A DNA stretch of 64,000 bases, from IMG/VR virus record IMGVR_UViG_3300037423_002564; one strand, given 5' to 3'. Positions 1-64,000 of the stretch are shown here, piece after piece. This DNA comes from a virus. The position numbers and the translations under genes are program-made. The notes below the pieces were generated by a model that was not told the origin of the DNA, made no database searches, and saw only the letters and a list, made by a program, of their open reading frames with translations. Within the stretch, counting starts at the first letter, position 1; the number at the start of each line of letters is the position of its first letter.

Positions 1-449
1 GGGCCTGTTCTCGACCACGATGGATCCGTGGGACCCCAAGGACCGCCGCACCGACCCGTGGGACGACGATCTGTTCACCTACATGGGGCTTCAGATCTAC
101 GTCTACCACGACCAGATGGTCGACGAGCAGCGCCGCAAGATCGCCCCGCAGGCCCACTGGGTCGTCCTGCCGACCGAGGCCAAGTCCATGAAGCCGTCCG
201 ATCTCTTGGAGATGCTCGCGGCCTCGTTTGTGGTCATCACCACCTTGGTGGAGGATCTGCCCAATTACGAGACGTTCTGGTGCGAGCAGAACTTCGACAA
301 CGCCCCGTCCTCGCAGGCCCTGGAAGACGCGGTCGGTGACGCCATCGACAAGATCTTCCCCGACCACGAGATGCCGCTCTTGAGCTTCAGCTTGAGCGAC
401 GCCGAGCGCATCGTTCCCGTCCAGCCGGTCGTGATCACGACCTAGAGAG

Positions 450-821
450 GTGAGCCGCATGCGCGTAACCTGGCGCCACATCCTGCGCCTGGCCGAATAC
501 CAGACCATCCGGGGGGAGTTCAAGCCCAGGCCGGACCGCCAGTGCTGCGCCTGCGGCCACAAGTTCCCCTTGGAGGCCGAGGACACGGATGATCACTACT
601 TCGTCGCCTTCGACACGGACGGCGGGCGGCAGTTGGGCGGCGTGTGGTGGTGCCGGCGCTGCTGGCAGACCCCCGGCAAGGTGCCCATCATCGTGCGCGA
701 GGCCCTCGCCACGATCAACGTGGAGCAAGGGGAACTGTTCACGGTCCGCCACTTCGGCGTCCTTCTGGGCGTCTGGAACAACAACTGCGCGCCCATGGAG
801 CAGGCCGTTGAATCCCCTTGA
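450..821 (+). CDS. Small Cys-rich (two CxxC) protein with DGGR variant of DSGR motif; paralog of 1044..1358
   Basis: CCAC...FDTDGGRQLGGVWWCRRC aligns with WADSGRRLGGIMCCQTC. Confidence 0.75.
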   Translation: MSRMRVTWRHILRLAEYQTIRGEFKPRPDRQCCACGHKFPLEAEDTDDHYFVAFDTDGGRQLGGVWWCRRCWQTPGKVPIIVREALATINVEQGELFTVRHFGVLLGVWNNNCAPMEQAVESP

Positions 822-1149
822 TTGCCTGACCTGCGGCTACCGCATCTACGACCACGGCGACGTTCACCGGGACGTCTACACCTACACCTTCTACGCCGAC
901 TCCGGCCGCCAGCTCCGAGAGGGAAGCCGATGCCACACCCACTGGATTCCACCCACCTTCCTGCCGGGCCTGCTCGCCAAGCTCACGCTCAACACCTGGA
1001 ACGGCGAGATCCACCGGATCATCACGGGCTGGGCGCCAGAGCTGTGGAAGCAGGCGCCCGACTCACCTGGCGGGTTCTCCCGACCGCGGAAGAAACGTCG
1101 GAGTGGCACTGCACGTTCTGCTGGAAGGGTCTCAACGGCTACCCGCTAG
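808..1149 (+). CDS. Small CxxC protein with ADSGR motif
   Basis: TTG at 808 with GGAG 7 nt upstream; CLTC; YTFYADSGRQL. Confidence 0.7.
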   Translation: MNPLDCLTCGYRIYDHGDVHRDVYTYTFYADSGRQLREGSRCHTHWIPPTFLPGLLAKLTLNTWNGEIHRIITGWAPELWKQAPDSPGGFSRPRKKRRSGTARSAGRVSTATR

Positions 1150-1358
1150 TAGGCATCGCGGTCTACCAGTGGTGGGCCGACTCTGGACGGCGGCTGGGCG
1201 GCATCATGTGCTGCCAGACCTGCCAGCGCAACGGCGAGATGCCGGACTTCATCCACGTCAACCACGACCATCCCGGTCTCAAGCAGTTCTACGGCACCCA
1301 GGACGAGATCGAGCCCGTGCTCGGCATCGTCGCGTGGGGCCACCCCAGCCTCGCATAG
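1044..1358 (+). CDS. Small Cys-rich protein with ADSGR motif (start uncertain)
   Basis: CTFC...YQWWADSGRRLGGIMCCQTC. Confidence 0.7.
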   Translation: MEAGARLTWRVLPTAEETSEWHCTFCWKGLNGYPLVGIAVYQWWADSGRRLGGIMCCQTCQRNGEMPDFIHVNHDHPGLKQFYGTQDEIEPVLGIVAWGHPSLA

Positions 1359-3088
1359 AAAGGGACCACCCTATGACCACCGAATCCTACGACCCCGCGG
1401 CGTACTTCGCCGGCGCGCCCGCCAGCAAGATGGTCGACTACCACGGCCGCGGCATGGACCTCTCCTGGCCGCCCGGCCTCGACCCGAAGCGGGTGCAGCC
1501 GGGTCTCTACCGCCGGCACGGCCGCATCAACCCGGGCCACACCTTCCGCGTCTACGGCCTGGTCTACAACATGACCACGCCGCACGGCATGGGCGGGGAC
1601 GCCTGGGGCATGGGCGCCAACCAGAGCGCGCCCAAGATCCTGGTCGAGGCCCTAAAACCGCGGCCGGACGACGAGCCGCAGTGGCAGATGTACGAGATCC
1701 CCCACTTCACCCAGGAGTTCCTCAAGGCCGACGCCAAGAGCGTCTCCGACCCCGGCATCCACTTCTTCGAGCGCATCGGAGACTAGCCCCATGAACCTCG
1801 CGGAGTTCAACGAGCGCTGGCTGCGGGACCCGGACTTCCCCCAGGCCGTTCAGCATATGAGCATGCCAGACCTGGCGCGTCTGGTGGATGAAGCATCGGC
1901 GGCGTTCAAGGGGCCCGACCCGTTGCGCGGTATGATGCCGCGGGAGTTGCTGTTCTACACATACATGCGGCGGCTGGAAGCGTGGCTGCTGGCCTTCGAG
2001 CCGCCCAAGGCCAACGGAAAGAAGAGGAAGGACGCCTGATGGGCAAGCTATCACCGGAAGATCGCGATCGCATCGCCGAGCTGGAGGCCAAGGCCAAGGG
2101 CCAGGACGAGGTGGCGGAAGCCTACCGGCGCAAGGGCGACGACTACAACGCGGCCGACTCCGAGAAGGACGCGCGGAACCTGCGCGCGCACGCGGACTTC
2201 ATCCGCAACGGCGGCCAGCCGCCGGCCGAGGACGACTTCGGCGAGTACAGCGACCTGCTGCGTGGCGGCAAGACGCCATGAAGACCACCATCTGCTTCGG
2301 CTGCGCGCGCGTGGGCGAGCCCGCCACCCGCACCAAGATCGTGGGCCTGGCCTCGCCGCAGGAGACGCAGGAGCGCTACTGCCCCGCCTGCGGCCGGGAC
2401 AACGACCTGGTGGACCTCGACCCGGAGAAGGACCCGCTCTCCTACGCCCAGGACGTGGTGAGGGACTTCGCCACCGCCGTCGGCATCGGCGACCACTGGA
2501 CCGGCCCCAACTTCCCCTCCGCCCAGGTCAAACACGACGTCGAGCAGGCCATCCTGCGGCTGTACGGCCTGGCCCCTACCGAAGGAGATTCCCCGCATGG
2601 ATAAGGTGAACCGGGCGTTCTACGTGGGTAACAGCTACTGGAACGCCTCGCTGCAACAGTTCTGCGGCACCAACACCGAGTTCTCCATCACCTACGCCGG
2701 CCGCGACGTGCGTGCGGGCATCGGCGAGGTGGTCGTCATCGCCCCGGCCAAGGACAACCCGGCGGCCCCCGCGATCTTCGTCTTGGACAGCGGGACGGAC
2801 GAGACCGTCAGCTTCACGCGCATCCGATGAGGATCCACAACCCGAAGACCGGCCAGTGGGTGGAGACCCGCTGCACCGGATGCCCGTGCCACTGGCACAG
2901 CGCCATCGTGATGGGCGACGGCCTGGACGACGGTTGCTGCCGTGAGTGCGGCTGCCCCCGCAGCGAAGCCGGCTGGGCCTACTACGTCAAGGAGCACCCC
3001 GACCGCGTCCGCGGCCACGAGCCGGAGCTAGGTGGCGACACGCCCCGGCCCGGCGACGCCCCGGCGCTTGAATAGAAAGCGAGACCCC

Positions 3089-3337
3089 ATGAGCGACAGC
3101 GAGACCATCGTAGCGCTCGCGCGAGCCAAGCCTTGTCCGTTCTGCAACTCGGTCCTCTTGCGGATCGAGTACGAGTCCATGTCCCTGCGTGTCTGCTGCC
3201 AGACCTGCTATGCCAAGGGTCCCACCGCCAAGAGCGGCGACCCGCATCGGCTGCATCACGACGGCCGCGAGTACAAGCCTGCCGTCGACGCCTGGAACCA
3301 GCGGCGCCGCAAGTACAAGAACAGCAAGCTGGCCTGA
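3089..3337 (+). CDS. Lar-like restriction alleviation zinc-ribbon protein
   Basis: KPCPFC...CQTCYAKGP...AVDAWNQR matches the Lar family pattern. Confidence 0.7.
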   Translation: MSDSETIVALARAKPCPFCNSVLLRIEYESMSLRVCCQTCYAKGPTAKSGDPHRLHHDGREYKPAVDAWNQRRRKYKNSKLA

Positions 3338-3369
3338 TAACACCAGTTCTCTGGAAAGGAGGTTAAGCC

Positions 3370-4539
3370 TTGAGCATGGAGATACCGTCCACCCATTTCA
3401 ATGGGCGGAGCCTGCACGAGCATGCCGAAAAGCACTGGATGCGAACCACGCCAGAGGTGGTCTTGGAATACATCAAGACCCAATATCCCGTGATGCCCAA
3501 CAAGGACATCTCAAAGGAGATTGAAAAAAGGTTTGGTCAAGTCATTCCAGAGCACGAAATTATGCGCGCTGGCAACAAGTTTGGGTTCACGAAGAAGAAC
3601 AGGGGGCGCAAGCCTTCCGCCACCAAGCTGGAGTGGCCCGCGGAGGTCGACAACCTGCTGCGCAACTGGGCCGCGCAGGGGATCCCCCTGCGCGAGCAGC
3701 CGGCGCTCATGGATGCGCTCTTCCCGGGTCGCTACAACTACTACAACATCAACCAGCGGCGTAGCCTCTTGGGTCTCACCAGACGGTCCCCATGGGAGGG
3801 GCGCCCCACCGAGATCCTTGAGGACCGCTATGGCGTGTGGAGCACCCCGGCCATCGTGCGCGCCATTGAGCGCGAAACGGGCCAGAAGTTCACGCCGAAG
3901 GCCGCCCACGAGCGCGCCCTCAACCTGGGTCTAACCGCCAGCGACGCGCGCGGATGGTTCAACCTGAACGCCGCGTCGGTCGAGGTCCAGACCGACGTGC
4001 TCACCTTGGAGAGGTGCTGCAAGAAGCTCGGGGTTCCACTTCGCGGGCGCGGCACGTATCGATTCATCGACGAGCGCGGGATGGCGACGTTGCGCGGCGT
4101 CTTCCCCGACCTAGGGGAACCCGTGTTGACGGTGGACACGGCGGCGAAGGCACTGAGATGCACCGGGAAGGCGGTTCGCGCGCTAATCCTTGGTGGGCAC
4201 CTTTCGGCCAGACGCTGGGGTCTCCACAACCAATGGCTGATCCCAGAGCGAGAGATTGCGCGCTACAAGAGCAAGCCAGGCTGGTTTCGTGACGATGTCC
4301 GCTGGACCATTTTCGGGCATCTACTTGACCATCATCTGTTCGCGGCGCGATCGCTAATGCCTGTGATCGACCGCCGGGATGGCGTAAGCCTGGTTCCGTC
4401 TCCGACGTGGGAGAAGACCCGCTACCGCAAGGGCGATCCAATAGGTCGAGTTATTGGGTTTTCAGCAGGCGTGCTTCATCTTGAGTCGCTGTACGGCCCG
4501 GTCGTGGTTTCCCTGGACGATACACAGCCAGAAAGTTAG
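3370..4539 (+). CDS. Multi-HTH DNA-binding protein with excisionase/MerR-like HTH; paralog of 56338..57162
   Basis: LTVDTAAKALRCTGKAVRALILGGHLSARRWG...WLIPEREIARY; lower GC at both ends. Confidence 0.7.
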   Translation: MSMEIPSTHFNGRSLHEHAEKHWMRTTPEVVLEYIKTQYPVMPNKDISKEIEKRFGQVIPEHEIMRAGNKFGFTKKNRGRKPSATKLEWPAEVDNLLRNWAAQGIPLREQPALMDALFPGRYNYYNINQRRSLLGLTRRSPWEGRPTEILEDRYGVWSTPAIVRAIERETGQKFTPKAAHERALNLGLTASDARGWFNLNAASVEVQTDVLTLERCCKKLGVPLRGRGTYRFIDERGMATLRGVFPDLGEPVLTVDTAAKALRCTGKAVRALILGGHLSARRWGLHNQWLIPEREIARYKSKPGWFRDDVRWTIFGHLLDHHLFAARSLMPVIDRRDGVSLVPSPTWEKTRYRKGDPIGRVIGFSAGVLHLESLYGPVVVSLDDTQPES

Positions 4540-4546
4540 GCATCTC

Positions 4547-4717
4547 ATGTCAGAATGGTACGTGCTTATGACGGACAGCGGGAGGCCAGTTAGAGATATT
4601 CTGGCATTCTCTGTAATAAATGCGCTTCGCCAGGTTCCAGGCTACATGGTGGCAGAAAGAATGTTTCCGCTTAGGAGTAATATACCAATTGGGGATTATG
4701 AAGATGACGACGAATAG
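4547..4717 (+). CDS. 56-aa low-GC protein with TDSGR motif
   Basis: MSEWYVLMTDSGRPVRD; acidic tail. Confidence 0.6.
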   Translation: MSEWYVLMTDSGRPVRDILAFSVINALRQVPGYMVAERMFPLRSNIPIGDYEDDDE

Positions 4718-5090
4718 ATGTCAAAGAATCCCAACCGGCGAGAAGTGGGAGTTGGAGCGCACCAACCAGTGCAAAAACTGCCCGTGGAAGGTGAACTCCA
4801 ACCCGTTCGAGATTCCAGGCTACGACCCCGTGATGCACGCCGGCCTGGCCGACACGATCGCAGACCCGGACAACGTCGACCTGATGGCCCTCACGAAGCC
4901 CTTGCGCGCCATGAGTTGCCACGACGAGGAGGAAGCCTACTGCGTGGGCTGGCTCTACAACCAGCTCAACCAGGGCAACAACGTGGCCCTGCGCGTGCGC
5001 ATGTCGCACTGCACCAACGCCAGCAAGCTCCGGGTCTTCGGCGAGCAGCATGAGACCTTCGAGGACACCATCCCCACGCGGAAGGAGTGA
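4704..5090 (+). CDS. DUF6283-like Cys-rich protein
   Basis: CKNCPWK...MSCH...CVGWL..Q...GNNVALR. Confidence 0.65.
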   Translation: MTTNRCQRIPTGEKWELERTNQCKNCPWKVNSNPFEIPGYDPVMHAGLADTIADPDNVDLMALTKPLRAMSCHDEEEAYCVGWLYNQLNQGNNVALRVRMSHCTNASKLRVFGEQHETFEDTIPTRKE

Positions 5091-5867
5091 ACGCGCCATG
5101 CGAGCGTACAAGACCAACATCAAGCAGTTCGAGGTCGTCGGCTTCCACGACCTCCCCAAGGTGGGCCAGGCCGTCCCCGTCCTGGTCGAGCGCTCGGACT
5201 ACAAGGGCCACCAGGGCCAGGAGCAGTTCGAGCAGTACGGCCACGTTTTCCGCGTCGTCGCCGTGGATGCCGATGCCATGACGGTCGAGCTGGAGCAGAT
5301 GGAGACCAACCCGCTGATGAAGATGCAGCGCCCGCTGGTCCACGGCGAGCAGCGCAGCGCTTGGGGCAAGACCGAGTTCAACGTGCTGGAGCAGCGCCAG
5401 AAGGCGACCAGCACGGAGGAGCACTCTTGAGGCCCGAGGACGACGAGCCCACGGAGGCAGAGATCGAGGAGATCCTGCGCGAGGGGCGCGAGAACCCGCT
5501 GCCCCTCGACGATGCCAAGCGCCTGCTGCGCAAGGTGGGCGAGCATCTGGGCATCCCGCCGGAGGAGGCCGACCGCATCGCCGAAGAGCGCGAGCGTCTG
5601 GACCGCGGACATGACCAGTGATCAAGGGCTTATTTTATATATCGCCCGTCGCTCCGCCGACAAGAGCGGAGCCCCAACATTAAACGCCAAGGAACTTAAG
5701 TGGATTCTCGGCATCATTCTCGACCGACCAATTACTGACGAATGGCTGAAAGAGACAATGTCTGGAATGCTTAATGAGTTAAGACAGTAATTCAGAGAAC
5801 CATTCTTACCAGGAATTTCCCGCGAGCGGAGCCAGAAACCCGCATCGTTACGTGGAGGTAAACCACC

Positions 5868-6242
5868 TTGGAAAACATCACCATCAAGACCGTGGTCTTC
5901 CAACGCCCCGAGCGGGACGGCGGCACCACGGCGATCGCCCACTTCCACATGGTCGACGACACCCGCCCGCCCCTCGCGCGCCTCAAGGAGGCGCTGACGA
6001 AGTGGGTGGCGTTCACCAGCGCCGGGCGGGACGCCTGGAAGTCCAGCAGCGAGGACTTCAACATCGGCGACCTCCGCGATTGGTACGGCGACTCGATGCT
6101 GCACTACCTCAACGAGGAGGGCATCACGAGCATCGTGTTCGAGGCCGTGCGCGACAACAACGAAGTGGTCGCCTACGACGAGCGTCTGGTGAACGACGAC
6201 GAGATCGACTTCAACGAGCCCGTCGGCATGGAGCAGGGGTAG
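5868..6242 (+). CDS. Hypothetical phage protein
   Basis: GGAGG SD, TTG start, typical codon bias; SSEDFNIGDL motif. Confidence 0.65.
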   Translation: MENITIKTVVFQRPERDGGTTAIAHFHMVDDTRPPLARLKEALTKWVAFTSAGRDAWKSSSEDFNIGDLRDWYGDSMLHYLNEEGITSIVFEAVRDNNEVVAYDERLVNDDEIDFNEPVGMEQG

Positions 6243-6482
6243 ATGGGGAAGACCGCCAAGGATCAGATGGAGGCCAACAAGGCGTTCGTCCGCAAGCACT
6301 TCCCCCTGGCCCGCTCCGTGGTCCAACACAACGGCGACTACGCTACCTACGAGATCCTCAACATGGGGACCACGGGCAGCAGCGCCAACAGCACCACCGA
6401 CGAAGCGACGGCCTGGTACTACGCGGCGCAGGCCGTGCAGCGGAAGCTCGACCGCGAGGCCAAGCTGAAAGAGGGCAGGTAG
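6243..6482 (+). CDS. Small protein, FVxxx[FY]PxA...ExxAWxxAA paralog family
   Basis: KAFVRKHFPLA...DEATAWYYAA. Confidence 0.65.
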   Translation: MGKTAKDQMEANKAFVRKHFPLARSVVQHNGDYATYEILNMGTTGSSANSTTDEATAWYYAAQAVQRKLDREAKLKEGR

Positions 6483-6869
6483 ATGGCTTCAACCCTCACT
6501 GTCACGCCGGCGATGATAGATGCCCAGAGGGAGGACATCGCATGCCTCGAAAGGCAGCTCGCTCGGGCCAAACAAGAACTCCGCGACATGCAGGAGGCAT
6601 GCCGCAAAGGCGAACCCCTCCCCATCTAGGAACGCAGGAGGTACACAGGGTGACATTCAAGCGCTACGGAGGCTGCCCCCACTGCAACATGGGCCTTGAA
6701 GGTCGCAGCAAGTGGTGCAAGCACTGCCGGAAGTCGGTGAAGCCTACCCTGGCAACGCCAGCGTGGGACAGCCCGAACGACCATGCCGACGCACCCTACG
6801 ATGTGCGAGAGCAGTTCTCGTGGTGGTTCTGGCTGACGGCCAGGTTGCGTTTCCGCAGGTAGGAGCATC

Positions 6870-7088
6870 ATGTCGAAGAAAACCAAGAAGAGCGAGGGCG
6901 ACAAGGAGTTCGTGCTGGCGCGCTTCCCGGGCGCCAAGGCCGCGCGCCGGAAAGTGTACGCCGGCACCAAGACCTACGGCTGGGTCATCGAGGGGGTCGG
7001 CGGCCTGCCGATCGCCCCACAGCAGCGCGGCGAGGATGCCGCCTGGGCCGAAGCGGCCAAGGCCATCCGCAACTACAGGGAGCAGTAG
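6870..7088 (+). CDS. Small protein, FVxxx[FY]PxA...ExxAWxxAA paralog family
   Basis: KEFVLARFPGA...GEDAAWAEAA; AGGAG SD. Confidence 0.7.
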   Translation: MSKKTKKSEGDKEFVLARFPGAKAARRKVYAGTKTYGWVIEGVGGLPIAPQQRGEDAAWAEAAKAIRNYREQ

Positions 7089-9586
7089 CCATGTGGCATC
7101 TCATCACCGTCGACGGCTACGTCGAGGGACCCTACAAGGGCAAGGGCGGCGTGGTGGCCGCCAAGGACGAGGCGATGAACCTCGCTCTGGATCCGCGCCG
7201 CCGCGAGTCGGCGTTCAAGACCCTGCGGGAGGGCGAGTACGAGCATACGGTCTACCGCGGCTACGAGGGCAACCGCTGGCCCTGCTTCTACGTCGTGAGC
7301 AGCGACCGCCTGAAGGAATGGCCGGCGGCCTGGGCCCAGTACCAGGAGCGCATGAAGGGCCCGCCGCTGCCGACCTATGGCCTGGTCAACAAGGACGGCC
7401 TGGACGTGCTCCAGGTGGGCGGCCTGCTGCCGAACGAGCCCGGTCAGCACGACGTCACCAACTGGCACGCCCTGGTGGACGCCGCCGGCATCCGCGCCTA
7501 CTTCGGCGAGCCGGAGCTGGCCCGCTTCGTGAGCCATGTGCTCGATCCGGGCCTGTGGGGCGCGCTCACGGACGACGACCGCCGGCTCTTGCAGGCGGCG
7601 CTTGACGGCTCCAAGTAAGATCATGATGGAGAAGGAGACCGGCATGGCCGACCAAGACGTTCAGGGCAACCCCTTCGAGGCCATGTTCAAGGCCGCCAAG
7701 GAAGACGGCGGGCGCACGCCGGTGAAGGAGCTGGCGCAGCGCTTTGACGTCACGCCGATGTACTTCGTCACGCAGGTCGGGCGCTACGCCCGCTCGCAGG
7801 GCCAGTCCATCCCCATGATGGACTGGAAGACGGAGTTCATCGCCCCGGACGACCGCCAGCCCGAGCAGTGCTTCCGCCGCGGCTACTGTCACGGCTACCA
7901 GCAGGCCGTCGAGGACTTCGAGGCCCTGCTGGCCCAGGCGTACCCCTACCGCGAGGCCAAGGTCGCGCGCATCGTCAGCACCCTGGGAACCTTCCTGTAC
8001 GAGCGCCTGACGCAGTTCTGGCGCTACCACAAGACCCAGGAGTTCCCGGTGCCGGTGCCGCATCTGCTGGACGAGGCCAACCGGCCGCTGCGCAAGCAGG
8101 AGACCACCTGGTGGAAGCGGTGACGCACTTCACGGACGAGCGCGAAGCCTTTGACGCTGGCTTCGCCTTCGCGTTTGACTGCCTCCAGAAGCTGATGGGC
8201 TTCGAGGGGCCGGAGGGGGTTCTGGCGCTCTTCGATCAGCCGTCCCCCGCCGATAGCCTTGCGCCGGCACTTGCCCGGCACGAGAAAGGATCACCCCATG
8301 CAACTTAAGCCAGGCGACACCTTCACCGCGGACAACGTGCAGCTCCGCATCGTGGAAGGCCCCGACGGCACGCAGAACCTGGAGCTGGACGACACGTCCG
8401 ACGCCGACTTCTACATCCTTGACGAGGACGTGAGCCCCGACAAGCGCTACGTCAACTGGGACTCCAGCACGCGCTCCTACGAGGTCGACGACCCGGAAGA
8501 GGACGAGGACGACGATGGGGCTGAATAACCGGGAAACCCGCGAAGAAGCCCGAGAAGAGTTCATCGCCACCGGACACACGGAGTACAAGCACTTCTCCAT
8601 CGCCAAGGGCTTCCGCGAGGGCGAGGTGATGATGTTCGGGGTGCATCTGGGCACCTACGAGAACATCGACAAGGCCCTGGACACGCTCGACGCCTACGAG
8701 CCGCCGCTCAAGATGTCGATGTCGGACTGGGGCCTGATCAACAGCCATGGGTGAGCCGTGATCCGCGCGCCCGTCGAGATCCACTGCGACTCCTGCACCG
8801 ACTGGATCCACGGCTACACCGACATCCCGAAGAAGGCCCTGGAGGAAGCGAAGCGCCAGGGCTGGATTCGGCGCAGGGACCCCGACACCAAGAAGATGCA
8901 GGACGTCTGTCCGAAATGCCAAAAAGGCAGGAGTAAAGCCAAAGATGGACCTCATCATCAAGATGAACCTAGATAACGCCGCCTTCTCGGATGGCAACTC
9001 CGAGCACGAGCAGGCCCGCATCCTGCGCAAGCTCGCGGACGACATCGAGAAGTTCAAGGACCCCAGCGCCCTCTGGGACCTGAACGGCAACCGCGTGGGC
9101 ACCGTCGAGTACATCAAGTAGGAGCAGCATGAAGAAGAGCTTTGAGATCACCGTTACCATCGAGCTGGAGACCGTCGGCGAGGGCGGCCTGGCCGAGCAC
9201 GAGGGCGGCAAGACCCGCGAGCCCTCGAAGGACGACGCCATCGCGTTCGTCGGCCGCGCCGTGGAGTACTACGCCGGCCGCGGCATCGAGGACGACCAGA
9301 ACGCCCCGACGCGCCTGAACGACGTGCTGGCGCGGGACTGGAAGACCCGCTAATGAAGCAGGTCACGCTCCCCGACTTCCTCACCCAGCGGCAGATCGAC
9401 CACGCGCTCCAGCTCTACAGCGGCAACCAGGGAACGGAGCGCCACAAGGCGATCCGCGACCAGGTGATCGCTCCGGCGATGGAGGAGATCAACCGCAAGC
9501 TGGGCCAGGAGAACGACCCGGACTACCTCACCTACATGGTGGAGTACGTCTTCGGGGCTGCCAGCAAGTAGCGGGGTAAGATCACC

Positions 9587-9638
9587 AAGGACGTATATCG
9601 CGGGCTCGCTTGTTGGCGACCCGCGTTATCACGACCTT
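9587..9638 (+). promoter_or_regulatory. Long imperfect hairpin in a 220-nt intergenic region upstream of the operon carrying eight DSGR genes
   Basis: AAGG..CGT..CGCGGG-CTCGC / GCGA-CCCGCG..ACG..CCTT complementary arms; TAAGAT at 9577. Confidence 0.45.
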
Positions 9639-10288
9639 TCTCGGCGGCGGCGCCAAGATCGCCATGTTATCTGGAGCCGAAAATTCGGGCCGATCCCGAA
9701 GAACCGCTCCAAACCCGGAAAGCTAGTAAATTAGCCATATAAGGCTGGTTATCCCGACAATTCGATTTATGTCCAGCAGGAGGATTTACAGATGGGCGGA
9801 CCATCCGCGGACACCCGCAGCGACATCTACCGCGTGGACCGGCAGAAGGTTATCTTGCTCTTCCTCGCCGGCCAGGCGCTGACAGAGCGGCCACGCACCC
9901 GGTACGAGTTGAGCCACGACGTCATCCGTGACGGCGACGAGCTGCGGCTCGTGATGTATGGCGAGCACGTCGTCGCCACCCGCAACTTGAGCACGGGCGC
10001 CATCACCATCGACCACTGCGGCTGGCGCACCAAGGAGAGCCAGAAGGTGATCGAGCCCATCCTCGTCCACTTCTTCGGCTACGTGCTCACGCTCTTGGTC
10101 AAGGGCCGCGGCCGTGGGAGAAACCGCGACCGCGAGCCGGTCTGGCGCATCGTCGGACCGACGGTCGATGTGTCGATCGAGTTCGACAACGCCGTGACGT
10201 TCACGCCGGTGGCGCCTTCGGTCTGGGACGTCTCGTCCGAGTTCTCCAGCGAGTTCCGGCGCTTCAACCTGGCCGCGCGGGCGTCGGC

Positions 10289-10675
10289 ATGAGCTGGGAG
10301 ATCGTCCAGGAGCGCAACGGCACCGTCGACCTGAAGCGCATCCTCTACGACCGGCTCTCGGGCGAGGACACGGTCCACGCCACGGCCTGGATGGTTGGCA
10401 AGCTGGAGCTGCGCGGCCTGGCCGCCTACGCCTGCATGTTCGAGCACAAGTACTTCGACTCCGAGCGTCACAGCCAGGAGGGCGTGGGCGTGGTCATCAT
10501 GATCGAGCCCCAGCCCCAAGAGGGCCGCTTCCACATCAAGGTGATGGACGAGCGGGAGGGGCCCCTGGCCTACGACTGCCCGAAGGAGGTGCTGGACCTG
10601 CTGACCCCCACTGACGACCCGAAGGCGCTGGCCTGGCGTGCCCGCTGCAAGGAGCGTCTGGGATGCGCTACCTAA
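10289..10675 (+). CDS. DUF6927-like protein
   Basis: KVMDEREGPLAYDCPKEVLDLLTPTD...AWRARC. Confidence 0.7.
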   Translation: MSWEIVQERNGTVDLKRILYDRLSGEDTVHATAWMVGKLELRGLAAYACMFEHKYFDSERHSQEGVGVVIMIEPQPQEGRFHIKVMDEREGPLAYDCPKEVLDLLTPTDDPKALAWRARCKERLGCAT

Positions 10676-11343
10676 TCAAGGACCTGGCGGACCTGCTCGC
10701 GCTGGGCTTCATCGTGGAGCGCGACCCCGACGACACCTACGGCGCGGCCTATCCGCACGCCCAGCACTGGTGGGACATCGAGCGCAATCCGCGGGACGAA
10801 GGCGTGTTCGTCGACGTCCGCCTGGCCGACTCGCCCATCGAGTTCGGCGTCGCCATCGAGCCCTGCCGCAGCATGTGGGCCGACCGCATGCGCGACTCCG
10901 GCAAGGGGCTCCAGCACGTCTCCTGCTACCGCGTGGAGGAGCGCCGGCAGTTCGTGGGCGCGTTGCCCGAGACTTGGAGCGGCTTCAAGATCGAAGAGGC
11001 CAAGAACGGCGGCGTGGACATGTTCTGGACCCGGCCTACCGTCAACACGGACGGCCTGCTGACCATGCTCAAGTTCCGCCGGTGCTGGTCGTTCACGGAG
11101 ATGAAGGTCTACCTGCCCAACGAGACCGGCGATGCCTGGCTCGTGCGCACCCACCACGCCGACGGCACGCTGGACTACCGCTTCTGGGACCTGCGGGCGA
11201 TCGCCAACCGCATCGTCGACTTCATGGAGGACCCCTTGGCGTGGGTGCAGATCGACCACCCGGATTCCCCCGATAAGTTCGCAAAGGAGGTGGCGCATGC
11301 CCGAGATATTGGCGCCTTCAGCAAGATTCCAAGCCGACCTTGA
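10663..11343 (+). CDS. Hypothetical protein with RDSGK motif variant
   Basis: Coupled ORF, typical codon bias; MRDSGKGL. Confidence 0.7.
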   Translation: MRYLIKDLADLLALGFIVERDPDDTYGAAYPHAQHWWDIERNPRDEGVFVDVRLADSPIEFGVAIEPCRSMWADRMRDSGKGLQHVSCYRVEERRQFVGALPETWSGFKIEEAKNGGVDMFWTRPTVNTDGLLTMLKFRRCWSFTEMKVYLPNETGDAWLVRTHHADGTLDYRFWDLRAIANRIVDFMEDPLAWVQIDHPDSPDKFAKEVAHARDIGAFSKIPSRP

Positions 11344-12046
11344 GCGCCTGACGGCCCAAGGCTGGAAGATCGACTACCACGAGGGCTACCGCAAGTTCTA
11401 CGACGCGGTGGACTTCATCGACCTGGCCGAGATCGAAGTGGGCCGGGCTTACATGAACGGGCCGCTGGACGACGAGGTCGAGCTGGTGCGCATGGAGCTG
11501 GGCGATTACGGCATCATGCTGTGCAAGAAGAAGGCGTTCAGCCTGGACTGGCAGCCGCTCGTGGACTCCGGCACGCGCGAGTTGGGCGAGTTGCAGGAGT
11601 GGGAGAACAAGAAGCCACCCGAGGCCGCCTGCGTCGCGTTCCGCAAGGTGCTGCGCGACATCGCGGAGTTCCACCGCCGCGTCGGCAAGGCCACGCCCGA
11701 CAAGCCCGATGGCCTGCTGGAGTCCCAGGTAGACGGCTACACCGGCTACTTCTCGTGGACCTGGGACATGGTGGACCAGCTCTACGTCTACGTCCACCTG
11801 CCGAAGGCCGGCTGGGAGCTGGAATACGAGGACCGCTGGTTCCACACCCTCACCGACCTCCAGGCCACGTTCTGGGAGATGATCGACAAGTACATGGGCC
11901 ACGACGCGGAGTCCCGCGGCGAGGACGACGACGACCACGAGGGCGACCTGATCGACCGGAGCTGGGCGGCGAAGGTCCGGCCCACGGACCCGATCATCCG
12001 CCCTGCCACCCGGAAAGGGGTTCGAGAGCATGTCTACTTCGAGTAG
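11297..12046 (+). CDS. Acidic hypothetical protein with VDSGTR motif variant
   Basis: AGGAGG SD before ATG 11297; PLVDSGTRELG. Confidence 0.7.
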   Translation: MPEILAPSARFQADLERLTAQGWKIDYHEGYRKFYDAVDFIDLAEIEVGRAYMNGPLDDEVELVRMELGDYGIMLCKKKAFSLDWQPLVDSGTRELGELQEWENKKPPEAACVAFRKVLRDIAEFHRRVGKATPDKPDGLLESQVDGYTGYFSWTWDMVDQLYVYVHLPKAGWELEYEDRWFHTLTDLQATFWEMIDKYMGHDAESRGEDDDDHEGDLIDRSWAAKVRPTDPIIRPATRKGVREHVYFE

Positions 12047-12425
12047 TCCCTACAACACGCTGGGCGTGAAGCGCAACACGGAGCACCACCTGCGGTTGCT
12101 CGTGGGCCTGGCCGCGGACACCGGTCGCGTCTACTTCACCCGGCCACACAAGTGGCGCATCCGCATGTTCGTGGTCAACGAGAACCGCGAGCTGGTGGAG
12201 TTCGAGCCCACGGGCAACCCGATGAAGCTCACGGGCGGCTCCCAGGAGGAGCTGGACGTCCACCGCCGGCAGGAGGCGAAGCTGATGGGGTTCTGCCTCA
12301 AGAAAAGAGCCCTCTTGGCGGCCACTGTGGAGGCCGCCAATATGCCCGCGGCCACCTTCGGCTCCCTCTGCCGGGTCGCGGGGGTTCCCGTGCCCAAGGT
12401 AACATATCACAGGCTCGACGAGTAA
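12030..12425 (+). CDS. Hypothetical protein with ADTGR motif variant
   Basis: LVGLAADTGRVYF. Confidence 0.7.
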   Translation: MSTSSSPYNTLGVKRNTEHHLRLLVGLAADTGRVYFTRPHKWRIRMFVVNENRELVEFEPTGNPMKLTGGSQEELDVHRRQEAKLMGFCLKKRALLAATVEAANMPAATFGSLCRVAGVPVPKVTYHRLDE

Positions 12426-12793
12426 TGGGAGCGATCGCCTACACCCATGACGGGGACGTCTATTGCACGAGCTGCTGCGAGGCAGAAGAGGACAACCCGG
12501 AGCAGGGCGCCATCTTCCCCTGGAACGAGATCGACCACCGCGGGCTCTTCTGCGGCCAGTGCCGGCGGGCGATCGTGGACCCCCAGAGCCCTCCGTTCGT
12601 TCGCCTATTCGTGGCCGATTCCGGCCGCGCCTTCCGCGAGGAGAAGTGCGGCCAGGGCTGGATCCCCTCCGGCATCCCCGACCATGTTGCCGACGCCATC
12701 AACGATATGGACGATCACCACGTCATCGAGTTCCTGGACGATGACGGCCTCCTCAACCTGGCCGTCGGCACGGAGGTGCGCCGTGCCGGGTGA
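12425..12793 (+). CDS. Zn-ribbon protein with C-terminal ADSGR module
   Basis: IAYTHDGDVYCTSC...CGQC then RLFVADSGRAFRE. Confidence 0.7.
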   Translation: MGAIAYTHDGDVYCTSCCEAEEDNPEQGAIFPWNEIDHRGLFCGQCRRAIVDPQSPPFVRLFVADSGRAFREEKCGQGWIPSGIPDHVADAINDMDDHHVIEFLDDDGLLNLAVGTEVRRAG

Positions 12794-13136
12794 GGAGCGC
12801 ATTCGCGAGCCAGACCCCCACCTCTTGGAGGGCTGGGAGGTCTACGTCGAGACCATCTTCTACAACGACTCGGGCCGCTTCATCGGCTCCAAGCACACCT
12901 GGTGGCCCGAGACGCCGGCGGAAGTGCTCTACGCCTTCATGGACAACCAGTATGTCGCCGACATCGCCCATGAATGCCTACCTTACGGCATCTGCGCCGA
13001 CATCTACGCCAGCAGGATCGAAGGGAGAATCTGCAAATGTCCGCTACCTGTGAGGCGCGCGCCGGGACCGCCCGGTACGTGCGCCTGTGGCGCCAATTAC
13101 GGGTCTTCAACAAGTGCTACACCATCCAGGAACTAG
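12783..13136 (+). CDS. Hypothetical protein with NDSGR motif and Cys-rich C-terminus
   Basis: GGAGG SD, GTG start; TIFYNDSGRFIGS. Confidence 0.7.
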   Translation: MPGEERIREPDPHLLEGWEVYVETIFYNDSGRFIGSKHTWWPETPAEVLYAFMDNQYVADIAHECLPYGICADIYASRIEGRICKCPLPVRRAPGPPGTCACGANYGSSTSATPSRN

Positions 13137-13921
13137 ACGAGCGGGTGCGTGATGCGGTCTTCGAGAGGATGCGCAACGACCCGAACCAGTGGGACTACCA
13201 CGACAGCGAGATGTGCAGCGAGGACGCCAAGCACACCCTGGAGCGGTTCGGTTACGAAAACCAGGAGGTGAGCTGGAGCGCCGGCTTCTGCCAGGGCGAC
13301 TACTTCAACTTCGCCAGCGGCACCGTGCGCGACCAGTTCGTGATCCGCCGGGTGATGGGCAAGCGCGCGCGCCGGCTGGAGCGCTTCTTCGAGAAGCGTG
13401 GTCGTGACCTCTACCGTCTCATCGGCATCAGCGTGAACGCCGGCTACCGCGGCCTGGACCGGAACTCCCGCGAGATCGTCATCTCGCTGGACGAGCAAGA
13501 CCTGGTGGTGGGCGGGACCTTCACCGCCCTGGCCGATTCCGGCCGCAAGCTGGAGGCCCACACGTTCACCACCTACAACCTGGGCAGCGGCCTGGCGCGC
13601 GAGCTTCAACACGAGGTAGAGGGGAACTGGAGCCGTTGGGGCGAGGATGGCGCGGACCCCGTCGTCCGCAAGGTGCGCGGGTTCTGGTACGTCGTGAAGC
13701 CCATCACGATGAACGAGTTCATGGAGAAGTTCGTCTCCGATCTGGAAGCGGCCGTCGAGGCGGACTGCGACCGCATCTGCCGGAACATCCTAAGCGACAT
13801 CCACGACGAGATCATGTACAAGTCCAGCGACGAGTACCTCGCGGAGGAGTGCGAGGGCCGCGACCTCTGGTTCGACAAGGAAGGCGAAGAGGTAGACCTG
13901 CCCCATGGATACCCCCGGTAG
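13037..13921 (+). CDS. Acidic phage/plasmid protein (family often mis-annotated as antitoxin of TA stability system) with internal ADSGR segment
   Basis: YTIQELDE...WSAGFCQGD...YKSSDEYLAEECEGRDLWFDKEG; insert FTALADSGRKLE. Confidence 0.6.
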   Translation: MSATCEARAGTARYVRLWRQLRVFNKCYTIQELDERVRDAVFERMRNDPNQWDYHDSEMCSEDAKHTLERFGYENQEVSWSAGFCQGDYFNFASGTVRDQFVIRRVMGKRARRLERFFEKRGRDLYRLIGISVNAGYRGLDRNSREIVISLDEQDLVVGGTFTALADSGRKLEAHTFTTYNLGSGLARELQHEVEGNWSRWGEDGADPVVRKVRGFWYVVKPITMNEFMEKFVSDLEAAVEADCDRICRNILSDIHDEIMYKSSDEYLAEECEGRDLWFDKEGEEVDLPHGYPR

Positions 13922-14243
13922 CGTCTGCCGGCAGTGCGGCCGGCACTACATCCAGTGGCTCCACGTCCGCTTCTTCGCCGACGTGGGCAACCGCGTACTG
14001 GGCTATGTGGCCGGCCCGGCCATCTGCTTTCCCCCGGCCGTCCAGAAGATGGCCTGGAGCGCCATCAGGAACAACTGGGGCTTCACCAAGGTCCAGTTCC
14101 TGCCGGAAATGGCCGGCCGCCTGGTGCAGGTGAAGATCGGCAGCGCGATGGACCACTGCCTGCTCTGCACCCTCACCGACGATGGCATCTTTGCCAGGAG
14201 CTACCGCAGCATGAACGGACTTGGCGATGACGGCAACGGCTGA
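13905..14243 (+). CDS. CxxC protein with ADVGNR motif variant
   Basis: CRQC...VRFFADVGNRVLG. Confidence 0.65.
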   Translation: MDTPGSVCRQCGRHYIQWLHVRFFADVGNRVLGYVAGPAICFPPAVQKMAWSAIRNNWGFTKVQFLPEMAGRLVQVKIGSAMDHCLLCTLTDDGIFARSYRSMNGLGDDGNG

Positions 14244-14571
14244 CGAATACGAGGCCGCGACCCAGCGGGACCCGCTCTCGCGCATCTGCTTCCACTGCGA
14301 CCGGAAGTTCTCGCCCAGCTTGGATTACATCCGCGCCGCGGACAGCGGGCGTTCGCTCCACCAAGGCGGTGGCCCCGCCATCATCCTCACGCGCCACGAG
14401 CGCATGTTGCTCGGGCGCTTCTCCAAGTACAACACGGACGGCACGTCCAAGCTTCACAACGTCCCGCACAACCAGATGATTGATGGTTGCTGGTACTGGG
14501 GCGACATCCACCTCGAAAGCTGCTGCTCGACCTGGTGTCAGCGGAAGTGGTACGAGGAGAACCACGATTAG
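14227..14571 (+). CDS. CxxC protein with ADSGR motif
   Basis: CFHC...YIRAADSGRSL...CSTWC. Confidence 0.7.
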   Translation: MTATADEYEAATQRDPLSRICFHCDRKFSPSLDYIRAADSGRSLHQGGGPAIILTRHERMLLGRFSKYNTDGTSKLHNVPHNQMIDGCWYWGDIHLESCCSTWCQRKWYEENHD

Positions 14572-14580
14572 GAGATCGAC

Positions 14581-15528
14581 ATGATCAAGCTCTCCAACGG
14601 CCTGATGGCCGACATCTCCACCCTCAAGCTCGACCGCTTGCAGCGGCTACCGCAACTCCCGGGCGGCATGGGCGTCAACACCCAAATGGGGTCCGGCTGC
14701 TTCTTGGAGCCGCCGGGCCACCCCAGCTATTTCATGCGCTCGGTCGGTGGCGACTGCCGCGCCTACGTCATCAGCATCGGCGACGGCGTCTATATCGTCG
14801 ACGGCGAGACCTACAACGGTGGCTGGAAGGACGTTAACTGGGTCAAGTACGGTGCGCCGAAGGATCGCCAGGAGCGGCTCAACTGGCTCTACAGTCCGCT
14901 CCCTGTCGACCACCCGCGGGTGCGCGCCTGGATCGAGCAGCTCTACCGCCACCAGCGCAACTGCTACCGCATCGAGGGCGAGAAGGACTTCGTCGTCTTC
15001 CCGACGCAGTCCCACGACTTCATCAAGATGGGGCTGTTCGTCCCCGAGCCGTCCGGCCGCGAGGCCAAGCTGGAGGGTGGCATCTTCGACCACCTCTCCG
15101 AGGAGACCAAGGAGCGCTACCGCGTCACGCAGGCCGGCCTGATGGCCGAAGCCCAAGAGACCGTCAAGATCAAGCGCGAGGCGTTCAACGCGGAGCGCGC
15201 CAAGGCTTGCACGCCCGATCGCCACCTCGCGGTCTTGAGCGTCCGCAAGTTCTACCCGGAGTACCAGCCGGAGCTGGACCTCATCAACGCCGAGCAGGGC
15301 GCCCGGCCGGCCGACTGGTGGACGGTCCTTGCCACCAAACCCGATCCGTGCCCGATGGCCCACAAGCCGCATATGCGCTTCGTGTGCCAGTACTGCGGCG
15401 ACAAGAGCGACGGCACGCCGGGTCCCAACGGCGAGGTCTACAACAACGCCAAGGACGGCAACAAGGAGGTCTACGCCGGCTACGTCTACCACAACGAAGC
15501 CGCCAAGGTCGAGGCACCTCGGGCATGA
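14581..15528 (+). CDS. Hypothetical protein
   Basis: AGGAG SD, 315-aa ORF with typical codon bias. Confidence 0.7.
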   Translation: MIKLSNGLMADISTLKLDRLQRLPQLPGGMGVNTQMGSGCFLEPPGHPSYFMRSVGGDCRAYVISIGDGVYIVDGETYNGGWKDVNWVKYGAPKDRQERLNWLYSPLPVDHPRVRAWIEQLYRHQRNCYRIEGEKDFVVFPTQSHDFIKMGLFVPEPSGREAKLEGGIFDHLSEETKERYRVTQAGLMAEAQETVKIKREAFNAERAKACTPDRHLAVLSVRKFYPEYQPELDLINAEQGARPADWWTVLATKPDPCPMAHKPHMRFVCQYCGDKSDGTPGPNGEVYNNAKDGNKEVYAGYVYHNEAAKVEAPRA

Positions 15529-16091
15529 TGACCATCCGCGTGAGCGTGGACCACGGCGAGCTGCGGCGCGACGAGTTCTCGTTCTACTTCGAGCCCCTGC
15601 GCAACGAGTTGCGGCTGTCGGGGTACGAACGCCAGACGCGGAAGAGCAAGCGCGCCAAGTTCGTCGCCGTGGCGGCCTATCCCTCCAGGCGCCCCTTGGA
15701 GGTCCTGCGCGAGTATCAGGTGCCGCTCACGGCCGCCGTGATCGCCGAGGCCCACCAGCAACTCGTGGACCGCGTGCGCGCGGCCAAGCTGCCGGAGCCC
15801 AACCCCAACTTCCCAGAAACCCCATGAACACGCCCATCGACGCGAGCCGTCACTTCGTCGATGGGTGCGACCCCTGTATGCGCGCCCAAGAGGATGACAC
15901 GACCTACTTCGACCGCTGCACGTTCTGCAACCGGCTCGTGACCACGTATTGGTGGCTTCACGACGAGCAAGCCCACCCCGCCAACGGCAACGAGTGCGAG
16001 GTGTGCTTCTACAAGGCCGTATGCGATGCTTGTGCGATCGTTATCGACAGTAACGGTGCCATCCTCTGTCCCCCATGCCGTGATGCGCGGC

Positions 16092-16475
16092 ATGGCCGAA
16101 AGGTTGCACCCGGTGGAAGACCATAAAACCTTTGTCATTACCAGCTACCCCAACGCCTTCGCCATCTTGGTCGGCGACACCTGGCAGGTGTGGAGCGGCG
16201 ACGCGGCGGAGCTGCTGATCGCCGCGGCCGAAGGTAGCGAGGACGTAGCCTGGCAGGCCGCCGCCAAGCTCATCAAGGACAACCAGGTGGCGGCCGTGAA
16301 CGCCTCCTACCAGGAGGTACATCGCTGCGCCAAGGCCATCGAGTACGAGGCCCAGCGCATCATGCACGCCGCGGAGATGCGCCGGCCCCAGGACGTGATG
16401 CACCACTTCAACAAGCTCCAGGACTTCTACACGCTGCTCGCCAACGAGCGCGTGATGCTCGTGGCCTACGAATAG
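16092..16475 (+). CDS. Protein of FVxxx[FY]PxA...ExxAWxxAA family with helical C-terminal extension
   Basis: KTFVITSYPNA...SEDVAWQAAA. Confidence 0.65.
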   Translation: MAERLHPVEDHKTFVITSYPNAFAILVGDTWQVWSGDAAELLIAAAEGSEDVAWQAAAKLIKDNQVAAVNASYQEVHRCAKAIEYEAQRIMHAAEMRRPQDVMHHFNKLQDFYTLLANERVMLVAYE

Positions 16476-16491
16476 GCCGGGAAGGAATCGC

Positions 16492-17211
16492 ATGAACAGC
16501 AAGGACTTGGCCGAACGTATCGTCGAGGCGATGCGCGAGAACACCTTCGCGCTCTACCAGAAGGACACCGACAAGGACCGGGAGCTGAAGGCGCTGATCG
16601 CCGGCATCCTGGGCGAGACGCCGGCCGGCCTCTTGTCGGTGGATGTGCGCGACGAGGCCATCGTCTCGCACATCGACAAGGAGATACTCAAGCGGCTCGC
16701 GCCGGGCGAGTTGCGCCGCGTCCAGGCCGACATGATCGACACCCTCATGCGGCTGGAAGAGGCGCTCCAGAAGGAGTGCGGGCCCGATGGAGGCCGGGTG
16801 ATGGGCATCGGCGCGAACCTCAACGTCAACGCCTGGCTCACGATGCCGGAGCTGATGGGCACCGGCGGCGACATCCGAACGGCGAAGATCGTCGCCTGCC
16901 TCCACGATATGAACGAGGGCCACACCATCTTCGAGGACCACGGCCCAGAAGACCCGCACGAGGACGACACCTACCGGTGCGACGAGTGCAAGAAGTCCGG
17001 CCCGTGGTCGGAGACGGCGGCCGGCCACTGCCCGCACTGCGACATGCCGGCAGACTTCGTGCCCCACGACCCCTTCGCGCACAAGGACAACCCGCCCCCG
17101 CTCTACGATGACCAGCCGGAGCCGGACGGCCCCCAGGCCAACCCCTGGGTCGCGGAGGCGGATCTGGAGCGCGACCGGCAGATCTACCCGGGCATCCACC
17201 CCGATGCTTGA
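16492..17211 (+). CDS. Hypothetical protein with C-terminal Zn ribbon
   Basis: CDEC...CPHC; typical codon bias. Confidence 0.65.
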   Translation: MNSKDLAERIVEAMRENTFALYQKDTDKDRELKALIAGILGETPAGLLSVDVRDEAIVSHIDKEILKRLAPGELRRVQADMIDTLMRLEEALQKECGPDGGRVMGIGANLNVNAWLTMPELMGTGGDIRTAKIVACLHDMNEGHTIFEDHGPEDPHEDDTYRCDECKKSGPWSETAAGHCPHCDMPADFVPHDPFAHKDNPPPLYDDQPEPDGPQANPWVAEADLERDRQIYPGIHPDA

Positions 17212-18009
17212 ACAACCCACGCCGCGCGAAGCGGACGAGGTCTCCGACGAGGACCTAGAAGCCGCGAGCGAGATGCTCGACGGCCTCGTCAACGGCACCC
17301 ACTACCCGCCGGCGGGCTCGACGATCGGGCCCTTCACCGTGCGTTACATCGGAGGTTAACCCAGCCATGACCCACTTGGACCGCCAGGTCATCATCCACC
17401 TCTTCCAGGGCGGCGCCGTCGTCGCCCGGGACAAGGACGACAAGAGCAAGGAGACCAAGAAGAAGATCGACGGCTCTCTGCCGGTCTTCTCCGTCGACAC
17501 GATGGAGGAGGCTAACCAGCTCATCACCTTGCTCTGCAAGCGCGGCTACGACAACGAGTCAATGCTGCTGCCGTTCTCCGGCGAGTACGAGCACATGATC
17601 AAGGTCTCCGAGATGATGGAGGAGGTGTACACGCTCAAGAAGCGCGGCTACACCGGCGAGGAGCTGTTCGCCCCCTTCGTCCGCTACAAGAAGGAGACGG
17701 GCTGCGAGGTCAAGCTGCCATGAGCGGCAACACCCGCCTCTTCCGGGTCGAAACCTCGGAGCTGATCTACGCCACCGTCGTCCGCTACGTGGAGCTGCCG
17801 GCGGACGACGTGGAGCCCGAGTACAACGCCGCCATCAAGGCCCGGGAGGAGCAGAAGAACGACATGGCGGAGGTCCACCCGGACGGCCACTACGAGCACC
17901 TCGACACCCGCGAGGTGAAGGAGGTGACGGGCGCGGAGGCCGAGGCCATCCGCAAGCAGGCAGCCAAGGACAAGGCGCGCATCGAGCGCTTTGACGTCAC
18001 TCGCTAGAC

Positions 18010-18366
18010 ATGAAAACGAAGAAGAAGAAAACCTACCCCAAGGTTCACATCACGGCGGCCGATCTGGCCGCCCTACCGGAGTACTCCGCCTCCTTGCCTA
18101 CCGGCACCTATTTGGGCAAGCGCTGGAAGCGCGATTGCGGTCCCGACCGGGATTCCGGCCGCAAGACCTGGTTCATCGGGGAGTTCTACCCCATCGACAT
18201 CCCCGGAGAGGTGGGCATCCGCTGGAGCGAGGTGTGGCTGGTGCCCGCCTACGGACCGACGGAGATCCACCCCAAGGAGGCCAAGACCTGCCTCTGCCAC
18301 ACCGAGCCCTACAAGTTCGGCGTCTGCCACGTATGCGCGGCCTGGCGCTGGAAGCACGAGCGATAG
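18010..18366 (+). CDS. Hypothetical protein with RDSGR motif
   Basis: LPEYSASLPTGTYLGKRWKR...DRDSGRKTWFIG. Confidence 0.65.
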   Translation: MKTKKKKTYPKVHITAADLAALPEYSASLPTGTYLGKRWKRDCGPDRDSGRKTWFIGEFYPIDIPGEVGIRWSEVWLVPAYGPTEIHPKEAKTCLCHTEPYKFGVCHVCAAWRWKHER

Positions 18367-19206
18367 CGAGGACCCATGCCCTTCAAGCCCATCGACCCGG
18401 TGGACTACACCAACAACCCGGCAGACCCGCGGCGGGAGAAGCTGGGGAACGCCGGCGCGGCGTTCGTCAACCGGCTGCTGGAGCGCGGCTGGAAGCCGAT
18501 GGTCAACCCGCAGACCAAGCACAAGGATCGCATCGACATCCGCGACGAGCAGAACGTCACGGTGGCGATGCTCCACGACTACGACGACATCAACAGCCTG
18601 GCCGAGGCGCTCCAGCCGCCACCCAAGGAGTTCTTCCGCATCATGAGCGGCTTCCAGAAGGCGCTCGCGGACGGCTGGACGCTTGAGACCAAGGACGACA
18701 AGATGTTCGCCTGCCGACCGGCCTGGGCCAACTACAAGCTCCAGAACTACACCGACCTGGAGCTGTGGCTCCACGACGCGGGCTACGCCCATGGGTGCTT
18801 CTAAGATGGGCATGTTTAGCTGGACTTGCCCCAAGTGCAAGCTGCCCGTACTCTCACCCATGGTGACGGGCGGCGACCCGCGCGCGGTGAAGCTCACGCG
18901 CGTGGTCTTCCTGCTGCCCGGCGGCAGCCTCATCCGTGGCGACTACGACGGCTATGGTGGCACCAACCAGCACCCGATGCTGGTAGCCGACCTGCCCGTG
19001 GACAGCCAGGTCAAGGTGCAACACCAGGGCTGCTACACCGGCGAGAGCTACGCCGACGCGCCCGACAGCCCCGACGAGCCCCGGCAGGGCTTCATGTACA
19101 GCGAGGAGGAGCTGGAGCGTATCTTCAGCGGCACCCCCATCCCCGACGACGAGCCGAGCCCCATGGACCGGGCGCTGGCCGACGTCCTTGCAGAAGGAGA
19201 GACCCG

Positions 19207-19812
19207 TTGAGTCAGAGTTTCGAGCTGATCAAGGAGCTGCTCGCGAGCGATCGCGGCCCCGAGGCGATGGAAGAGATCGTCGAGAAGGCGCGCGCGCTGG
19301 TCGCCGCGGCCGAGATCGAGGAGGAGGACGAACGGCTGGACCAGCTCGTCGCCAACTTCGAGGGCAACATCGCCGACCTGGAGAGCGTCACCAACCGCCT
19401 CGACAACCTCACGGGCGACGGCCTGGCCGGCCCCTGGGTGCCCGGCTGGCTGGAGAGCCTGGGTGTGGAACTCGACGAGGTCGAGGACATGAAGTCCACC
19501 GCCTACGACCTGCACGAGAAGATGGAGACCTGGCGCGACCAGATGCAGGAGCTGCGCGCGGGCGTCAAGGGACGCCGCACGGTGCTCGCGGCCTACCCCG
19601 GCGCGAAGATCGTGCAGCCCAACCTGATGCTGCCGCACTTCGTGGCGGAGATCGACGGCGAGGAGGTCGAGGATGCCGTCGGCACCACGGAATGGGAGGT
19701 CTGGGAGGTGCTGGCCGACCTGCACAAGGAGGGCAAGCTTTTCCCGGTCGCGAGCGGCCAGGTGGACCACTCGCGGCTGTCCACCAACCAGACCAACTAC
19801 TGCGAGGACTAG
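19207..19812 (+). CDS. Acidic coiled-coil protein with C-terminal FVxxx[FY]PxA-like domain
   Basis: GAAGGAG SD, TTG start; RTVLAAYPGA...TEWEVWEVLA. Confidence 0.65.
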   Translation: MSQSFELIKELLASDRGPEAMEEIVEKARALVAAAEIEEEDERLDQLVANFEGNIADLESVTNRLDNLTGDGLAGPWVPGWLESLGVELDEVEDMKSTAYDLHEKMETWRDQMQELRAGVKGRRTVLAAYPGAKIVQPNLMLPHFVAEIDGEEVEDAVGTTEWEVWEVLADLHKEGKLFPVASGQVDHSRLSTNQTNYCED

Positions 19813-20246
19813 GCCATGGACCCCAAGGCCAACCTCGACGAGCAACTCGCCCTCGCCAAGCGCGTCCAAGAGATCGCGGGCAGCCAGCCAGCCTACATCG
19901 AGCTAAACGAGGAACTGTCCGCCGAAGTGCGAGAATCGGCGTCTCGCCTCTCCGAACTGGTTCTCGCGCTGCACGAGTGGCGCGAGAAGGGCGGATTCGA
20001 CCCCTACCAGACCGCGCCGACGATGGACCTTGAAGCCCGTAACCCGTGGGGTATCTACCTGACCAACATCGACACGGAGCTGGGCTACCAGCGCCTGACC
20101 GACGAGCAGGTCCGCAATCTGCGGACGGAGCACCCGCGGGCGGAGATCTTCCACATGAAGACCAAGGACCTGTACGTCTTGGAGCCGGACGACTGGAAGG
20201 ACATGGGGTTCAAGGAGAACCCGCTGCCCAAGCGGGCCTTACCCTA

Positions 20247-20274
20247 GAAGCGAAAGCGAAAGGAAAGCGAAAGC
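20247..20274 (+). repeat. Intergenic GAAAGC-like tandem micro-repeat (five imperfect units)
   Basis: gaagc gaaagc gaaag gaaagc gaaagc directly before ATG 20277. Confidence 0.7.
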
Positions 20275-20653
20275 CCATGAGCTACAAGCGCATGCTCGCG
20301 GTGATGGTCGTGGAGGCCGGCAAGGAGCCGGAGCTGCGCGAGGTGGAGATCGAGCCCCAGTTGGACTCCTGGGACGCCCTCAAGAACGTCTACGCCATCA
20401 CCGGGGACGAGGGCAACACGGAGTACTTCTCCCTCCCGCCCGCCTACCCGGACGGCTACAAGCTGTTGTCGGCGTGGGACTGGCGGGACCTCCGCTTCAA
20501 CCGCCTCATCAATGCCGAGCCCTACTTCGGCACCGTGGTCATCGTGGCCCAGTGCCGGCTGGGCTCGCAGTGGGGCGCGCGCAGCATCATCGACGAGGAG
20601 TTCGAGTTCCTATGCCAGTGGCTGACCATGAGCAACCCGCGGTGCTTGACGGC

Positions 20654-21145
20654 GTGAACGAGCCCACGGTCTTCCGCGGCCCGCGGATGGAGGACTTCCC
20701 CGACACGCCCGAAGGGTCGGACGCCTACGGCAACGCGTACTGGAAGGCGCGCTGGGACTTCATTCACGCCGGCCACTCCGAGCGCTTCGAGGAGCACTGC
20801 CTGGCCGAGGAGGACGGCACCACCTACGAGTTCCAGGTGGAGCAGCGCACCCAGAGCGGCACCACCGCTTCCGACCTGCCGGTCTACGACGACGTGGACC
20901 AGGCGATCGCCTACCTCGAAGCGGCGCCGTTCGCCGGCATGGTCCAGCGCTACGTCAAGGGCGCCAATTGGCTCACGGCCGGCATCGCCTACGAGAAGCA
21001 CCGCGGCATCAAGGACCTGTGGCTCGCGCGCAACGAGATGCCCGACATGCCCCACTGGCACGGCGAGCGCCAGTGCGACAGCGGGCGCTACTTCTTCGTG
21101 CGCTGCGAGCTGTGTAAAGACCGAGCCGACACCCGGACCCCGTAG
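20654..21145 (+). CDS. Hypothetical protein with CDSGR motif near C-terminus
   Basis: RQCDSGRYFFVRCELC. Confidence 0.65.
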   Translation: MNEPTVFRGPRMEDFPDTPEGSDAYGNAYWKARWDFIHAGHSERFEEHCLAEEDGTTYEFQVEQRTQSGTTASDLPVYDDVDQAIAYLEAAPFAGMVQRYVKGANWLTAGIAYEKHRGIKDLWLARNEMPDMPHWHGERQCDSGRYFFVRCELCKDRADTRTP

Positions 21146-21212
21146 GCTCGCCGACCAGACAGGGAATAGTTAGAGTAAGATTGTGATGTACCTCTGAAAG
21201 GAGGCCCTCCCC

Positions 21213-21911
21213 ATGTCGAAGCTGATGACCGGTGCGCTCCTCGCTGCCACGCTGGCGGGCTGCACCTTCAACGTCGTGAACCCGAAGGTCTCCGGCCTGG
21301 TGGCCGAAAAGGGCATCAACGTGAGCGGCCAGGTCAACGCGGTCGCCAATGTGACCACGCAGACGGCCGCGCCGGCGACGGTGCTTTCGACGGCGGCGCC
21401 CGCGGTGGCGACGCTGGAGGTGCCAGCCCCCGCGTCCACCCCCGTCCTCGCGACGCCGGCGCCGGCGGTGCCGACCGTGGTGCCCACGCCCCGGCAGACG
21501 CCCGGCCCCGCCAAGCTGATCTTGGACGGGTTCGAGGCCCACGCCATCTCCGTCTACGGCGGCGACGGCAGCACCGACGCCAAGGTGTCCGTCTTCCAGC
21601 CCGGGGACCGGGTCGCCATCCGGCCCCTCCTGAAGAACGTGGGCGGCTACCCGGCCACCGCGCCCCAGGTGGTGCCGACGAGCGACGACGCGCGCGCGGA
21701 GGTCTCGCTCTGCTACGGTGGCGAGCAGGCCCCCCTGGCCTACTACGACATCCCTGTGGGCGCGACCCAGGGGCCCTGGCACGCCGGCGGCGGCTTCTGC
21801 CTGGACATCTCCAAGCAGTGGCCCCATGGCAAGCCCATCAGCATCACCCTGCGCGTGCAGGACGGCAACGCGAACACGTGGGGCCTGACGCTGGAGATTC
21901 CCGTGCTATGA
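21213..21911 (+). CDS. Lipoprotein with Pro/Ala/Thr-rich linker and beta-rich C-terminal domain
   Basis: Signal peptide ending in LAGC lipobox; AAAGGAGG SD; AT-rich upstream with TAAGAT. Confidence 0.8.
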   Translation: MSKLMTGALLAATLAGCTFNVVNPKVSGLVAEKGINVSGQVNAVANVTTQTAAPATVLSTAAPAVATLEVPAPASTPVLATPAPAVPTVVPTPRQTPGPAKLILDGFEAHAISVYGGDGSTDAKVSVFQPGDRVAIRPLLKNVGGYPATAPQVVPTSDDARAEVSLCYGGEQAPLAYYDIPVGATQGPWHAGGGFCLDISKQWPHGKPISITLRVQDGNANTWGLTLEIPVL

Positions 21912-22352
21912 CCCCAGAACTCCTGAAGTCGCGCGTGATGAACATCGTGCGCGAGGACTTCCGGCTCACCTTCGAGCTGAACCCCGAAATGCGGCCCCTC
22001 ATGCGCGGTCACACCGTCAGCATCGAGGGGCTGTCTGGTGAAGACATCCTGCCAGAGCTATCCCGCGCCCACATCGAGCTGGTGGTGCTGGACGGCGAGC
22101 GCTGGGAGCGCCGCGGCCAGGTCGACTCCGACGAGGCGGCCGTGCGCGTGGCCGGCTACGCCACCTACGCCATCAAGATCGGCTACGACGCCGGCCCCGA
22201 GGTCGGCGAGATAGGCGAGGGCTGGAAGGTGGTCCACGGCCTGGAGGGCATCGTGGCCCACCTCATCAAGGAAAACGACGAAGTGGCGGCGGAGCAAGAA
22301 CGGTTCCGCAGCAGCGAGTACTTTGGGGACCACCCCGACGAGGAGGAATAAC

Positions 22353-23510
22353 TTGAAAACGTGGCTTGATGAATACATCAAGTTCTCCGCCGAGACCTGG
22401 GACATGTTCATGGTGGCCTGCAAGAAGGCGATGGGCACCTACCTGAAGGTGGACTCGGTCTGGGAGAAGGCGTTCATGTGGAACCAGATGGCCTTCATGA
22501 CCGACGAGACGGTCGGCATGAAGAGCGACGGGTCGGCGGTGCTGCCGCGGGACGTCGAGATCTTCCGCCGGTTCTACGTGGACCTGCTCAACCGGCTCTC
22601 GCCGTGGAGCTACGTCACCTTCGAGAACCTCTCCAACAAAGCGATCTACTACTTCGGCCCCTTCGCCGCCCAGGGCCACAAGGAACCCCTGAACCTCCAG
22701 ATCGCCCCCGACCTGGCGGAGGACTTCCACGGCGCCCACGCGCCGGAGACGGAGATGTGGCGCGAGGTCTTCGACCGCCACTCCGTGGTGTACCTCGACT
22801 TCCCACCCGGCACCTACACCTGGGACGACCAGTACGAGGTGCGCGCGGTCTTCGCCACCAACGACATCATGAGCGAGCGCGACCTGCGCTTCGTCTGGAT
22901 GAAGCACGGCGAGCCGATGCTAAGTCCGCACTACCCCAAGCTCAACGTCATGGTGGTGCTGATGGAGAAGGGCAAGCTGTCCTTGGACAACGTGTTCCAG
23001 TTCGGCTTCGCGGAGAACGAACCCTGGAGCTTCTACGGCGGCCTGGAGCAGTGGAACGCCCGGGCGATCGCAGCCAAGGGCCAGGACCCGGTCGAAGCCT
23101 ACAGCGGCACGATGCAGCACGTCGTGGACCTCATCAAGCTCTCGATCCTCTACCAGCAGACCAAGGAGAGCCCCACCGTCTTCCTGCCCCAGGTCGACAT
23201 CCAGCAGGTCGAGGCCCTGCGAAACCCCAAGAAGCAGAAGACGCGCTTGCGCGAGAACAGCCTGTTCAAGGTGGCGCGCCTGTCGAGCCCCAAGGGCCGC
23301 TTCGGCCGCACCAACCAGGAGGCCAAGCCCCACGAGGGCTACCAACTGGGCCACCGCGTGGCGGTCCGCGGCCACTTCCGCATGCAGGCGCACGGCCCCG
23401 GCTGGAGCGAGCGCCGGCTGCGGTGGATCGATGCCTTCGAGAAAGGACCGAAGGATGGTCCTATCAAGCCCCCCAAGCAAACCCTCCATGTGCTCAAGAA
23501 GGAGCTATAA
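22353..23510 (+). CDS. Conserved phage protein with C-terminal VRGHxRxQxxGP...WI motif
   Basis: HRVAVRGHFRMQAHGPGWSERRLRWIDAFEKGP; GGAGG SD, TTG start. Confidence 0.7.
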   Translation: MKTWLDEYIKFSAETWDMFMVACKKAMGTYLKVDSVWEKAFMWNQMAFMTDETVGMKSDGSAVLPRDVEIFRRFYVDLLNRLSPWSYVTFENLSNKAIYYFGPFAAQGHKEPLNLQIAPDLAEDFHGAHAPETEMWREVFDRHSVVYLDFPPGTYTWDDQYEVRAVFATNDIMSERDLRFVWMKHGEPMLSPHYPKLNVMVVLMEKGKLSLDNVFQFGFAENEPWSFYGGLEQWNARAIAAKGQDPVEAYSGTMQHVVDLIKLSILYQQTKESPTVFLPQVDIQQVEALRNPKKQKTRLRENSLFKVARLSSPKGRFGRTNQEAKPHEGYQLGHRVAVRGHFRMQAHGPGWSERRLRWIDAFEKGPKDGPIKPPKQTLHVLKKEL

Positions 23511-24013
23511 CCCCGTGTCCACCACCATCCCCCTGCCCACCCTGGCCTGCGACAACCCCGTCACGCTCAAGAAGCGCGAGTCGGACATCATGAACGCCCT
23601 GGTGGACCACCTCAACGACCTCTTGGGCGACGCGAAGAAGCGCACCCACGTCTACCGCTTCTCCACCAGCGACCGCAAGGGCTTCGGCCTCTTCGTGGTC
23701 GACAGCAAGGGCGAGCTGAAGCGCATCGACCCACCCTTCAACCCCCGCGACCTGGACTACGACAGCATCCCCGAGAATGCCCACGACCGCAAGGCCGAGG
23801 TCCAGGCCCTGATGGACGACGACCGCGCCTACGCCGCGGCGTTGATGGGCTTCGACCAGCGCATCGGCGGCTGGCCCTGGCCCGAGAACACGATGTCCGG
23901 CGAGGGCCTCGAAGTCCTCAAGCACCTCTGCTTCCTGTGCGGCTGGGACGGGGAGGACACCAGCTCTATCGGCGTCGTCAGCTTCCCCGTCCACTAGAAG
24001 GAGATTCCCTCAA

Positions 24014-25345
24014 ATGCAGATTATCAGCCTCTCCGCGGAGAACGTGAAGCGCCTGGTCGCGGTCCACATCGAGCCCAAGGGCCCGGTGGTCCAGATCACC
24101 GGCAAGAACGCCAGCGGCAAGACCAGCGTCTTGGACTCCATCATGTGGGCTCTGGGCGGCAAGGAGACGATGGACGCCGACCCCATCCGCCACGGCGCGG
24201 CCAGCGCGCGCATCAAGCTCGACATGGGCGAGCTGGTCGTCACCCGCGTGATCACCGCCTCCGGCAGCGAGCTGCGCGTGGAAGCGGCCAACGGCACCCG
24301 CGTGTCGAGCCCCCAGAAGGTGCTGGACGGCCTCTTGGGCGCCCTGACCTTCGACCCCCTGGAGTTCACACGTCTGAAAGCGCGCCAGCAGTTCGACCGC
24401 CTGCGCGAGATCGTGCCCCTCGACATCGACCTGGACGCCATGGACGCGGCCAACAAGCGCGACGCGGAGGAGCGCACGGAGGTCAACCGCCACATCAAGA
24501 GCCTCAAGAGCCACCTGGAGGGCTTCCCCGAGTTTCCAGAGGACCTGCCGGCGGAGAAGGTGTCGGCGGCCTCCATCTCGGAGGAGATCCGCAAGGCGCA
24601 CGAGCACAACCAGGAGGTGGCGAGGCTCGAAGACATGCACGCGCGCCGCGATCGCAAGATGGCGGACCTGAAGGACGAGATCGCCAAGCTCGAAGCCAAG
24701 CTGGCCGAGGCCAAGGCGGAGCTGGCGAAGGTCGAAGCCTACAGCCTCGACGACATCCCCTTCAAGATCGACGTGCAGCCGCTCGTGGAGCGGATGAACA
24801 ACATCGAGAAGGTGAACGGCCTCATCGCCAAGCGCTCCGAGGCGCAGCTCATGGCCGAGAGCCTGGCCCAGTTCGAGCAGCAGTACGCGGAGCTGGGCCG
24901 CGCCATCGCCAGTCGCGAGGAGGAGAAGAAGGAGGCCATGGCGAAGGCCAAGATGCCGGTGCCCGGCCTGGGCTTCGGCGACGGCGTCGTCACCTTCAAC
25001 GACGTCCCGCTGGAGCAGTCCAGCACGGCGGAGCAGCTCCGGGTCTCGGTGGCGATCGCCATGGCGGCCAACCCCAAGCTCCGGGTGCTGCGCATCATGG
25101 AGGGCTCGCTCCTCGACGAGGACTCGCTCGCCATGATCGCCCAGATGGCCGCGGCGCAGGACTACCAGGTCTGGGTCGAGCAGGTGGACAGCACGGGCAA
25201 GGTCGGGGTCGTCATCAGCGAGGGCAAGGTGGTCGCCGACCACCAGGGCGTGGTCCCTACAAGCGACCAAGCGACCGAAGTTCGCACCGTTGGTGCGGCT
25301 GCGCCGGACAAGGAACCCGCGGTCGGCGGCGAGATCCCGTTCTAG
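24014..25345 (+). CDS. SMC/Rad50-like (AAA_23) coiled-coil ATPase
   Basis: ENVKRL, Walker A GKNASGKTS, long coiled coil, signature-like QSSTAEQL, Walker B-like VLRIMEGSLLD. Confidence 0.85.
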   Translation: MQIISLSAENVKRLVAVHIEPKGPVVQITGKNASGKTSVLDSIMWALGGKETMDADPIRHGAASARIKLDMGELVVTRVITASGSELRVEAANGTRVSSPQKVLDGLLGALTFDPLEFTRLKARQQFDRLREIVPLDIDLDAMDAANKRDAEERTEVNRHIKSLKSHLEGFPEFPEDLPAEKVSAASISEEIRKAHEHNQEVARLEDMHARRDRKMADLKDEIAKLEAKLAEAKAELAKVEAYSLDDIPFKIDVQPLVERMNNIEKVNGLIAKRSEAQLMAESLAQFEQQYAELGRAIASREEEKKEAMAKAKMPVPGLGFGDGVVTFNDVPLEQSSTAEQLRVSVAIAMAANPKLRVLRIMEGSLLDEDSLAMIAQMAAAQDYQVWVEQVDSTGKVGVVISEGKVVADHQGVVPTSDQATEVRTVGAAAPDKEPAVGGEIPF

Positions 25346-28300
25346 GGTCCCGCCATGCACGAGCCCTACCAGCCCAAGCGCGGGGGCCTCGTCGACTTCA
25401 TGAACCGCGACGCCGCCAAGACGGACCTCGACCGTCTGGTCGACCGTCTGGCGGTGGCGACGTGGTGCCAGAAGGGCGGCGACGCGCACAACATCACCGT
25501 CTCGGAGTGGCGTCGCGACGGGGACTGGGTCCACGCCGCGATGTACCGCATCAGCCTACACGAGGGCGACGACGAGGGCGTGCTGCGCTTCCCGGCGGAG
25601 CTGCTCGATGCCCGCCGCGACAACCGCAAGCCCCGGGTGCCGGCGGCCGTCGCCCTGGCCTGGGCCCAGGACATCAACCCCGGCAACCCCTTCGTCCAGA
25701 GCTGCGCCCAGCATCTGGCGCGCAGGGGCTTCCTTTCCCCGGGCCAGATCACGGCCCTTTGCCAGGTCGACTACCGGCGTGGCATCATCCCCCGCCGCCG
25801 CCGGCGGCGCCAATAGAAGGAGCACCATCCCCATGGGACAACCCGACGACAAGCTGATCGAGGAAGCACACGGCTGGAACCCCAACCGCCCCGGCATCAA
25901 GGAGGTGCTGGCCGCGGGCAAGAAGGGCCCGAAGCTCGTGGAGACCCAAGGCGCCAACCAGTTCGTGCAGGGCTGGTTCGTGCGCGTCGACGGCGGCTGG
26001 GCCGGCCCCTACACCGACCCGCAGGAGGCCAAGGAGCACTTCGGGGTCGAGGCCAACGCGGTCTACTTGCGCGAGCTGGCCCACAGCCGCATCTACGCGT
26101 CGATGGGCCGGCTCTTGGACCCCATCCGCGGCTGGGCCAAGCCGTCCCTGGCCGACCTCCAGAAGGAGCCGGCGCTCTTCGACCTCATTAAGACCTTCCC
26201 GGTCAAGGTGGCCTTCGGCATGGCCGTCGAGGAGCTGGCCCGCGAGGTCGAGACCGACGACTGGGGCGTGCCGGACCAGCGCGAGAACGAGGCCATTCGC
26301 AGCCGCGAGCAGCTCGCCTGCGCCCTGCATGCGGCCGACTTCTTCGACCAGCGCATCAAGGCGCGCGCGCTGGAGGCGAACGACGAGCGCTTCATCCGCC
26401 GGAGCGGCAGCCTGCACCAGGCCCACACGGTCTACGACTACCAGAAGCGCGCCGAGGCGCGTCGCATCAAGGTGGTCGATCTGAAGGACACGCCGGTCAC
26501 GGCCCTGGAGCTGTACCTGCGCATGGTCTGCTCCAACGTGGTGCTCGCCTTGATTCTAGAGGCCGACCTGCCGGCGGAAGGCACGGCGTGACCATCGTCG
26601 AGATCATCGCGGCCTACGAGCACATGATGGCCGCCTTCCGCGACGGCGCGCGCAGCGTCGAGTTCCAAGAGCGCACCATCACCCGCACGAGCCCGCCCCA
26701 GGAGGACTGGAACGAGGTGCTGTTCACCGTCGACGACGGGCGGCGCTTCGCCGGGCTCCCCGCCACCATGGACTACATCCTGCACGGCCGCAAGTAGGCC
26801 GGGCATCCCGATAGAAAGAGGTTTTACCGTGTCCCTGACCGTCATCATCACCCATCCGCAGGGGGTCTACCGCGGACCCGTCACCAGCCGCCAGAACATG
26901 GGCACCGACCAGGCGCCCAACTGGTACGTGGAGTTCACCCACGATTCCAAGAGCGCCGGCCGCACCGGCGACCCCGGCTACTGGAAGCAGGCGCTGGACG
27001 GCGGCACCTGCACCTTCGAGGAGGTGCCCCTGGTCCGTGACGGGGAGGGCAACCTCACCAACTACGGCCTGCGCCAGGCCATCCTCGCGTCCGCGGAGCG
27101 CCAGGGCTACGGCACCGACAGCTTCCGCTACGACCTCTCGACCGCGCTGATCGAGGAGAACCGCAAGCGCAACCTGGAGGCGATCGGCCAGGTGCTCGAC
27201 GACATCGGCCTCCACCAGTGGAAGCCCATCTTCATCATGAGCCCGACGGGCGTGGTGGAGCTGTGGGCGATGCTGGACAACACCACGGACAGCACCCTGA
27301 CGCAGCGCACCTTCGAGGTGGTGTCGCTCGTCAACATCTTCAGCGTGCCGCGCGCGAAGAACGAGTACGAGTCCGGCGCCGGCGAGGCGATCATGCGCAA
27401 GTTCGTCGAGCAGTGCTTCACGCTGGCGGCCATCAGCTACGAAGACCTGCTGCCGGGCGAAGACCGCGTGGCGAGCTAAGAAAAGGACGGTACATTATGA
27501 GGGCAACTCTGAAATTCGCCCCGGGCTACGAAAGCTCCAAGGGGTACGAGTGGGCGTCGTCGGCGCTCTTCCAGGCGCTGGAGCGCTGGCGCTGCCTGCC
27601 GACGCACGTCATCCTGCTGCACAAGGACCACCCGGACTTCGGGCGCTTCAACTTCGTGTTGTTCCCCGACGCCACCTACGGGCTCTGCCCCAGCGGCTAC
27701 AGCAGCTCCAACATGGTCAGCGCCGTGGCCTTGGCGTACAACCTGCCCTTCATCTCGCAGGCGCTGCACCGCTACCCGGCGGAGGACCGGGCGTCGCAAC
27801 TGCGCGAGCAGCTCTGCCTGACGGCGGCCCGGGATGCGGATACGCTCAAGCTCTGCCTGCATGTGGTGCTGGAGGGCAGCGAGTACCAGGAGCTTTCGCT
27901 CGCCCAGGCGGCCGACGAGCTTCGTCAGCGCGACGTCTCCCGCCAGGCCCATGCAGTGGCGAGGGGTATCCGCGAGGCGACCCCTGGGGATGAGCTTCCC
28001 ACGTGACCACCCAGTTCGTCAAGCTTCCAGACCCGCGGGTGGACGCATGCGGGCGCTGCAAGCAGTATAACGTCTACAACATGTGCCTCTTCGGGCAGGA
28101 GGCGCCGTCCGACGGCACCTTCCCGCCTGGAGCGCCGCACTGTGTGGCCGCTTTCCCCTCCAGCCAGTGCGATCTGTACAAGGCGCTGGATCGGTAAAGG
28201 ATCACAGACGGCGATCCTGTTAAGCAAAACTTAACATGCAAGGCATGGTTGGCTTCGGATGGTGTTCTGTCGGATCATGTCGAACAAACGATCCAGCCGG

Positions 28301-28416
28301 CCCGAAAAGGTCTATATTGCCGAGCCGGGGAGGAGGTGCCTAGAATGGATCCGTTGGTCATACCAACCTGCGGCATGGCCATGACCTTTTAGGAGCCAAA
28401 ACCCTGGTGTAGACCC

Positions 28417-28456
28417 AAAAAAGAGAACTGCGAGGGCCCGTCAGCCCCCGCAGTTC
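28417..28456 (-). terminator. Intrinsic terminator (minus strand)
   Basis: GAACTGCG/CGCAGTTC plus GGGC/GCCC stem; the one mismatch is a G-U pair only on the minus strand; U6 tail. Confidence 0.75.
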
Positions 28457-28476
28457 GCGTCCAATGAAAGATTGCG
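28417..28476 (-). ncRNA. Candidate ~60-nt antisense (counter-transcribed) RNA in the leader of the replication initiator
   Basis: Minus-strand TTGACG(28511-28506)-17nt-TACAAT(28488-28483); stem 28425-28456 followed by U-tract 28422-28417. Confidence 0.65.
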
Positions 28477-28532
28477 AAGATGATTGTACCCTGCCTGGCC
28501 GGGTGCGTCAACCCTGTTTGGGGGTGGACGCG

Positions 28533-29681
28533 ATGACGCCCGATCGTGCTGAAAACTACCGCCCCGCCCAGACGGAGGGGACCGTTGTCGACCTCCCCGT
28601 GCGGCGCAAGGTGCCGTTCGAGAACTGGAAGGCGATCGACATGGAGATCCTGAAGGCGCTCTCCAACCCCACCTACGGCTTTTCGGGCCTTGAATACCTG
28701 GTCCTCATGAACCTGGTGCTGCACGCGCCTTACGAGGACCCTGCCAACCTGTCGATCGGCGACCTCGCGAAGCTCGCCGGCGATCAGGATCGCTCGAACA
28801 TGTCCAAGCTCCTCAAGAAGCTGGAGGCCCAGAACGTGATCGGCCGGACGCCGTCCGAGTCGCGCATCTGGATCAACCCGCGGACCCGCATGTGGATCAC
28901 CAAGGACGCCATGAAGGAGGCCGCGAAGGCCACCAAGGGTGTGGTGCCCCAGCACCCCACCCCGACTGTGGTGCCCGAACACCACACCGGGGTGTGCGAG
29001 TACCACGGGGTGGGGTGTCCCAACACCACGGAAGTGGGGTGCTCCAGCACCACAGGGGTGGGGTGCCACAACACCACACCGGGGGACGCCAAATCCAGTG
29101 AGGGCGCGGAACCCGCGTCCCCCCTAGATCATGGGTTAGATTTACTAGAAACCCATGGAGAAAATATTTTTTCTTCTGGGGGCCAACGGGCCAAGGAGGA
29201 GGAGTACGCCGAGAACCGGCGGGCGCTCCTGGAGCAGTGCGGCAAGCGCATGGCGGAGCTGGGCTTCAAGCTCCCCGAGAAGCAGTTGATGCTGGGCGCT
29301 CCCATCTGGCACCAGCTCCGGCTGGTGATCGAGCGGACCTGCCTCAAGAAGGCGATCGACCAGGACAACGGGTTCGTGCGGAACGAAGTCGACTACTTGA
29401 AGGAGTTCCTGCTGCCGGCCATCGAGCACCTGCCGGTGGAGTACCGCGGCACCTACAGCGCGTGGACCAAGCAGTTCAACTTCAAGCTGGCGGAGTGCCG
29501 CAAGCTGGGGGCGTACATGAACCTGTGGGAGGACGAAAAGAAGGCCCGTAGCGGCTCTTCGGGAACCTACGGAAAGGTCTCATCGGGATTCGACGCCCCG
29601 GACTTCGTGCCGGGCGTGGTCTCGGCGGACGAAAAGCGCCGGATCGCCGAGGCGGCCCGGGCGCGGCGGAAGGCGCAGTAG
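28533..29681 (+). CDS. Putative replication initiator (N-terminal winged HTH, central iteron-encoded repeats)
   Basis: LSIGDLAKLAGDQDRSNMSKLLKKLEAQNVI HTH; lies directly upstream of a DnaC-like loader, as in lambdoid O-P modules. Confidence 0.7.
   Translation: MTPDRAENYRPAQTEGTVVDLPVRRKVPFENWKAIDMEILKALSNPTYGFSGLEYLVLMNLVLHAPYEDPANLSIGDLAKLAGDQDRSNMSKLLKKLEAQNVIGRTPSESRIWINPRTRMWITKDAMKEAAKATKGVVPQHPTPTVVPEHHTGVCEYHGVGCPNTTEVGCSSTTGVGCHNTTPGDAKSSEGAEPASPLDHGLDLLETHGENIFSSGGQRAKEEEYAENRRALLEQCGKRMAELGFKLPEKQLMLGAPIWHQLRLVIERTCLKKAIDQDNGFVRNEVDYLKEFLLPAIEHLPVEYRGTYSAWTKQFNFKLAECRKLGAYMNLWEDEKKARSGSSGTYGKVSSGFDAPDFVPGVVSADEKRRIAEAARARRKAQ
28941..29077. repeat. Six quasi-palindromic 18-bp iterons G[GT]GGTG-N6-[CT]ACC[AC]C (putative replication origin)
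   Basis: Copies start at 28941, 28968, 28989, 29012, 29036, 29060; AT-rich tract at about 29125-29177. Confidence 0.8.
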
Positions 29682-29685
29682 ACTG

Positions 29686-30741
29686 ATGTTGCAGCCCATG
29701 CCCAACCCCCAGAGGGTGACACCGATGGAGCCCAACGACTACCCCAGCCCGGAGGGCGAGCGCAGCGCCGCCTGGATTCCGGTCAACCCCCTCACCTCGC
29801 CGCCGCCGCCGGACTGGAAGCCCGAGGCGCCCTTCCGCGGCAAGGGCGGCACCCCCGCCAAGAACGCCCAGGGCCAGCCGGCCGGCATGACCCGATTGGG
29901 CGGCCATCTGGGGGGCATCGAGGAGCGCATCCGCAAGCTCTCGCAGCGCTCCGACTCCAAGAGCCGCATCCTGACCCGGTCCCAGGAGATGATGGATGCC
30001 TGCACCAAGGGCGCGGAGCCCTGCGTGACGGTCCAGCCGGACGGCCAGGCGCTCGCCACGGGCTTCGTCGAGGTTCCCGGTGCCGACGGCAAGCCGATCG
30101 TCGGGGCCCGCTTCCAGTGCAACAAGAAGACCATCTTCTGCAAGCACGGCGCCGCGGAATACGTGATCGCCTGCAAGCAGTATCTGCTCGCCATGCGCTT
30201 CCAGGGCAAGCTGGCGGAGGCGTGCTTCTTGCGGGAGCGGGAGCACCCGTCAATGGTCGAGGGCGGCAACCCCTTCATCCGCGACCAGTTGAGCAAGGAG
30301 GTCTACGCCTGGGCCGTGGAGGGCGGCTGGAAGAAGAACCCGCTGCTGATCCTGCACGGCAAGACCGGCCCCGGCAAGACGCACTGCGCCCTCGCGGCCA
30401 TGGCTCACCTCAAGGTGCAGCACCAACTCGAAGGCAAGGTCTTCAACGCCGTGCGGCTCTTCCGCGGCAACGGCACCCGCGACGCCATGCTGGACGAGGC
30501 GATGGGCGCCCAGGTCCTGATCCTCGACGACATGGGCCAGGAGGTGAACAGCGACGTCAACCGGTCCAACCTGTACATGGTCATCGACAGCCGCATCGCG
30601 AGCTACATGCCGACCATCATCACGACGAACCTGATGATCGACGAGATCGTCCAGCACTACGACGAGCAGCGCATCGACGACCGGTTGCTGACCTTCCACT
30701 CGGTGACGACCAACCTGCCCTCGAAGCGACTGTCGACGTGA
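29686..30741 (+). CDS. DnaC/IstB-like AAA+ helicase loader
   Basis: Walker A HGKTGPGKT, Walker B LILDDMG, IDSR...PTIITTN, RIDDRL. Confidence 0.85.
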   Translation: MLQPMPNPQRVTPMEPNDYPSPEGERSAAWIPVNPLTSPPPPDWKPEAPFRGKGGTPAKNAQGQPAGMTRLGGHLGGIEERIRKLSQRSDSKSRILTRSQEMMDACTKGAEPCVTVQPDGQALATGFVEVPGADGKPIVGARFQCNKKTIFCKHGAAEYVIACKQYLLAMRFQGKLAEACFLREREHPSMVEGGNPFIRDQLSKEVYAWAVEGGWKKNPLLILHGKTGPGKTHCALAAMAHLKVQHQLEGKVFNAVRLFRGNGTRDAMLDEAMGAQVLILDDMGQEVNSDVNRSNLYMVIDSRIASYMPTIITTNLMIDEIVQHYDEQRIDDRLLTFHSVTTNLPSKRLST

Positions 30742-30857
30742 AGGCATCCCTCGCTGCTTATCATGTCCTCGGGGCGCTCCTGATCACCGTGATGCTCGGG
30801 TGCTCGATCAGGTACTACCGAAGGACGGTCATGCCCATCAACCAGCGAGGGAAGCGG

Positions 30858-31424
30858 ATGTCGAACGTCGTGGTGTACACCGGTCCCATGTTCAGCCGCA
30901 AGACCACGCGGCTGGTCGAGCGCATCGCGGAGGTCAACAGCCCCAACGGGCTCGTGTTCAAGCACGCCTCCGACGAGAAGCGCCTCAAGGGCTGGTTGAG
31001 CAGCCACGACCCGAAGGTCACGGGCCGCATCGAGGCGATGCCGATCCAGAGCCTCTACCAGGTGCTGGAGTATGTGGAGCCCAAGACCACACACGTCTTC
31101 ATCGACGAGGTGCAGTGGTTCAAGCCCGACGAGGCGCGCAAGTTCTTGGAGAGCATGGACAAGAACTACCCCGCGGTGCAGGTCGTGGTGGCCGGGCTCA
31201 ACTTGGACTACCGCGGCCAGCCCTTCGAGGCCACCGTGGCCTTCATCAAGGCGGCCAGCGAGGTGGTCGCCTGCACCGGCGCCTGCGGGTGCGGCCAGAC
31301 GGCCACCATGAGCTACTTCAAGCTGCACGCTTCCTGCCTACCAGGCGTGGGCGGCATGGAGAGCTACGAGCCGCGCTGCGAGCACTGCCACGCCGCGGGC
31401 ATGGCGGGCGGAGTGGGTTCGTGA
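30858..31424 (+). CDS. tdk: Thymidine kinase (possible N-terminal extension from GTG 30738)
   Basis: YTGPMFSRKTT, VFIDEVQWF, VAGLNLDYRGQPF, VGGMESYEPRCEHC. Confidence 0.9.
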   Translation: MSNVVVYTGPMFSRKTTRLVERIAEVNSPNGLVFKHASDEKRLKGWLSSHDPKVTGRIEAMPIQSLYQVLEYVEPKTTHVFIDEVQWFKPDEARKFLESMDKNYPAVQVVVAGLNLDYRGQPFEATVAFIKAASEVVACTGACGCGQTATMSYFKLHASCLPGVGGMESYEPRCEHCHAAGMAGGVGS

Positions 31425-31425
31425 G

Positions 31426-31752
31426 ATGGCGGCCGATTACGACGAGCTGCTCGTCGAGAACGAGCGCCTGAAGAGCCAGCGGGACATCCTGATCCGCAAC
31501 AGCAGCGACACCCACGACATGCTCCGCGAGGCGCAGGTCCGGCTCAAGCAGCTCGAAGCGGAGAACGGGCGTCTGGCCCAGTCGCTGGTGAACCACGTCA
31601 CCAACGGCACGCTGAAGAACGACGCCATTCGCGAATTGCGGATGGAGCTGGCGGAGGCGCGCAACGACGCCCTGGACACGTCCTTCTGGCGCGATCGCGT
31701 CAACACGTTCAACGCCCTGCCCTGGTGGCGGCGGCTCTGGAGGAAAGCATGA
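31426..31752 (+). CDS. Coiled-coil protein ending in PWWRRLW
   Basis: Heptad pattern; aromatic/basic C-terminus. Confidence 0.65.
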   Translation: MAADYDELLVENERLKSQRDILIRNSSDTHDMLREAQVRLKQLEAENGRLAQSLVNHVTNGTLKNDAIRELRMELAEARNDALDTSFWRDRVNTFNALPWWRRLWRKA

Positions 31753-32099
31753 TCGAGGGATCCAAGGCCAAGCTCAAGGCCCGCATCGCGGAGCTGGAGG
31801 ACGAGGCCGGCAAACGCAGCCAGTACATCAAGACCATCCTGCGCCAGCGGGACGAGGCCGACGAGCGCGTGCGCGTCCTGGAGCGCGAGTGCGGCGAGCT
31901 GGAGGCCCAGAACCACAGCCTCCAGGCCGACCGCAACATGACCCAGGACGAGCTGGACATGTACTACGAGCTGTTTGGCGCCTGCCGCAAGACCTGGTGG
32001 TGGAAGCTCTTCGCCGGCCCCATCGTGGAGCGCGTGCGGCTGGCGTATGCCGGTCGCTACGTCCAGAGTCCGTTGACCAGCCCTGACAAGCAGGGGTAA
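31749..32099 (+). CDS. Coiled-coil protein with TWWWKLF motif
   Basis: ATGA overlap with upstream gene; heptad pattern. Confidence 0.65.
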   Translation: MIEGSKAKLKARIAELEDEAGKRSQYIKTILRQRDEADERVRVLERECGELEAQNHSLQADRNMTQDELDMYYELFGACRKTWWWKLFAGPIVERVRLAYAGRYVQSPLTSPDKQG

Positions 32100-32102
32100 C
32101 AT
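32073..32102 (+). promoter_or_regulatory. Sigma70-like promoter
   Basis: TTGACC-18nt-TAACAT. Confidence 0.6.
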
Positions 32103-32108
32103 GCGGTC

Positions 32109-32340
32109 AAACCCCCGTCCGTTTCCGGCTCGGGGGGCTCGACAGCCGGGTGGTCGTCTCGCTGGGCCCAGCGAACGTGCCTGCCCGGGATCCGGTCCGG
32201 CATGCTGTCCCACGGGGCCGCGAACGACCGGCGGGCTGGCTCGGATCCTAACTCGTCAACCGGCCGGGCGACCACAGCCTTCTCGGAAGAAGGCGGAGCA
32301 CATCCCGGGGCAGTCCGACGAGGGCGCCTCGCGGCGGGTA
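32109..32340 (+). ncRNA. Candidate ~230-nt structured RNA or leader of unknown class
   Basis: Non-coding-like codon usage; nested stems 32150-32165/32260-32275 and 32187-32201/32235-32249; hairpin GCCTTCT-CGGA-AGAAGGC; 5'/3' closing stem. Confidence 0.5.
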
Positions 32341-32376
32341 CATCATATCACGACAGACAAGCGTAGGGAGGCCCCT

Positions 32377-32730
32377 GTGACAGCAACACCAGCCAAGAAA
32401 GATATAGCCCCACTAGACCCAAACGAGGCCGTGCGCCTCGCGTTGGCGCTTTTCAAGGACGCGGATGGACGCGCCAAGGAGCTGACCAAGAAGGTCGAGG
32501 GCCAAGAGGACATCATCAACCGCCTCACCAGCCAGTGCCAGACGCTGGAGGGCGAGCGCGCCAGCTTGGAAGGTGACATCGAGCTGAAGGACCTGGAGAT
32601 CCAGGATCTAAAGGACAAGATCACCAACCTCAACACGGAGCTGGCGGAGGCGCGTAAGCTCAAGGTGCCCGAGCTGGCCGACGACGTCCAGAAGGAGTTG
32701 GGCGCCGCTCTTTTGGCCTCCAGGCAGTAG
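32377..32730 (+). CDS. Coiled-coil protein upstream of RelE-like gene
   Basis: GGGAGG SD, GTG start; long heptad repeat. Confidence 0.75.
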   Translation: MTATPAKKDIAPLDPNEAVRLALALFKDADGRAKELTKKVEGQEDIINRLTSQCQTLEGERASLEGDIELKDLEIQDLKDKITNLNTELAEARKLKVPELADDVQKELGAALLASRQ

Positions 32731-32836
32731 GGACGAGCCACCTCCTACTGCCAACCTCCCATCGGCGATCTGCAAGACCATCCCGATCGCGCCCAAGCGG
32801 CAGGTCAACTCGGTCAAGGACATCGTCGACGAGGCC

Positions 32837-33232
32837 GTGGCCTTCAAGTCGTTCGTGGAGAAGCGCGTGCCGCGGCTCTGGCAGGCCGACGCCCACCAGG
32901 CGCTGACCGACCTCCAGGCCAAGCTGGGCTTCTCGCCCGTCGACGCCGGGCAGCTCATCAAGCAGCTCGTGCGTCGCGTGACCAAGGAGAAGCACCTGCG
33001 CGATCCGCAGGACCAGAAGATCGTGTTCAGCGCCCTCATCGAAATGTGGGTGGATCCGCATGGCACGGGCGAGATCATGCCGGCGGACTACGGCTACAAG
33101 CACATGTTCCGCAAGATCCGACGCGGCAAGCTGCGCATCCACTACCACGTGGTCGACCACAAGCCCATCATCCTGTGGATGGGCTACCGGAAGGACGCCT
33201 ACACAAAAGCGGCGGCCCGGTCGAGGAAGTAG
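32837..33232 (+). CDS. RelE/ParE-superfamily protein (start uncertain)
   Basis: C-terminal FRKIRRGKLRIHYHVVDHKPIILWMGYRKDAY resembles RelE YRLRxGDYRIIY...VGHRKDIY. Confidence 0.65.
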   Translation: MAFKSFVEKRVPRLWQADAHQALTDLQAKLGFSPVDAGQLIKQLVRRVTKEKHLRDPQDQKIVFSALIEMWVDPHGTGEIMPADYGYKHMFRKIRRGKLRIHYHVVDHKPIILWMGYRKDAYTKAAARSRK

Positions 33233-33264
33233 CACCGGGCCACCCCGTCCCCACCTCCTTGGAG

Positions 33265-33468
33265 GTGATCGAGCAGGGCCCGCTCCTCGACGGTCCCGCT
33301 CCCGACCCCAGCTTCGGCCAGGCCGAAGGCACCGGCCGGCGTCCGCGCTGCCGCAATTGCCAGGTTCGCGTTCCCCATGGTCCACTGCGCTGTGACGCCT
33401 GCGAGAAGTACTTCGAGCAGCACGGCAGCGAGCGGCCCCAGGTCCTGGTCAAGTTCTCCCGCAAGTAA
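33265..33468 (+). CDS. Small GATA-like zinc-finger protein (start uncertain)
   Basis: CRNC-x10-CDACEKYFEQHGSERP. Confidence 0.55.
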   Translation: MIEQGPLLDGPAPDPSFGQAEGTGRRPRCRNCQVRVPHGPLRCDACEKYFEQHGSERPQVLVKFSRK

Positions 33469-33473
33469 CCCTC

Positions 33474-33499
33474 GCCCCGGCCCGCGCCGGGGCTTTTTC
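33474..33499 (+). terminator. Intrinsic terminator
   Basis: GCCCCGG-cccgcg-CCGGGGC followed by TTTTT. Confidence 0.85.
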
Positions 33500-33511
33500 A
33501 TGGAGGTTCCC

Positions 33512-34309
33512 ATGTCAGACCACCCCCAGGTCGACGTCCGCTTCACGGGCGACGTGAAGGTCGTCTTCGTGATCGACCCGGCCACCCTGGGTGAAGGCGA
33601 GGGGCTGGCCGCCTACGCCGACGCGTTGAAGGACGCTCTCGCGGCCAACAAGCCCTCGCTGCACCTCATCGGGTATTGGACCAGCGGGATGGACCCCAAC
33701 GGCCCGCCGCGCTACCTGAAGCCCTTGGAGAACGACGCCTACGGCATCACCATCGGCGGAACCACCACCGTCGAGGTTGGCACGCCGCCGGAGCAGGTGC
33801 GCGAGCTGGCGGAGATGCACATCCTCGCGGCCCTGAAGTCGCTCTCGATGCTGCACGTCGTCGGCCGCTACACCGGCACGCCCAAGGCGGACGTCCGGCT
33901 CCAGGGCCAGAAGGAGCACGACCCCCACCGCGCCTGGTTCGGCTTCGACGAAGCCTTCACCGACCCCAGCCGGTGGTGTGCCGGCTTCGGCTACCACGAG
34001 ACCTGGAACGGGTGGGCCACGCCCTACTTCGAGCTGGAAGAGGCCAAGCGGGTGATGGCGATCCATAACCCGCCCACCCCGGAGGACGGTCCCAGCTTCA
34101 TGCGCTTCGACGAGGAGCGCCAGGTCTTCATCTACAACTTCGAGGGCGAGCCGGAGCAGACGATCGAGCCGCAGCCGTTGTTGCTGCCCGGCGAGAGCGA
34201 GAGCCGCACCGTCTACGAGTTCGGCCTGGGCATGTGCTGGAGCGAGGAGCCGTGGAACGAGGGCGTTCGCCCGGTCGCGAGCGCCGAATCGGCGCCAGCG
34301 GAGGGTTAG
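33512..34309 (+). CDS. Hypothetical phage protein with WNGWxxPxF domain
   Basis: GGAGG SD; TWNGWATPYFELEEAKRV. Confidence 0.7.
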   Translation: MSDHPQVDVRFTGDVKVVFVIDPATLGEGEGLAAYADALKDALAANKPSLHLIGYWTSGMDPNGPPRYLKPLENDAYGITIGGTTTVEVGTPPEQVRELAEMHILAALKSLSMLHVVGRYTGTPKADVRLQGQKEHDPHRAWFGFDEAFTDPSRWCAGFGYHETWNGWATPYFELEEAKRVMAIHNPPTPEDGPSFMRFDEERQVFIYNFEGEPEQTIEPQPLLLPGESESRTVYEFGLGMCWSEEPWNEGVRPVASAESAPAEG

Positions 34310-35914
34310 GCCATGGATAACACCTGGCTCGACACCCACACGGCCCGGGAGCTGTTCGAGAAGCTCCAGAGCGAGGGCTGGCTGCACCCCAAGGACGCGG
34401 CCCCCTTGAAGCGATTGGGCGCCTGGCTCGAATCGTTCGAGCAGCGCACGGAGGCGCTGCCGCCCCAGCACGAGTTGCGCGAGAAGGGCATCTCGACCTA
34501 CAACTGGCACATGGCTGTCATCCGCGATGCCAAGGCCGCGATGGAAGGCCGCGAGGTCCAGCCGCTGGGCACGGTCTACGTCACCAAGGCCAACCACCGC
34601 ACCGCGGACGAGGTCATGGGGCTGACGGAACCCTGCGGCTACTGCCGCGAGCCCCACAAGAAGGGCCAGACGTGCCCGCGCTGCGGCTACCCGGACGCCC
34701 ACGGCGACTGGGCCCGCGAGTGCGGTCGTTGCGGCCGTCACCCCAGCAACTGCGCCTGCGGAGTATAGAAAATGAACCAACATTCCCAAGTCGAAGCGGA
34801 CGCCATCCCCGGCGTCACAAGCCAACCTTGCCAGTGCTTCGGGTCGGTATGGGTGCCCACCGCGAAGGACTGCATCTGTACCGCCACGGAGCGCTTCATC
34901 CGGGCTCACTCCCACGACGCCAAGGGCGAGCTGCCGCCGCTCACGCCGGAGCAGCGGACCTGGATGCTGGACCAGATCGGCCAGGTCGAGGGCTACAACC
35001 GCGCCGACCACGAGGGCGAGACCGACCAGCAGCTCGCGAGCAGCGTGCTGTACGCCTGGCGGGACTACTGCCGCGACAAGGGCCTGCTGTAATGGACGAG
35101 GAGCGGAAGGAGGACCTCCTGGGCGCCACCTACTACACCTGGCGCAAGCGGGGTAAGAAGGACGTCCACGCGGTCGTAGGCAAGGGCACGCTCTGCACGG
35201 TCTCGGGCGTGGGCGAACGGATGGAGCAGACGCCGGTGACGTGCGCCATGTGCCTGCTGCACATCGAGGCGAACCAGATGACGATGGAGACGACATGCTG
35301 ATGTTCTTCTTGGGGTGGCTGGCCGGCGTCGTAACGGTTCCGGCCGTCATCGCGTTCATGCTCTGGTGGTGGGAAGAGGCGCCCTACATCTACAACCCGG
35401 AGGCGATCGGCTACCTCGGTCAGGACAGCCCGCCGCTATGATCGCGTGGCTTCGTGCCTGGTGGGCCGCTTGGGTCTACCGCAACCTGCGCACCATCTGC
35501 CTGGAGGACTACGGCGGCGAGGAGTGGCTCACCCAGGAGGAAGCCGACGCGCGCTGCGTGGCCGGCAACGTCCGCCGCATCGAGCCCACCTTGCCACCCC
35601 CTGAAAGCCTGGAGGCACCATGACCCACCATCGGTCCGACCAAACCACGGTGCTACCCACCCTGCGCGTCTTGAGCCTGGCGTTCGACCTGACGGTGCCG
35701 GAGGACATCGAGGAGAACGGGCAGCTCTTGGCCTACGCCGAAGACGACCTGGGCCCGCGGCGGCTACACGACGAGTTGCGCGAGCACCGGCGCGTCACCC
35801 TCACCTGGCTCGACGTGTGGTACGTCGAGCAGTCCCGCGGCAACCAGATGACCGGGACCTACCGCGCGCGCACGCCGGAGGGCGAGCGCTGGCTGGCCCG
35901 AGCGATGTGCGGGG

Positions 35915-36232
35915 CTACGCCGTCGGGCCAGACGGGTCTGGAGCCGGCGACGCGAGCTTCTTCTGGATGCGCGCCTTGAGCTTCTTGCTCACGGTGAAGC
36001 GCGGCATCGCGCGCGGCGGCTTGGTGTAGGGGGTCTTCTTCTTCGGGTGGACGAAGTGCTGCTCCGGGTAGCGCAGCACCTTGAAGCTCCCGAACCCCAT
36101 CAGCGTCACGCGCTCGTCACGCTCCATCGCATCGGCGATCACGATGATCGTCTCGTTCACGATCTTCAAGACGTCCTTCATGCCGATCCCGGTCCGGGTC
36201 GATACGATCTTGGCAATTTCCGTCTTGTCCAT
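35915..36232 (-). CDS. hup: HU/IHF-family histone-like DNA-binding protein
   Basis: MDKTEIAKIVS...ERVTLMGFGSFKV...HPKKK...PRFTVSKKLK. Confidence 0.9.
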   Translation of the reverse strand: MDKTEIAKIVSTRTGIGMKDVLKIVNETIIVIADAMERDERVTLMGFGSFKVLRYPEQHFVHPKKKTPYTKPPRAMPRFTVSKKLKARIQKKLASPAPDPSGPTA

Positions 36233-36238
36233 GACGGT

Positions 36239-36267
36239 ATTATCGCCGTTCGGTCAGACCCGGTCAA
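36239..36267 (-). promoter_or_regulatory. Sigma70-like promoter giving a leaderless HU mRNA
   Basis: TTGACC-17nt-GATAAT-6nt-ATG; GGTCTGACC palindrome in spacer. Confidence 0.7.
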
Positions 36268-36365
36268 GGTTCCCGGCCCCCTGATGGTTGTCTGCGCGTT
36301 ATGTTCGTTTAACAAAACTTAATCTGGTATGCCGAGGTTTATCAACAAATGCACACATATACATG

Positions 36366-36395
36366 TTGACCCGACATGGATAACAGTCGTAAGAT
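36366..36395 (+). promoter_or_regulatory. Sigma70-like promoter for AbrB-like gene
   Basis: TTGACC-18nt-TAAGAT in AT-rich divergent intergenic region. Confidence 0.6.
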
Positions 36396-36430
36396 AGAGC
36401 TTAAATCCCCCAATGCAAGGAGCTTCGCCC

Positions 36431-36856
36431 ATGAGCAACGATCAACAGCGCGGGGGTCCGGCCGGCCGGTCCCGCAGTCGTACCCGGTCCGAAGGGCCGG
36501 CCGCGGCCCCGGTTACGAACATTCCAGCCACAGAGTCCGCGGAGCCCGCGGTGGTGATGCACGCCGATCGCGCCGTAGTGCGCAACGGCCGCAGCCAGTC
36601 CATCACGATCCCGAACCACATCGCAGAGGCCATCGGCCTGGAAGTGGGCGAGACCGTGCGCATCTCCGTGCGTTCGGACGGCAGCCTGACCATCCAGGCG
36701 ATGGAGACCGTCCATACGGGCGGCATGACCATCCTGAAGCCCAAGAAGACCAGCTTCAAGCGCCCCATCGGCGTGGTGCCCATCATCCCCGAAGGCCGGA
36801 CCATCCGCAAGGCCAACCGCCTGCACGCGGACATGCCCCAGGCCAACCACGGCTAG
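36431..36856 (+). CDS. AbrB/MazE/SpoVT-family DNA-binding protein
   Basis: RAVVRNGRSQSITIPNHIAEAIGLEVGETVRISVRSDGSLTI. Confidence 0.85.
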   Translation: MSNDQQRGGPAGRSRSRTRSEGPAAAPVTNIPATESAEPAVVMHADRAVVRNGRSQSITIPNHIAEAIGLEVGETVRISVRSDGSLTIQAMETVHTGGMTILKPKKTSFKRPIGVVPIIPEGRTIRKANRLHADMPQANHG

Positions 36857-37617
36857 TAGATCGTCGGGCCCTCGCCCTCCTTGGGCTTGGGCGTGATGAA
36901 CTCCGCGGCCTTCCTGGGCGTGAGCGCGATCTTGAAGTTCTCCAGGAACGCGTCCGCGGTCTTGTCCAGCTCGTACTTGAGCATCAACTCTGCATACGCC
37001 CGGGTCTCTTTCGAGCAGTCCCGGGCGTGTCGCATGAGGCGGTCGAAGCGCTTGATGCGCTCCTCGGGGACGTTCTCCTGCACCAGGCTCTCCAGCTCGG
37101 GCTGCACGAACGTCATCATCATGTTGTGGTAGATCTTCAGGCCGTTCTCGATCGCCTCCTTCGGGGCGACGCGGGCGGCCGTTCCCTTGTCCGCGATGAA
37201 CGCCAGCTCCTCGGGGCTCATCTGCATGGCGTTGCGTAGCAGGACGGCCATGTCCTGGTCGAACGTCATGATGCGGTCGAGGTACATCAGCTTCTCGGTC
37301 GTGCCCGCGAACACGGTCACGTCGAAGAAGCAGTCCGCGTAGGTCTGGACCTCCTCGGGGAACGCCTTCAGGATCTCGGCCGTCTTGGCGACGTCGCCGG
37401 TGGCGAACAGCAGGATCTCGTAGCTGGCTCGCGCGGAGTCGCTCAAGAAGATGCTGTACGCCTTCTGGTAGAGCCGGGACTTGCTCTTGCCCTTGAGGAC
37501 GGCGAGCAGCTCGGTGGATTGCTTGTCGAGGGAGACGCGGAAGGAGAGGCCGTCGGGTTGGAAAGGAAGCCCTTGCCTCTGCGCGACCGACACCCAGCGG
37601 TGCCGCGGCGAGCGCAT
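36853..37617 (-). CDS. Hypothetical large-phage protein
   Basis: 254-aa ORF with typical codon bias; RSPRHRW, YADCFFDV. Confidence 0.7.
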   Translation of the reverse strand: MRSPRHRWVSVAQRQGLPFQPDGLSFRVSLDKQSTELLAVLKGKSKSRLYQKAYSIFLSDSARASYEILLFATGDVAKTAEILKAFPEEVQTYADCFFDVTVFAGTTEKLMYLDRIMTFDQDMAVLLRNAMQMSPEELAFIADKGTAARVAPKEAIENGLKIYHNMMMTFVQPELESLVQENVPEERIKRFDRLMRHARDCSKETRAYAELMLKYELDKTADAFLENFKIALTPRKAAEFITPKPKEGEGPTIY

Positions 37618-37623
37618 CGGGGA

Positions 37624-38391
37624 CTACTCCTTCTTCCGGGCGCCCTTGCCGGGTGCCTTCTTGCTCGCGGCGGGCTTCTTGGCCGTCTTTTTTTTAGCTT
37701 CCCGTGGAGCCTCCTCCCACGGTAGCGGCTCGTCCGGCGGCGGGGCGGCCGTGACCTTCTTGCCGCCCACGGTGATGCCGGTCACGCCGCCGTGATCGCG
37801 CTTGACGGCCGTGATGTCGTCGAGCGAGACGTCGCCCACCAGCATGAACTTCGGGATACCGGAGACGTCCACGCCGTGCTGGTTGAGCTTCTTCTCGTGG
37901 ATGATCTTGCCGGCGTCGCGGATGGCCTTGTCCACGCCCGTCACCTTCTTGGCGCGGGGCTTGGGCGGCGGGGCCTCGGGGATGACGATGTGCTCGTCGT
38001 CGCCCGAAAGCCCCTCGATGGCGTCGTCGATGTCTTCAGACCGCGGGGTTTGAACCCTGTCGCTCTCCTCTTCGACGTGCTTGTTCAGCTTGTCGAACAT
38101 CGAGCGGCTGGCGGGCCAGGGCGGCTGCCAGGGGCAGGTCGGGCTCTTGGTGTAGGTGACGTAGAGGTAGGCCGCATCGTCCTTGATGCGCATGGGCAGG
38201 TTGCCGTTCTCGTCGGGCCCGGCCTCGAAGTCCGGGCTGACGAAGCCGGTCACGATCTGGAGCTTGCGCTCCTTGATGGTGATGCCCTGGCCCACGAAGG
38301 ACAGGAAAGCGTTGTAGTCCGCCGCGTGCCGGGTGTTGAGCAGGTTGAACAGGCAGTACTCGACCTGCAAGGCGCGGCGGAGCAAGAACAT
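37624..38391 (-). CDS. Hypothetical protein with Lys/Ala-rich histone-H1-like tail
   Basis: C-terminus KKKTAKKPAASKKAPGKGARKKE. Confidence 0.7.
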   Translation of the reverse strand: MFLLRRALQVEYCLFNLLNTRHAADYNAFLSFVGQGITIKERKLQIVTGFVSPDFEAGPDENGNLPMRIKDDAAYLYVTYTKSPTCPWQPPWPASRSMFDKLNKHVEEESDRVQTPRSEDIDDAIEGLSGDDEHIVIPEAPPPKPRAKKVTGVDKAIRDAGKIIHEKKLNQHGVDVSGIPKFMLVGDVSLDDITAVKRDHGGVTGITVGGKKVTAAPPPDEPLPWEEAPREAKKKTAKKPAASKKAPGKGARKKE

Positions 38392-38394
38392 CGG

Positions 38395-40470
38395 CTACGC
38401 CGCCACGGCGATGCCCTTGAGCAGCATGTCGGCGTTCATGAGGGCCGCGCGCAGCTTGTCGGATTCCTCCAGGACCCGCTTCGCCTCGGCCTCCGTGATG
38501 AAGTCGACCTTGCCCAGGCGCGCGAGCAGAAGCACGCGACCCACCAGGTCGCACACGTCGTCCAGCTTGTCCGTGAGGCGGTTGTAGATGTCCGCCAGCT
38601 CGTCCGGCGCGAAGGTGCCCGTGGCGTAGCTGGTGAGGATGTCCGTGATCTCCTGCATGTTGGGGATGTCCGGCATCAGGGCCGCGCCCGTGTTGGCGAG
38701 GTTGGGCACCTGCGCCGGGAGCTGCGGCTGCTGCGCGCCGGCCGGCTGCTGACCGCCGGCGCCGGCGGGGCCGGGGCCGGAACCCGCGGGCGCCTTGTCC
38801 TCGCGGCCGGGCTTGACCTTCTCGGAGTCCGGGCCGTCCTTGGCCGCGGCCAGCTTGCGGGTGAAGTCCCACAGGAGGGCCGCCACCTTCATCACGGTCG
38901 GCCGGCCGCGCATCGGCGCGCGCCGCGGCTCCTCGATGGGGGTCGCGCGGAAGCAGGTGTCGATGTGGGCGTTGGCGCGGCCGACGTGCTCGATGGCCTG
39001 GTCGGCGGTCATGCCGTAACGGCGCATCAGGATGGCCGCGAGTTGCCCGCGGTTGAGGCCGTCGTAGGGCGCGTGGCCGTCCTCCTTGAGGCTGAACACG
39101 CCGCCGCCGCGGTACAGGCGCACCGTCACGGTCTTGTGGTCGCCGAAGTTGACCGGGATGCCGCGGCGCAGCAGGCTCGACGGCGCGAGGTCCTTGTCGG
39201 CCATGGCGAGAGGCGTGAAGCCGCGCTTGGGCATCGCCACCGCCTCGGTCTTCTTGCCGTTGGCGTCGGTGTGGGCGCCCATCGCGTAGCGGTGCTGGTT
39301 GGGGCCGAAGGACAGCCGGACGTGCTCGGCCTCGCCCAACAGCGGCGTGACCAGGATCTCCGCCGACCCGCCATGCTGACCGCCGCCCACCACCTGGTAG
39401 GGGATGCTGGCCTCGCCGCTGCCGTCCTCGATCATGAAGCCCAGCTCGTTCGGGCGCAGGTGCGCCACGCGGTAGTAGTCCTTCAGCTCCACCGTGGTCG
39501 GCGGCTCGCAGCTCTTGCCCCACAGCTCCTGGCTGAAGATGTAGCCGGTGGGGTGGACGGCCAGCCAGTACGTGCAAGGTCGCCCGTTGAGGTAGCTCGT
39601 GCGGAAGGCCCGCATCTTGAGCCCCTGGATGATGTACCAGCCGGGCTCCTTGACGGCCTGGCCGAAGTCGGGGAACTCGCGCAGCTCCTCGTGGTTCCAG
39701 ACGCCGGCGCGCTTCTCCGCGGGGCGCTGGTCGATCACCACCAGCTCGTCGGCCATCAGGTTGGCGACCTTCTCCGGCAAGCCCAGCTCGCGCAGCACGA
39801 TGGCGGCGTCGGGGGCGGAGAGCTGGCGGGCGGTCTTGGGGTCGCCCATGTGCATGTAGAGCACGCCCGTGCCGTTGGGCTCCAGCGTGAAGATGGCGTC
39901 GGGCGACGCCTTGGCTTCCTTCGCCAGCTCGACCAGGCGCTCGCGGTAGTAGTCCGCCACGTAGCGCAGGGTCTCGGGGTTGACCTCGGCCGCGGCCTTG
40001 AGCATCGCCTCGGCGCTCTCCACGGTGGCGCCGCCCATCTTGACCGGCTTGGTCTGGGTGAAGCGGCCCGGCACGTTGTTGCGGTTGCCGTTGAAGCCCT
40101 GCTCGTAGACGGGCTGCATGTCGAGCGCCACGTCTTCGTCCACGCCCGGCGGGAGCTGACCCTGGGAGCTGCCCATCGGGATGCCGCCGGCGGCCATGAT
40201 GGCCGAGCCCTCGTTCAGCGCCGTGAAGCGCTCCTCGCCGCCCTCGACCGTGATGATGAGGTCCAGGGGCGCCAGCTCGAAGCCCTTGACCGTGAACGGC
40301 ACGAAGCCGGTGCCGTTCATCAGGGGCACCACGCCGAAGCCGTCACCTTCCGGCGACGGGGGCTGGATCAGGTGCGCCATCTGGATGTAGGGCTCCAGCG
40401 CCGGGATCTTCTGCACCAGGGACTGGATCACGATGACGCCCCACTGGCTGGGGTCGGTGGGCAGGCGCAT
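38395..40470 (-). CDS. Large hypothetical protein, possibly virion-associated
   Basis: GGAGG SD before ATG 40470; strong codon bias on minus strand; divergent from baseplate-like gene. Confidence 0.75.
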   Translation of the reverse strand: MRLPTDPSQWGVIVIQSLVQKIPALEPYIQMAHLIQPPSPEGDGFGVVPLMNGTGFVPFTVKGFELAPLDLIITVEGGEERFTALNEGSAIMAAGGIPMGSSQGQLPPGVDEDVALDMQPVYEQGFNGNRNNVPGRFTQTKPVKMGGATVESAEAMLKAAAEVNPETLRYVADYYRERLVELAKEAKASPDAIFTLEPNGTGVLYMHMGDPKTARQLSAPDAAIVLRELGLPEKVANLMADELVVIDQRPAEKRAGVWNHEELREFPDFGQAVKEPGWYIIQGLKMRAFRTSYLNGRPCTYWLAVHPTGYIFSQELWGKSCEPPTTVELKDYYRVAHLRPNELGFMIEDGSGEASIPYQVVGGGQHGGSAEILVTPLLGEAEHVRLSFGPNQHRYAMGAHTDANGKKTEAVAMPKRGFTPLAMADKDLAPSSLLRRGIPVNFGDHKTVTVRLYRGGGVFSLKEDGHAPYDGLNRGQLAAILMRRYGMTADQAIEHVGRANAHIDTCFRATPIEEPRRAPMRGRPTVMKVAALLWDFTRKLAAAKDGPDSEKVKPGREDKAPAGSGPGPAGAGGQQPAGAQQPQLPAQVPNLANTGAALMPDIPNMQEITDILTSYATGTFAPDELADIYNRLTDKLDDVCDLVGRVLLLARLGKVDFITEAEAKRVLEESDKLRAALMNADMLLKGIAVAA

Positions 40471-40502
40471 GAGGACAACCTCCGAAGCTATTCTAGCATA
40501 AA

Positions 40503-40554
40503 GGTCGGTTGGTCTGACCAACTGACCGACACCCCTATTATAGGTATAATAGGG
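40503..40554. promoter_or_regulatory. Divergent promoter: palindrome with back-to-back TATAAT boxes plus 25-bp operator-like palindrome
   Basis: CCCTATTATA-GG-TATAATAGGG (40533-40554); GGTCGGTTGGTC-T-GACCAACTGACC (40503-40527). Confidence 0.75.
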
Positions 40555-40584
40555 TCAGCAACCGCGTTTGGAGGGGTCTGTCTC

Positions 40585-42117
40585 ATGCGCAACGGTAGGC
40601 AGTACCTGAACTTCATCAGCGACTTCTGGACCAGCCTGTGGACGGATACTTCGACCCTCTCGCTGCTGCTGGGCGCCGAGGTCGAGATCCTGAACCGCCT
40701 GTATTTCCAGGCCATTCAGGTTGCCGCGCTGCCGTACATCGAGCAGATGCCGTTGTTCCGCGAGGACTTCTGGCACTTCATCCTCATCAACGAGACCGAC
40801 CGCATTGACGCCACCAACAGCTTCACGCTGGGCCAGTACTACGAGAGCATCCCGTTCCTCTACGACCGTATGTTCGAGCCCATGGTGCGGCTCCAGCAGG
40901 GCGCGGGCCACGACTACACGGTGATGCGCCGGGACGGCGCGAGCATCATCACCTTCGCCCAGGACCCCTTCACCGACGCCAAGAACCCCATCCGCGACGC
41001 CGGTGATCGGCGGCAGCTCCTCTTCCTCGCGCCGCGGGTCATGGTGGACGAGAACGACCTCTACAACTTGTTCGGCTACCTCACGCGGGTGGTGCAGCCC
41101 ACCAGCGAGGACTACCGCCAACTGGTCGAGGGCGTACTGCGCATCTATGTGAGCGGGCCGGTGCTCAAGGTGCTGAACGCGGGACTCAACCTGGCCGCGG
41201 GCTACCCCTACAGCCGCGCCGCCAGTGAAGACCGCATCATCGGCATCACCAACGACTTCGAGAACTACTACCTGCACACGGAGCAGGGCTACGTCTACGA
41301 TGTGCCCCTGATCGCGGAGCTGTCGGTCGCCGTGGGCTCGAAGCTCCAGCAGTTCGACACCTTCATCCGCGACATCCGCGTGATGGACTACCTGTCGGAG
41401 CCCCAGTGGTGGCGCGGCGGCCCCGCCAACAACGACCCGGACCTGCGGGTGGTGAAGTACATTGGCGAGGACCTGGCCCCGGAGCTGGCCGGCGAGCTGC
41501 GCGACAACGTCGACGTGATCGACTACCTGTTCGACACCTACTTCAAGTTCAACGTGATCGGCCTGCGCGTGAACACGCTCGCCATCGGCAACTTCAACGC
41601 CATCGAGGACTTCTTCCGGGTGCTCTACGAGATCAAGCCCGCCTGGCAGAGCCCCTACACCAACGCCTATTTCCGCGTGAGCGACGTCTGGAGCCTGCCG
41701 GAGGAGGAGGTCGAGCTGCACGCGGTGATCGACCTCACCACGGGCGTGGCCGCGGACGACTTCGGCGACGGCGCGGAGCACTGGTTCTTCGACCACCCGC
41801 TGGAGTTGGGCGCGCTCGTCCAGGTGGGCGCCGACCTCGGTGGCATCCGCGCGCGCTCGGAGACGGCCCACGACGACGTCTCCCTGGCCTCGGCCATCGA
41901 GCTGGAGGAGCCCGTCGGTCTCTCCGGCCACGAGTGGGTGCTGGGCGGCCTCGCCGTGATGGGCGGCTTCCCCGAAGGCCACGTGGTCGAGAAGGTGGAC
42001 TTCCACGGCGTCTTGGAGCTGGTCGACAGCGTGGACACGCCCCAGGACCGCTGCCAGCTCGTCAGCCAGTACGATGCCGACCCGGAGGTCTTCTTCGGGG
42101 ACACGCTGGTGGCCTAG
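40585..42117 (+). CDS. Putative baseplate wedge / tail structural protein
   Basis: GGAGG SD; VLYEIKPAW resembles the IKPAH motif of baseplate wedge/tail-I proteins; adjacent to cell-wall hydrolases. Confidence 0.55.
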   Translation: MRNGRQYLNFISDFWTSLWTDTSTLSLLLGAEVEILNRLYFQAIQVAALPYIEQMPLFREDFWHFILINETDRIDATNSFTLGQYYESIPFLYDRMFEPMVRLQQGAGHDYTVMRRDGASIITFAQDPFTDAKNPIRDAGDRRQLLFLAPRVMVDENDLYNLFGYLTRVVQPTSEDYRQLVEGVLRIYVSGPVLKVLNAGLNLAAGYPYSRAASEDRIIGITNDFENYYLHTEQGYVYDVPLIAELSVAVGSKLQQFDTFIRDIRVMDYLSEPQWWRGGPANNDPDLRVVKYIGEDLAPELAGELRDNVDVIDYLFDTYFKFNVIGLRVNTLAIGNFNAIEDFFRVLYEIKPAWQSPYTNAYFRVSDVWSLPEEEVELHAVIDLTTGVAADDFGDGAEHWFFDHPLELGALVQVGADLGGIRARSETAHDDVSLASAIELEEPVGLSGHEWVLGGLAVMGGFPEGHVVEKVDFHGVLELVDSVDTPQDRCQLVSQYDADPEVFFGDTLVA

Positions 42118-42804
42118 ATGGCGATCGGACGCACCGCGAGCCTCATCGCGCAGTTCTTGGAGGACATCGGCGTCTCGCTCGACGACTCCTTGCCGCCGCG
42201 AAACCTGCTCTACGACAACACCCTGGCCGACCTGACGGCCACCTACCGCTCCAACCGGACGATCTGGGACAACGACGCCACCACCATCGAGGGCATCGTG
42301 GGCGCCATCCTCGCGCCGCCACCGGTCGAGGTGAAGCCGGCGGCCCAGGGCGGCGCCGGCACGGACCCGACCGTTCCGCGGCACAACAACTGGGACTTCG
42401 GCAACCTGGGGGCACGCGCGCGCAAGGTCATCAACGGCATCACCTGCGTCTACATCCCCAACGCCTGGGTCTCGGCCACCATGGCGAGCCGGGTGCTGGC
42501 GCTCTGCCAGGCCGCGGAGAAGAAGTTCAACTGCAAGGTCTTCGTGTCGAGCGGCATGCGCCCCGGCCACACCGCGAGCTGGCATTCCATCGGCCGCGCG
42601 GTCGACATCCAGTCCACCGGTGGCCCGGGCCCCACGATCCTCAAGATCACGCCACGCGCCGGCGGCGGCAACGGTGCGATGTACATGGACGTCACCGTGA
42701 ACAAGTGGCTGCGCGAACAATGCACGGGCTACGGCCTGAACAACGGCGCTTCCTTCAACGATCCCTTCCACTTCACGCCCATCGAGCTGGGCCCCTCGCA
42801 CTAG
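42118..42804 (+). CDS. Shared N-terminal module plus Peptidase M15 (Zn D-Ala-D-Ala peptidase fold) domain
   Basis: VSSGMRP...SWHSIGRAVDI...FHF (SxHxxGxAxD motif). Confidence 0.8.
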   Translation: MAIGRTASLIAQFLEDIGVSLDDSLPPRNLLYDNTLADLTATYRSNRTIWDNDATTIEGIVGAILAPPPVEVKPAAQGGAGTDPTVPRHNNWDFGNLGARARKVINGITCVYIPNAWVSATMASRVLALCQAAEKKFNCKVFVSSGMRPGHTASWHSIGRAVDIQSTGGPGPTILKITPRAGGGNGAMYMDVTVNKWLREQCTGYGLNNGASFNDPFHFTPIELGPSH

Positions 42805-43500
42805 ATGGCGACCTTCACCGGCTCGACGGCCGCCTTCCTCGAAGACGTAGGCTACGCGCTGGACGACAGTATCCCGCCGCGCAACCTGCTCTACGACAAC
42901 ACGCTGGCCGACCTCACGGCCACCTACCGCACCCTGCGCGAGACCTGGGACAACCAGGCGCTCGCCATCGAGGGCATCGTGGGCGCCATCCTCGCGCCGC
43001 CGGCGCCGCCCACCCCCACGGCCGCGGCCCAGGCCGGCGCCACGGCCTCCCAGCAGCCACCGGCGAACACGCCCAGCATCGGCAGCCTCACGGCCGCGGA
43101 GACGGACCTGATGCTGCGCATGATCATGGGCGAGGCGGGCGGCGAGCCCTACGACGGCCAGGTGGCCGTGGTGGCGGCCGTGCTCAACTACAAGAAGTAC
43201 GTGGGCTGGGACAAGCGCTCCATCACCCAGCTCCTCAAGAGCGGCGGCTTCAACGAGAGCTACATCAACCCCAATACCCGGCACTGGTACAGCGTGCCGC
43301 TCAACGCCATCCCGGCCCTCGACATCAAGCGCCGGGCGGTGTCCGACGCCCTGGCCGGCCGCCACAAGATCGGCAAGCGCAACCACTGGTACAGCCTGGA
43401 TCTGGTCAACCGCCAGGGCCTGCCCTACTTCGCGCGCAAGGAGAGCCGACTGACCATCGGCGGCCAGGTGTTCTTCAGCGAGAAGGGTACGCCGTTTTGA
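42805..43500 (+). CDS. Shared N-terminal module plus Hydrolase_2 (SleB-like) cell-wall hydrolase
   Basis: LMLRMIMGEAGGEPYDGQVAVVAAVLN...TIGGQVFF. Confidence 0.85.
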   Translation: MATFTGSTAAFLEDVGYALDDSIPPRNLLYDNTLADLTATYRTLRETWDNQALAIEGIVGAILAPPAPPTPTAAAQAGATASQQPPANTPSIGSLTAAETDLMLRMIMGEAGGEPYDGQVAVVAAVLNYKKYVGWDKRSITQLLKSGGFNESYINPNTRHWYSVPLNAIPALDIKRRAVSDALAGRHKIGKRNHWYSLDLVNRQGLPYFARKESRLTIGGQVFFSEKGTPF

Positions 43501-43898
43501 AGATCACCATCTACGGCCGCGCGCCCAGCGTCAACGAGCTATACCGCAAGGCGCCGGCGGGCCACATCTACCTCACGCCGGTGGGCCGCCGCTACAAGAA
43601 GTGGGTCAAGGAGCAGTTCGAGAAGGCCGCGCGCTCCCTGCCGGCGTCCCTGCGCGGCCAGCCCCTGACCGTGACCTTCAAGTTCTACTTCCGCCACCTC
43701 TGGCACACCGACCAGACGCCCGTCATGCGCGACTACGACGGGCCCATCAAGATCGTCCAGGACGCGGTCGCCGAAGCTCTGAAGTTCAACGACTCGTGGA
43801 TCTTCAAGGGCATCGTGGAGAAGCGCCAGAGCGCCCGCGAGAAGAGCGTCATCGTGCTTACCCCCTACGTCTGGGAGCCGGACGAGGACGACGCCTGA
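43497..43898 (+). CDS. rusA: RusA-family Holliday junction resolvase
   Basis: PSVNELYR...YLTPVGRRYK...RDYDGPIKIVQDAV...FNDSWI; TTGA overlap start. Confidence 0.85.
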   Translation: MKITIYGRAPSVNELYRKAPAGHIYLTPVGRRYKKWVKEQFEKAARSLPASLRGQPLTVTFKFYFRHLWHTDQTPVMRDYDGPIKIVQDAVAEALKFNDSWIFKGIVEKRQSAREKSVIVLTPYVWEPDEDDA

Positions 43899-44352
43899 TT
43901 CCGTTACCCTGGTCCGAACATTCCAGAAACGTATCTACATTTGTGCATCAACTTCGGCCGTCAATCGGCCAAGGGTGGCCTTGAAGCGGTCGCCACTCAA
44001 CGCACACTGGATGCAGAAGCGAGGGTTGCCCTTGGGCCGCCAGACCCCGTCGACCAGCTCGCAGCTCGTGCGCCCTAGCTCCACGGCTCGACCGCAGTCC
44101 GCACAGTGGATCGTGCATACGGGTCCCCCAGGACAGAGAGTGCGGCCCAGATGAGCAAAAGTCGAGCGTTCTTCGCCGCGTGGGGGAGGTGGTTCCAGCA
44201 CAGTTGCAGGTCGTGGTTTTCGAGGCCGGCCGGCATGAGGTAGTCCGCGTCGCAGCGGCTCGCATCGCAACTCATCACCGTCCACTTGTCCGTGGTCGGG
44301 TGATCGATGCTCTCGGGGTTGATCTTGGCGGTCCGCTCGTCGAAGAGTTCCT

Positions 44353-45066
44353 TCACCCGCCACTTTTGGAGGTGGCGCGCGTGGCGGCCTCCTTCAGCAT
44401 CAAGGTGAGCGAGTGGATCCGGTTGCCCCGGCCGGCAGAGCCCAAGCAGCTCCAGCACTTGGTCGGGTTCCGACCGCTGCGGCCGGAAGGCGTGAAAAAC
44501 GTCTGGCTGCACCCGTTGCAGGGCATCACCTCCGCGCCTGGTGGGGTGGGGTGCCGCTGGGGGTCCAGCTTCGCGATCGCCTCGGCCTGTTTCTCGAAGG
44601 CGCCCAGGTCGTCCTGCCGGGTCGGGGACGGGGTCGCCTGGGCGGACGACGGGGGGCGGGACACCGCCGTGTTGATGACGGGCGAGCGTGCCGGCGGCGG
44701 AGGTGGCGGCGGCGGAGGCGGGCTGGGGGCGTCGGCGCGCCGCCGCAGCACCGCGATCTTGGCATCCACCTCCCCGGGCAGCGTCACGCCCAGATGCTTG
44801 CCCAGCACCTCGTGGAGGTCCTTGAGCCGGGTGGTGAGGTCCCGGGCGTCGTTGCGCGCGTCGTCGCGCTGCTTGCGCACGGTGTCGAGGTCGTTGAGCG
44901 GGTTGGTGGGGGTGGTGGGCTTGCCCTTCTGGAGCTGGGCGAGCAGCCCGGCCCAGTCGCCTTCGCCTAGGAGGCCGGGCAGCTTGCGCTCCAGCCGGGC
45001 CAGACAGGCGAGGTCGTCGCCATCCAAGGCCAACAGTTGGCCCAGACGCTCGGCGGACCCGATCAT
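44353..45066 (-). CDS. Coiled-coil, poly-Pro protein with C-terminal Zn ribbon
   Basis: Poly-Pro run; CNGC...CWSC. Confidence 0.6.
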   Translation of the reverse strand: MIGSAERLGQLLALDGDDLACLARLERKLPGLLGEGDWAGLLAQLQKGKPTTPTNPLNDLDTVRKQRDDARNDARDLTTRLKDLHEVLGKHLGVTLPGEVDAKIAVLRRRADAPSPPPPPPPPPPARSPVINTAVSRPPSSAQATPSPTRQDDLGAFEKQAEAIAKLDPQRHPTPPGAEVMPCNGCSQTFFTPSGRSGRNPTKCWSCLGSAGRGNRIHSLTLMLKEAATRATSKSGG

Positions 45067-45446
45067 GGCCGGTTCGCCATGAAGCGCGCCAGGTGGGACT
45101 GCGGCTTGGCCGCGAAGATGCTCACGGGCTTGGCCGGCGCGGGCGGGGCCGCCTGCTTCAGCTCCAGGGCCGCGAGCGCCATCATGACCTCGTCCCAGCC
45201 GTAGGCGGCCACGTCGCCGGAGACGTAGTTCGCGACCAGCAGGTGGTACTTGCCGATGTGCAGCATGCGCCCGGTCTGGACCACGGTCGTGTAGACCAGG
45301 CCCTCGGCCAGCGGGTTGATCGGTGGCGGCGTGCTCATGGGCTCCATGATAAGGCGCGTGCGAGGGGTGAATGCCGGCGCCGGCGGCGCTGCGGCGGCCC
45401 GGAGCCAGGCTCCACGCGCCCCGGCGCTGGTCGAAGCCGTACCGCC

Positions 45447-46991
45447 CTACCCGGCGGACGGGGCGGGGAGGTCCTTGATGCGCTTGAGGTCGTCGTCCTC
45501 GGCGATGGGCGAGAGCCGCAGGTTGGAGACCAAGAGCGGGTTGACGCGCGCCACCTCGTGGTACATCTCCGCGGCCACGCGCCTGTAGTTGATGTGGCCG
45601 CCCGGCCGGCTGCGCAGCTCGACCAGCGCGTGCAGCTCGCGCACGTTGAGCTTGAAGAGGCTGCGCATGCGGTAGGCCATCGGCACGGCGTACTGCGCGA
45701 CCGCGGGCCCCAGCTCGCCCAGGAGCACGTTGTACATCGCGGCCCCGGCCTCCACGCCGGCCCAGTCGCCCATCAGCCCCATATCGAGGATCTCGCCCGG
45801 GGTGTGGTAGCCCAGGTCCGGGCTCAAGAGCTGGTTGAACTGGGTGGTCATGCGGTGGCGCTGGAGGTCGCGCCAGGTGCCGAAGTCCATCACCAGCTCG
45901 AAGCCCAGGGGGTGATCCTCCAGGGCGCGCGGCGTGCCGTCATGGTCGCCCCGGTCCTCGAAGAGCGCGTTGTAGGCCGCGGCCATCTGCACCTCGTCGA
46001 GCCGCGCGAGCCGCGCCACGATCTCGGAGTAGGGCGCGTCCGTGAAGGGGAAGAGCGCGTTGGCGAGCGCGCTGATGTGCGCCTCTTCCAGGGGCCGCGG
46101 CTCGATGAAGAGCATGTGCGGGCCGAAGAAGAAGGGGCTGCGGCTGCGCGGCACCAGGGAGGCGGCGAGGCCCTGGAGGCGCTCGCGGTAGCTCGTGAGG
46201 TAGGGCTTGACGGCCGCGTACTTGAGCAGGGTGGGGAACTGCTCCTTGAGCGGGGGCAGCATCTCCGCGCCCACCTGGCGCATCTCGCCCAACTCGTGCG
46301 AGAGCAGCTTGCTGACGTTGTGCTCGAACGTGCGGGCGTTGGAGACGTAGCCCAGGTTGGTGGTGGCGCTGGCCGGCAGCATGCCGCGCGCGACGTCGCA
46401 GCCCTTGGCGTGCAGGTTCTTCAGGAACGCCTCGCCCGTCATGTGGGCCGGGCGAGGCGTGGCGGCTTCCAGGGCCATCAGGACCTTGGCGAGCACCATC
46501 TCGTACTGGGCGAAGAGCTTGTAGCAGTGCCGCACGTAGTCCCGGCGCAAGGTGGCGAGCACCGGCGCGTCCAGCTCGGGCGGCACCGCGAAGTTGTGGC
46601 GGCTCCACTCCTGGTAGCGCGTGCTGGCCTCGATGTAGCTGCCCAGCCGGCCGTCCTCGATGGCCTTGGCGCAGAGCATCGAGACCTTCTCCACGCACAC
46701 GTGGCCGGTGGCGCCCTCGGCCACGCTGTTGTGGCCGTAGCCCAGCACCCACTTGTCGTGGAACTTGCTGGCGCCCTCCTCGGTCACGAGCCCGGCGTTC
46801 ACGTCGAACGGCAGCGGGCTGCGGCTGGACTTGGCGAGCGCGACCGCCACCACCTCGGGCGTCAGCGTGCGGCCGTCCTTGGCGAGCTGGTAGACGCGGC
46901 GCGGCGCGCGCTGGGCCTCGTGGAACGGGCTGATGTCGCGGGTCGTGTCGACCCAGCGGTGGAACTCGGAAGGATCGTTGGGCGCGCTCAC
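45447..46991 (-). CDS. thyX: Flavin-dependent thymidylate synthase, long two-domain ThyX type
   Basis: AKSSRS, GYGHNSVAE, IEASTRYQ, DFGTWRDLQRHR, ELRSRPGGHINYR; GTGA overlap start. Confidence 0.9.
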   Translation of the reverse strand: MSAPNDPSEFHRWVDTTRDISPFHEAQRAPRRVYQLAKDGRTLTPEVVAVALAKSSRSPLPFDVNAGLVTEEGASKFHDKWVLGYGHNSVAEGATGHVCVEKVSMLCAKAIEDGRLGSYIEASTRYQEWSRHNFAVPPELDAPVLATLRRDYVRHCYKLFAQYEMVLAKVLMALEAATPRPAHMTGEAFLKNLHAKGCDVARGMLPASATTNLGYVSNARTFEHNVSKLLSHELGEMRQVGAEMLPPLKEQFPTLLKYAAVKPYLTSYRERLQGLAASLVPRSRSPFFFGPHMLFIEPRPLEEAHISALANALFPFTDAPYSEIVARLARLDEVQMAAAYNALFEDRGDHDGTPRALEDHPLGFELVMDFGTWRDLQRHRMTTQFNQLLSPDLGYHTPGEILDMGLMGDWAGVEAGAAMYNVLLGELGPAVAQYAVPMAYRMRSLFKLNVRELHALVELRSRPGGHINYRRVAAEMYHEVARVNPLLVSNLRLSPIAEDDDLKRIKDLPAPSAG

Positions 46992-47713
46992 GCGGCGACC
47001 TCCTGCTTGGCGAGGTGGTGGGGCTGCTTCTGGGTCTTGAGCAAGGTGTTGACGGGCTGGCCGCTCTCCAGGGCGCGCTTCACGTCCTCGTGGCGGAAGA
47101 CGATCACGATGCTGGGGAAGGGCGCGGAGTCGTTCTTGCCGGTGGCGCGGTTCTTGAAGCGCAGCCGGCCGATCACCGTGCGCACCTCCGAGGCCCAGTC
47201 GGCCACGTTCTCCACGTACCAGGCGGTCTCGGAGCGGTTCGGCACCAGGCAGACGCCGGAGGCGCCGTTCTTGGTGGCGTCGAGCGCCTTCTTCATCCAG
47301 TCGATGATGCCCGGGACGTACTCTTGGACGTGGTACTGGGGGTCCTGGCGCATCAGCGCGAACTCGGCCGCGGCGACCTCGTCCTCCTCCAGCTTGGCCC
47401 ACGCCTTCTTGGCGTCGGCCAGGCCCGTGGCGGCGCGCGCGGCGCGGTCGAGGCACTTCTTCTTCTTGCACTTGGCCGCGTCGCCGCAGGGGTGCTCCGG
47501 GTCGCCGTAGGGCGGGTTCATGAAGAAGACGTGCTTGCCCCAGTCCTGCTTGAGGCCGTCTTCCGCCGGCGTGAAGTGGATGTCGCACTTCGCGTTCTCG
47601 TGCGTGCAGCAGGGGTCCAGCGTGAAGCCGAACTCGGCGTGCAGCATCTGGTAGAAGGGGTCGTCGGTCTCCCAGACCGTGTCGGCGCTGGAAAACATCA
47701 CGTCGGTGTTCAT
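46988..47713 (-). CDS. Phage Dam-type DNA N6-adenine methyltransferase with Cys-rich insertion
   Basis: WETDD...FGFTLDPCC..ENAKC...DGLKQDW...MNPPYG...LVPNRSETAW...GRLRF...SAPFPS. Confidence 0.9.
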   Translation of the reverse strand: MNTDVMFSSADTVWETDDPFYQMLHAEFGFTLDPCCTHENAKCDIHFTPAEDGLKQDWGKHVFFMNPPYGDPEHPCGDAAKCKKKKCLDRAARAATGLADAKKAWAKLEEDEVAAAEFALMRQDPQYHVQEYVPGIIDWMKKALDATKNGASGVCLVPNRSETAWYVENVADWASEVRTVIGRLRFKNRATGKNDSAPFPSIVIVFRHEDVKRALESGQPVNTLLKTQKQPHHLAKQEVAA

Positions 47714-47854
47714 GAAGTAGCCTCGATGGGGACGGGGATGGCGATGGCGACGGTGAGGTGGGTGGCGGCGGCGGTGGCGTCTTCGGCGCTCGCATGGACG
47801 GTGCTCCAGTAGCTGCCCGGATGCTCCGCCTCGAACTCCTTGACCTCGCTGAAC

Positions 47855-48523
47855 CTACGGTGCAGGTTGACGAAGAGCTGCATCGTGTTTCTCCATGGGG
47901 AGCTGGGCCTTCCAGACCCGCTTCAGGTAGTCCAGCAGCTCGACCTCGCGCTCCTCGGGCGTGTCGGTCCGCAGGGCCAGCACGCGGCCCATCAGTCCCA
48001 TGCCGTTGAGGCTCGCCAGCACCTCGCGGTCGACGTCGCTCGTGAGGCGCTCGAAGCGGATGCCGTTGCTCTCCACGCCCTTGGAGTTGGGCGGCACGTA
48101 GATGATCAGGTCGTAGCGGCGGGCGAAGAACTCCACCATCTGGCGGTAGGTAGGCTCCTGCTGGTAGGCCGGCACCGTGAGCAGGTAGTAGGCCATGTAG
48201 TCGATCACGCCGCGGTCGGCGAAGAAGCCGCCCGTGTAGGTGCGCTCGGCCGCGACCTGCTCGAAGAGCGAGAGCATCTGGTGCAGGCCCTTCTTCTCCG
48301 GCGGCACGTCGCCGCTGCGCTCGTAGCCCATCTGCTGGGCCGCGGCCGTGGGCCGGCTGTAGGTGATCTCGGGCAGGCCCAGCTTGGGGGCCATGCGCTT
48401 CACGAAGGTGGTCTTGCCGCCGCCGTGGGTGCCGGCGCAGACCACGTAGTTGGGCACGTTGTAGCCGTAGATCCACTTCTCGTCGCGGTGGGTCTCGATG
48501 AAGTTGACGGGCGGCTTAACCAT
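47855..48523 (-). CDS. AAA_28/NadR-like P-loop nucleotide kinase
   Basis: AGTHGGGKTT; FFADRGVIDYMAY; YDLIIYVPP...NGIR. Confidence 0.75.
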   Translation of the reverse strand: MVKPPVNFIETHRDEKWIYGYNVPNYVVCAGTHGGGKTTFVKRMAPKLGLPEITYSRPTAAAQQMGYERSGDVPPEKKGLHQMLSLFEQVAAERTYTGGFFADRGVIDYMAYYLLTVPAYQQEPTYRQMVEFFARRYDLIIYVPPNSKGVESNGIRFERLTSDVDREVLASLNGMGLMGRVLALRTDTPEEREVELLDYLKRVWKAQLPMEKHDAALRQPAP

Positions 48524-49028
48524 GCTGCACCCCCTCCGCCTCGTCGGCGCTCAAGAAGTCGTCGGCCAGGGCGGCGACCTTGATCTGGCACAGCTCCGCG
48601 TCGGCGGTGCCGCCCACGGCCGCGGGGATGTGCAGCACGACGTGGGAGCCCGCCGGGAACTGGAGCCGGATGTGCTGCTTCAGCTCCTCGACCTCCATGC
48701 GCACCAGATAGGTCGGCTTGGCCGCCGGCAGCGCGTGGGCCGCCGCCATCCCCACGGAGAAGCTGGAGTAGACCGGCACCAGGCTCGCGCCCGCCATCTC
48801 CGGCGTGGCCTGCGGCAGCGTGTCGCCGTTGACCTTGAAGGCCACCAGGCCGAAGCCCTCCTGGTACAGGCGCACCCAGCCCCAGCCCGTGGAAGGGGTG
48901 TCGTAGCAGCAGTGCTTGAACTTCTTGCCGCTGCCGCACTCGCAGATTCGCTTCAGGCCGAAGTTCTTGGTGCTGTCGTGCCGGTTCTGCTCGCGCCGGT
49001 TCGCGGTGCGCGCGTGGGTGATGTTCAT
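48516..49028 (-). CDS. SEC-C motif protein
   Basis: CECGSGKKFKHCC. Confidence 0.8.
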   Translation of the reverse strand: MNITHARTANRREQNRHDSTKNFGLKRICECGSGKKFKHCCYDTPSTGWGWVRLYQEGFGLVAFKVNGDTLPQATPEMAGASLVPVYSSFSVGMAAAHALPAAKPTYLVRMEVEELKQHIRLQFPAGSHVVLHIPAAVGGTADAELCQIKVAALADDFLSADEAEGVQHG

Positions 49029-49322
49029 GGCGTCTCCTGAAACATGGCCACCTGGCCGGGCAGTTGCGGGGCGGAGCGGGTGATGATCTTGCGCGGCAAA
49101 GGCTCGGTACGCCGGGTGCAGAACGACCGTCGTTCGGTCAGACCAAAGAGTCCCTGCTGCTCGTAAGGCGCGGCCTGGATGGCCTGGGGCAGCACGCAGG
49201 TGCTCTGCCCCAGCATCTGGAGCACGAGCTTGCAGTTGGTCTGCGTGCTCTCGCGCCAGTAGTGGCAGCCTTCGCACATGGGGCGCAGGCCGTCGAGGGT
49301 GATGGGTGTGGTGAACAGCTCG

Positions 49323-50159
49323 TCAGCCGTCGGCATTGATGTCGTCCACGACCTTGATGCGCGGACCGGCGACCTTCGAGGGGATCTGGAGCTGTTCGGG
49401 GAGGTCGTGGACCTCGGGCAGGCCCTCGACGATGCGGCCCCGGTTGATGGTGTCCAGCACCCGCGGCGCTTCCTTTTGCAGGGCGCGCGCGGCGTTGAGG
49501 TGGGCGTGGGTGATCATGCCCTCGTAGTGGACGGAGCCGTTGAGGATGCCTTCCACCCAGAAGAACTCCATCGAGCTGCCGACGATCGAGACCTCGCGGG
49601 CCTCCACGGAGTTGCCGATCATGCACGAGGGCTTGAGGATGGCGAACTCGCCCTTGTCGTCGAAGTGGGTGATCTCGTGGACCTTGCACGCCTGGTACAG
49701 GAGGCCGTGGTTCGGGAAGCGGCAGTTGCACGCCGGGTGCAGCTCGTGGTTGAGGACCTCGCCGGCCTTGCCGTACTGGGGCACCTCGCGCGCGGGGTGC
49801 GGGCAGTAGAGGAACTTGGCGTCGCGCACGCCGTAGTCGGCCAGCAGGTGCTTCAGCTCGCCCAGGATCTGCTTGTAGGCTTCCACGGGCACGATGGGCT
49901 TGCCGTCGTGCGTGTGGCCCAGGTAGGGCGCCATGTCGAGGCCGATGGGCTTGGCGCCCGTCTCCAGGCAGCGGGTGGCGATGAAGCGGGCCACCTCGGG
50001 GATGACCTCCTGCTCGCCCAGGTCGACGGGCGCGGGGGGCACCGCGCCGAACTTCTCGACGTAGAGGCCCGCGATGCCCGGCTTGAGGCGGCGGATGACG
50101 TTGTCCAGCTCGAAGAACACGGCCGGCTGGGTCAGGAACTTGCCGTTGATCATGGTCAT
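49323..50159 (-). CDS. GmhB/HisB-like HAD-fold protein with degenerate catalytic motifs
   Basis: AVFFELDNVI, LYCPHP, CNCRFPNHGL, MIGNS vs canonical FDRDG, CPH, CRKP, IGD. Confidence 0.7.
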   Translation of the reverse strand: MTMINGKFLTQPAVFFELDNVIRRLKPGIAGLYVEKFGAVPPAPVDLGEQEVIPEVARFIATRCLETGAKPIGLDMAPYLGHTHDGKPIVPVEAYKQILGELKHLLADYGVRDAKFLYCPHPAREVPQYGKAGEVLNHELHPACNCRFPNHGLLYQACKVHEITHFDDKGEFAILKPSCMIGNSVEAREVSIVGSSMEFFWVEGILNGSVHYEGMITHAHLNAARALQKEAPRVLDTINRGRIVEGLPEVHDLPEQLQIPSKVAGPRIKVVDDINADG

Positions 50160-50292
50160 GGGGTGGAGGCGCTCCTTGTGTCGAGGATGGCGTGGAGCGA
50201 CATCAGCTCCGGCCGGGCGTGGCCCTCGATGGCGCACTTGTGCGCGAGGGCCTCCAGGAGGAGGGCGAGGTGCCGCTCGCTCACCAGCAGCA

Positions 50293-50607
50293 TCACAGGG
50301 CGATCGTTGCCGTAGCTGTCGATGACTCGCACGGCTGCCCTCCCTTCATGCGCTGGAGGGTGGCGAGGCGCAGGAAGATCCAGCTCTCCGTGCCGTTGAG
50401 GCGGTAGTCCTCCAGCATGAACTGAAGCGCCGCCTGCACGAGCGTGGTCTTGGACGCCTTGAGCTGGTGGTTGACCAGTAGGTCGGTGCGCATGCTCTCG
50501 ACGCGGGAGTGCATCTCGACCGTCAGGTAGGCCGTCACCTTCTCGGGGGCCTTGTCGCTGTGGACCGACAGTCCTTCGGTCAGACCAGGAACCTTGAAGT
50601 CACTCAT
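50293..50607 (-). CDS. Small RHH/ParG-like DNA-binding protein
   Basis: EKVTAYLTVEMHSRVE...KASKTTLVQAALQFMLEDY. Confidence 0.5.
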   Translation of the reverse strand: MSDFKVPGLTEGLSVHSDKAPEKVTAYLTVEMHSRVESMRTDLLVNHQLKASKTTLVQAALQFMLEDYRLNGTESWIFLRLATLQRMKGGQPCESSTATATIAL

Positions 50608-50940
50608 GCGAGCGACCCCCCGGAAACCGGCTCACCGGGTGGGCCTCAAGGCAACGAGCTGCGCGCGCTGGGGCGGGTTAATCTTGGCCTGCGCCGTTGC
50701 GATCATCGCGACATATGACTGAAACTCGACATGCGACATCAACTTGATGTCCTGCCCCCACTGCACGCAGATGCGCTCGCCGGTCGGGTCGTCCCAGACC
50801 CGCCCCTCCTCCTGCTCCGCCAGGACGACCGTCCGCGAGGCTTGAGGAGCGAGCTTCTCTGTATTCATGGCATAACCTCGTTCTGGGCGATGAAGGGGGA
50901 CGGCGAACAAGCGTTCGATAGGTGACGGACGTCACCCCTT

Positions 50941-51040
50941 CAAAATATCAAAATATATCCTTGTAATCAAGGACAAAAGACGACATGTCGATATTACATG
51001 TTATAAACGAAGCGATGTAAACGAACGTTACAACATGTAT
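50941..51040. promoter_or_regulatory. AT-rich control region with repeated ACATGT palindromes and minus-strand promoter
   Basis: ACATGT at 50983, 50996, 51033; TTGATT-17nt-TATTTT on minus strand (50970-50942). Confidence 0.6.
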
Positions 51041-51042
51041 GA

Positions 51043-51597
51043 TTATCGTACAGGAATGTGCCCTCGTCGGGTGTCATGCATGATCGCCTCGGAATAGCGC
51101 GAACGTGTGATACCGCGGCTCACGCCCCCCGGCCCCATGTTGTAGCAGACCAAAGCGCGGTGCCAGAGCGCCTCTTCGGGCAGGCCGTGGTACTCGCGCT
51201 CCATGAGATTGTGGTAGTCCCTTAAGATGCGACAGCCGACCGTCAAATTGACAACTGGATCCTTCCAGTCGCGCACTTGAAAACCATAGGATGGAAAATG
51301 GAACGGCATAATTTGACATAGCCCGAGCGCACCCGCACTAGAGATGCAATTCGGCCGGTAATTCGACTCGTACCAGACCAGAGCGGCCAACGTAAGCTCG
51401 GGAATGCCATTGACTTTCGCGATTCGGCGAACCATCGGCGTGTAATATGTAGCTTTCTCGCAGGCGATGTCACGACGCTCGAACTCGACGAGACACTTTT
51501 GAAAAATGTAGTCATGAAGGGTGTCCGTGGCGGCGTGGGCACGTTGCACGCAGAAGAGCAGCACGGCCATGACGACGGCCAGCATCAAGCGCTTCAT
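51043..51597 (-). CDS. SLT-family lytic transglycosylase with signal peptide
   Basis: MKRLMLAVVMAVLL..AHA; LVWYESNY...SSAGALGLCQIMP; ALVCYNMGPG; lower GC. Confidence 0.9.
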   Translation of the reverse strand: MKRLMLAVVMAVLLFCVQRAHAATDTLHDYIFQKCLVEFERRDIACEKATYYTPMVRRIAKVNGIPELTLAALVWYESNYRPNCISSAGALGLCQIMPFHFPSYGFQVRDWKDPVVNLTVGCRILRDYHNLMEREYHGLPEEALWHRALVCYNMGPGGVSRGITRSRYSEAIMHDTRRGHIPVR

Positions 51598-51692
51598 AGG
51601 GGCCTCCTTTGGTAGAACGGAAGGTCGGTCCTACCCATGCGCGGTCGCGTGGGTTAAGGCGACTTTACATCATACCACGCTTGGCCGCCTTG

Positions 51693-52340
51693 CTAGGTGT
51701 CGCCGGCCTGGCGGTGGAGGGCGCCTTCGCGGTTGTAGCGCTCGCCGTAGCGCTTGCGCAGCTTGACCAGGTTCTCGGCCAGGGTGCGCGCGGTGTCGAT
51801 CTCGAAGACGTGCGCCGTGACCATCAGCATGGTCGTGACGTCCTCCATCATCGCGCCCACGTCCTCGAAGCAGACCGGGCCCTGGTCGCGGACGTGCTTC
51901 TTGATGGTCTCCGAGATCTTCGAGCAGGTCACGACCAGCTTCAGGCCCACATACAGCGCGAGCTGCGCCTTGGCGTGGTTGCTGCCGTCCTCGACCAGAT
52001 GCGCGATGGTGTCGTCCACCTTGGTGGGCCAGTTCTCGTCGTAGCTTTCGTGCAGGCTCATGTCGCAGTAGCTGGCATGAATCTCGGCATCGTACCACCA
52101 AACGTCACCTAATTCTTTGGTCATACGCCCGGTGTCGAAGACCAAGAGCTGAAAGTCGGTCTTGAGGCTGGTGTTGTAGGCATCGAGCATCAGCTCGCCG
52201 AACTCCGCCGCCTCGCCCAGGATGCCCACGGCCGCGATCATGCGGCGCATGGGGTGCATCGGCTCCGCGTCGGCGTGCTGCGACATGCGGTTTGCCGCCA
52301 CCTGGTAGTCCATCAGGGTTTCGAGGAACTTCGGGATCAT
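51693..52340 (-). CDS. MazG-like NTP pyrophosphohydrolase, internally duplicated
   Basis: GILGEAAEFGE, KELGDVWWY, second unit ETIKKHV...ENLVKLRKRY. Confidence 0.75.
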   Translation of the reverse strand: MIPKFLETLMDYQVAANRMSQHADAEPMHPMRRMIAAVGILGEAAEFGELMLDAYNTSLKTDFQLLVFDTGRMTKELGDVWWYDAEIHASYCDMSLHESYDENWPTKVDDTIAHLVEDGSNHAKAQLALYVGLKLVVTCSKISETIKKHVRDQGPVCFEDVGAMMEDVTTMLMVTAHVFEIDTARTLAENLVKLRKRYGERYNREGALHRQAGDT

Positions 52341-53038
52341 CGGGTGGCTTCCTTGTGGGCGTAGAGCGCGGCCCCCAGCCGCAGGGCATGCTCGTGCTTG
52401 CCCTGGGCCTCGGCCAGCTCCTTGGCGGAGTAGGTGAGACGGCGCTCGACGCACTCCTGGGCATACTTGGCGTAGGCCGCGGCCAGGCGCCGGGCGTCGA
52501 TCTTGATCATCATCTCCTGGCGCTGGCCGCTGCCGTCCTGGTCGATCCACAGCTCGCAGCGCAGGCCGATCTTCTCGTTCTCGGCGGCGATCAGGATGTC
52601 GCCGGCCTTGGCCGCGAGCGCCTCTTGGAAGGTGAACACGCGGCGGTGGCTGTCCTCGGGCAGCCAGATGCGCGCGCTGCCGGCGCCGGTGCCGAAGGTG
52701 AAGAGCTTGACGCTCTGCACCACCACCTCCGGCAGGTCGAGCACCAGCCGGCCGGCCAGGTCCTCGCGGAGCATCGGCATGTGCAGGTGGCCCTGGAAGT
52801 AGCTCTCGTCGCCACCGTCCTTGCCGGCGTAGTAGCGCAGCCAGTGCTGGTTGGTGATGTGCTGGGTGTGCAGCTCGAAGTGGTCGAGCACCGTGTACTC
52901 GAAGACCTCGCGCGGCGTGTCGAAGGTGAGGTTGGTCTCCTCGTCGCCGTTGGGGTCGTATTCCGCCTCCACCTTGACCTTGCCGATGTGGTTGACGGTC
53001 TCCCAGGTGGGCATGTCGGGGAACAAGGGCTCCTGCAT
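52337..53038 (-). CDS. Hypothetical protein
   Basis: Coupled 233-aa ORF with typical codon bias. Confidence 0.65.
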   Translation of the reverse strand: MQEPLFPDMPTWETVNHIGKVKVEAEYDPNGDEETNLTFDTPREVFEYTVLDHFELHTQHITNQHWLRYYAGKDGGDESYFQGHLHMPMLREDLAGRLVLDLPEVVVQSVKLFTFGTGAGSARIWLPEDSHRRVFTFQEALAAKAGDILIAAENEKIGLRCELWIDQDGSGQRQEMMIKIDARRLAAAYAKYAQECVERRLTYSAKELAEAQGKHEHALRLGAALYAHKEATR

Positions 53039-53568
53039 CAGCGCCGGCGCCCGCTGGAGCGCGAGCTGCTCACGCTGCGGCTGTAGCTCGCGGGCTTGCT
53101 CGTGACGGGCCGGCGGTCGGTCAACAGGCCCGAGGTCTTCATGTCGCGGATGGTCTGGTTGCGGATGGTCGCGCTGCGGCCCTCGGCGGCGAGGTTCTGG
53201 CGGATGGCGCGCTCGTCCTTGGCGACCCCCGCGGCCTTGCCTATGCCGGTGGGCTTGGGGGCGGGCAGGGCCTGCACGGGCTTCGGTGCCGGCAGCTCGC
53301 GCGCGGTGTCCCGGCGGCCGTTGACCACGACCAGACGCGTGCGCTCGACCACATGGGTGTCGTGGACGGGGTGCAGGAGCACCAGCGGCTCGTGGCTGTA
53401 GTGGTGGTGCTCGACTACGTCGACCTGCGCCGGCGCGGCCACGGCCTGCGGCTGCGGGTAGACGGGGAAGGCGTTGGGCGCGGGCGCGGTCGCGCGGCCT
53501 GCGCCGAAGCCTACCAGGGCCGCCACCAGGCCGGAGGCCAGGGCGGCGTGGACGGGGTTGGTGATCAC
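53038..53568 (-). CDS. Membrane-anchored protein with Ser/Arg-rich basic tail
   Basis: N-terminal hydrophobic helix ALASGLVAALVGFGAG; C-terminus SYSRSVSSSRSSGRRR. Confidence 0.65.
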   Translation of the reverse strand: MITNPVHAALASGLVAALVGFGAGRATAPAPNAFPVYPQPQAVAAPAQVDVVEHHHYSHEPLVLLHPVHDTHVVERTRLVVVNGRRDTARELPAPKPVQALPAPKPTGIGKAAGVAKDERAIRQNLAAEGRSATIRNQTIRDMKTSGLLTDRRPVTSKPASYSRSVSSSRSSGRRR

Positions 53569-55682
53569 GGTTCTTCCTCCTTGAGGGCGTCGAGGATGAA
53601 GCTCCCCAGCGCCTGGGCGAACAGGGGCGGCGTGCCCGAGGCGGCCTGCCGGTACTGCTCTGCGAGCTTGCCCCCGAACTTCCAGTCGTCGGGGTAGGTC
53701 TGCAACCGGGCCACCTCGCCCACGCCCAGCCGGCGATCCTCGGTGGGGTGGGCCGGGATGGACACCTCCTCGGTGCAGTCGATGGGCGGCGCGACCAGGT
53801 GCTCGTCGAGCCGGGGCGTCTTGCCGGTGAGCTTCTTGGCGATCACCTTGCCCGGCGCGCAGCCGGCCAGAACCTCGCCCACGGTGCGCGTGCGCTTGAG
53901 CCGGCGGGCCCGGCGCAGGGGCTCGAAATAGCGGTAGCCGCAGGCGTCCATCCGCGCGCGCGCCACCTCGCCCAGACGGCGGCCGAACAGGCAGGGCACG
54001 GCGTTGCCCACCTGGCGGTACTGCTCCTCGCGGTTGCCCCAGAAGACCCAGTAGTCGGGGAAGGTCTGGATGCGGGCGCACTCGCGCACCGTCAGCCGGC
54101 GCAGGCCGCTCTGGGTGGCGAGCAGGTTGTTGGTGCCCGACTCCTGGCTTGCCATGATCGTGAAGGCCGGCTCGTCCTCGGTGGCGGGCCGGTTGCCGGT
54201 CTGCTTGAGGTGGTCGGCCGCGCTGGGCCGGGGCGGCGTCGCCTGCTCGTGGTTGGGGATGATGTGGGCGCTCTGGCCGTGGTAGGCGGCCATCACCGTG
54301 TCGCACGGCTTGTCGAGGTCCTGCACCTTGCCCATGCCGTTGAAGACGTGCTCCGGCGGGCGGCCGGGCCGCGCCAGCAACTCCTGGGCCTTGGCGCTCG
54401 CCGGCACGATGGGCACCGTGTTCTCGGTGTGGTTGGGGATGGCCTGCTCGCGGTGGGCCGTGACCGTGTTGGCCGGCGCGTCCCAGGCGTGGATGCCCTT
54501 GGGCCCCGCGTCCCGGCCCTCGCCGCGCATGTGCTTGACCTCGGCCGCGGAGAGCGGGTAGTCCTCGTGGTTGGTGTAGAGCAGGTCCGTGCCGCTGGCC
54601 GTGCGGATGGTCCTGGCAGGCTGATCGGGATCCAGGAGCAGCATGCCCTGGCCGGGGTGGCCGTCGATGATCTGCTGCTCCTGGTTGCCCGTGTAGGCCG
54701 TCAGCTCGTGGTTGGCGACCAGGTTCTGGTTGGTGCTCGCCGCGATGGTCGTCGCCGGCCCATCGAGGTCGAGCTGCCGCTGGCCCTGGCCCTCGCCCGT
54801 GGCGCGGTCCACGCTGCCCGTGTGGTCGTGGTTCGCCACCAGGTTCACGCAGCCGGCCTGCTGGCGCGCCACGATGGTGTCCGCCGGGCCGTCCATGTCC
54901 ATCGGCGGGTGCTTCTCCATCCATGCGGCGTTGGTGAGCACCATCGGCGCCGGCGTGGGGGCCGGCTCGTGGTTGCTGACTCCACCCGCCTTATAGGGCG
55001 CCGGAAGACCCGCGAGCGCCTGGCGGATGGAGACCCAGCGTTTTGGGGCTTGGTCTTCGACCAACTGCCCTCCTTTCAGCACCAGCATCGGCTGGGGGTT
55101 CTCCCAGTGCGTCTGCTCGGGGAACCCCATGCGCTGGCCGTCACGCCGGCCGACGAAGATCACGCGCGGGCGCTTCTGCGGCACGCCGTAGTCGGCGGTG
55201 TTGAAGAGCTTCTTCTCGATGCTGTAGCCGATGTCGCGGAACGCCTGCTCCACGGTGTGGACCACCAGGGAGTTGTCGTCGTTCTTCATCGTGAGGATGC
55301 CGCGCACGTTCTCCATGATGAAGCCCCAAGGCTGGGCCTCCTCCACGACGCGCACGAACTCCCAGAACAGCTTGTTGCGCGGGTCGTCGATGTCGCGCTT
55401 GCCGGCGTTGCTGAAGCCCTGGCAGGGCGGCCCGCCGATGACGAGCGACGCCTCGCCCGGCTTCAGCCCGGCGGCGTCGAGGATCTCCATCGTCGAGACC
55501 GTGCAGATGTCGGCCTCGATCACCTTCCAGGCCGGCCGGTTCAGGCGCAGGGTCTGGCAGGCGGCCTTGTCGTATTCGACGCACACGCGGGTCTCGAAGC
55601 CCGCGTCCTCCAGGCCGATGTCGAGCCCGCCGGCGCCCGAAAAGAGCGAAATAACGGGGTAGCACTTCCGAAAGTCGGTCAT
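53565..55682 (-). CDS. C5 cytosine DNA methyltransferase with six tandem TRD-like repeats and duplicated motif IX-X
   Basis: SLFSGAGG, GGPPCQGFS, MENVRG, YGVPQKRPR, RRLTVRECARIQTFPD, YRQVGNAVP. Confidence 0.92.
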   Translation of the reverse strand: MTDFRKCYPVISLFSGAGGLDIGLEDAGFETRVCVEYDKAACQTLRLNRPAWKVIEADICTVSTMEILDAAGLKPGEASLVIGGPPCQGFSNAGKRDIDDPRNKLFWEFVRVVEEAQPWGFIMENVRGILTMKNDDNSLVVHTVEQAFRDIGYSIEKKLFNTADYGVPQKRPRVIFVGRRDGQRMGFPEQTHWENPQPMLVLKGGQLVEDQAPKRWVSIRQALAGLPAPYKAGGVSNHEPAPTPAPMVLTNAAWMEKHPPMDMDGPADTIVARQQAGCVNLVANHDHTGSVDRATGEGQGQRQLDLDGPATTIAASTNQNLVANHELTAYTGNQEQQIIDGHPGQGMLLLDPDQPARTIRTASGTDLLYTNHEDYPLSAAEVKHMRGEGRDAGPKGIHAWDAPANTVTAHREQAIPNHTENTVPIVPASAKAQELLARPGRPPEHVFNGMGKVQDLDKPCDTVMAAYHGQSAHIIPNHEQATPPRPSAADHLKQTGNRPATEDEPAFTIMASQESGTNNLLATQSGLRRLTVRECARIQTFPDYWVFWGNREEQYRQVGNAVPCLFGRRLGEVARARMDACGYRYFEPLRRARRLKRTRTVGEVLAGCAPGKVIAKKLTGKTPRLDEHLVAPPIDCTEEVSIPAHPTEDRRLGVGEVARLQTYPDDWKFGGKLAEQYRQAASGTPPLFAQALGSFILDALKEEEP

Positions 55683-55688
55683 ACGGTC

Positions 55689-55717
55689 AGACTACCACAA
55701 CTTGGCCGGTTAATCAA
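55689..55717 (-). promoter_or_regulatory. Sigma70-like promoter giving a leaderless methyltransferase mRNA
   Basis: TTGATT-17nt-(TGG)TAGTCT-6nt-ATG. Confidence 0.65.
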
Positions 55718-56498
55718 GCGAAACCTCTGGTATTCCAGGCATTTTGGCTGTTTTTGCCAGCTCGCCAGGGCCGCGTTGTTCGACCCGCAAGGTGGCGCTC
55801 CACCCGCTCTTCTTGTCGGCCGTGGGCGTGAAGACCACCTTGAGCCGCTCGAAGAGGCGCCCGCCGATGACGTCCAGGAGCCGCTTTACCTTGGGCTCGG
55901 CGAAGAGCTGCGTGATCTCCCAGCTCGCCATGTGCGGCTTCTCCAGCTCGGCCAGCGCCACCTCCTCGATCAGGGTGCCGATGGGCACGCCGAAGCCCAG
56001 CAGCTCGCGCCCCTCCAGGTGCTGGAGCGTGCGCGCCTCGATCTCCTTGTTCTCCAGGTCGTGGACGCGCCGGCACACGGCGGCCATCAGCATGACGTTG
56101 GGGTGGGCCACGTCGCGGAAGGGCGCGGGCACCGTGTAATGCAGTCGCTCGTGGCCGTCCACCTCGATCAGGCCCGCCTCGCGCGGCAGCTCCTCGGGGG
56201 CGATGATGCCCATCGGCGCCACGTAGTAGAACAGGTTGCCCCAGAGGATGGCGGTGCGGGCCTTGAGGAAGTCCTTCTTCTCCCGCAGCCAGTCGCCGCG
56301 GGAGACCTTGACCTCGTAGACCGTGCGTTCGTAGCCGTTAGACGGCCACAGGTTCATCGCGAAGGCGTCCAGGCGCTGGAGCGCGTCCGACCGGTAGCCC
56401 GTGCCCGTCCGCAACTCCTCGAACCACGCCCACTCCGTGCCGCGGTGCTGCTGCCTCACGAGGCCCAGGATCTGCTTGGCTGTGTACTTGGGCGGCAC
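55710..56498 (-). CDS. MmcB-like PD-(D/E)XK nuclease-fold protein
   Basis: RLDAFAM...YEVKVSRGDWLRE...NLFYYVAP...EELPREAGLIEV; AGGAGG SD, GTG start. Confidence 0.75.
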   Translation of the reverse strand: MPPKYTAKQILGLVRQQHRGTEWAWFEELRTGTGYRSDALQRLDAFAMNLWPSNGYERTVYEVKVSRGDWLREKKDFLKARTAILWGNLFYYVAPMGIIAPEELPREAGLIEVDGHERLHYTVPAPFRDVAHPNVMLMAAVCRRVHDLENKEIEARTLQHLEGRELLGFGVPIGTLIEEVALAELEKPHMASWEITQLFAEPKVKRLLDVIGGRLFERLKVVFTPTADKKSGWSATLRVEQRGPGELAKTAKMPGIPEVSLD

Positions 56499-57162
56499 GG
56501 AGTTCCTCCTTGAAGCGGGCAATTTCGGTCAGCGGGATGCGATGCTTGTTGCCGCGGCGCGTGGCCTGCAACTGGCCGCGCTTGATGAGGCGGCGGATCA
56601 TCTCCTCGCAATAGCCAAGCTGGTTCGCGGCCTCGGAGACGGAGAGGCTCTTGACCAGGAGCCGCCGGGCCATCGCGATGGCCTCGTGGCGCGGCACGTA
56701 GTGGCGGCCGTCGACCCAGCGGCTGGACATGCGCCCCGTGTTGATGAGCTTGCGCACGCCCTCCTTGCTGTAGCCGATGATGCGAGCCACCTCGTTGACG
56801 TCGATGTGGCCCTCGGGCAGCGGCACCGGCTTCAGGAGCTTCTCCAGCCGGTAGTAGTCCTCCAGCTTCACGTAGCTGAAGCAGGTCGAGCCCACGAGCT
56901 TCATGCCGTGCTCGGCCATCACCCGCTTGAGCCGCTTCGGGTCGACCTTCAAGAGCGCGATCGCATCGGCCAGGAGCACGTTGCCCAGCGCCTCGCGGTA
57001 GTTGATGCCCTGCCGGCTGGCCTCCTCGCGGCAGTCCGCGGCCGTGACGGGGAAGGCGCAGTCCTTCGTGATGCGCCGGGCCACGCTCTCCGTGCTCTGC
57101 ACCCACATGTAGCGGTGCAGGATCTCCACGGCCTCGTCGGGCCACTGCTTGTGCTTGCCCAT
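56338..57162 (-). CDS. Multi-HTH DNA-binding protein with two excisionase-like HTH domains
   Basis: IDVNEVARIIGYSKEGVRKLINTGRM; LSVSEAANQLGYCEEMIRRLIKRGQLQA. Confidence 0.8.
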   Translation of the reverse strand: MGKHKQWPDEAVEILHRYMWVQSTESVARRITKDCAFPVTAADCREEASRQGINYREALGNVLLADAIALLKVDPKRLKRVMAEHGMKLVGSTCFSYVKLEDYYRLEKLLKPVPLPEGHIDVNEVARIIGYSKEGVRKLINTGRMSSRWVDGRHYVPRHEAIAMARRLLVKSLSVSEAANQLGYCEEMIRRLIKRGQLQATRRGNKHRIPLTEIARFKEELRAAQVHSQADPGPREAAAPRHGVGVVRGVADGHGLPVGRAPAPGRLRDEPVAV

Positions 57163-57479
57163 GGAACCTCCTTTAGTAGATTGGTAGATTGGTCAGACCA
57201 AGGCGGCTTAGAGCAGGGCCAGGCCCTTCTCCGTGGGCCAGCCGGAGCGCTCGGTGACGCCGCACTCGACGTAGCCTTCCTCCACGGCTTGGGTGATCTT
57301 GGCGTCGATCACCTTCGCCGGCGCCTGCGGATAGAGCCGCGCCAGCGCGGCGTCGATGAACTCATGGCTGCCGGCGTTGTGCAGGTTCCATGCCGCCTGG
57401 ACGACGGCCGTCATCGGGATCTGCTTCTTCTGAAACGTCTTGGGGCGCCCCATCTTGTACCTCGACTTGTACCTGATCT

Positions 57480-57815
57480 CTACTTCCGCGCTTCGGTCGG
57501 TTGGTCCGACCCAAGCCGCCGTTCGCGCCAGACCTTGATCACGACCTCGCCGTGGCAGGCCAAGGGCGCGCAGTAGCACATCAGCACGGCGTCCTCCGGC
57601 AGGGCATCCAGCGCCTGGAGCACCTTGGTGTCGCCGGCGGCGATCGCCTCGCGCAGCCAGCCCTCGTAAGCCTCGATGGCCTCTTGCCGGGTGGCCTTGA
57701 TCATCGGGTCCTGCCGGCTGCCCTTGTGGGTGTACGGGTTGCCCAGCGGCGATCCGCGGCCGATGTACACGCTGGTGGGGCCGAAGGGCTCCTTGTGGCG
57801 GTTGGCGACCCTCAT
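57480..57815 (-). CDS. DUF4326 protein
   Basis: VYIGRGSPLGNPY...LMCYCAPLACHGEVV. Confidence 0.85.
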   Translation of the reverse strand: MRVANRHKEPFGPTSVYIGRGSPLGNPYTHKGSRQDPMIKATRQEAIEAYEGWLREAIAAGDTKVLQALDALPEDAVLMCYCAPLACHGEVVIKVWRERRLGSDQPTEARK

Positions 57816-58701
57816 GGCGCGAAGACCTGCTGGTCCCAGCACGGCACGCAGGCCGGCTGCACCTGGCCGCCCACGAAGAACCCGTTGGCGAGCGGCGGGA
57901 CGGGCGTGCCGCAGAAGTGGCACGCTACCATCCGGTGTGCTCCGGCAGGGCCTTGAACTGGCGCCAGGTCATCAAGACCTCCTCGATGCGCCAGTCCGAT
58001 GCCTCGTTCTCGAAGAACTGCTCGCCGTTGTCCTCGATGTCCTGCTCGGCCTCCTCGCGGGTGGGCCAGGTGCAGGAGTCGCTGCCGTTGTGGACCACCT
58101 TGTAGAAGATCACGGGCGTGTCGGCGCACGCCTTGTGGAAGACCTCCGCCGGCCCGTCGCCGGGGCCGGCCAGGCGCTCGCTGTCGGTGCCCTGCGGGTG
58201 GTCGGGGCTGATGGGCTGCTTGCAGGCCGGGCAGCACAGCACGAGCGTGTTAGGCACGGGCGGCCTTGTCCTGCGGCTTGGTGGGCAGAACGTGGATCTT
58301 GGCGCGCTTGGTGGCCGCGCGCGCCTCGCGGGCCTTGGCCGCCTTCTCCGCGCGCTTCTCGGCGACGATGCGCTCCTTCTCGATGCGCTCCTTCTCCGCC
58401 TTGATCTCGACGGCGATCGCCTGCAAGGCCACGCTGACCTTGCGGCTGCGCATGCAGCGGTAGTTGACCTGGGTGGGGCAGGAGACGGCCACGTAGCCCT
58501 TGCCGTGATCACCGAAGCGCACCACGCCGTTCATCTTGCCGCAGACCGGGCAGGGCGCCTTGAAGTCCTGGAGCTGGCGCAGGGTGCGCCCGTCCTTGAC
58601 CTTGTGCAACTCGATGCGCGTGCGGCCGTTGGTCTCCACCAGGTAGACGTGGGGAGCCAGCGCCTTCCAGGAGCGGTTGTTGAGGACGTAGCTGGGGGTC
58701 T

Positions 58702-59640
58702 TCATTGGGGCACTCCCGTCTTTTCGAGGTGGCGAGCCACTTGGTAGGGGACGATTCCGATCTTCCGGTGGTTGTAAGGTTTCAAGGGGTCCTGGCCGAT
58801 GAGGAAGGCCGCTTGCAGCCACTCCGGGCGCTCCTTCATCTTGGTGTAGGGCATGCACACGAAGCTCATGCCGCTGCCGCGCCCGGCGTCGCCCTTCTCG
58901 TGCAGCCGCCAGCCGCAGTAGCAGAGGTCCTGGCCGCCCATCTTCCACGAGCTGCGGCCACAGCCCGAGCAGTAGTGGATGCCGTTGCCGCCCGGGGTCA
59001 TGCCCACGTTCGCCACGCCCTGGAGGATGCGGTGGTCGCAGTACTGGCACAGATGCTCGTCGAGCTTCCAGAGCACGGGGTTCGCTCGCACCAGATGCTG
59101 CGGCCACTCGAAGTGGTTGTCACGCTGGGCGACCGCCAACTTGCGCGCGTGCTGCGCCTCGGCGAAGGTGTTGTGGTAGGTGCGGATCATCTTGGAGTCC
59201 CAGTGGTCCGGGTAGCGGCTCCGCTCGGTGGCGTCCGCCCATCCGGCGTCCTCGGGCTTCATGTAGTTGCCCAGCTTGTCCTTGAGCGGCGGGTTCTTCT
59301 TGGGCGCGGGCTCGGGCGCCGCCGGCCGGGGCAGGCTGCCCACCAGCTCCTGCCACAGCTCCACGCGGATGACGCGGATCTCCGCCTGCGTGCTCTCCTC
59401 GCGCATGTACTGGGCGAGGGCGGGGATCTGCTGGGCGAACTCGCGGTGGATGCAGTGGCTGCGCAGGCGCTCGTCGCCGCACATACACAGGGCGGCGTGC
59501 CCGGCCATCTCCACCGTGCTCGCCTCGCAGTCGGCGCAGACGAAGTACGGGTTGCCGCCCGGCGTGAACGTGTCGGGGCTCTTATCCATCAGGATGCGCC
59601 CGCCGCAGTAGCGGTGGATGTGGTTGGTCAGGACGAGCAC
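58702..59640 (-). CDS. Cys-rich protein with two homologous metal-binding domains
   Basis: HIHRYCGGRIL..CADC..LCMCG and HLCQYCDHRIL..CSGC..LCYCG. Confidence 0.7.
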   Translation of the reverse strand: MLVLTNHIHRYCGGRILMDKSPDTFTPGGNPYFVCADCEASTVEMAGHAALCMCGDERLRSHCIHREFAQQIPALAQYMREESTQAEIRVIRVELWQELVGSLPRPAAPEPAPKKNPPLKDKLGNYMKPEDAGWADATERSRYPDHWDSKMIRTYHNTFAEAQHARKLAVAQRDNHFEWPQHLVRANPVLWKLDEHLCQYCDHRILQGVANVGMTPGGNGIHYCSGCGRSSWKMGGQDLCYCGWRLHEKGDAGRGSGMSFVCMPYTKMKERPEWLQAAFLIGQDPLKPYNHRKIGIVPYQVARHLEKTGVPQ

Positions 59641-60630
59641 GTCGCCTCCTCGAAGCCTTCGACGATCACGAAGTCGGTATCCACCATCTCGACCCCCTCC
59701 ATCCGCAGAACGCTGGGCTCGAAGGGCTGGCCCGTGATGGCCGTGTAGGCGGCGCCATAGCGCTGGCACGCCTCGCGGTGGACGGCCTTGGCCTGCTGGA
59801 TGGCCTTGGCGGTCTCGCTCACGAAGAAGCGGCTCACGCGCAGCTCGCGCACCTCGGGCGTCTCCTCGACCTTCACGGCCACGGGCTTTCCGCAGGCGGG
59901 GCAGTTGCCCTTCACGAGCTGGCAGCGCTTCATCTTGGCCTTGCAGGCGCACTGCATCAGATCGTAGGCGGGGCTGTCGATCATGCGAACCTCCGCAGCA
60001 CGAAGGGGCGCGCGGGCTCGTTGCCGCGCTGGGCGTTGGGCAGGGCCGGCTCCAGGCCGCTCTGGCCCTCGGCGAGCACCGGCGGCTTGTGGGCCTCGGC
60101 CACGGCCACGGCGTGGGCCTGGCGGTGGTGATAGAGGGAGGCCGCGCGGTAGAAGCTGTCCATGATGCCCGCCATGCTGGCCCGGCCGCTCTGGGCGTGA
60201 TCGGGGTCCTTGAACCCGCCCACGCGCACCAGCTTGGGCAGGAACTCCGGCAGGTGGCGCCACATCAACTGGTTGCGGCACCAGTGCTCCGTGATCAGGC
60301 GGGCCAGGGTCCACTCCATGGTCTCGGGCTGGCGCACCCAGTCCCGCCACCAGGCCGCCACCTCCGGCGCGACGCACATCAGCGTGCAGTTACCATAATC
60401 TGGAAAGTTGGTCGATTGGTAGGTCTTGGGGGCCGTGAAGTCGGCGGACTCCACGCGCAGGCCCCCGGAGAACACGCCGCGAAGCGTCGCCACCTCGTCG
60501 TGGAGGTGGTGGCCGGGCACGAAGATGTTGCCCATCAGGATCGACTCGCCGGGGCCCTGGAGCCGCCAGGACAGGCCCAGGCGGCCGATACCGCCCCGGG
60601 TGATGTCGTGATCGACGCGCTCCAAGATGA

Positions 60631-61365
60631 TCATACCGTTGTGACCCCGCTCATCACCTTGCAGTGACACACTTCGCACAGAGCATGCGAGCGATCGTCT
60701 CCCGGGATACCCAGGCCCCTCCCGTCTCCGGGGTTGATGCCCAACACCATATTGCCCTGAAAATGCCATTCGCGCAAGTTCTTGATGTCCCCGCAAATGA
60801 AGCAACGTTCCATTAGCAGGTGCCCCTCGCGAATGAGCGCTGCCAGCTCTTCCCGGCACTGGCCCAGGGCAAACTCGTTGCCCGCGTGCTCGGCCATGCC
60901 GGCGCGGTGGCCCACGTCAAAGACGCGGTCCATCAGCGCGCCGATGGCCTGTTGGTAGTTCAGCACGTCGGTCGCGTTCTTGACTTGGGCCTTGGTCAGG
61001 GCCTCGACCTGCTGGGTTGCGATCGCGAGCTGCGCCTTGAGCTGGTCGCGCTCGGCCTGGAGCCGGGCGGTGTCGCCGATCAAGGGCCCCAGCGCCTTCT
61101 TGGCCTTGCGCAGTTGGCGCACGGTCTCCTTGCGCCGGCGGTTGGACTTGTCGAGCCACTGGCGCAGCATCGCGAGGCGCGTCTGCTGGTCCAGCTCCTG
61201 CTTCGTCAGCGGCGGCGACACGGCGATGGGATCCGCGGCCGGCCTGGCGGCGATCACGCGCCAGGGCTCGGGCACCACGTCCACCAGATCGCGGCCGTCG
61301 GCCAGCTTGGTGTCGGTCTTGCCGTTTACGCGCTTGAAGAAGTCACCGATGATGGACACTGCCAC
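60631..61365 (-). CDS. Coiled-coil protein with C-terminal HNH-like Zn finger
   Basis: CFICG...ALCEVCH. Confidence 0.55.
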   Translation of the reverse strand: MAVSIIGDFFKRVNGKTDTKLADGRDLVDVVPEPWRVIAARPAADPIAVSPPLTKQELDQQTRLAMLRQWLDKSNRRRKETVRQLRKAKKALGPLIGDTARLQAERDQLKAQLAIATQQVEALTKAQVKNATDVLNYQQAIGALMDRVFDVGHRAGMAEHAGNEFALGQCREELAALIREGHLLMERCFICGDIKNLREWHFQGNMVLGINPGDGRGLGIPGDDRSHALCEVCHCKVMSGVTTV

Positions 61366-61696
61366 GCTCCTTGAAGCCCGGGGCGGCCAGGCGCTCGTCT
61401 CGCTGGGCCGGGGTGTGCCCGTCCCATTCCTGATAATCGGGGAGTCCAGCCAAGAGAGGTACGTCGGCCTCGGCGATGTGCCAGCTCACCTGCCCCGCCG
61501 GCAGCTCCACCATGAGGACGTGGCGCCACTCGGGGGTCTGGTCCGGGTCGATGCGCACGCCGGCTCGCAACCCCAGCGCGAGGGCCGCATGCGCGAGGGC
61601 CACGGCCGCGAGCGCCCGGCCGCGGTAGGCGGCGTCGCGCTCGGCTTCGAGGCGGTCGATCTTCTCGGCGAACCAGGCGGGGCCCAAGAAGGTCAT
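61343..61696 (-). CDS. WDGH-motif phage protein
   Basis: AYRGR...ELPAGQVSWHI...WDGHT. Confidence 0.7.
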   Translation of the reverse strand: MTFLGPAWFAEKIDRLEAERDAAYRGRALAAVALAHAALALGLRAGVRIDPDQTPEWRHVLMVELPAGQVSWHIAEADVPLLAGLPDYQEWDGHTPAQRDERLAAPGFKERGSVHHR

Positions 61697-62532
61697 GCGC
61701 CCTTCCTCTCGGCGTGCTGGGCCATCCGCGCGTAGCGGGCCAGGCTGTCGGGCGCCAGGTGGCCGGTCTGCTGGGCCACCTCGGCCGCCGCCATGCCGCG
61801 GGCCAGCATGTGGATGATGGCGGAGCGTCGGATGGTCTGGGGGTTGAGCCCCTCGCTCATGCCGTTGACCATCTTCCACAAGCACTGGCGCGTCAGGCCG
61901 CGGCCGGCGTAGTTGCGGAAGACGATGTCGGCCTGGTTGCCGCGGGTCTCGCGCTTGAGCTTGGGGTAGACCTCGCGCATGTAGACCGCCAGCTCGCGCG
62001 CGCACGCCTCGGCCACGAAGACCTTGCGGTCGCCGAAGCGGATGATGCCGCCGTCGACGTCCACCTGGCTCCAGCGCAGGCGCACGATCTCCTCCGTGCC
62101 CAGGCCCAGGGCCATCAGCTCGACCACGCAGCGCTCGCGCGTGCCGCTCGCCAGGGTGTCGACCAGCCGGCGCAGCTCGGCCTCGGCGAGGTAGTGCGGC
62201 TTCACCTGGTTGACGCCCTTGAAGCGCAGCACGTTGCCGGGGTTGTCCTCGCGCAGGCGCAGGCTCACGATGTACTCGCCCAGCACGCGCAGGGTGGCGA
62301 GCTTGCGCTTCTGGCTGGAGGTCGCGAGCCCCTTGGCCTCCAGGTGGTCGAGGAAGGACGTGATGTTGTCGGCCGTCAGCTCCGCCGGGCCGATGGCACG
62401 GGCGGCGAAGTACTCCTGGGCCTGCTTCACGTCGGTGTTGTAGCACTCGATCGAGCTGTCCTTGCAGCCGCGCTCGCCGCACCAGTCCAAGAACGGGAGG
62501 ATCACAGCCTCCCAGGTCAGCTTCTCTTCCAT
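61693..62532 (-). CDS. XerC/D-like tyrosine recombinase fold, catalytically degenerate
   Basis: SAM-like N-domain (LATSSQKRKLATLR), PHYL, LTRQCLWKMV, PQTIRRS, TGH..ARY; lacks the TGxR arginine. Confidence 0.8.
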   Translation of the reverse strand: MEEKLTWEAVILPFLDWCGERGCKDSSIECYNTDVKQAQEYFAARAIGPAELTADNITSFLDHLEAKGLATSSQKRKLATLRVLGEYIVSLRLREDNPGNVLRFKGVNQVKPHYLAEAELRRLVDTLASGTRERCVVELMALGLGTEEIVRLRWSQVDVDGGIIRFGDRKVFVAEACARELAVYMREVYPKLKRETRGNQADIVFRNYAGRGLTRQCLWKMVNGMSEGLNPQTIRRSAIIHMLARGMAAAEVAQQTGHLAPDSLARYARMAQHAERKGA

Positions 62533-62949
62533 GGCTACTTCTTCTTCTCCGCCCGACGCTTCTGGCTGTCGAGGTACATGCGGCGCTGGGCCTCGTTGAT
62601 GATGTACTGGCGGGCCAGCCACAGCCGGTACTCGCTCGTGCGCTTGATCTCCCAGCCGAAGTTGTCGCTGTCCAGCTCGTCGACGTTCTCCGGCGTGATG
62701 AAGTCCACGGTGGGGTCGGCGCCCTTGATGGGGATCTCCAGCTTCATGTCGAGCTGGGTCGCCACGCCCTCGGTGGCGGCGACGATCACCGGGTCATCGA
62801 CGGCGATCTCCCCGCGGGCCAGCTTCTCGAAGTACTCGTCCGAGAGCCCCAGGTCGATCGTGTCGTCGTCGAAGTCGCTCGCGGGCGCTTCGTCAAGCTC
62901 CAAGTCCATCGTGAACCTCTTTCCGGGCCGTGACGGCGGCCCATCCGGG

Positions 62950-63387
62950 TTAAGCCTTCTTCTTGGGTTTGGGCAGCGCCAGCGCGCAGCGGCAGATCGC
63001 CTCCGCGATGGTCACGCCCGTGCCCTTCTTGCCGTAGTTGTCCGTGAGGGCGACGTAGCAGTAGTAGCGCTCGCTCTCGATGCCGATCAGGAAGTTGCGA
63101 TTGCCCGCGCGCGCGAAGCACAGCACGTCCATCGCCTGCGTGATGTCGACGGAGTACTTGGGGACGTGGTTGAGCCCGTCCTCCAGCGAGATGACGTCGT
63201 CGGCGCTGCCCTCGGCCAGCAGCAGGTCGCGGTGCGAGTTCGTCTCGCTGGCCGGCCCGAAGATCTGCTCCACCACCTCGGGCTTGCACAGCATCGGCTT
63301 GCCGTCGAGGCGCCAGCGCGTGAAACCCATCATGTGCTCGGCGACGGCGGCGTCCAGCGCGCGGCCGGCTTCAGGCTTGGCGGTCAT
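62950..63387 (-). CDS. Phage ABA-sandwich domain protein
   Basis: AGRALDAAVAEHMMG...VPKYSVDITQAMDVL...AEAICRCAL. Confidence 0.75.
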   Translation of the reverse strand: MTAKPEAGRALDAAVAEHMMGFTRWRLDGKPMLCKPEVVEQIFGPASETNSHRDLLLAEGSADDVISLEDGLNHVPKYSVDITQAMDVLCFARAGNRNFLIGIESERYYCYVALTDNYGKKGTGVTIAEAICRCALALPKPKKKA

Positions 63388-64000
63388 GGGGCACCTCGAT
63401 CGTCTGGTTCTCGGCCACGTAGGGCACGTAGGTGCTGCGGGCCTCGTGGACTTGGATGTGGCGCACGCTCTCGCTGCTGCGCAGCATGTCGACGGCGATG
63501 CGCTGGCCGGCCTTCACGCGTCCGCCGTAGCTGGACTCCGCGTACTCGCTGGGGTCGATCAGCACCTGGAGCTTCACGAGCACCAGCTCCTCGCGCGTGC
63601 CCGTGTCTACGCCGGCCTTCGCCAGCACCACCGGCTTGCCCTGGGCGATCGTCCGCCGGATGTAGAACAGGCAGCGGTCGCAGTAGCGCGCGCGGCTCTC
63701 GCGGGCCACCATGGCGACGCCGTTGGCGTTGTCGCAGAGCTTGTGGTTCTTGTGGCGCACCAACGGCTCGTCCATGTGCTCGGACATCACCCAGTGCAGC
63801 ACCTGCTGCTTGCTGGGAGACCAGCGGCCGGGGATGGGGACGTTCTCCCCCCGCAGCATCTCGTTGGTGACGGGACCCAAGGTCAGCATCTAGTCCTCCC
63901 GCCCGTCGCTGTAGCGCCCCACCTTCGTGAAGTTGGGCTCGATGCGGAAGCTGGCGCGGTAGGGCTTGCCCCGGTAGGCTTCGCCGTCGCTGCTGGTCTC

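Follow-up and report, generated by a model that had tools for sequence, protein, structure and literature searches.

In the early genes of an uncultured jumbo phage from soil (204 kb), we identified a four-residue peptide, DSGR, that occurs at about 80 times the frequency expected by chance, that comparison of codons between close relatives indicates to be under purifying selection, and that is carried both by a family of zinc-finger-like paralogues and by proteins of other families. We tentatively favor the reading that many early proteins present DSGR to one common reader as an epitope exposed in a loop or at a hairpin tip, with the zinc-finger-like family as the main presenter. This paralogue family is lineage-specific, expanded, previously undescribed and very rare. 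Positions given here are those of the window, i.e., the whole 64,000-nucleotide stretch of DNA that was analyzed, in which the early proteome comprises 6,479 amino acids and the later genes 12,986; all genes discussed lie on the + strand.

Exact DSGR occurs nine times in the early proteome, once per gene, against 0.11 copies expected from composition, and it ranks first among all 4-mers in the window. All nine copies are in frame on the + strand, with D codons at 898, 1179, 4574, 12617, 12867, 13535, 14341, 18151 and 21077, as the original prediction had reported. Its estimate of less than one chance copy also held, since within-protein shuffles of the early proteome (n = 2,000) gave a mean of 0.09 and a maximum of 3, and composition and shuffles together rule out a chance origin of the count. 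Every other 4-mer is found in at most five early proteins, and the shuffles likewise never exceeded five. The reported absence of the motif from probable genes past 21.2 kb was borne out by the later genes, which contain no DSGR in their 12,986 residues, and a six-frame scan revealed a single extra copy, which lies on the minus strand at 32070 in a stop-containing frame antisense to a gene. The distant relatives L001 and L007 have three DSGR each, against 0.03-0.04 expected, a number reached by none of 5,000 shuffles.

Seven of the 14 carriers listed in the original prediction, which had described them as mostly unrelated, proved to be paralogues of one family of about 105-130 amino acids; with half of the carriers being paralogues, much of the raw DSGR count reflects descent. 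The family plan, treble-clef-like in outline, consists of a CxxC, a long beta-hairpin whose turn is DSGR (or DGGR, or DVGN), and a second CxxC, and zinc binding is putative. Three members are encoded near the start of the window. The first (459..821; 120 amino acids), assigned by alignments, has both CxxC pairs and the turn DGGR (618-629). The second (808..1149; 113 amino acids; DSGR at 898-909) was linked to the first by blastp (E = 5e-5) and by alignments A1 and A3, and has a degenerate second ligand pair (C..H.H). The third (1044..1358; about 104 amino acids; DSGR at 1179-1190) has both CxxC pairs and an uncertain start, with gene calls of 104 or 50 amino acids in relatives.

The remaining four members are encoded between 12425 and 14571, and three of them were assigned by alignments. 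The first of these three, 12425..12793 (122 amino acids; DSGR at 12617-12628), has an L007 orthologue (39% identity, E = 1e-15) that retains DSGR despite altered flanks. The next, 13905..14243 (112 amino acids; turn DVGN at 13980-13991), has an L007 orthologue with DAGK in the same column, and the L002 orthologue of 14227..14571 (114 amino acids; DSGR at 14341-14352) differs at several nearby flank residues with DSGR unchanged. The fourth, 12783..13136 (DSGR at 12867-12878; start uncertain), lacks the first CxxC and was placed by alignment to 808-1149; its profile score is high by construction, as it was included in the profile, and its leave-one-out flank score is at background.

Within the family, D54 is the sole invariant column of alignment A3, and R57 and the first CxxC are kept in at least 90% of its rows. 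The first zinc knuckle (C29 and C32) is present in 14 of 15 rows, missing only from 12783-13136. The second ligand pair (CxxC or CxxH) is complete in 459-821, 1044-1358 and five external homologues, and is degenerate or missing in five of the seven members (808, 12425, 12783, 13905 and 14227). Some members have G, A or V in place of the motif serine. The glycine of the motif gives way more readily than D or R do, to Q, S, E, D or W, which is not as a purely Gly-dependent turn predicts. The family was found in only three metagenomic lineages among 1.8 billion representative proteins. DNA searches of phage and plasmid collections, as well as searches of IMG/VR and of one JGI metagenome, revealed no relatives, and a full-text literature search on the DSGR motif, including in phage, returned nothing relevant.

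An AlphaFold2 (AF2) model of 459-821, of moderate confidence (pLDDT 75, pTM 0.68; about pLDDT 80 in the region of the motif turn), places the motif at the tip of a beta-hairpin, with predicted strands at residues 46-53 and 58-65 on either side of the turn at 54-57, and a short helix (66-70) at the second CxxC. The hairpin context suggested in the original prediction is thus supported in one modelled family; the model of the non-family carrier 13079-13921, built from two sequences, reached a pLDDT of 35, too low for interpretation. No solved zinc finger in the PDB was matched by Foldseek at E ≤ 0.001, and neither BFVD (Foldseek) nor the ESM Atlas (shape and features) gave a clear structural match. 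The best hit of a PDB sequence profile was a small CPxCG zinc finger (E = 0.06), and a wide structure comparison of the family (VIA) reached a best Z of 4.1.

The family was compared with several known small domains. Lar-type restriction alleviation proteins (PF14354), which are small phage zinc-ribbon or treble-clef proteins, are alike in size, in early location and in a CxxC-hairpin-CxxC plan followed by a helix, and a Lar-like gene is present in the window at 3089-3337 (PF14354, E = 3e-8), with a CCQTC knuckle that is also found in 1044-1358. However, no carrier matches PF14354 at E ≤ 1, the carriers have a longer hairpin with a fixed DSGR tip, and the degenerate second ligand pair of five members sets them further apart. 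In the C-terminal zinc ribbon of TFIIS and archaeal TFS, the hairpin tip is the most conserved part, includes Asp and reaches into RNA polymerase. The carrier family shares with this ribbon both the CxxC-hairpin-CxxC plan and a conserved Asp-containing tip, but the carriers have no Pfam match to TFIIS_C, their tip is D-S-G-R instead of an acidic D-E pair, and dozens of paralogues together with a motif in non-finger proteins misfit a single polymerase factor. ZZ-type zinc fingers (PF00569), which have a cross-brace with two zinc sites, made up about 10 of the 50 VIA matches listed, at Z values of 2.7-4.0 only; the carriers have at most four Cys near the hairpin and no Pfam hit.

Besides the family, at least six carriers (4547, 10289, 11297, 13079, 18010 and 20654) have no detectable homology to it, as judged by A2 and A3 HMMs, an anchored flank profile, Smith-Waterman alignment with shuffles, and hhalign. 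For 10289, 11297 and 13079, hhalign against the family gave probabilities of 0.4-2.7% and aligned the motif alone, a result that leaves room for homology of a bare hairpin of 10-20 residues. These three proteins belong to different PHROGs or to none. Two distant relatives, at 30-43% identity, have DS[G/x]R in the matching column of the alignments, which supports the claim that the motif occurs in proteins of different families, its position fixed while the flanks diverge. Pfam matched none of 10 carriers and none of another ten early proteins, among which are four carriers or variant carriers, and PHROGs matched only unnamed families, for 10289, 13079 and 18010. Across carriers, the motif lies anywhere from residue 10 to residue 153.

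The 128-amino acid protein 10289..10675 (phrog_21047) has DSER at 10457-10468, a site that the original prediction had missed, and two distant orthologues have DSGR there; in alignment A6, D57, S58 and R60 are invariant inside a variable loop. In the homologues from two outgroups, Klebsiella phage DP and a faecal phage, unrelated loops without the motif are found at this place. Since the phage family that includes 10289 is widespread and its outgroup members lack the motif, the motif was probably gained there on a foreign scaffold, as expected of a grafted recognition motif. The gene at 9792-10292 is a conserved neighbour of 10289-10675. The protein encoded by 11297..12046 (about 212-249 amino acids; hhalign probability 2.7%, motif only) has DSGT at 11564-11575, which is a true motif position because its L007 orthologue (E = 1e-16) has DSGR there. 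The 280-amino acid protein 13079..13921, whose N-terminal part matches phrog_5162, has DSGR at 13535-13546 and is encoded inside the tandem array of the family; its L007 orthologue (32% identity, E = 1e-41) has DSDR, and its hhalign probability against the family is 0.9%.

Three shorter carriers complete this group. A 56-amino acid protein (4547..4717) has DSGR near its N-terminus (4574-4585), and its gene is considered real because the part shared with L003 shows 10 synonymous and no replacement changes. The Cys-rich 18010..18366 (118 amino acids; DSGR at 18151-18162) and 20654..21145 (163 amino acids) have near-identical relatives only. In the latter, DSGR (21077-21088) is close to the C-terminus, between a Cys and a CxxC; the arrangement C-DSGR-x5-CxxC resembles a short zinc knuckle with a hairpin. 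The five variants of the original prediction, namely DGGR 618, DSGK 10894, DSGT 11564, DTGR 12117 and DVGN 13980, lie where it had placed them. Two of these remain candidates: DSGK (10894-10905) in the 226-amino acid protein 10663..11343, kept only in the 95%-identical L008, and DTGR (12117-12128) in the 119-amino acid protein 12066..12425. A by-eye impression that 10663-11343 and 11297-12046 are paralogues was rejected, as blastp gave no significant similarity.

According to the reading that we favor, the zinc-finger-like family would display DSGR at the tip of a long two-stranded hairpin, set between a CxxC knuckle and a second CxxC or a helix, and DSGR would also be held in loops of proteins with other folds. 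The reader may be some protein or nucleic acid common to the carriers that binds the hairpin tip, docking being more likely than covalent modification. The original prediction had proposed a common partner, a modification or a role in capsid loading; none was found for DSGR, and the window yielded no reader candidates.

A serious rival, which we consider possible but not probable, is that DSGR is a tight turn that nucleates a long beta-hairpin, and that one hairpin ancestor spread by tandem duplication, fusion and extreme divergence until the turn was its last remnant, with no partner involved. D-S-G-R is well suited to forming a tight type-I/G1-bulge hairpin turn, structure alone could account for retention of the motif within the family, and the AF2 model of 459-821 shows a plain hairpin turn. 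The carriers lie in tandem clusters (459-1358 and 10289-14571), with 13079 within the family array, as duplication and extreme divergence predict; the seven paralogues are demonstrable, some of them near the detection limit; and the C-terminal part of 20654 resembles a shortened finger. A look-alike exists in the FSPDG[KR]xL hairpin of WD40 repeats (PF00400; strands b-c), which has the same pattern of a hydrophobic strand, an Asp-x-Gly-Arg/Lys turn and an x-Leu strand. Long WD40 proteins are the sole distant hits of the family profile, with scores that sum 5-17 repeats; the carriers, however, contain one hairpin each, form no propeller, lack a WD40 hit in Pfam and are not relatives. The original prediction had set its proposal against the case in which all carriers share one ordinary fold with DSGR as a turn: this describes half of the carriers, and the rest have no detectable homology to the family. 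Against a purely structural turn, hhalign, shuffled Smith-Waterman and flank-profile comparisons found only the motif in common in the other carriers, the outgroup members of the 10289 family lack it, and it is absent from the later genes of this phage. In addition, paralogue 4 of L001 has lost the motif at the turn (DGGM) and has an exact DSGR 25 residues upstream, and in several non-family copies the motif is followed by Pro, as would suit a loop more than a tight hairpin.

The shared-epitope reading invites comparison with known peptide signals. Like the eukaryotic and viral short linear motifs catalogued in ELM, DSGR consists of four residues in unrelated proteins, at a fixed position amid variable flanks, with gain and loss between orthologues. 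Absence of common descent is suggested by the hhalign values for the three carrier families, with homology of a bare hairpin still possible, and plasticity is seen in DSER/DSGR/DSGR (10289), DSGT/DSGR (11297), DSGR/DSDR (13079) and the motif-free outgroups. Such motifs are usually found in disordered segments and recognized by a known reader domain, whereas the best-modelled DSGR copy is a structured hairpin tip. The capsid targeting sequence of T4 is an N-terminal tag that is removed by the prohead protease. It is likewise a short peptide common to otherwise unrelated phage proteins; DSGR differs in being internal, at variable positions and in early non-structural genes.

A bolder form of the shared-epitope reading, which we consider possible but not probable, is that DSGR is a true phage short linear addressing motif: dozens of early proteins with different folds would have acquired it by convergence, a zinc-finger family would serve as its dedicated display scaffold, and one reader (a host machine or phage protein) would use it to bind, sort or time the whole early proteome. 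In eukaryotes and their viruses, the linking of many proteins to one reader through a shared linear motif is a basic organizing principle, and we know of no such system for phage early proteins. If one partner reads DSGR, its identity would give function to a large block of orphan genes of an uncultured jumbo phage, and the motif would provide a simple mutable handle (D, S and R to Ala) on host takeover. If DSGR is merely a structural turn, there would still be a new, very rare protein family, and a caution that motif counts need correction for paralogy.

It is improbable that DSGR is instead an enzyme substrate site, at which a phage or host enzyme performs one covalent event on early proteins (modification of Ser or Arg, or cleavage after Arg), perhaps timing their removal. 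The evidence for a recognized motif (enrichment, codon selection, orthologue columns and distant relatives) applies equally to this proposal, Ser and Arg can both be modified, and D and R are the best-kept positions. On the other hand, no protease, kinase or ADP-ribosyltransferase was detected among 60 window proteins with Pfam or 20 with PHROGs, the tight tip of a zinc-finger hairpin would be cleaved poorly by proteases, and part of the family has G, A or V where the serine would be.

Finally, the proposal that DSGR is just the incidental translation of a DNA or RNA word, such as a site of methylation, nuclease action or regulation, is very nearly refuted: three copies have GATTCCGGCCGC in common, including a rare GAT codon, and C5 and N6 DNA methyltransferases are encoded in the window, but four different codons for Ser and four for Arg are found among the nine copies, and neither the 12-mer nor its 9-mer core is more frequent than in shuffles or found in other frames beyond expectation. 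The codon variety had been noted in the original prediction, and its claim that selection acts on the peptide and not on the DNA is supported by nine orthologue pairs from close relatives, in which the motif codons show seven synonymous and zero replacement changes. The common GAT codon was also considered as a mark of descent and ruled out, as GAT and GAC flip between close relatives.

The window has 65% G+C and no near match in phage or plasmid collections; databases list the contig to which it belongs at 203,790 bp. Its early region (1-21.2 kb) carries about 50 small genes on the + strand. Gene calling used a codon model built from the long genes of the window and was supplemented by hand with five low-scoring frames, and nearly all of the proteins scanned (60 window proteins against Pfam and 20 against PHROGs) were orphans. 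The original prediction held that about 14 mostly unrelated early proteins are tagged by an (A)DSGR peptide, a candidate docking or modification signal. All nine exact copies (D codons at 898, 1179, 4574, 12617, 12867, 13535, 14341, 18151, and 21077) and the five variants (DGGR at 618, DSGK at 10894, DSGT at 11564, DTGR at 12117, and DVGN at 13980) were located at these positions, in frame. Within the early proteome (6,479 amino acids), DSGR is present in nine proteins against 0.11 expected by composition, and shuffling the residues within each protein produced 0.09 copies on average and three at most; the runner-up four-residue word, ADSG, is present in five. In line with the original prediction, no exact copy occurs in the proteins encoded beyond 21.2 kb, the remaining 12,986 amino acids of the window. 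The enrichment is real and striking, and in its strong form it is limited to the full tetrapeptide; two-residue sub-patterns such as D..R and.S.R are not strongly enriched. DGGR is also over-represented (three copies vs. 0.19 expected).

A word maintained at the DNA level was rejected, given that matching DNA words do not exceed shuffles and the codons vary among copies. GAT, a rare Asp codon (11% genome-wide), is used at three of the nine motif D codons; in the window and contigs L001-L003, close relatives may have GAC where the other has GAT.

Seven of the carriers (459-821, 808-1149, 1044-1358, 12425-12793, 12783-13136, 13905-14243, and 14227-14571) align as a single family of zinc-finger-like paralogues, with DGGR at the turn in 459-821 and DVGN in 13905-14243. 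Their shared layout runs from an N-terminal W-R-x-I-L helix through a CxxC knuckle and 14-20 residues to a hydrophobic strand; this is followed by [A/T]-D-S-G-R, x-L-G, a second strand, and a second CxxC, which part of the family has in incomplete form, and a further helix begins after a conserved Pro. Pairwise blastp matches between members are weak (5e-5, 4e-3, and 8e-3). Across the 15-row family alignment, Asp is the sole invariant column, and conservation reaches at least 90% of rows for Arg, the first CxxC, and Pro. An AlphaFold2 model of 459-821 built with this alignment (pLDDT 75, pTM 0.68) places the motif at residues 54-57, connecting strands 46-53 and 58-65, with a short helix from the second CxxC, a putative zinc-knuckle, hairpin, knuckle-or-helix arrangement. 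Structural searches returned no significant match (best VIA Z 4.1), ZZ-type zinc fingers recurring weakly among the VIA matches (Z 2.7-4.0), and the carriers matched no Pfam model. This finger family is new, though its structural kind is already known; within it, DSGR is a classical tight turn whose recurrence is explained by descent. Near the carriers, 3089-3337 (+) encodes an 82 amino acid Lar-type restriction-alleviation zinc ribbon (PF14354, E=3e-8), which has a CCQTC knuckle in common with the family member 1044-1358.

An exhaustive family profile search over 1.84 billion representative proteins showed that this family is extremely rare, with matches of only three kinds: the window's own proteins and their close relatives; four tandem paralogues on another small contig, L001; and long WD40 proteins. 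Homology to the latter was discarded, since their scores are sums over many FSPDG[RK]xL repeat hairpins, which makes them structural look-alikes of the strand-DSGR-strand unit.

Four exact copies (4574, 13535, 18151, and 21077), against approximately 0.1 expected, lie in proteins for which family HMMs, a flank profile, and shuffled Smith-Waterman comparisons revealed no link to the family, an excess far beyond chance. The claim that the carriers are mostly unrelated is half true, about half of them being paralogues. The raw count is a mix of family descent and recurrence outside the family. Profile-profile comparison of the family with 10289-10675, 11297-12046, and 13079-13921 gave probabilities of 0.4-2.7% with the motif alone aligned, and these three proteins match different PHROGs or none. 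A C-G-P-D lead-in to G-R is common to 16492-17211 (ECGPDGGR, 16786-16800) and 18010-18366 (DCGPDRDSGR, 18133-18162), and may be a small segment common to two otherwise unrelated proteins.

Comparison of nine orthologue pairs (89-99% DNA identity) revealed seven changes in the motif codons, all of them synonymous. The close relative L002 differs from 14227-14571 at several residues near the motif, and DSGR itself is kept. The third position is more variable, with Q, S, E, D, or W in place of G in some homologues; D and R are more strictly conserved. Gene 4547-4717, small and low in G+C, is real: in the part shared with the close relative L003, its ten changes are all synonymous. A near-consensus sigma-70-like promoter (TTGACA-18-CATAAT, 11/12) lies at its 3' end on the opposite strand, at 4695-4724 (-). 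A module replacement distinguishes these 97%-identical relatives (3362-4552 in the window vs. 3586-4829 in L003): the window has a lower-GC 387 amino acid HTH_17 gene (3376-4539), in whose place L003 carries different small genes; L003 also lacks genes 2597-2830.

The motif recurs in two distant relatives, L001 (orthologues at approximately 34-48% identity) and L007 (30-53% identity, E 3e-5 to 2e-49), each with three DSGR in about 1,250 amino acids against 0.03-0.04 expected, a count reached in 0 of 5,000 shuffles. In the outside-family proteins it occupies the same alignment column: 10289-10675 has DSER in the window and DSGR in both relatives, with D, S, and R alone invariant in an otherwise variable loop; 11297-12046 has DSGT in the window and DSGR in L007; and 13079-13921 has DSGR in the window and DSDR in L007. 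Two outgroup homologues of 10289-10675, from Klebsiella phage DP (E=7e-11) and from a faecal phage, match its C-terminal half and have quite different sequences at the motif loop, indicating that the motif was acquired in the window's lineage on a pre-existing scaffold. In the fourth finger paralogue of L001, the turn reads DGGM, and DSGR occurs in exact form 25 residues upstream of it. Gene 9792-10292 (+), the best conserved of this neighbourhood (48-53% identity in L001 and L007), lies directly beside DSGR carriers in each of the three lineages and matches no family.

It is possible that all carriers inherited one ancient hairpin module, in agreement with their tandem clusters (459-1358, and a run of nine adjacent genes over 10289-14571) and the finger-like C-DSGR-x5-CxxC end of 20654-21145; the segment is very short, which limits tests for common descent. 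Such a module, if inherited, would still need to be useful in each carrier protein. The conserved positions in unrelated scaffolds, the gain relative to outgroups, the relocation in one paralogue, the recurrence in distant relatives, and the absence from later genes point to selection on the peptide itself; in the simplest case it would be an exposed epitope through which one common partner binds different early proteins. Such a putative recognition function, common to the carriers, has the best support of the readings considered, although we hold it tentatively, at slightly under even chances. Our analysis found no candidate partner, and a full-text literature search on the DSGR motif returned nothing relevant. 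New here are the carriers outside the family, the record of the motif across two distant lineages and outgroups, and the codon-level evidence of selection.

Beyond the early region, 22353-23510 (+) encodes a 385 amino acid protein for which a precomputed table of a near-identical relative lists PF26125 (AcrVA2-like); our own scans gave no Pfam family and phrog_15934, of unknown function. Neither 38395-40470 (-; 691 amino acids) nor 40585-42117 (+; 510 amino acids) matched Pfam or PHROGs, and tblastn of the former against the phage collection gave no match. The adjoining genes 42118-42804 and 42805-43500 (+) are paralogues (61% identity over 89 amino acids, E=5e-30), the second with a weak, below cut-off cell-wall hydrolase domain (PF07486). 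Nucleotide and DNA metabolism genes extend over 24014-62532, including an AAA_23/SMC-like ATPase (24014-25345), an IstB/DnaC-like loader (29725-30741), a thymidine kinase (30831-31424), and, on the - strand, an HU-like protein (35915-36232), ThyX (45447-46991), a Dam-like N6 methyltransferase (46988-47713), a 705 amino acid C5 cytosine methyltransferase (53565-55682), and a tyrosine recombinase (61693-62532).

Follow-up and report, generated by a model that had tools for sequence, protein, structure and literature searches.

Tandem, fast-diverging copies of a putative, undescribed small zinc-finger-like protein in a soil jumbo phage

Why should eight successive phage genes each encode a single copy of a short motif built around Asp-Ser-Gly-Arg? 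In the window, that is, the whole stretch of 64,000 nucleotides of viral DNA that was analysed, such a run occupies positions 10663–14571 of the + strand, and the original prediction took it for an array of effectors that share a peptide tag and no other similarity. As regards the layout, gene lengths, overlaps and a scan with the loose pattern D-[STV]-G-x(0,1)-[RK] agree with that description, as exactly one match was found in each of the eight overlapping genes, which encode 112 to 294 aa. These are gene A (10663–11343, 226 aa; RDSGK at 10894), gene B (11297–12046, 249 aa; VDSGTR at 11564), gene C (12030–12425, 131 aa; ADTGR at 12117), gene D (12425–12793, 122 aa; ADSGR at 12617), gene E (12783–13136, 117 aa; NDSGR at 12867), gene F (13037–13921, 294 aa; ADSGR at 13535), gene G (13905–14243, 112 aa; ADVGNR at 13980) and gene H (14227–14571, 114 aa; ADSGR at 14341). 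Exact DSGR is restricted to D, E, F and H among them.

With the start codons used, the successive overlaps from A to H measure 47, 17, 1, 11, 100, 17 and 17 nt, and third-position GC in these frames is high (0.86–0.90 where scored). The longest overlap corresponds to the tail of E, whose final 100 nt run over F out of frame, with a frame switch at about 13010–13055. An independent JGI gene call on a relative, L001, gives an identical layout for D–H except for a later start of F. Additionally, the stretch at 9572–9791 (+ strand), previously proposed as a leader, is indeed non-coding and partly AT-rich, and lies upstream of an operon on the same strand comprising genes at 9792–10292 and 10289–10675, A–H, and a gene at 14581–15528. 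A Shine-Dalgarno-like AGGAGG precedes the ATG at 9792, and a consensus scan of the leader found no sigma-70 promoter. Judging from the gene overlaps, the operon would be co-transcribed, and the data support a view of A–H as tandem, translationally coupled, fast-diverging genes.

The recurrence of the motif goes beyond chance. Exact DSGR is found nine times in + strand frames, always between 898 and 21077, and once in a − strand frame; it is absent from the rest of the window, including the remaining ~43 kb of coding sequence. By comparison with these nine copies, 2000 residue shuffles of a 112-protein gene set, which left out three carriers (r2, E and the 4574 gene), produced a mean of 0.26 and a maximum of 3. 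For the loose pattern, the same gene set gave 13 matches where 3.07 ± 1.78 were expected (shuffle maximum 12), and the three matches located beyond the first 21 kb correspond to the background rate. The codons used differ between copies (GAC or GAT; TCC, TCG, TCT or AGC; GGC, GGA or GGG) and, as serine codons of both the TCN and the AGC type occur, it is the peptide that is conserved. Three nucleotide changes between the window and L001 fall in motif codons, all of them synonymous, and the strain variants at 12875 and 13537, also in motif codons, are both synonymous. The motif is under purifying selection at the strain level, and non-synonymous changes between strains are frequent in D, F and H.

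What, then, is the peptide part of? A second run of three genes, which the original prediction had placed at 450–1358, proved to be real and provides the key. Its members, r1 (459–821, + strand, 120 aa), r2 (808–1149, + strand) and r3 (1044–1358, + strand), were each recovered by leave-one-out HMMs (E=6.4e-19, 4.1e-6 and 1.7e-6, respectively). Canonical r1 contains four Cys and the turn DGGR; r2 carries CLTC, YTFYADSGRQL and CHTH, and its tail runs out of frame over r3, the frame losing its coding signal at about 1040–1075; and r3 shows TWR, CTFC, YQWWADSGRRLGG and CCQTC. The start of r3 at GTG 1044 rests on frame analysis, and gene callers report its final 50 aa only (a shortened call, P0077). 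Gene D, which bears FPWNEI, CGQC, VRLFVADSGRAF, KCGQGW and IPDHVADAI, was recovered in the same manner (E=3.5e-4), and each of these four proteins was the first match after the model's own sequences. Additionally, D aligns with the family over its full length, and the motif is intact in its L001 orthologue (91% identity). On sequence grounds, D can be demonstrated to be a paralogue of r1–r3 and also of a tandem set of four genes in L004, a distant relative.

The alignment of these proteins reveals the order W-R, CxxC, strand, A-D-S-G-R, strand, CxxC and Pro-helix, where C, C, D and P are invariant and the N- and C-terminal features are also common. The DSGR β-hairpin turn is the best-kept feature of the family. 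In this soil jumbo phage, a small and so far undescribed zinc-finger-like protein would exist in tandem copies that diverge fast. Its members may bind zinc, to judge by the C-x2-C ... C-x2-C spacing and by the second pair lying where a helix begins in the r1 model. Pfam, PHROG, NCBIfam and PDB returned no match for the family, and at E≤1 Pfam offered no family for the eight genes, r1 or r2. A search of 1.84 billion representatives limited it to this phage lineage plus the one distant relative.

Within the run, G and H are probable members by sequence comparison. The first CxxC, located 14–22 residues ahead of the turn, is present in D (CGQC), G (CRQC) and H (CFHC) and absent from A, B, C, E and F. 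The second knuckle (CxxC or CxxH after strand 2) is complete in r1, r3 and the four L004 proteins, reduced to one Cys in D and G, and lost in H, which has GGGPAI after YIRAADSGRSL. Gene G, which also contains VRFFADVGNRVLG and AICFPPAVQKMAWSAI, matched a profile built without G and H (A3) over 55 columns with hhalign P=2.7e-4, the best non-seed among 115 comparisons, and its flank-test tail was 0.0012; H matched that profile with P=7.2e-4. Leave-one-out HMMs ranked each first among non-seeds at non-significant values (E=0.29 for G and 0.076 for H). G and H align with each other in register (BLASTP E=0.01), and the conserved Pro-helix can be aligned in D and G. The earlier statement that the eight proteins have no other similarity is therefore wrong for D, G and H, as judged by HMMs, hhalign and alignment, and the family would account, firmly (D) or probably (G and H), for three of the eight flagged genes.

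A moderately confident AlphaFold2 model of r1 (pLDDT 72, pTM 0.69) places D54–R57 between strands 46–53 and 58–65, in a block with pLDDT 79–86, followed by a helix at 66–70 with C65 and C68 at its start. The motif is thus modelled as the turn of a long β-hairpin leading into the second zinc knuckle. The model of D has the same strand-turn-strand, with a pLDDT of 45 that makes it unreliable. No solved fold matched the r1 model, the best Z being 4.1, where about 8 is this tool's level for a meaningful match, and the Foldseek E 0.43. About ten ZZ-domain chains appeared in the top 50 rows of the fold search, at Z 2.5–3.7 over 48–54 aligned residues, well below that level, and a profile search of PDB yielded nothing better than E 0.35 (LIM and CPxCG fingers).

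On balance, we consider it probable that DSGR is the hairpin turn of a small, lineage-specific zinc-finger-like domain that was duplicated in tandem and diverged, and not a tag. The domain would open with a short W-R helix and a CxxC knuckle; strand 1, A-D-S-G-R and strand 2 would follow, with strand 2 leading into the second CxxC where a helix begins, and a conserved Pro and a helix would complete it. The DSGR-type motif would be the tight turn at its core. A gene of ~110 aa would have multiplied in the phage, and its copies diverged so far that sequence comparison can see little beyond the turn and the first knuckle, with part of the second knuckle lost in G and H. Conservation of the motif would reflect its role in nucleating and closing the hairpin, possibly with an exposed Arg that aids binding. 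The proteins may be early-expressed binders of host or phage macromolecules, in which a constant scaffold would bear variable surfaces, an arrangement already suggested for the zinc-ribbon expansions of other jumbo phages.

The remaining five genes do not fit so readily, as none was recovered by the family's leave-one-out HMMs. Gene A has no strand-like flank, with MWADRMR ahead of the motif, a flank-test tail of 0.17 and an hhalign P of 0.19 to the family; RDSGK is probably a chance match. For gene B (flank tail 0.14; hhalign P=0.078 over 14 columns), VDSGTR probably reflects chance, or divergence too great to tell. Neither A nor B has a match in Pfam, PHROG or NCBIfam. C, E and F have the hairpin but lack cysteines, and no homology to the family could be detected in them. 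In C, LLVGLAADTGRVYF at 12117 stands in a hairpin-like context without Cys ligands (reduced-alphabet flank-test tail 0.027; hhalign P=0.09). E has ETIFYNDSGRFIG at 12867 without CxxC, and it aligns with the family over P-x-x-V-L-Y-A with a P of only 0.0012 (profile A2; 0.01 against A3), which is not significant over ~115 tests. In F, residues 28–120 of the N-terminal part match phrog_5162, which has no assigned function (E=7.4e-13), and TFTALADSGRKL at 13535 lies within the Cys-free C-terminal part (flank tail 0.019; hhalign P=0.052); one homologue only, 92% identical, was found among 5.8 billion proteins. These three would be decayed or fused derivatives of the domain, or independent users of a favourable turn. 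Non-conservation of the variant motifs in homologues, named beforehand as counting against the original prediction, was found in part: turns drift in L004, and A and B have poor contexts and background scores.

Could the turn be a shared epitope after all, an exposed A-D-S-G-R tip bound by one common partner (a host target, a phage chaperone, a modifying enzyme or a packaging factor) and therefore kept or acquired on related and unrelated scaffolds? This seems unlikely to us. It would explain why exact DSGR occurs, at ~20 times expectation, in five proteins without detectable relation to the family by profile comparison (the 4574, E, F, 18151 and 21077 carriers), why all carriers map to a single strand within the first 21 kb, and why the L001 orthologue of H has four changed residues beside an unchanged ADSGR. 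However, the four tandem L004 paralogues have ADSQR, ADSGR, TDAWR and TDGGM as turns, and r1 has DGGR. As L004 keeps the Cys, Pro and hydrophobic positions of the scaffold and lets the tetrapeptide vary, the pattern is that of a structural element and not of a recognition tag. Moreover, the motif always lies between strand-like segments, never at a terminus or in a linker, and the identical pentapeptide is an ordinary hairpin turn of WD40 proteins. No candidate reader protein for such an epitope was identified. The tag on unrelated effectors thus stands as far as the excess of the motif is concerned, but not as to relatedness, as D and probably G and H are paralogous with r1–r3 and the motif is their hairpin turn. 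Since the hairpin tip is solvent-exposed, a shared binding role for the turn is conceivable, and a mixed form appears rather doubtful. In it, the tip would be a recognition element of the zinc-finger paralogues that E, F, C and the 4574, 18151 and 21077 proteins acquired by grafting or have retained, and through which all of these proteins dock one host or phage partner; the genes would then amount to a structured-epitope system encoded by the phage and not simply to a family of paralogues.

It is likewise improbable that E, F, C and the remaining carriers without Cys share no ancestry with the family and came independently to D-S-G-R in small β-rich early proteins because it is the optimal turn at this phage's amino-acid and codon composition. 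ADSG[RK]xL does recur in unrelated WD40 repeats, and the profile scores of C, F, A and B are at background level. By contrast, shuffles that preserve composition yield only 0.26 copies, the ~43 kb of other coding sequence yields none, and the flank tails of A, B, C, E and F combined are family-like (Fisher ~0.004). Singly, the flank test favours F, C and the 4574 protein, and not E, 18151 or 21077. Five exact copies in proteins without detectable relation to the family, far more than 0.26, weigh against the hairpin-family reading, in which common descent is assumed for these carriers. An element acting in DNA or RNA, for instance a binding site or a small hairpin, whose translation gives DSGR by accident, is very improbable: three copies share the 12-mer GATTCCGGCCGC with a rare GAT codon (P ~2e-4 under independent codon choice, post hoc) and GCC-GAY-TCC-GGC could form a stem of 4–5 bp, but the other six copies use different codons, AGC for Ser destroys the stem, the 12-mer shows no enrichment when one mismatch is allowed (4 against 1.2, a level seen in 3 of 100 shuffles), and its odd codon choice arises largely because GCGGCCGC is avoided.

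Large phages have many early genes for tiny Cys-rich proteins that lack database names, and this case shows how such a family may be recognised when a single hairpin turn outlives every other sequence feature and the array of a distant relative supplies the missing links. The analysis yields a family signature and corrected gene starts for this soil jumbo phage, which is uncultured. If the Cys-free carriers share a partner through the hairpin tip, phages would have a new route for addressing many proteins to one target; otherwise, the case would add to the known lineage-specific expansions of small zinc-finger scaffolds, here without assigned function.

Several known systems resemble parts of this picture. 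The region is like the anti-defence and host-takeover islands of phage early regions in being a dense one-strand array of small, overlapping, fast-evolving ORFan genes; a match to a known anti-defence family is lacking in all eight flagged genes. A Lar-type restriction-alleviation gene (Lar_restr_allev, from precomputed Pfam on an identical contig) is located at 3032–3337 in the same region. The hairpin between strands C and D of WD40 repeats (WD-A-D-S-G-[RK]-x-L) has the identical pentapeptide in the identical strand-turn-strand setting, and the family profile retrieves bacterial WD40 proteins with repeats VRVWDADSGREI or VRIWDADSGKQL, at E values down to 7e-26 that sum 6–15 weak, short repeat matches. 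Ten window proteins were without Pfam WD40 (PF00400), and a single hairpin, with no four-stranded blade and no repeats, is present; the likeness is a common turn solution, not homology. Treble-clef and zinc-ribbon mini-domains (TRASH/YHS, eL24, YacG, ZZ-type) share with the r1 model a CxxC knuckle, a hairpin whose turn is Asp/Gly/basic and a second CxxC where a helix begins; the turn presumably resembles the D-G-K turn of TRASH and eL24. Membership in a TRASH, eL24 or YacG-type treble clef found no support, as there was no Pfam match at E≤1 and PDB sequence matches were at E≥0.35 only, and the window domain is ~100 aa long with added N- and C-terminal elements.

A further parallel is provided by jumbo phages such as Bacillus phage G, where ~35 copies of small zinc-ribbon proteins form a lineage-specific expansion (Iyer et al. 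2021, PMC7824862); for these zinc ribbons, roles as specific transcription factors or structural DNA-binding proteins have been proposed (PMC7824862). As in our phage, those expansions comprise many diverged, small Cys-rich copies per large genome, partly in tandem. No sequence relationship between the two was found and, in contrast to the zinc ribbons, the window family has its own signature of W-R, CxxC, ADSGR hairpin, CxxC and Pro-helix, with the putative zinc ligands lost in several copies.

The eight flagged genes (10663-14571, + strand), here called A to H in the order of their starts at 10663, 11297, 12030, 12425, 12783, 13037, 13905 and 14227, are real at the lengths originally claimed. 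Their frames show high third-position GC, and each gene's end does run into the start of the next, with overlaps of 47, 17, 1, 11, 100, 17 and 17 nt. The layout of D to H is identical in an independent JGI gene call on a strain variant. A single match to D-[STV]-G-x(0,1)-[RK] is present in each gene, as had been counted, with exact DSGR only in D, E, F and H. In the + strand frames of the window there are nine exact copies, all between 898 and 21077, where composition-preserving shuffles give 0.26 (maximum 3 in 2000); beyond 21 kb, the loose pattern occurs at the background rate. Two of the overlaps, r2/r3 (808-1358) in the second run of carriers and E/F (12783-13921), are out of frame and about 100 nt long, with a frame switch of third-position GC near 1040-1075 and 13010-13055, respectively, and Arg/Pro-rich tails on the upstream genes, r2 and E. 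The most likely start of r3 is the GTG at 1044; public gene calls contain only its last 50 aa (P0077).

The original prediction held that the carriers are otherwise dissimilar and that the motif is a tag on unrelated effectors. The dissimilarity is sustained for A, B, C and F, whose HHalign scores against the family profile described below are at background, and for E, whose best HHalign value (P=0.0012) is not significant across about 115 tests, but it does not hold for D nor, probably, for G and H, which have CxxC and family similarity. Judging from sequence comparison, D and the second run at 450-1358 (r1, 459..821; r2, 808..1149; r3, 1044..1358; + strand), probably with G and H, instead form a family that is new but of a known, zinc-finger-like kind; C, E and F are not explained by it, and for these the idea of a tag retains some ground.

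In r1, r2, r3, D, G and H, a CxxC precedes a hydrophobic strand by 14-22 residues; next come ADSGR and then x-L. A seed profile of these six alone allowed leave-one-out HMM recovery of r2 and r3 only. Searched with HMMER against 1.84 billion representatives, the same profile yielded a single new protein of small size, P0047; its contig (L004, 3.9 kb, from a distant relative) has four r1-like genes in tandem, immediately followed by a 51%-identical homologue of 9792-10292, the conserved neighbour of A to H. Leave-one-out became informative only once these paralogues had joined the profile. With them, similarity is visible over the full length, the common features being an N-terminal T-W-R-x-I and a C-terminal L-G-V motif, between which lie CxxC, the hairpin, L-G-G-V-W-W-C-x-x-C and a helix that begins with an invariant Pro. 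Additionally, r1 (6e-19), r2 (4e-6), r3 (2e-6) and D (3.5e-4) are each the top match after the model's own sequences; the second run at 450-1358 is real. When HHalign was used with a profile lacking G and H, G was the best (P=2.7e-4 over 55 columns) and H the third-best (P=7.2e-4) non-seed of 115 window proteins, and the two match each other in register. Since a zinc-ribbon mini-protein at 2278-2604 (CFGC ... CPAC) scores near them against the family profile (P=3.4e-4, with its N-terminal part and first knuckle aligned), the membership of G and H is graded as probable, not proven, and the boundary between the family and other zinc ribbons of that region may be gradual.

Queries with D, F and the family alignment against 5.8 billion proteins recovered nothing beyond the L004 genes, proteins of the window itself and nearly identical strain variants. 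Apart from this phage and its strain variants, L004 is the only place where the family has been found. On that contig (1-3863), a homologue of window gene 20-445 comes before the array, which adjoins the 9792-10292 homologue, so that about 8.4 kb (window 1359-9791) would be either absent in L004 or inserted in the window phage. Two further small cysteine-containing products were noted in the window. The protein at 3032-3337 (CxxC...CxxC), with P=0.0028 in the comparison with the family profile, is assigned to Lar_restr_allev (PF14354, restriction alleviation) in the precomputed Pfam annotation of an identical Logan contig. The Cys-rich ORF at about 15830-16126 ends in CAIVIDSNGAILCPPC, that is, a strand, a D-S-N-G turn, a strand and CxxC, reminiscent of the family's second half.

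Regarding the motif itself, we favour, with moderate confidence, the view that DSGR is a structural hairpin turn inside a putative zinc-finger-like binding scaffold. In the AlphaFold2 model of r1, built from an eight-sequence alignment (pLDDT 72, pTM 0.69), D54-G-G-R57 lies between strands 46-53 and 58-65, and a short helix starts at the second Cys pair (C65, C68); this knuckle-hairpin-knuckle order is typical of both treble-clef and zinc-ribbon fingers. The model of D is poor (pLDDT 45, inadequate for fold search), yet it has the same strand-turn-strand. Most of the large matches of the family profile are WD40 proteins, with repeats of the form VRVWDADSGREI, VRIWDADSGKQL or VAFDAAGRRIVSG, and within the repeat this segment forms the turn that follows the WD dipeptide. 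As their high scores are sums of 6-15 weak stretches, they do not reflect homology but mark A-D-S-G-[RK]-x-L as a generic solution for a hairpin turn, and we read them as independent support for a turn. In the bacterial WD40 proteins P0002, P0007, P0009, P0012 and P0036, the repeats are almost always W-D-A-D-S-G-[RK], a sub-type of the WD signature that, through summed repeats, produces spuriously high scores with short hairpin profiles (E down to 1e-26).

The expectation that homologues keep the motif holds among strains but not among paralogues. In L004 the tetrapeptide varies, as DSQR, DSGR, DAWR and DGGM, and in r1 it is DGGR, even though Cys, Pro and hydrophobic residues stay in place. 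By contrast, in L001, a related strain variant 5.9% diverged from the window, the motif codons show three synonymous and no non-synonymous changes, and two more strain variants inside motifs are both synonymous. Over the whole genes, non-synonymous/synonymous codons in the same comparison number 11/12 in D, 23/16 in F and 21/10 in H; E and G, with one replacement each, are far slower than these neighbours, and at the next gene (14581-15528) identity between the window and L001 falls to about 58%.

Five exact DSGR copies, far over expectation, lie in proteins without a link to the family, namely E, F and those at 4574, 18151 and 21077. The flanks alone were examined in a reduced alphabet, with training on eight secure members, and the upper-tail fraction among all window positions was 0.0012 for G, 0.0023 for the 4574 protein, 0.019 for F, 0.027 for C, 0.09 for H, 0.14 for B and 0.17 for both E and A. 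The flanks at 18151 and 21077 are not family-like in this test; in the latter, however, YFFVR-C-x-x-C comes after the motif. In A and B the motif is probably a chance match. For the unlinked carriers, decay or fusion of family copies would be the most economical account (e.g., F, in which the N-terminal half of phrog_5162 is joined to a Cys-free C-terminal part). Because decay or fusion is assumed rather than shown, two other explanations keep real weight: that these proteins share DSGR as an epitope, or that they converged on it. A motif acting at the DNA level was rejected, as codons vary between copies, Ser being TCN in some and AGC in others, which makes the peptide the conserved unit, and the exact 12-mer that three copies share shows no enrichment at the nucleotide level. 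The 8-mer GCGGCCGC (a NotI-type site), which would arise from the commonest DSGR codon set, GAC AGC GGC CGC, is missing from the whole window (0 versus 10.2 +/- 3.2 in shuffles), and in each of the three copies with AGC for Ser, Gly is encoded by the rare GGG, which suggests that restriction-site avoidance shapes codon choice.

The window is coding dense (65% GC); its first 36 kb hold small ORFs, nearly all on the + strand, and replication-type genes (SbcC-like ATPase, O-like initiator, DnaC-like loader and C5 methylase) lie downstream. A 203,790-nt contig carries proteins identical to the window's, and window DNA is present in soil and rhizosphere metagenome runs, none of those listed being recorded as RNA. 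Neither 10000-15000 nor F nor a 708-aa protein matched any of 50,697 phage records by megablast/tblastn, and zero matches came from IMG/VR scans with D, F, the neighbour 9792-10292 and an exact 51-mer, or from a JGI metagenome scan with that neighbour. In two soil runs, a junction skipping 11491-13378 was treated as cross-matching from other organisms, its shorter side having only 20 letters at 80% likeness. Many contigs less than 90% alike, with a summed depth of up to 88 in four soil and rhizosphere runs, cover 10734-11001, 11404-11537 and 13280-13413, segments that may resemble DNA of other organisms or elements.

Comparison with Pfam, PHROGs and NCBIfam gave a single match, phrog_5162, located in the N-terminal part of F, and the PDB sequence profile search gave only E values of at least 0.35. 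Fold searches with the r1 model (Foldseek PDB and BFVD, VIA wide, ESM Atlas) gave no convincing match (best Z 4.1), with ZZ domains recurring below this, at Z 2.5-3.7; the ESM Atlas feature search returned unnamed clusters only, and a literature search on DSGR and phage found nothing relevant. This analysis contributes the link to L004, a graded membership for each of the eight genes, an explanation of the turn by way of WD40 and the motif-drift evidence. The nearest described phenomenon to this family is the lineage-specific expansion of zinc ribbons in Bacillus phage G, which its authors propose may serve as transcription factors or DNA-binding proteins (PMC7824862).
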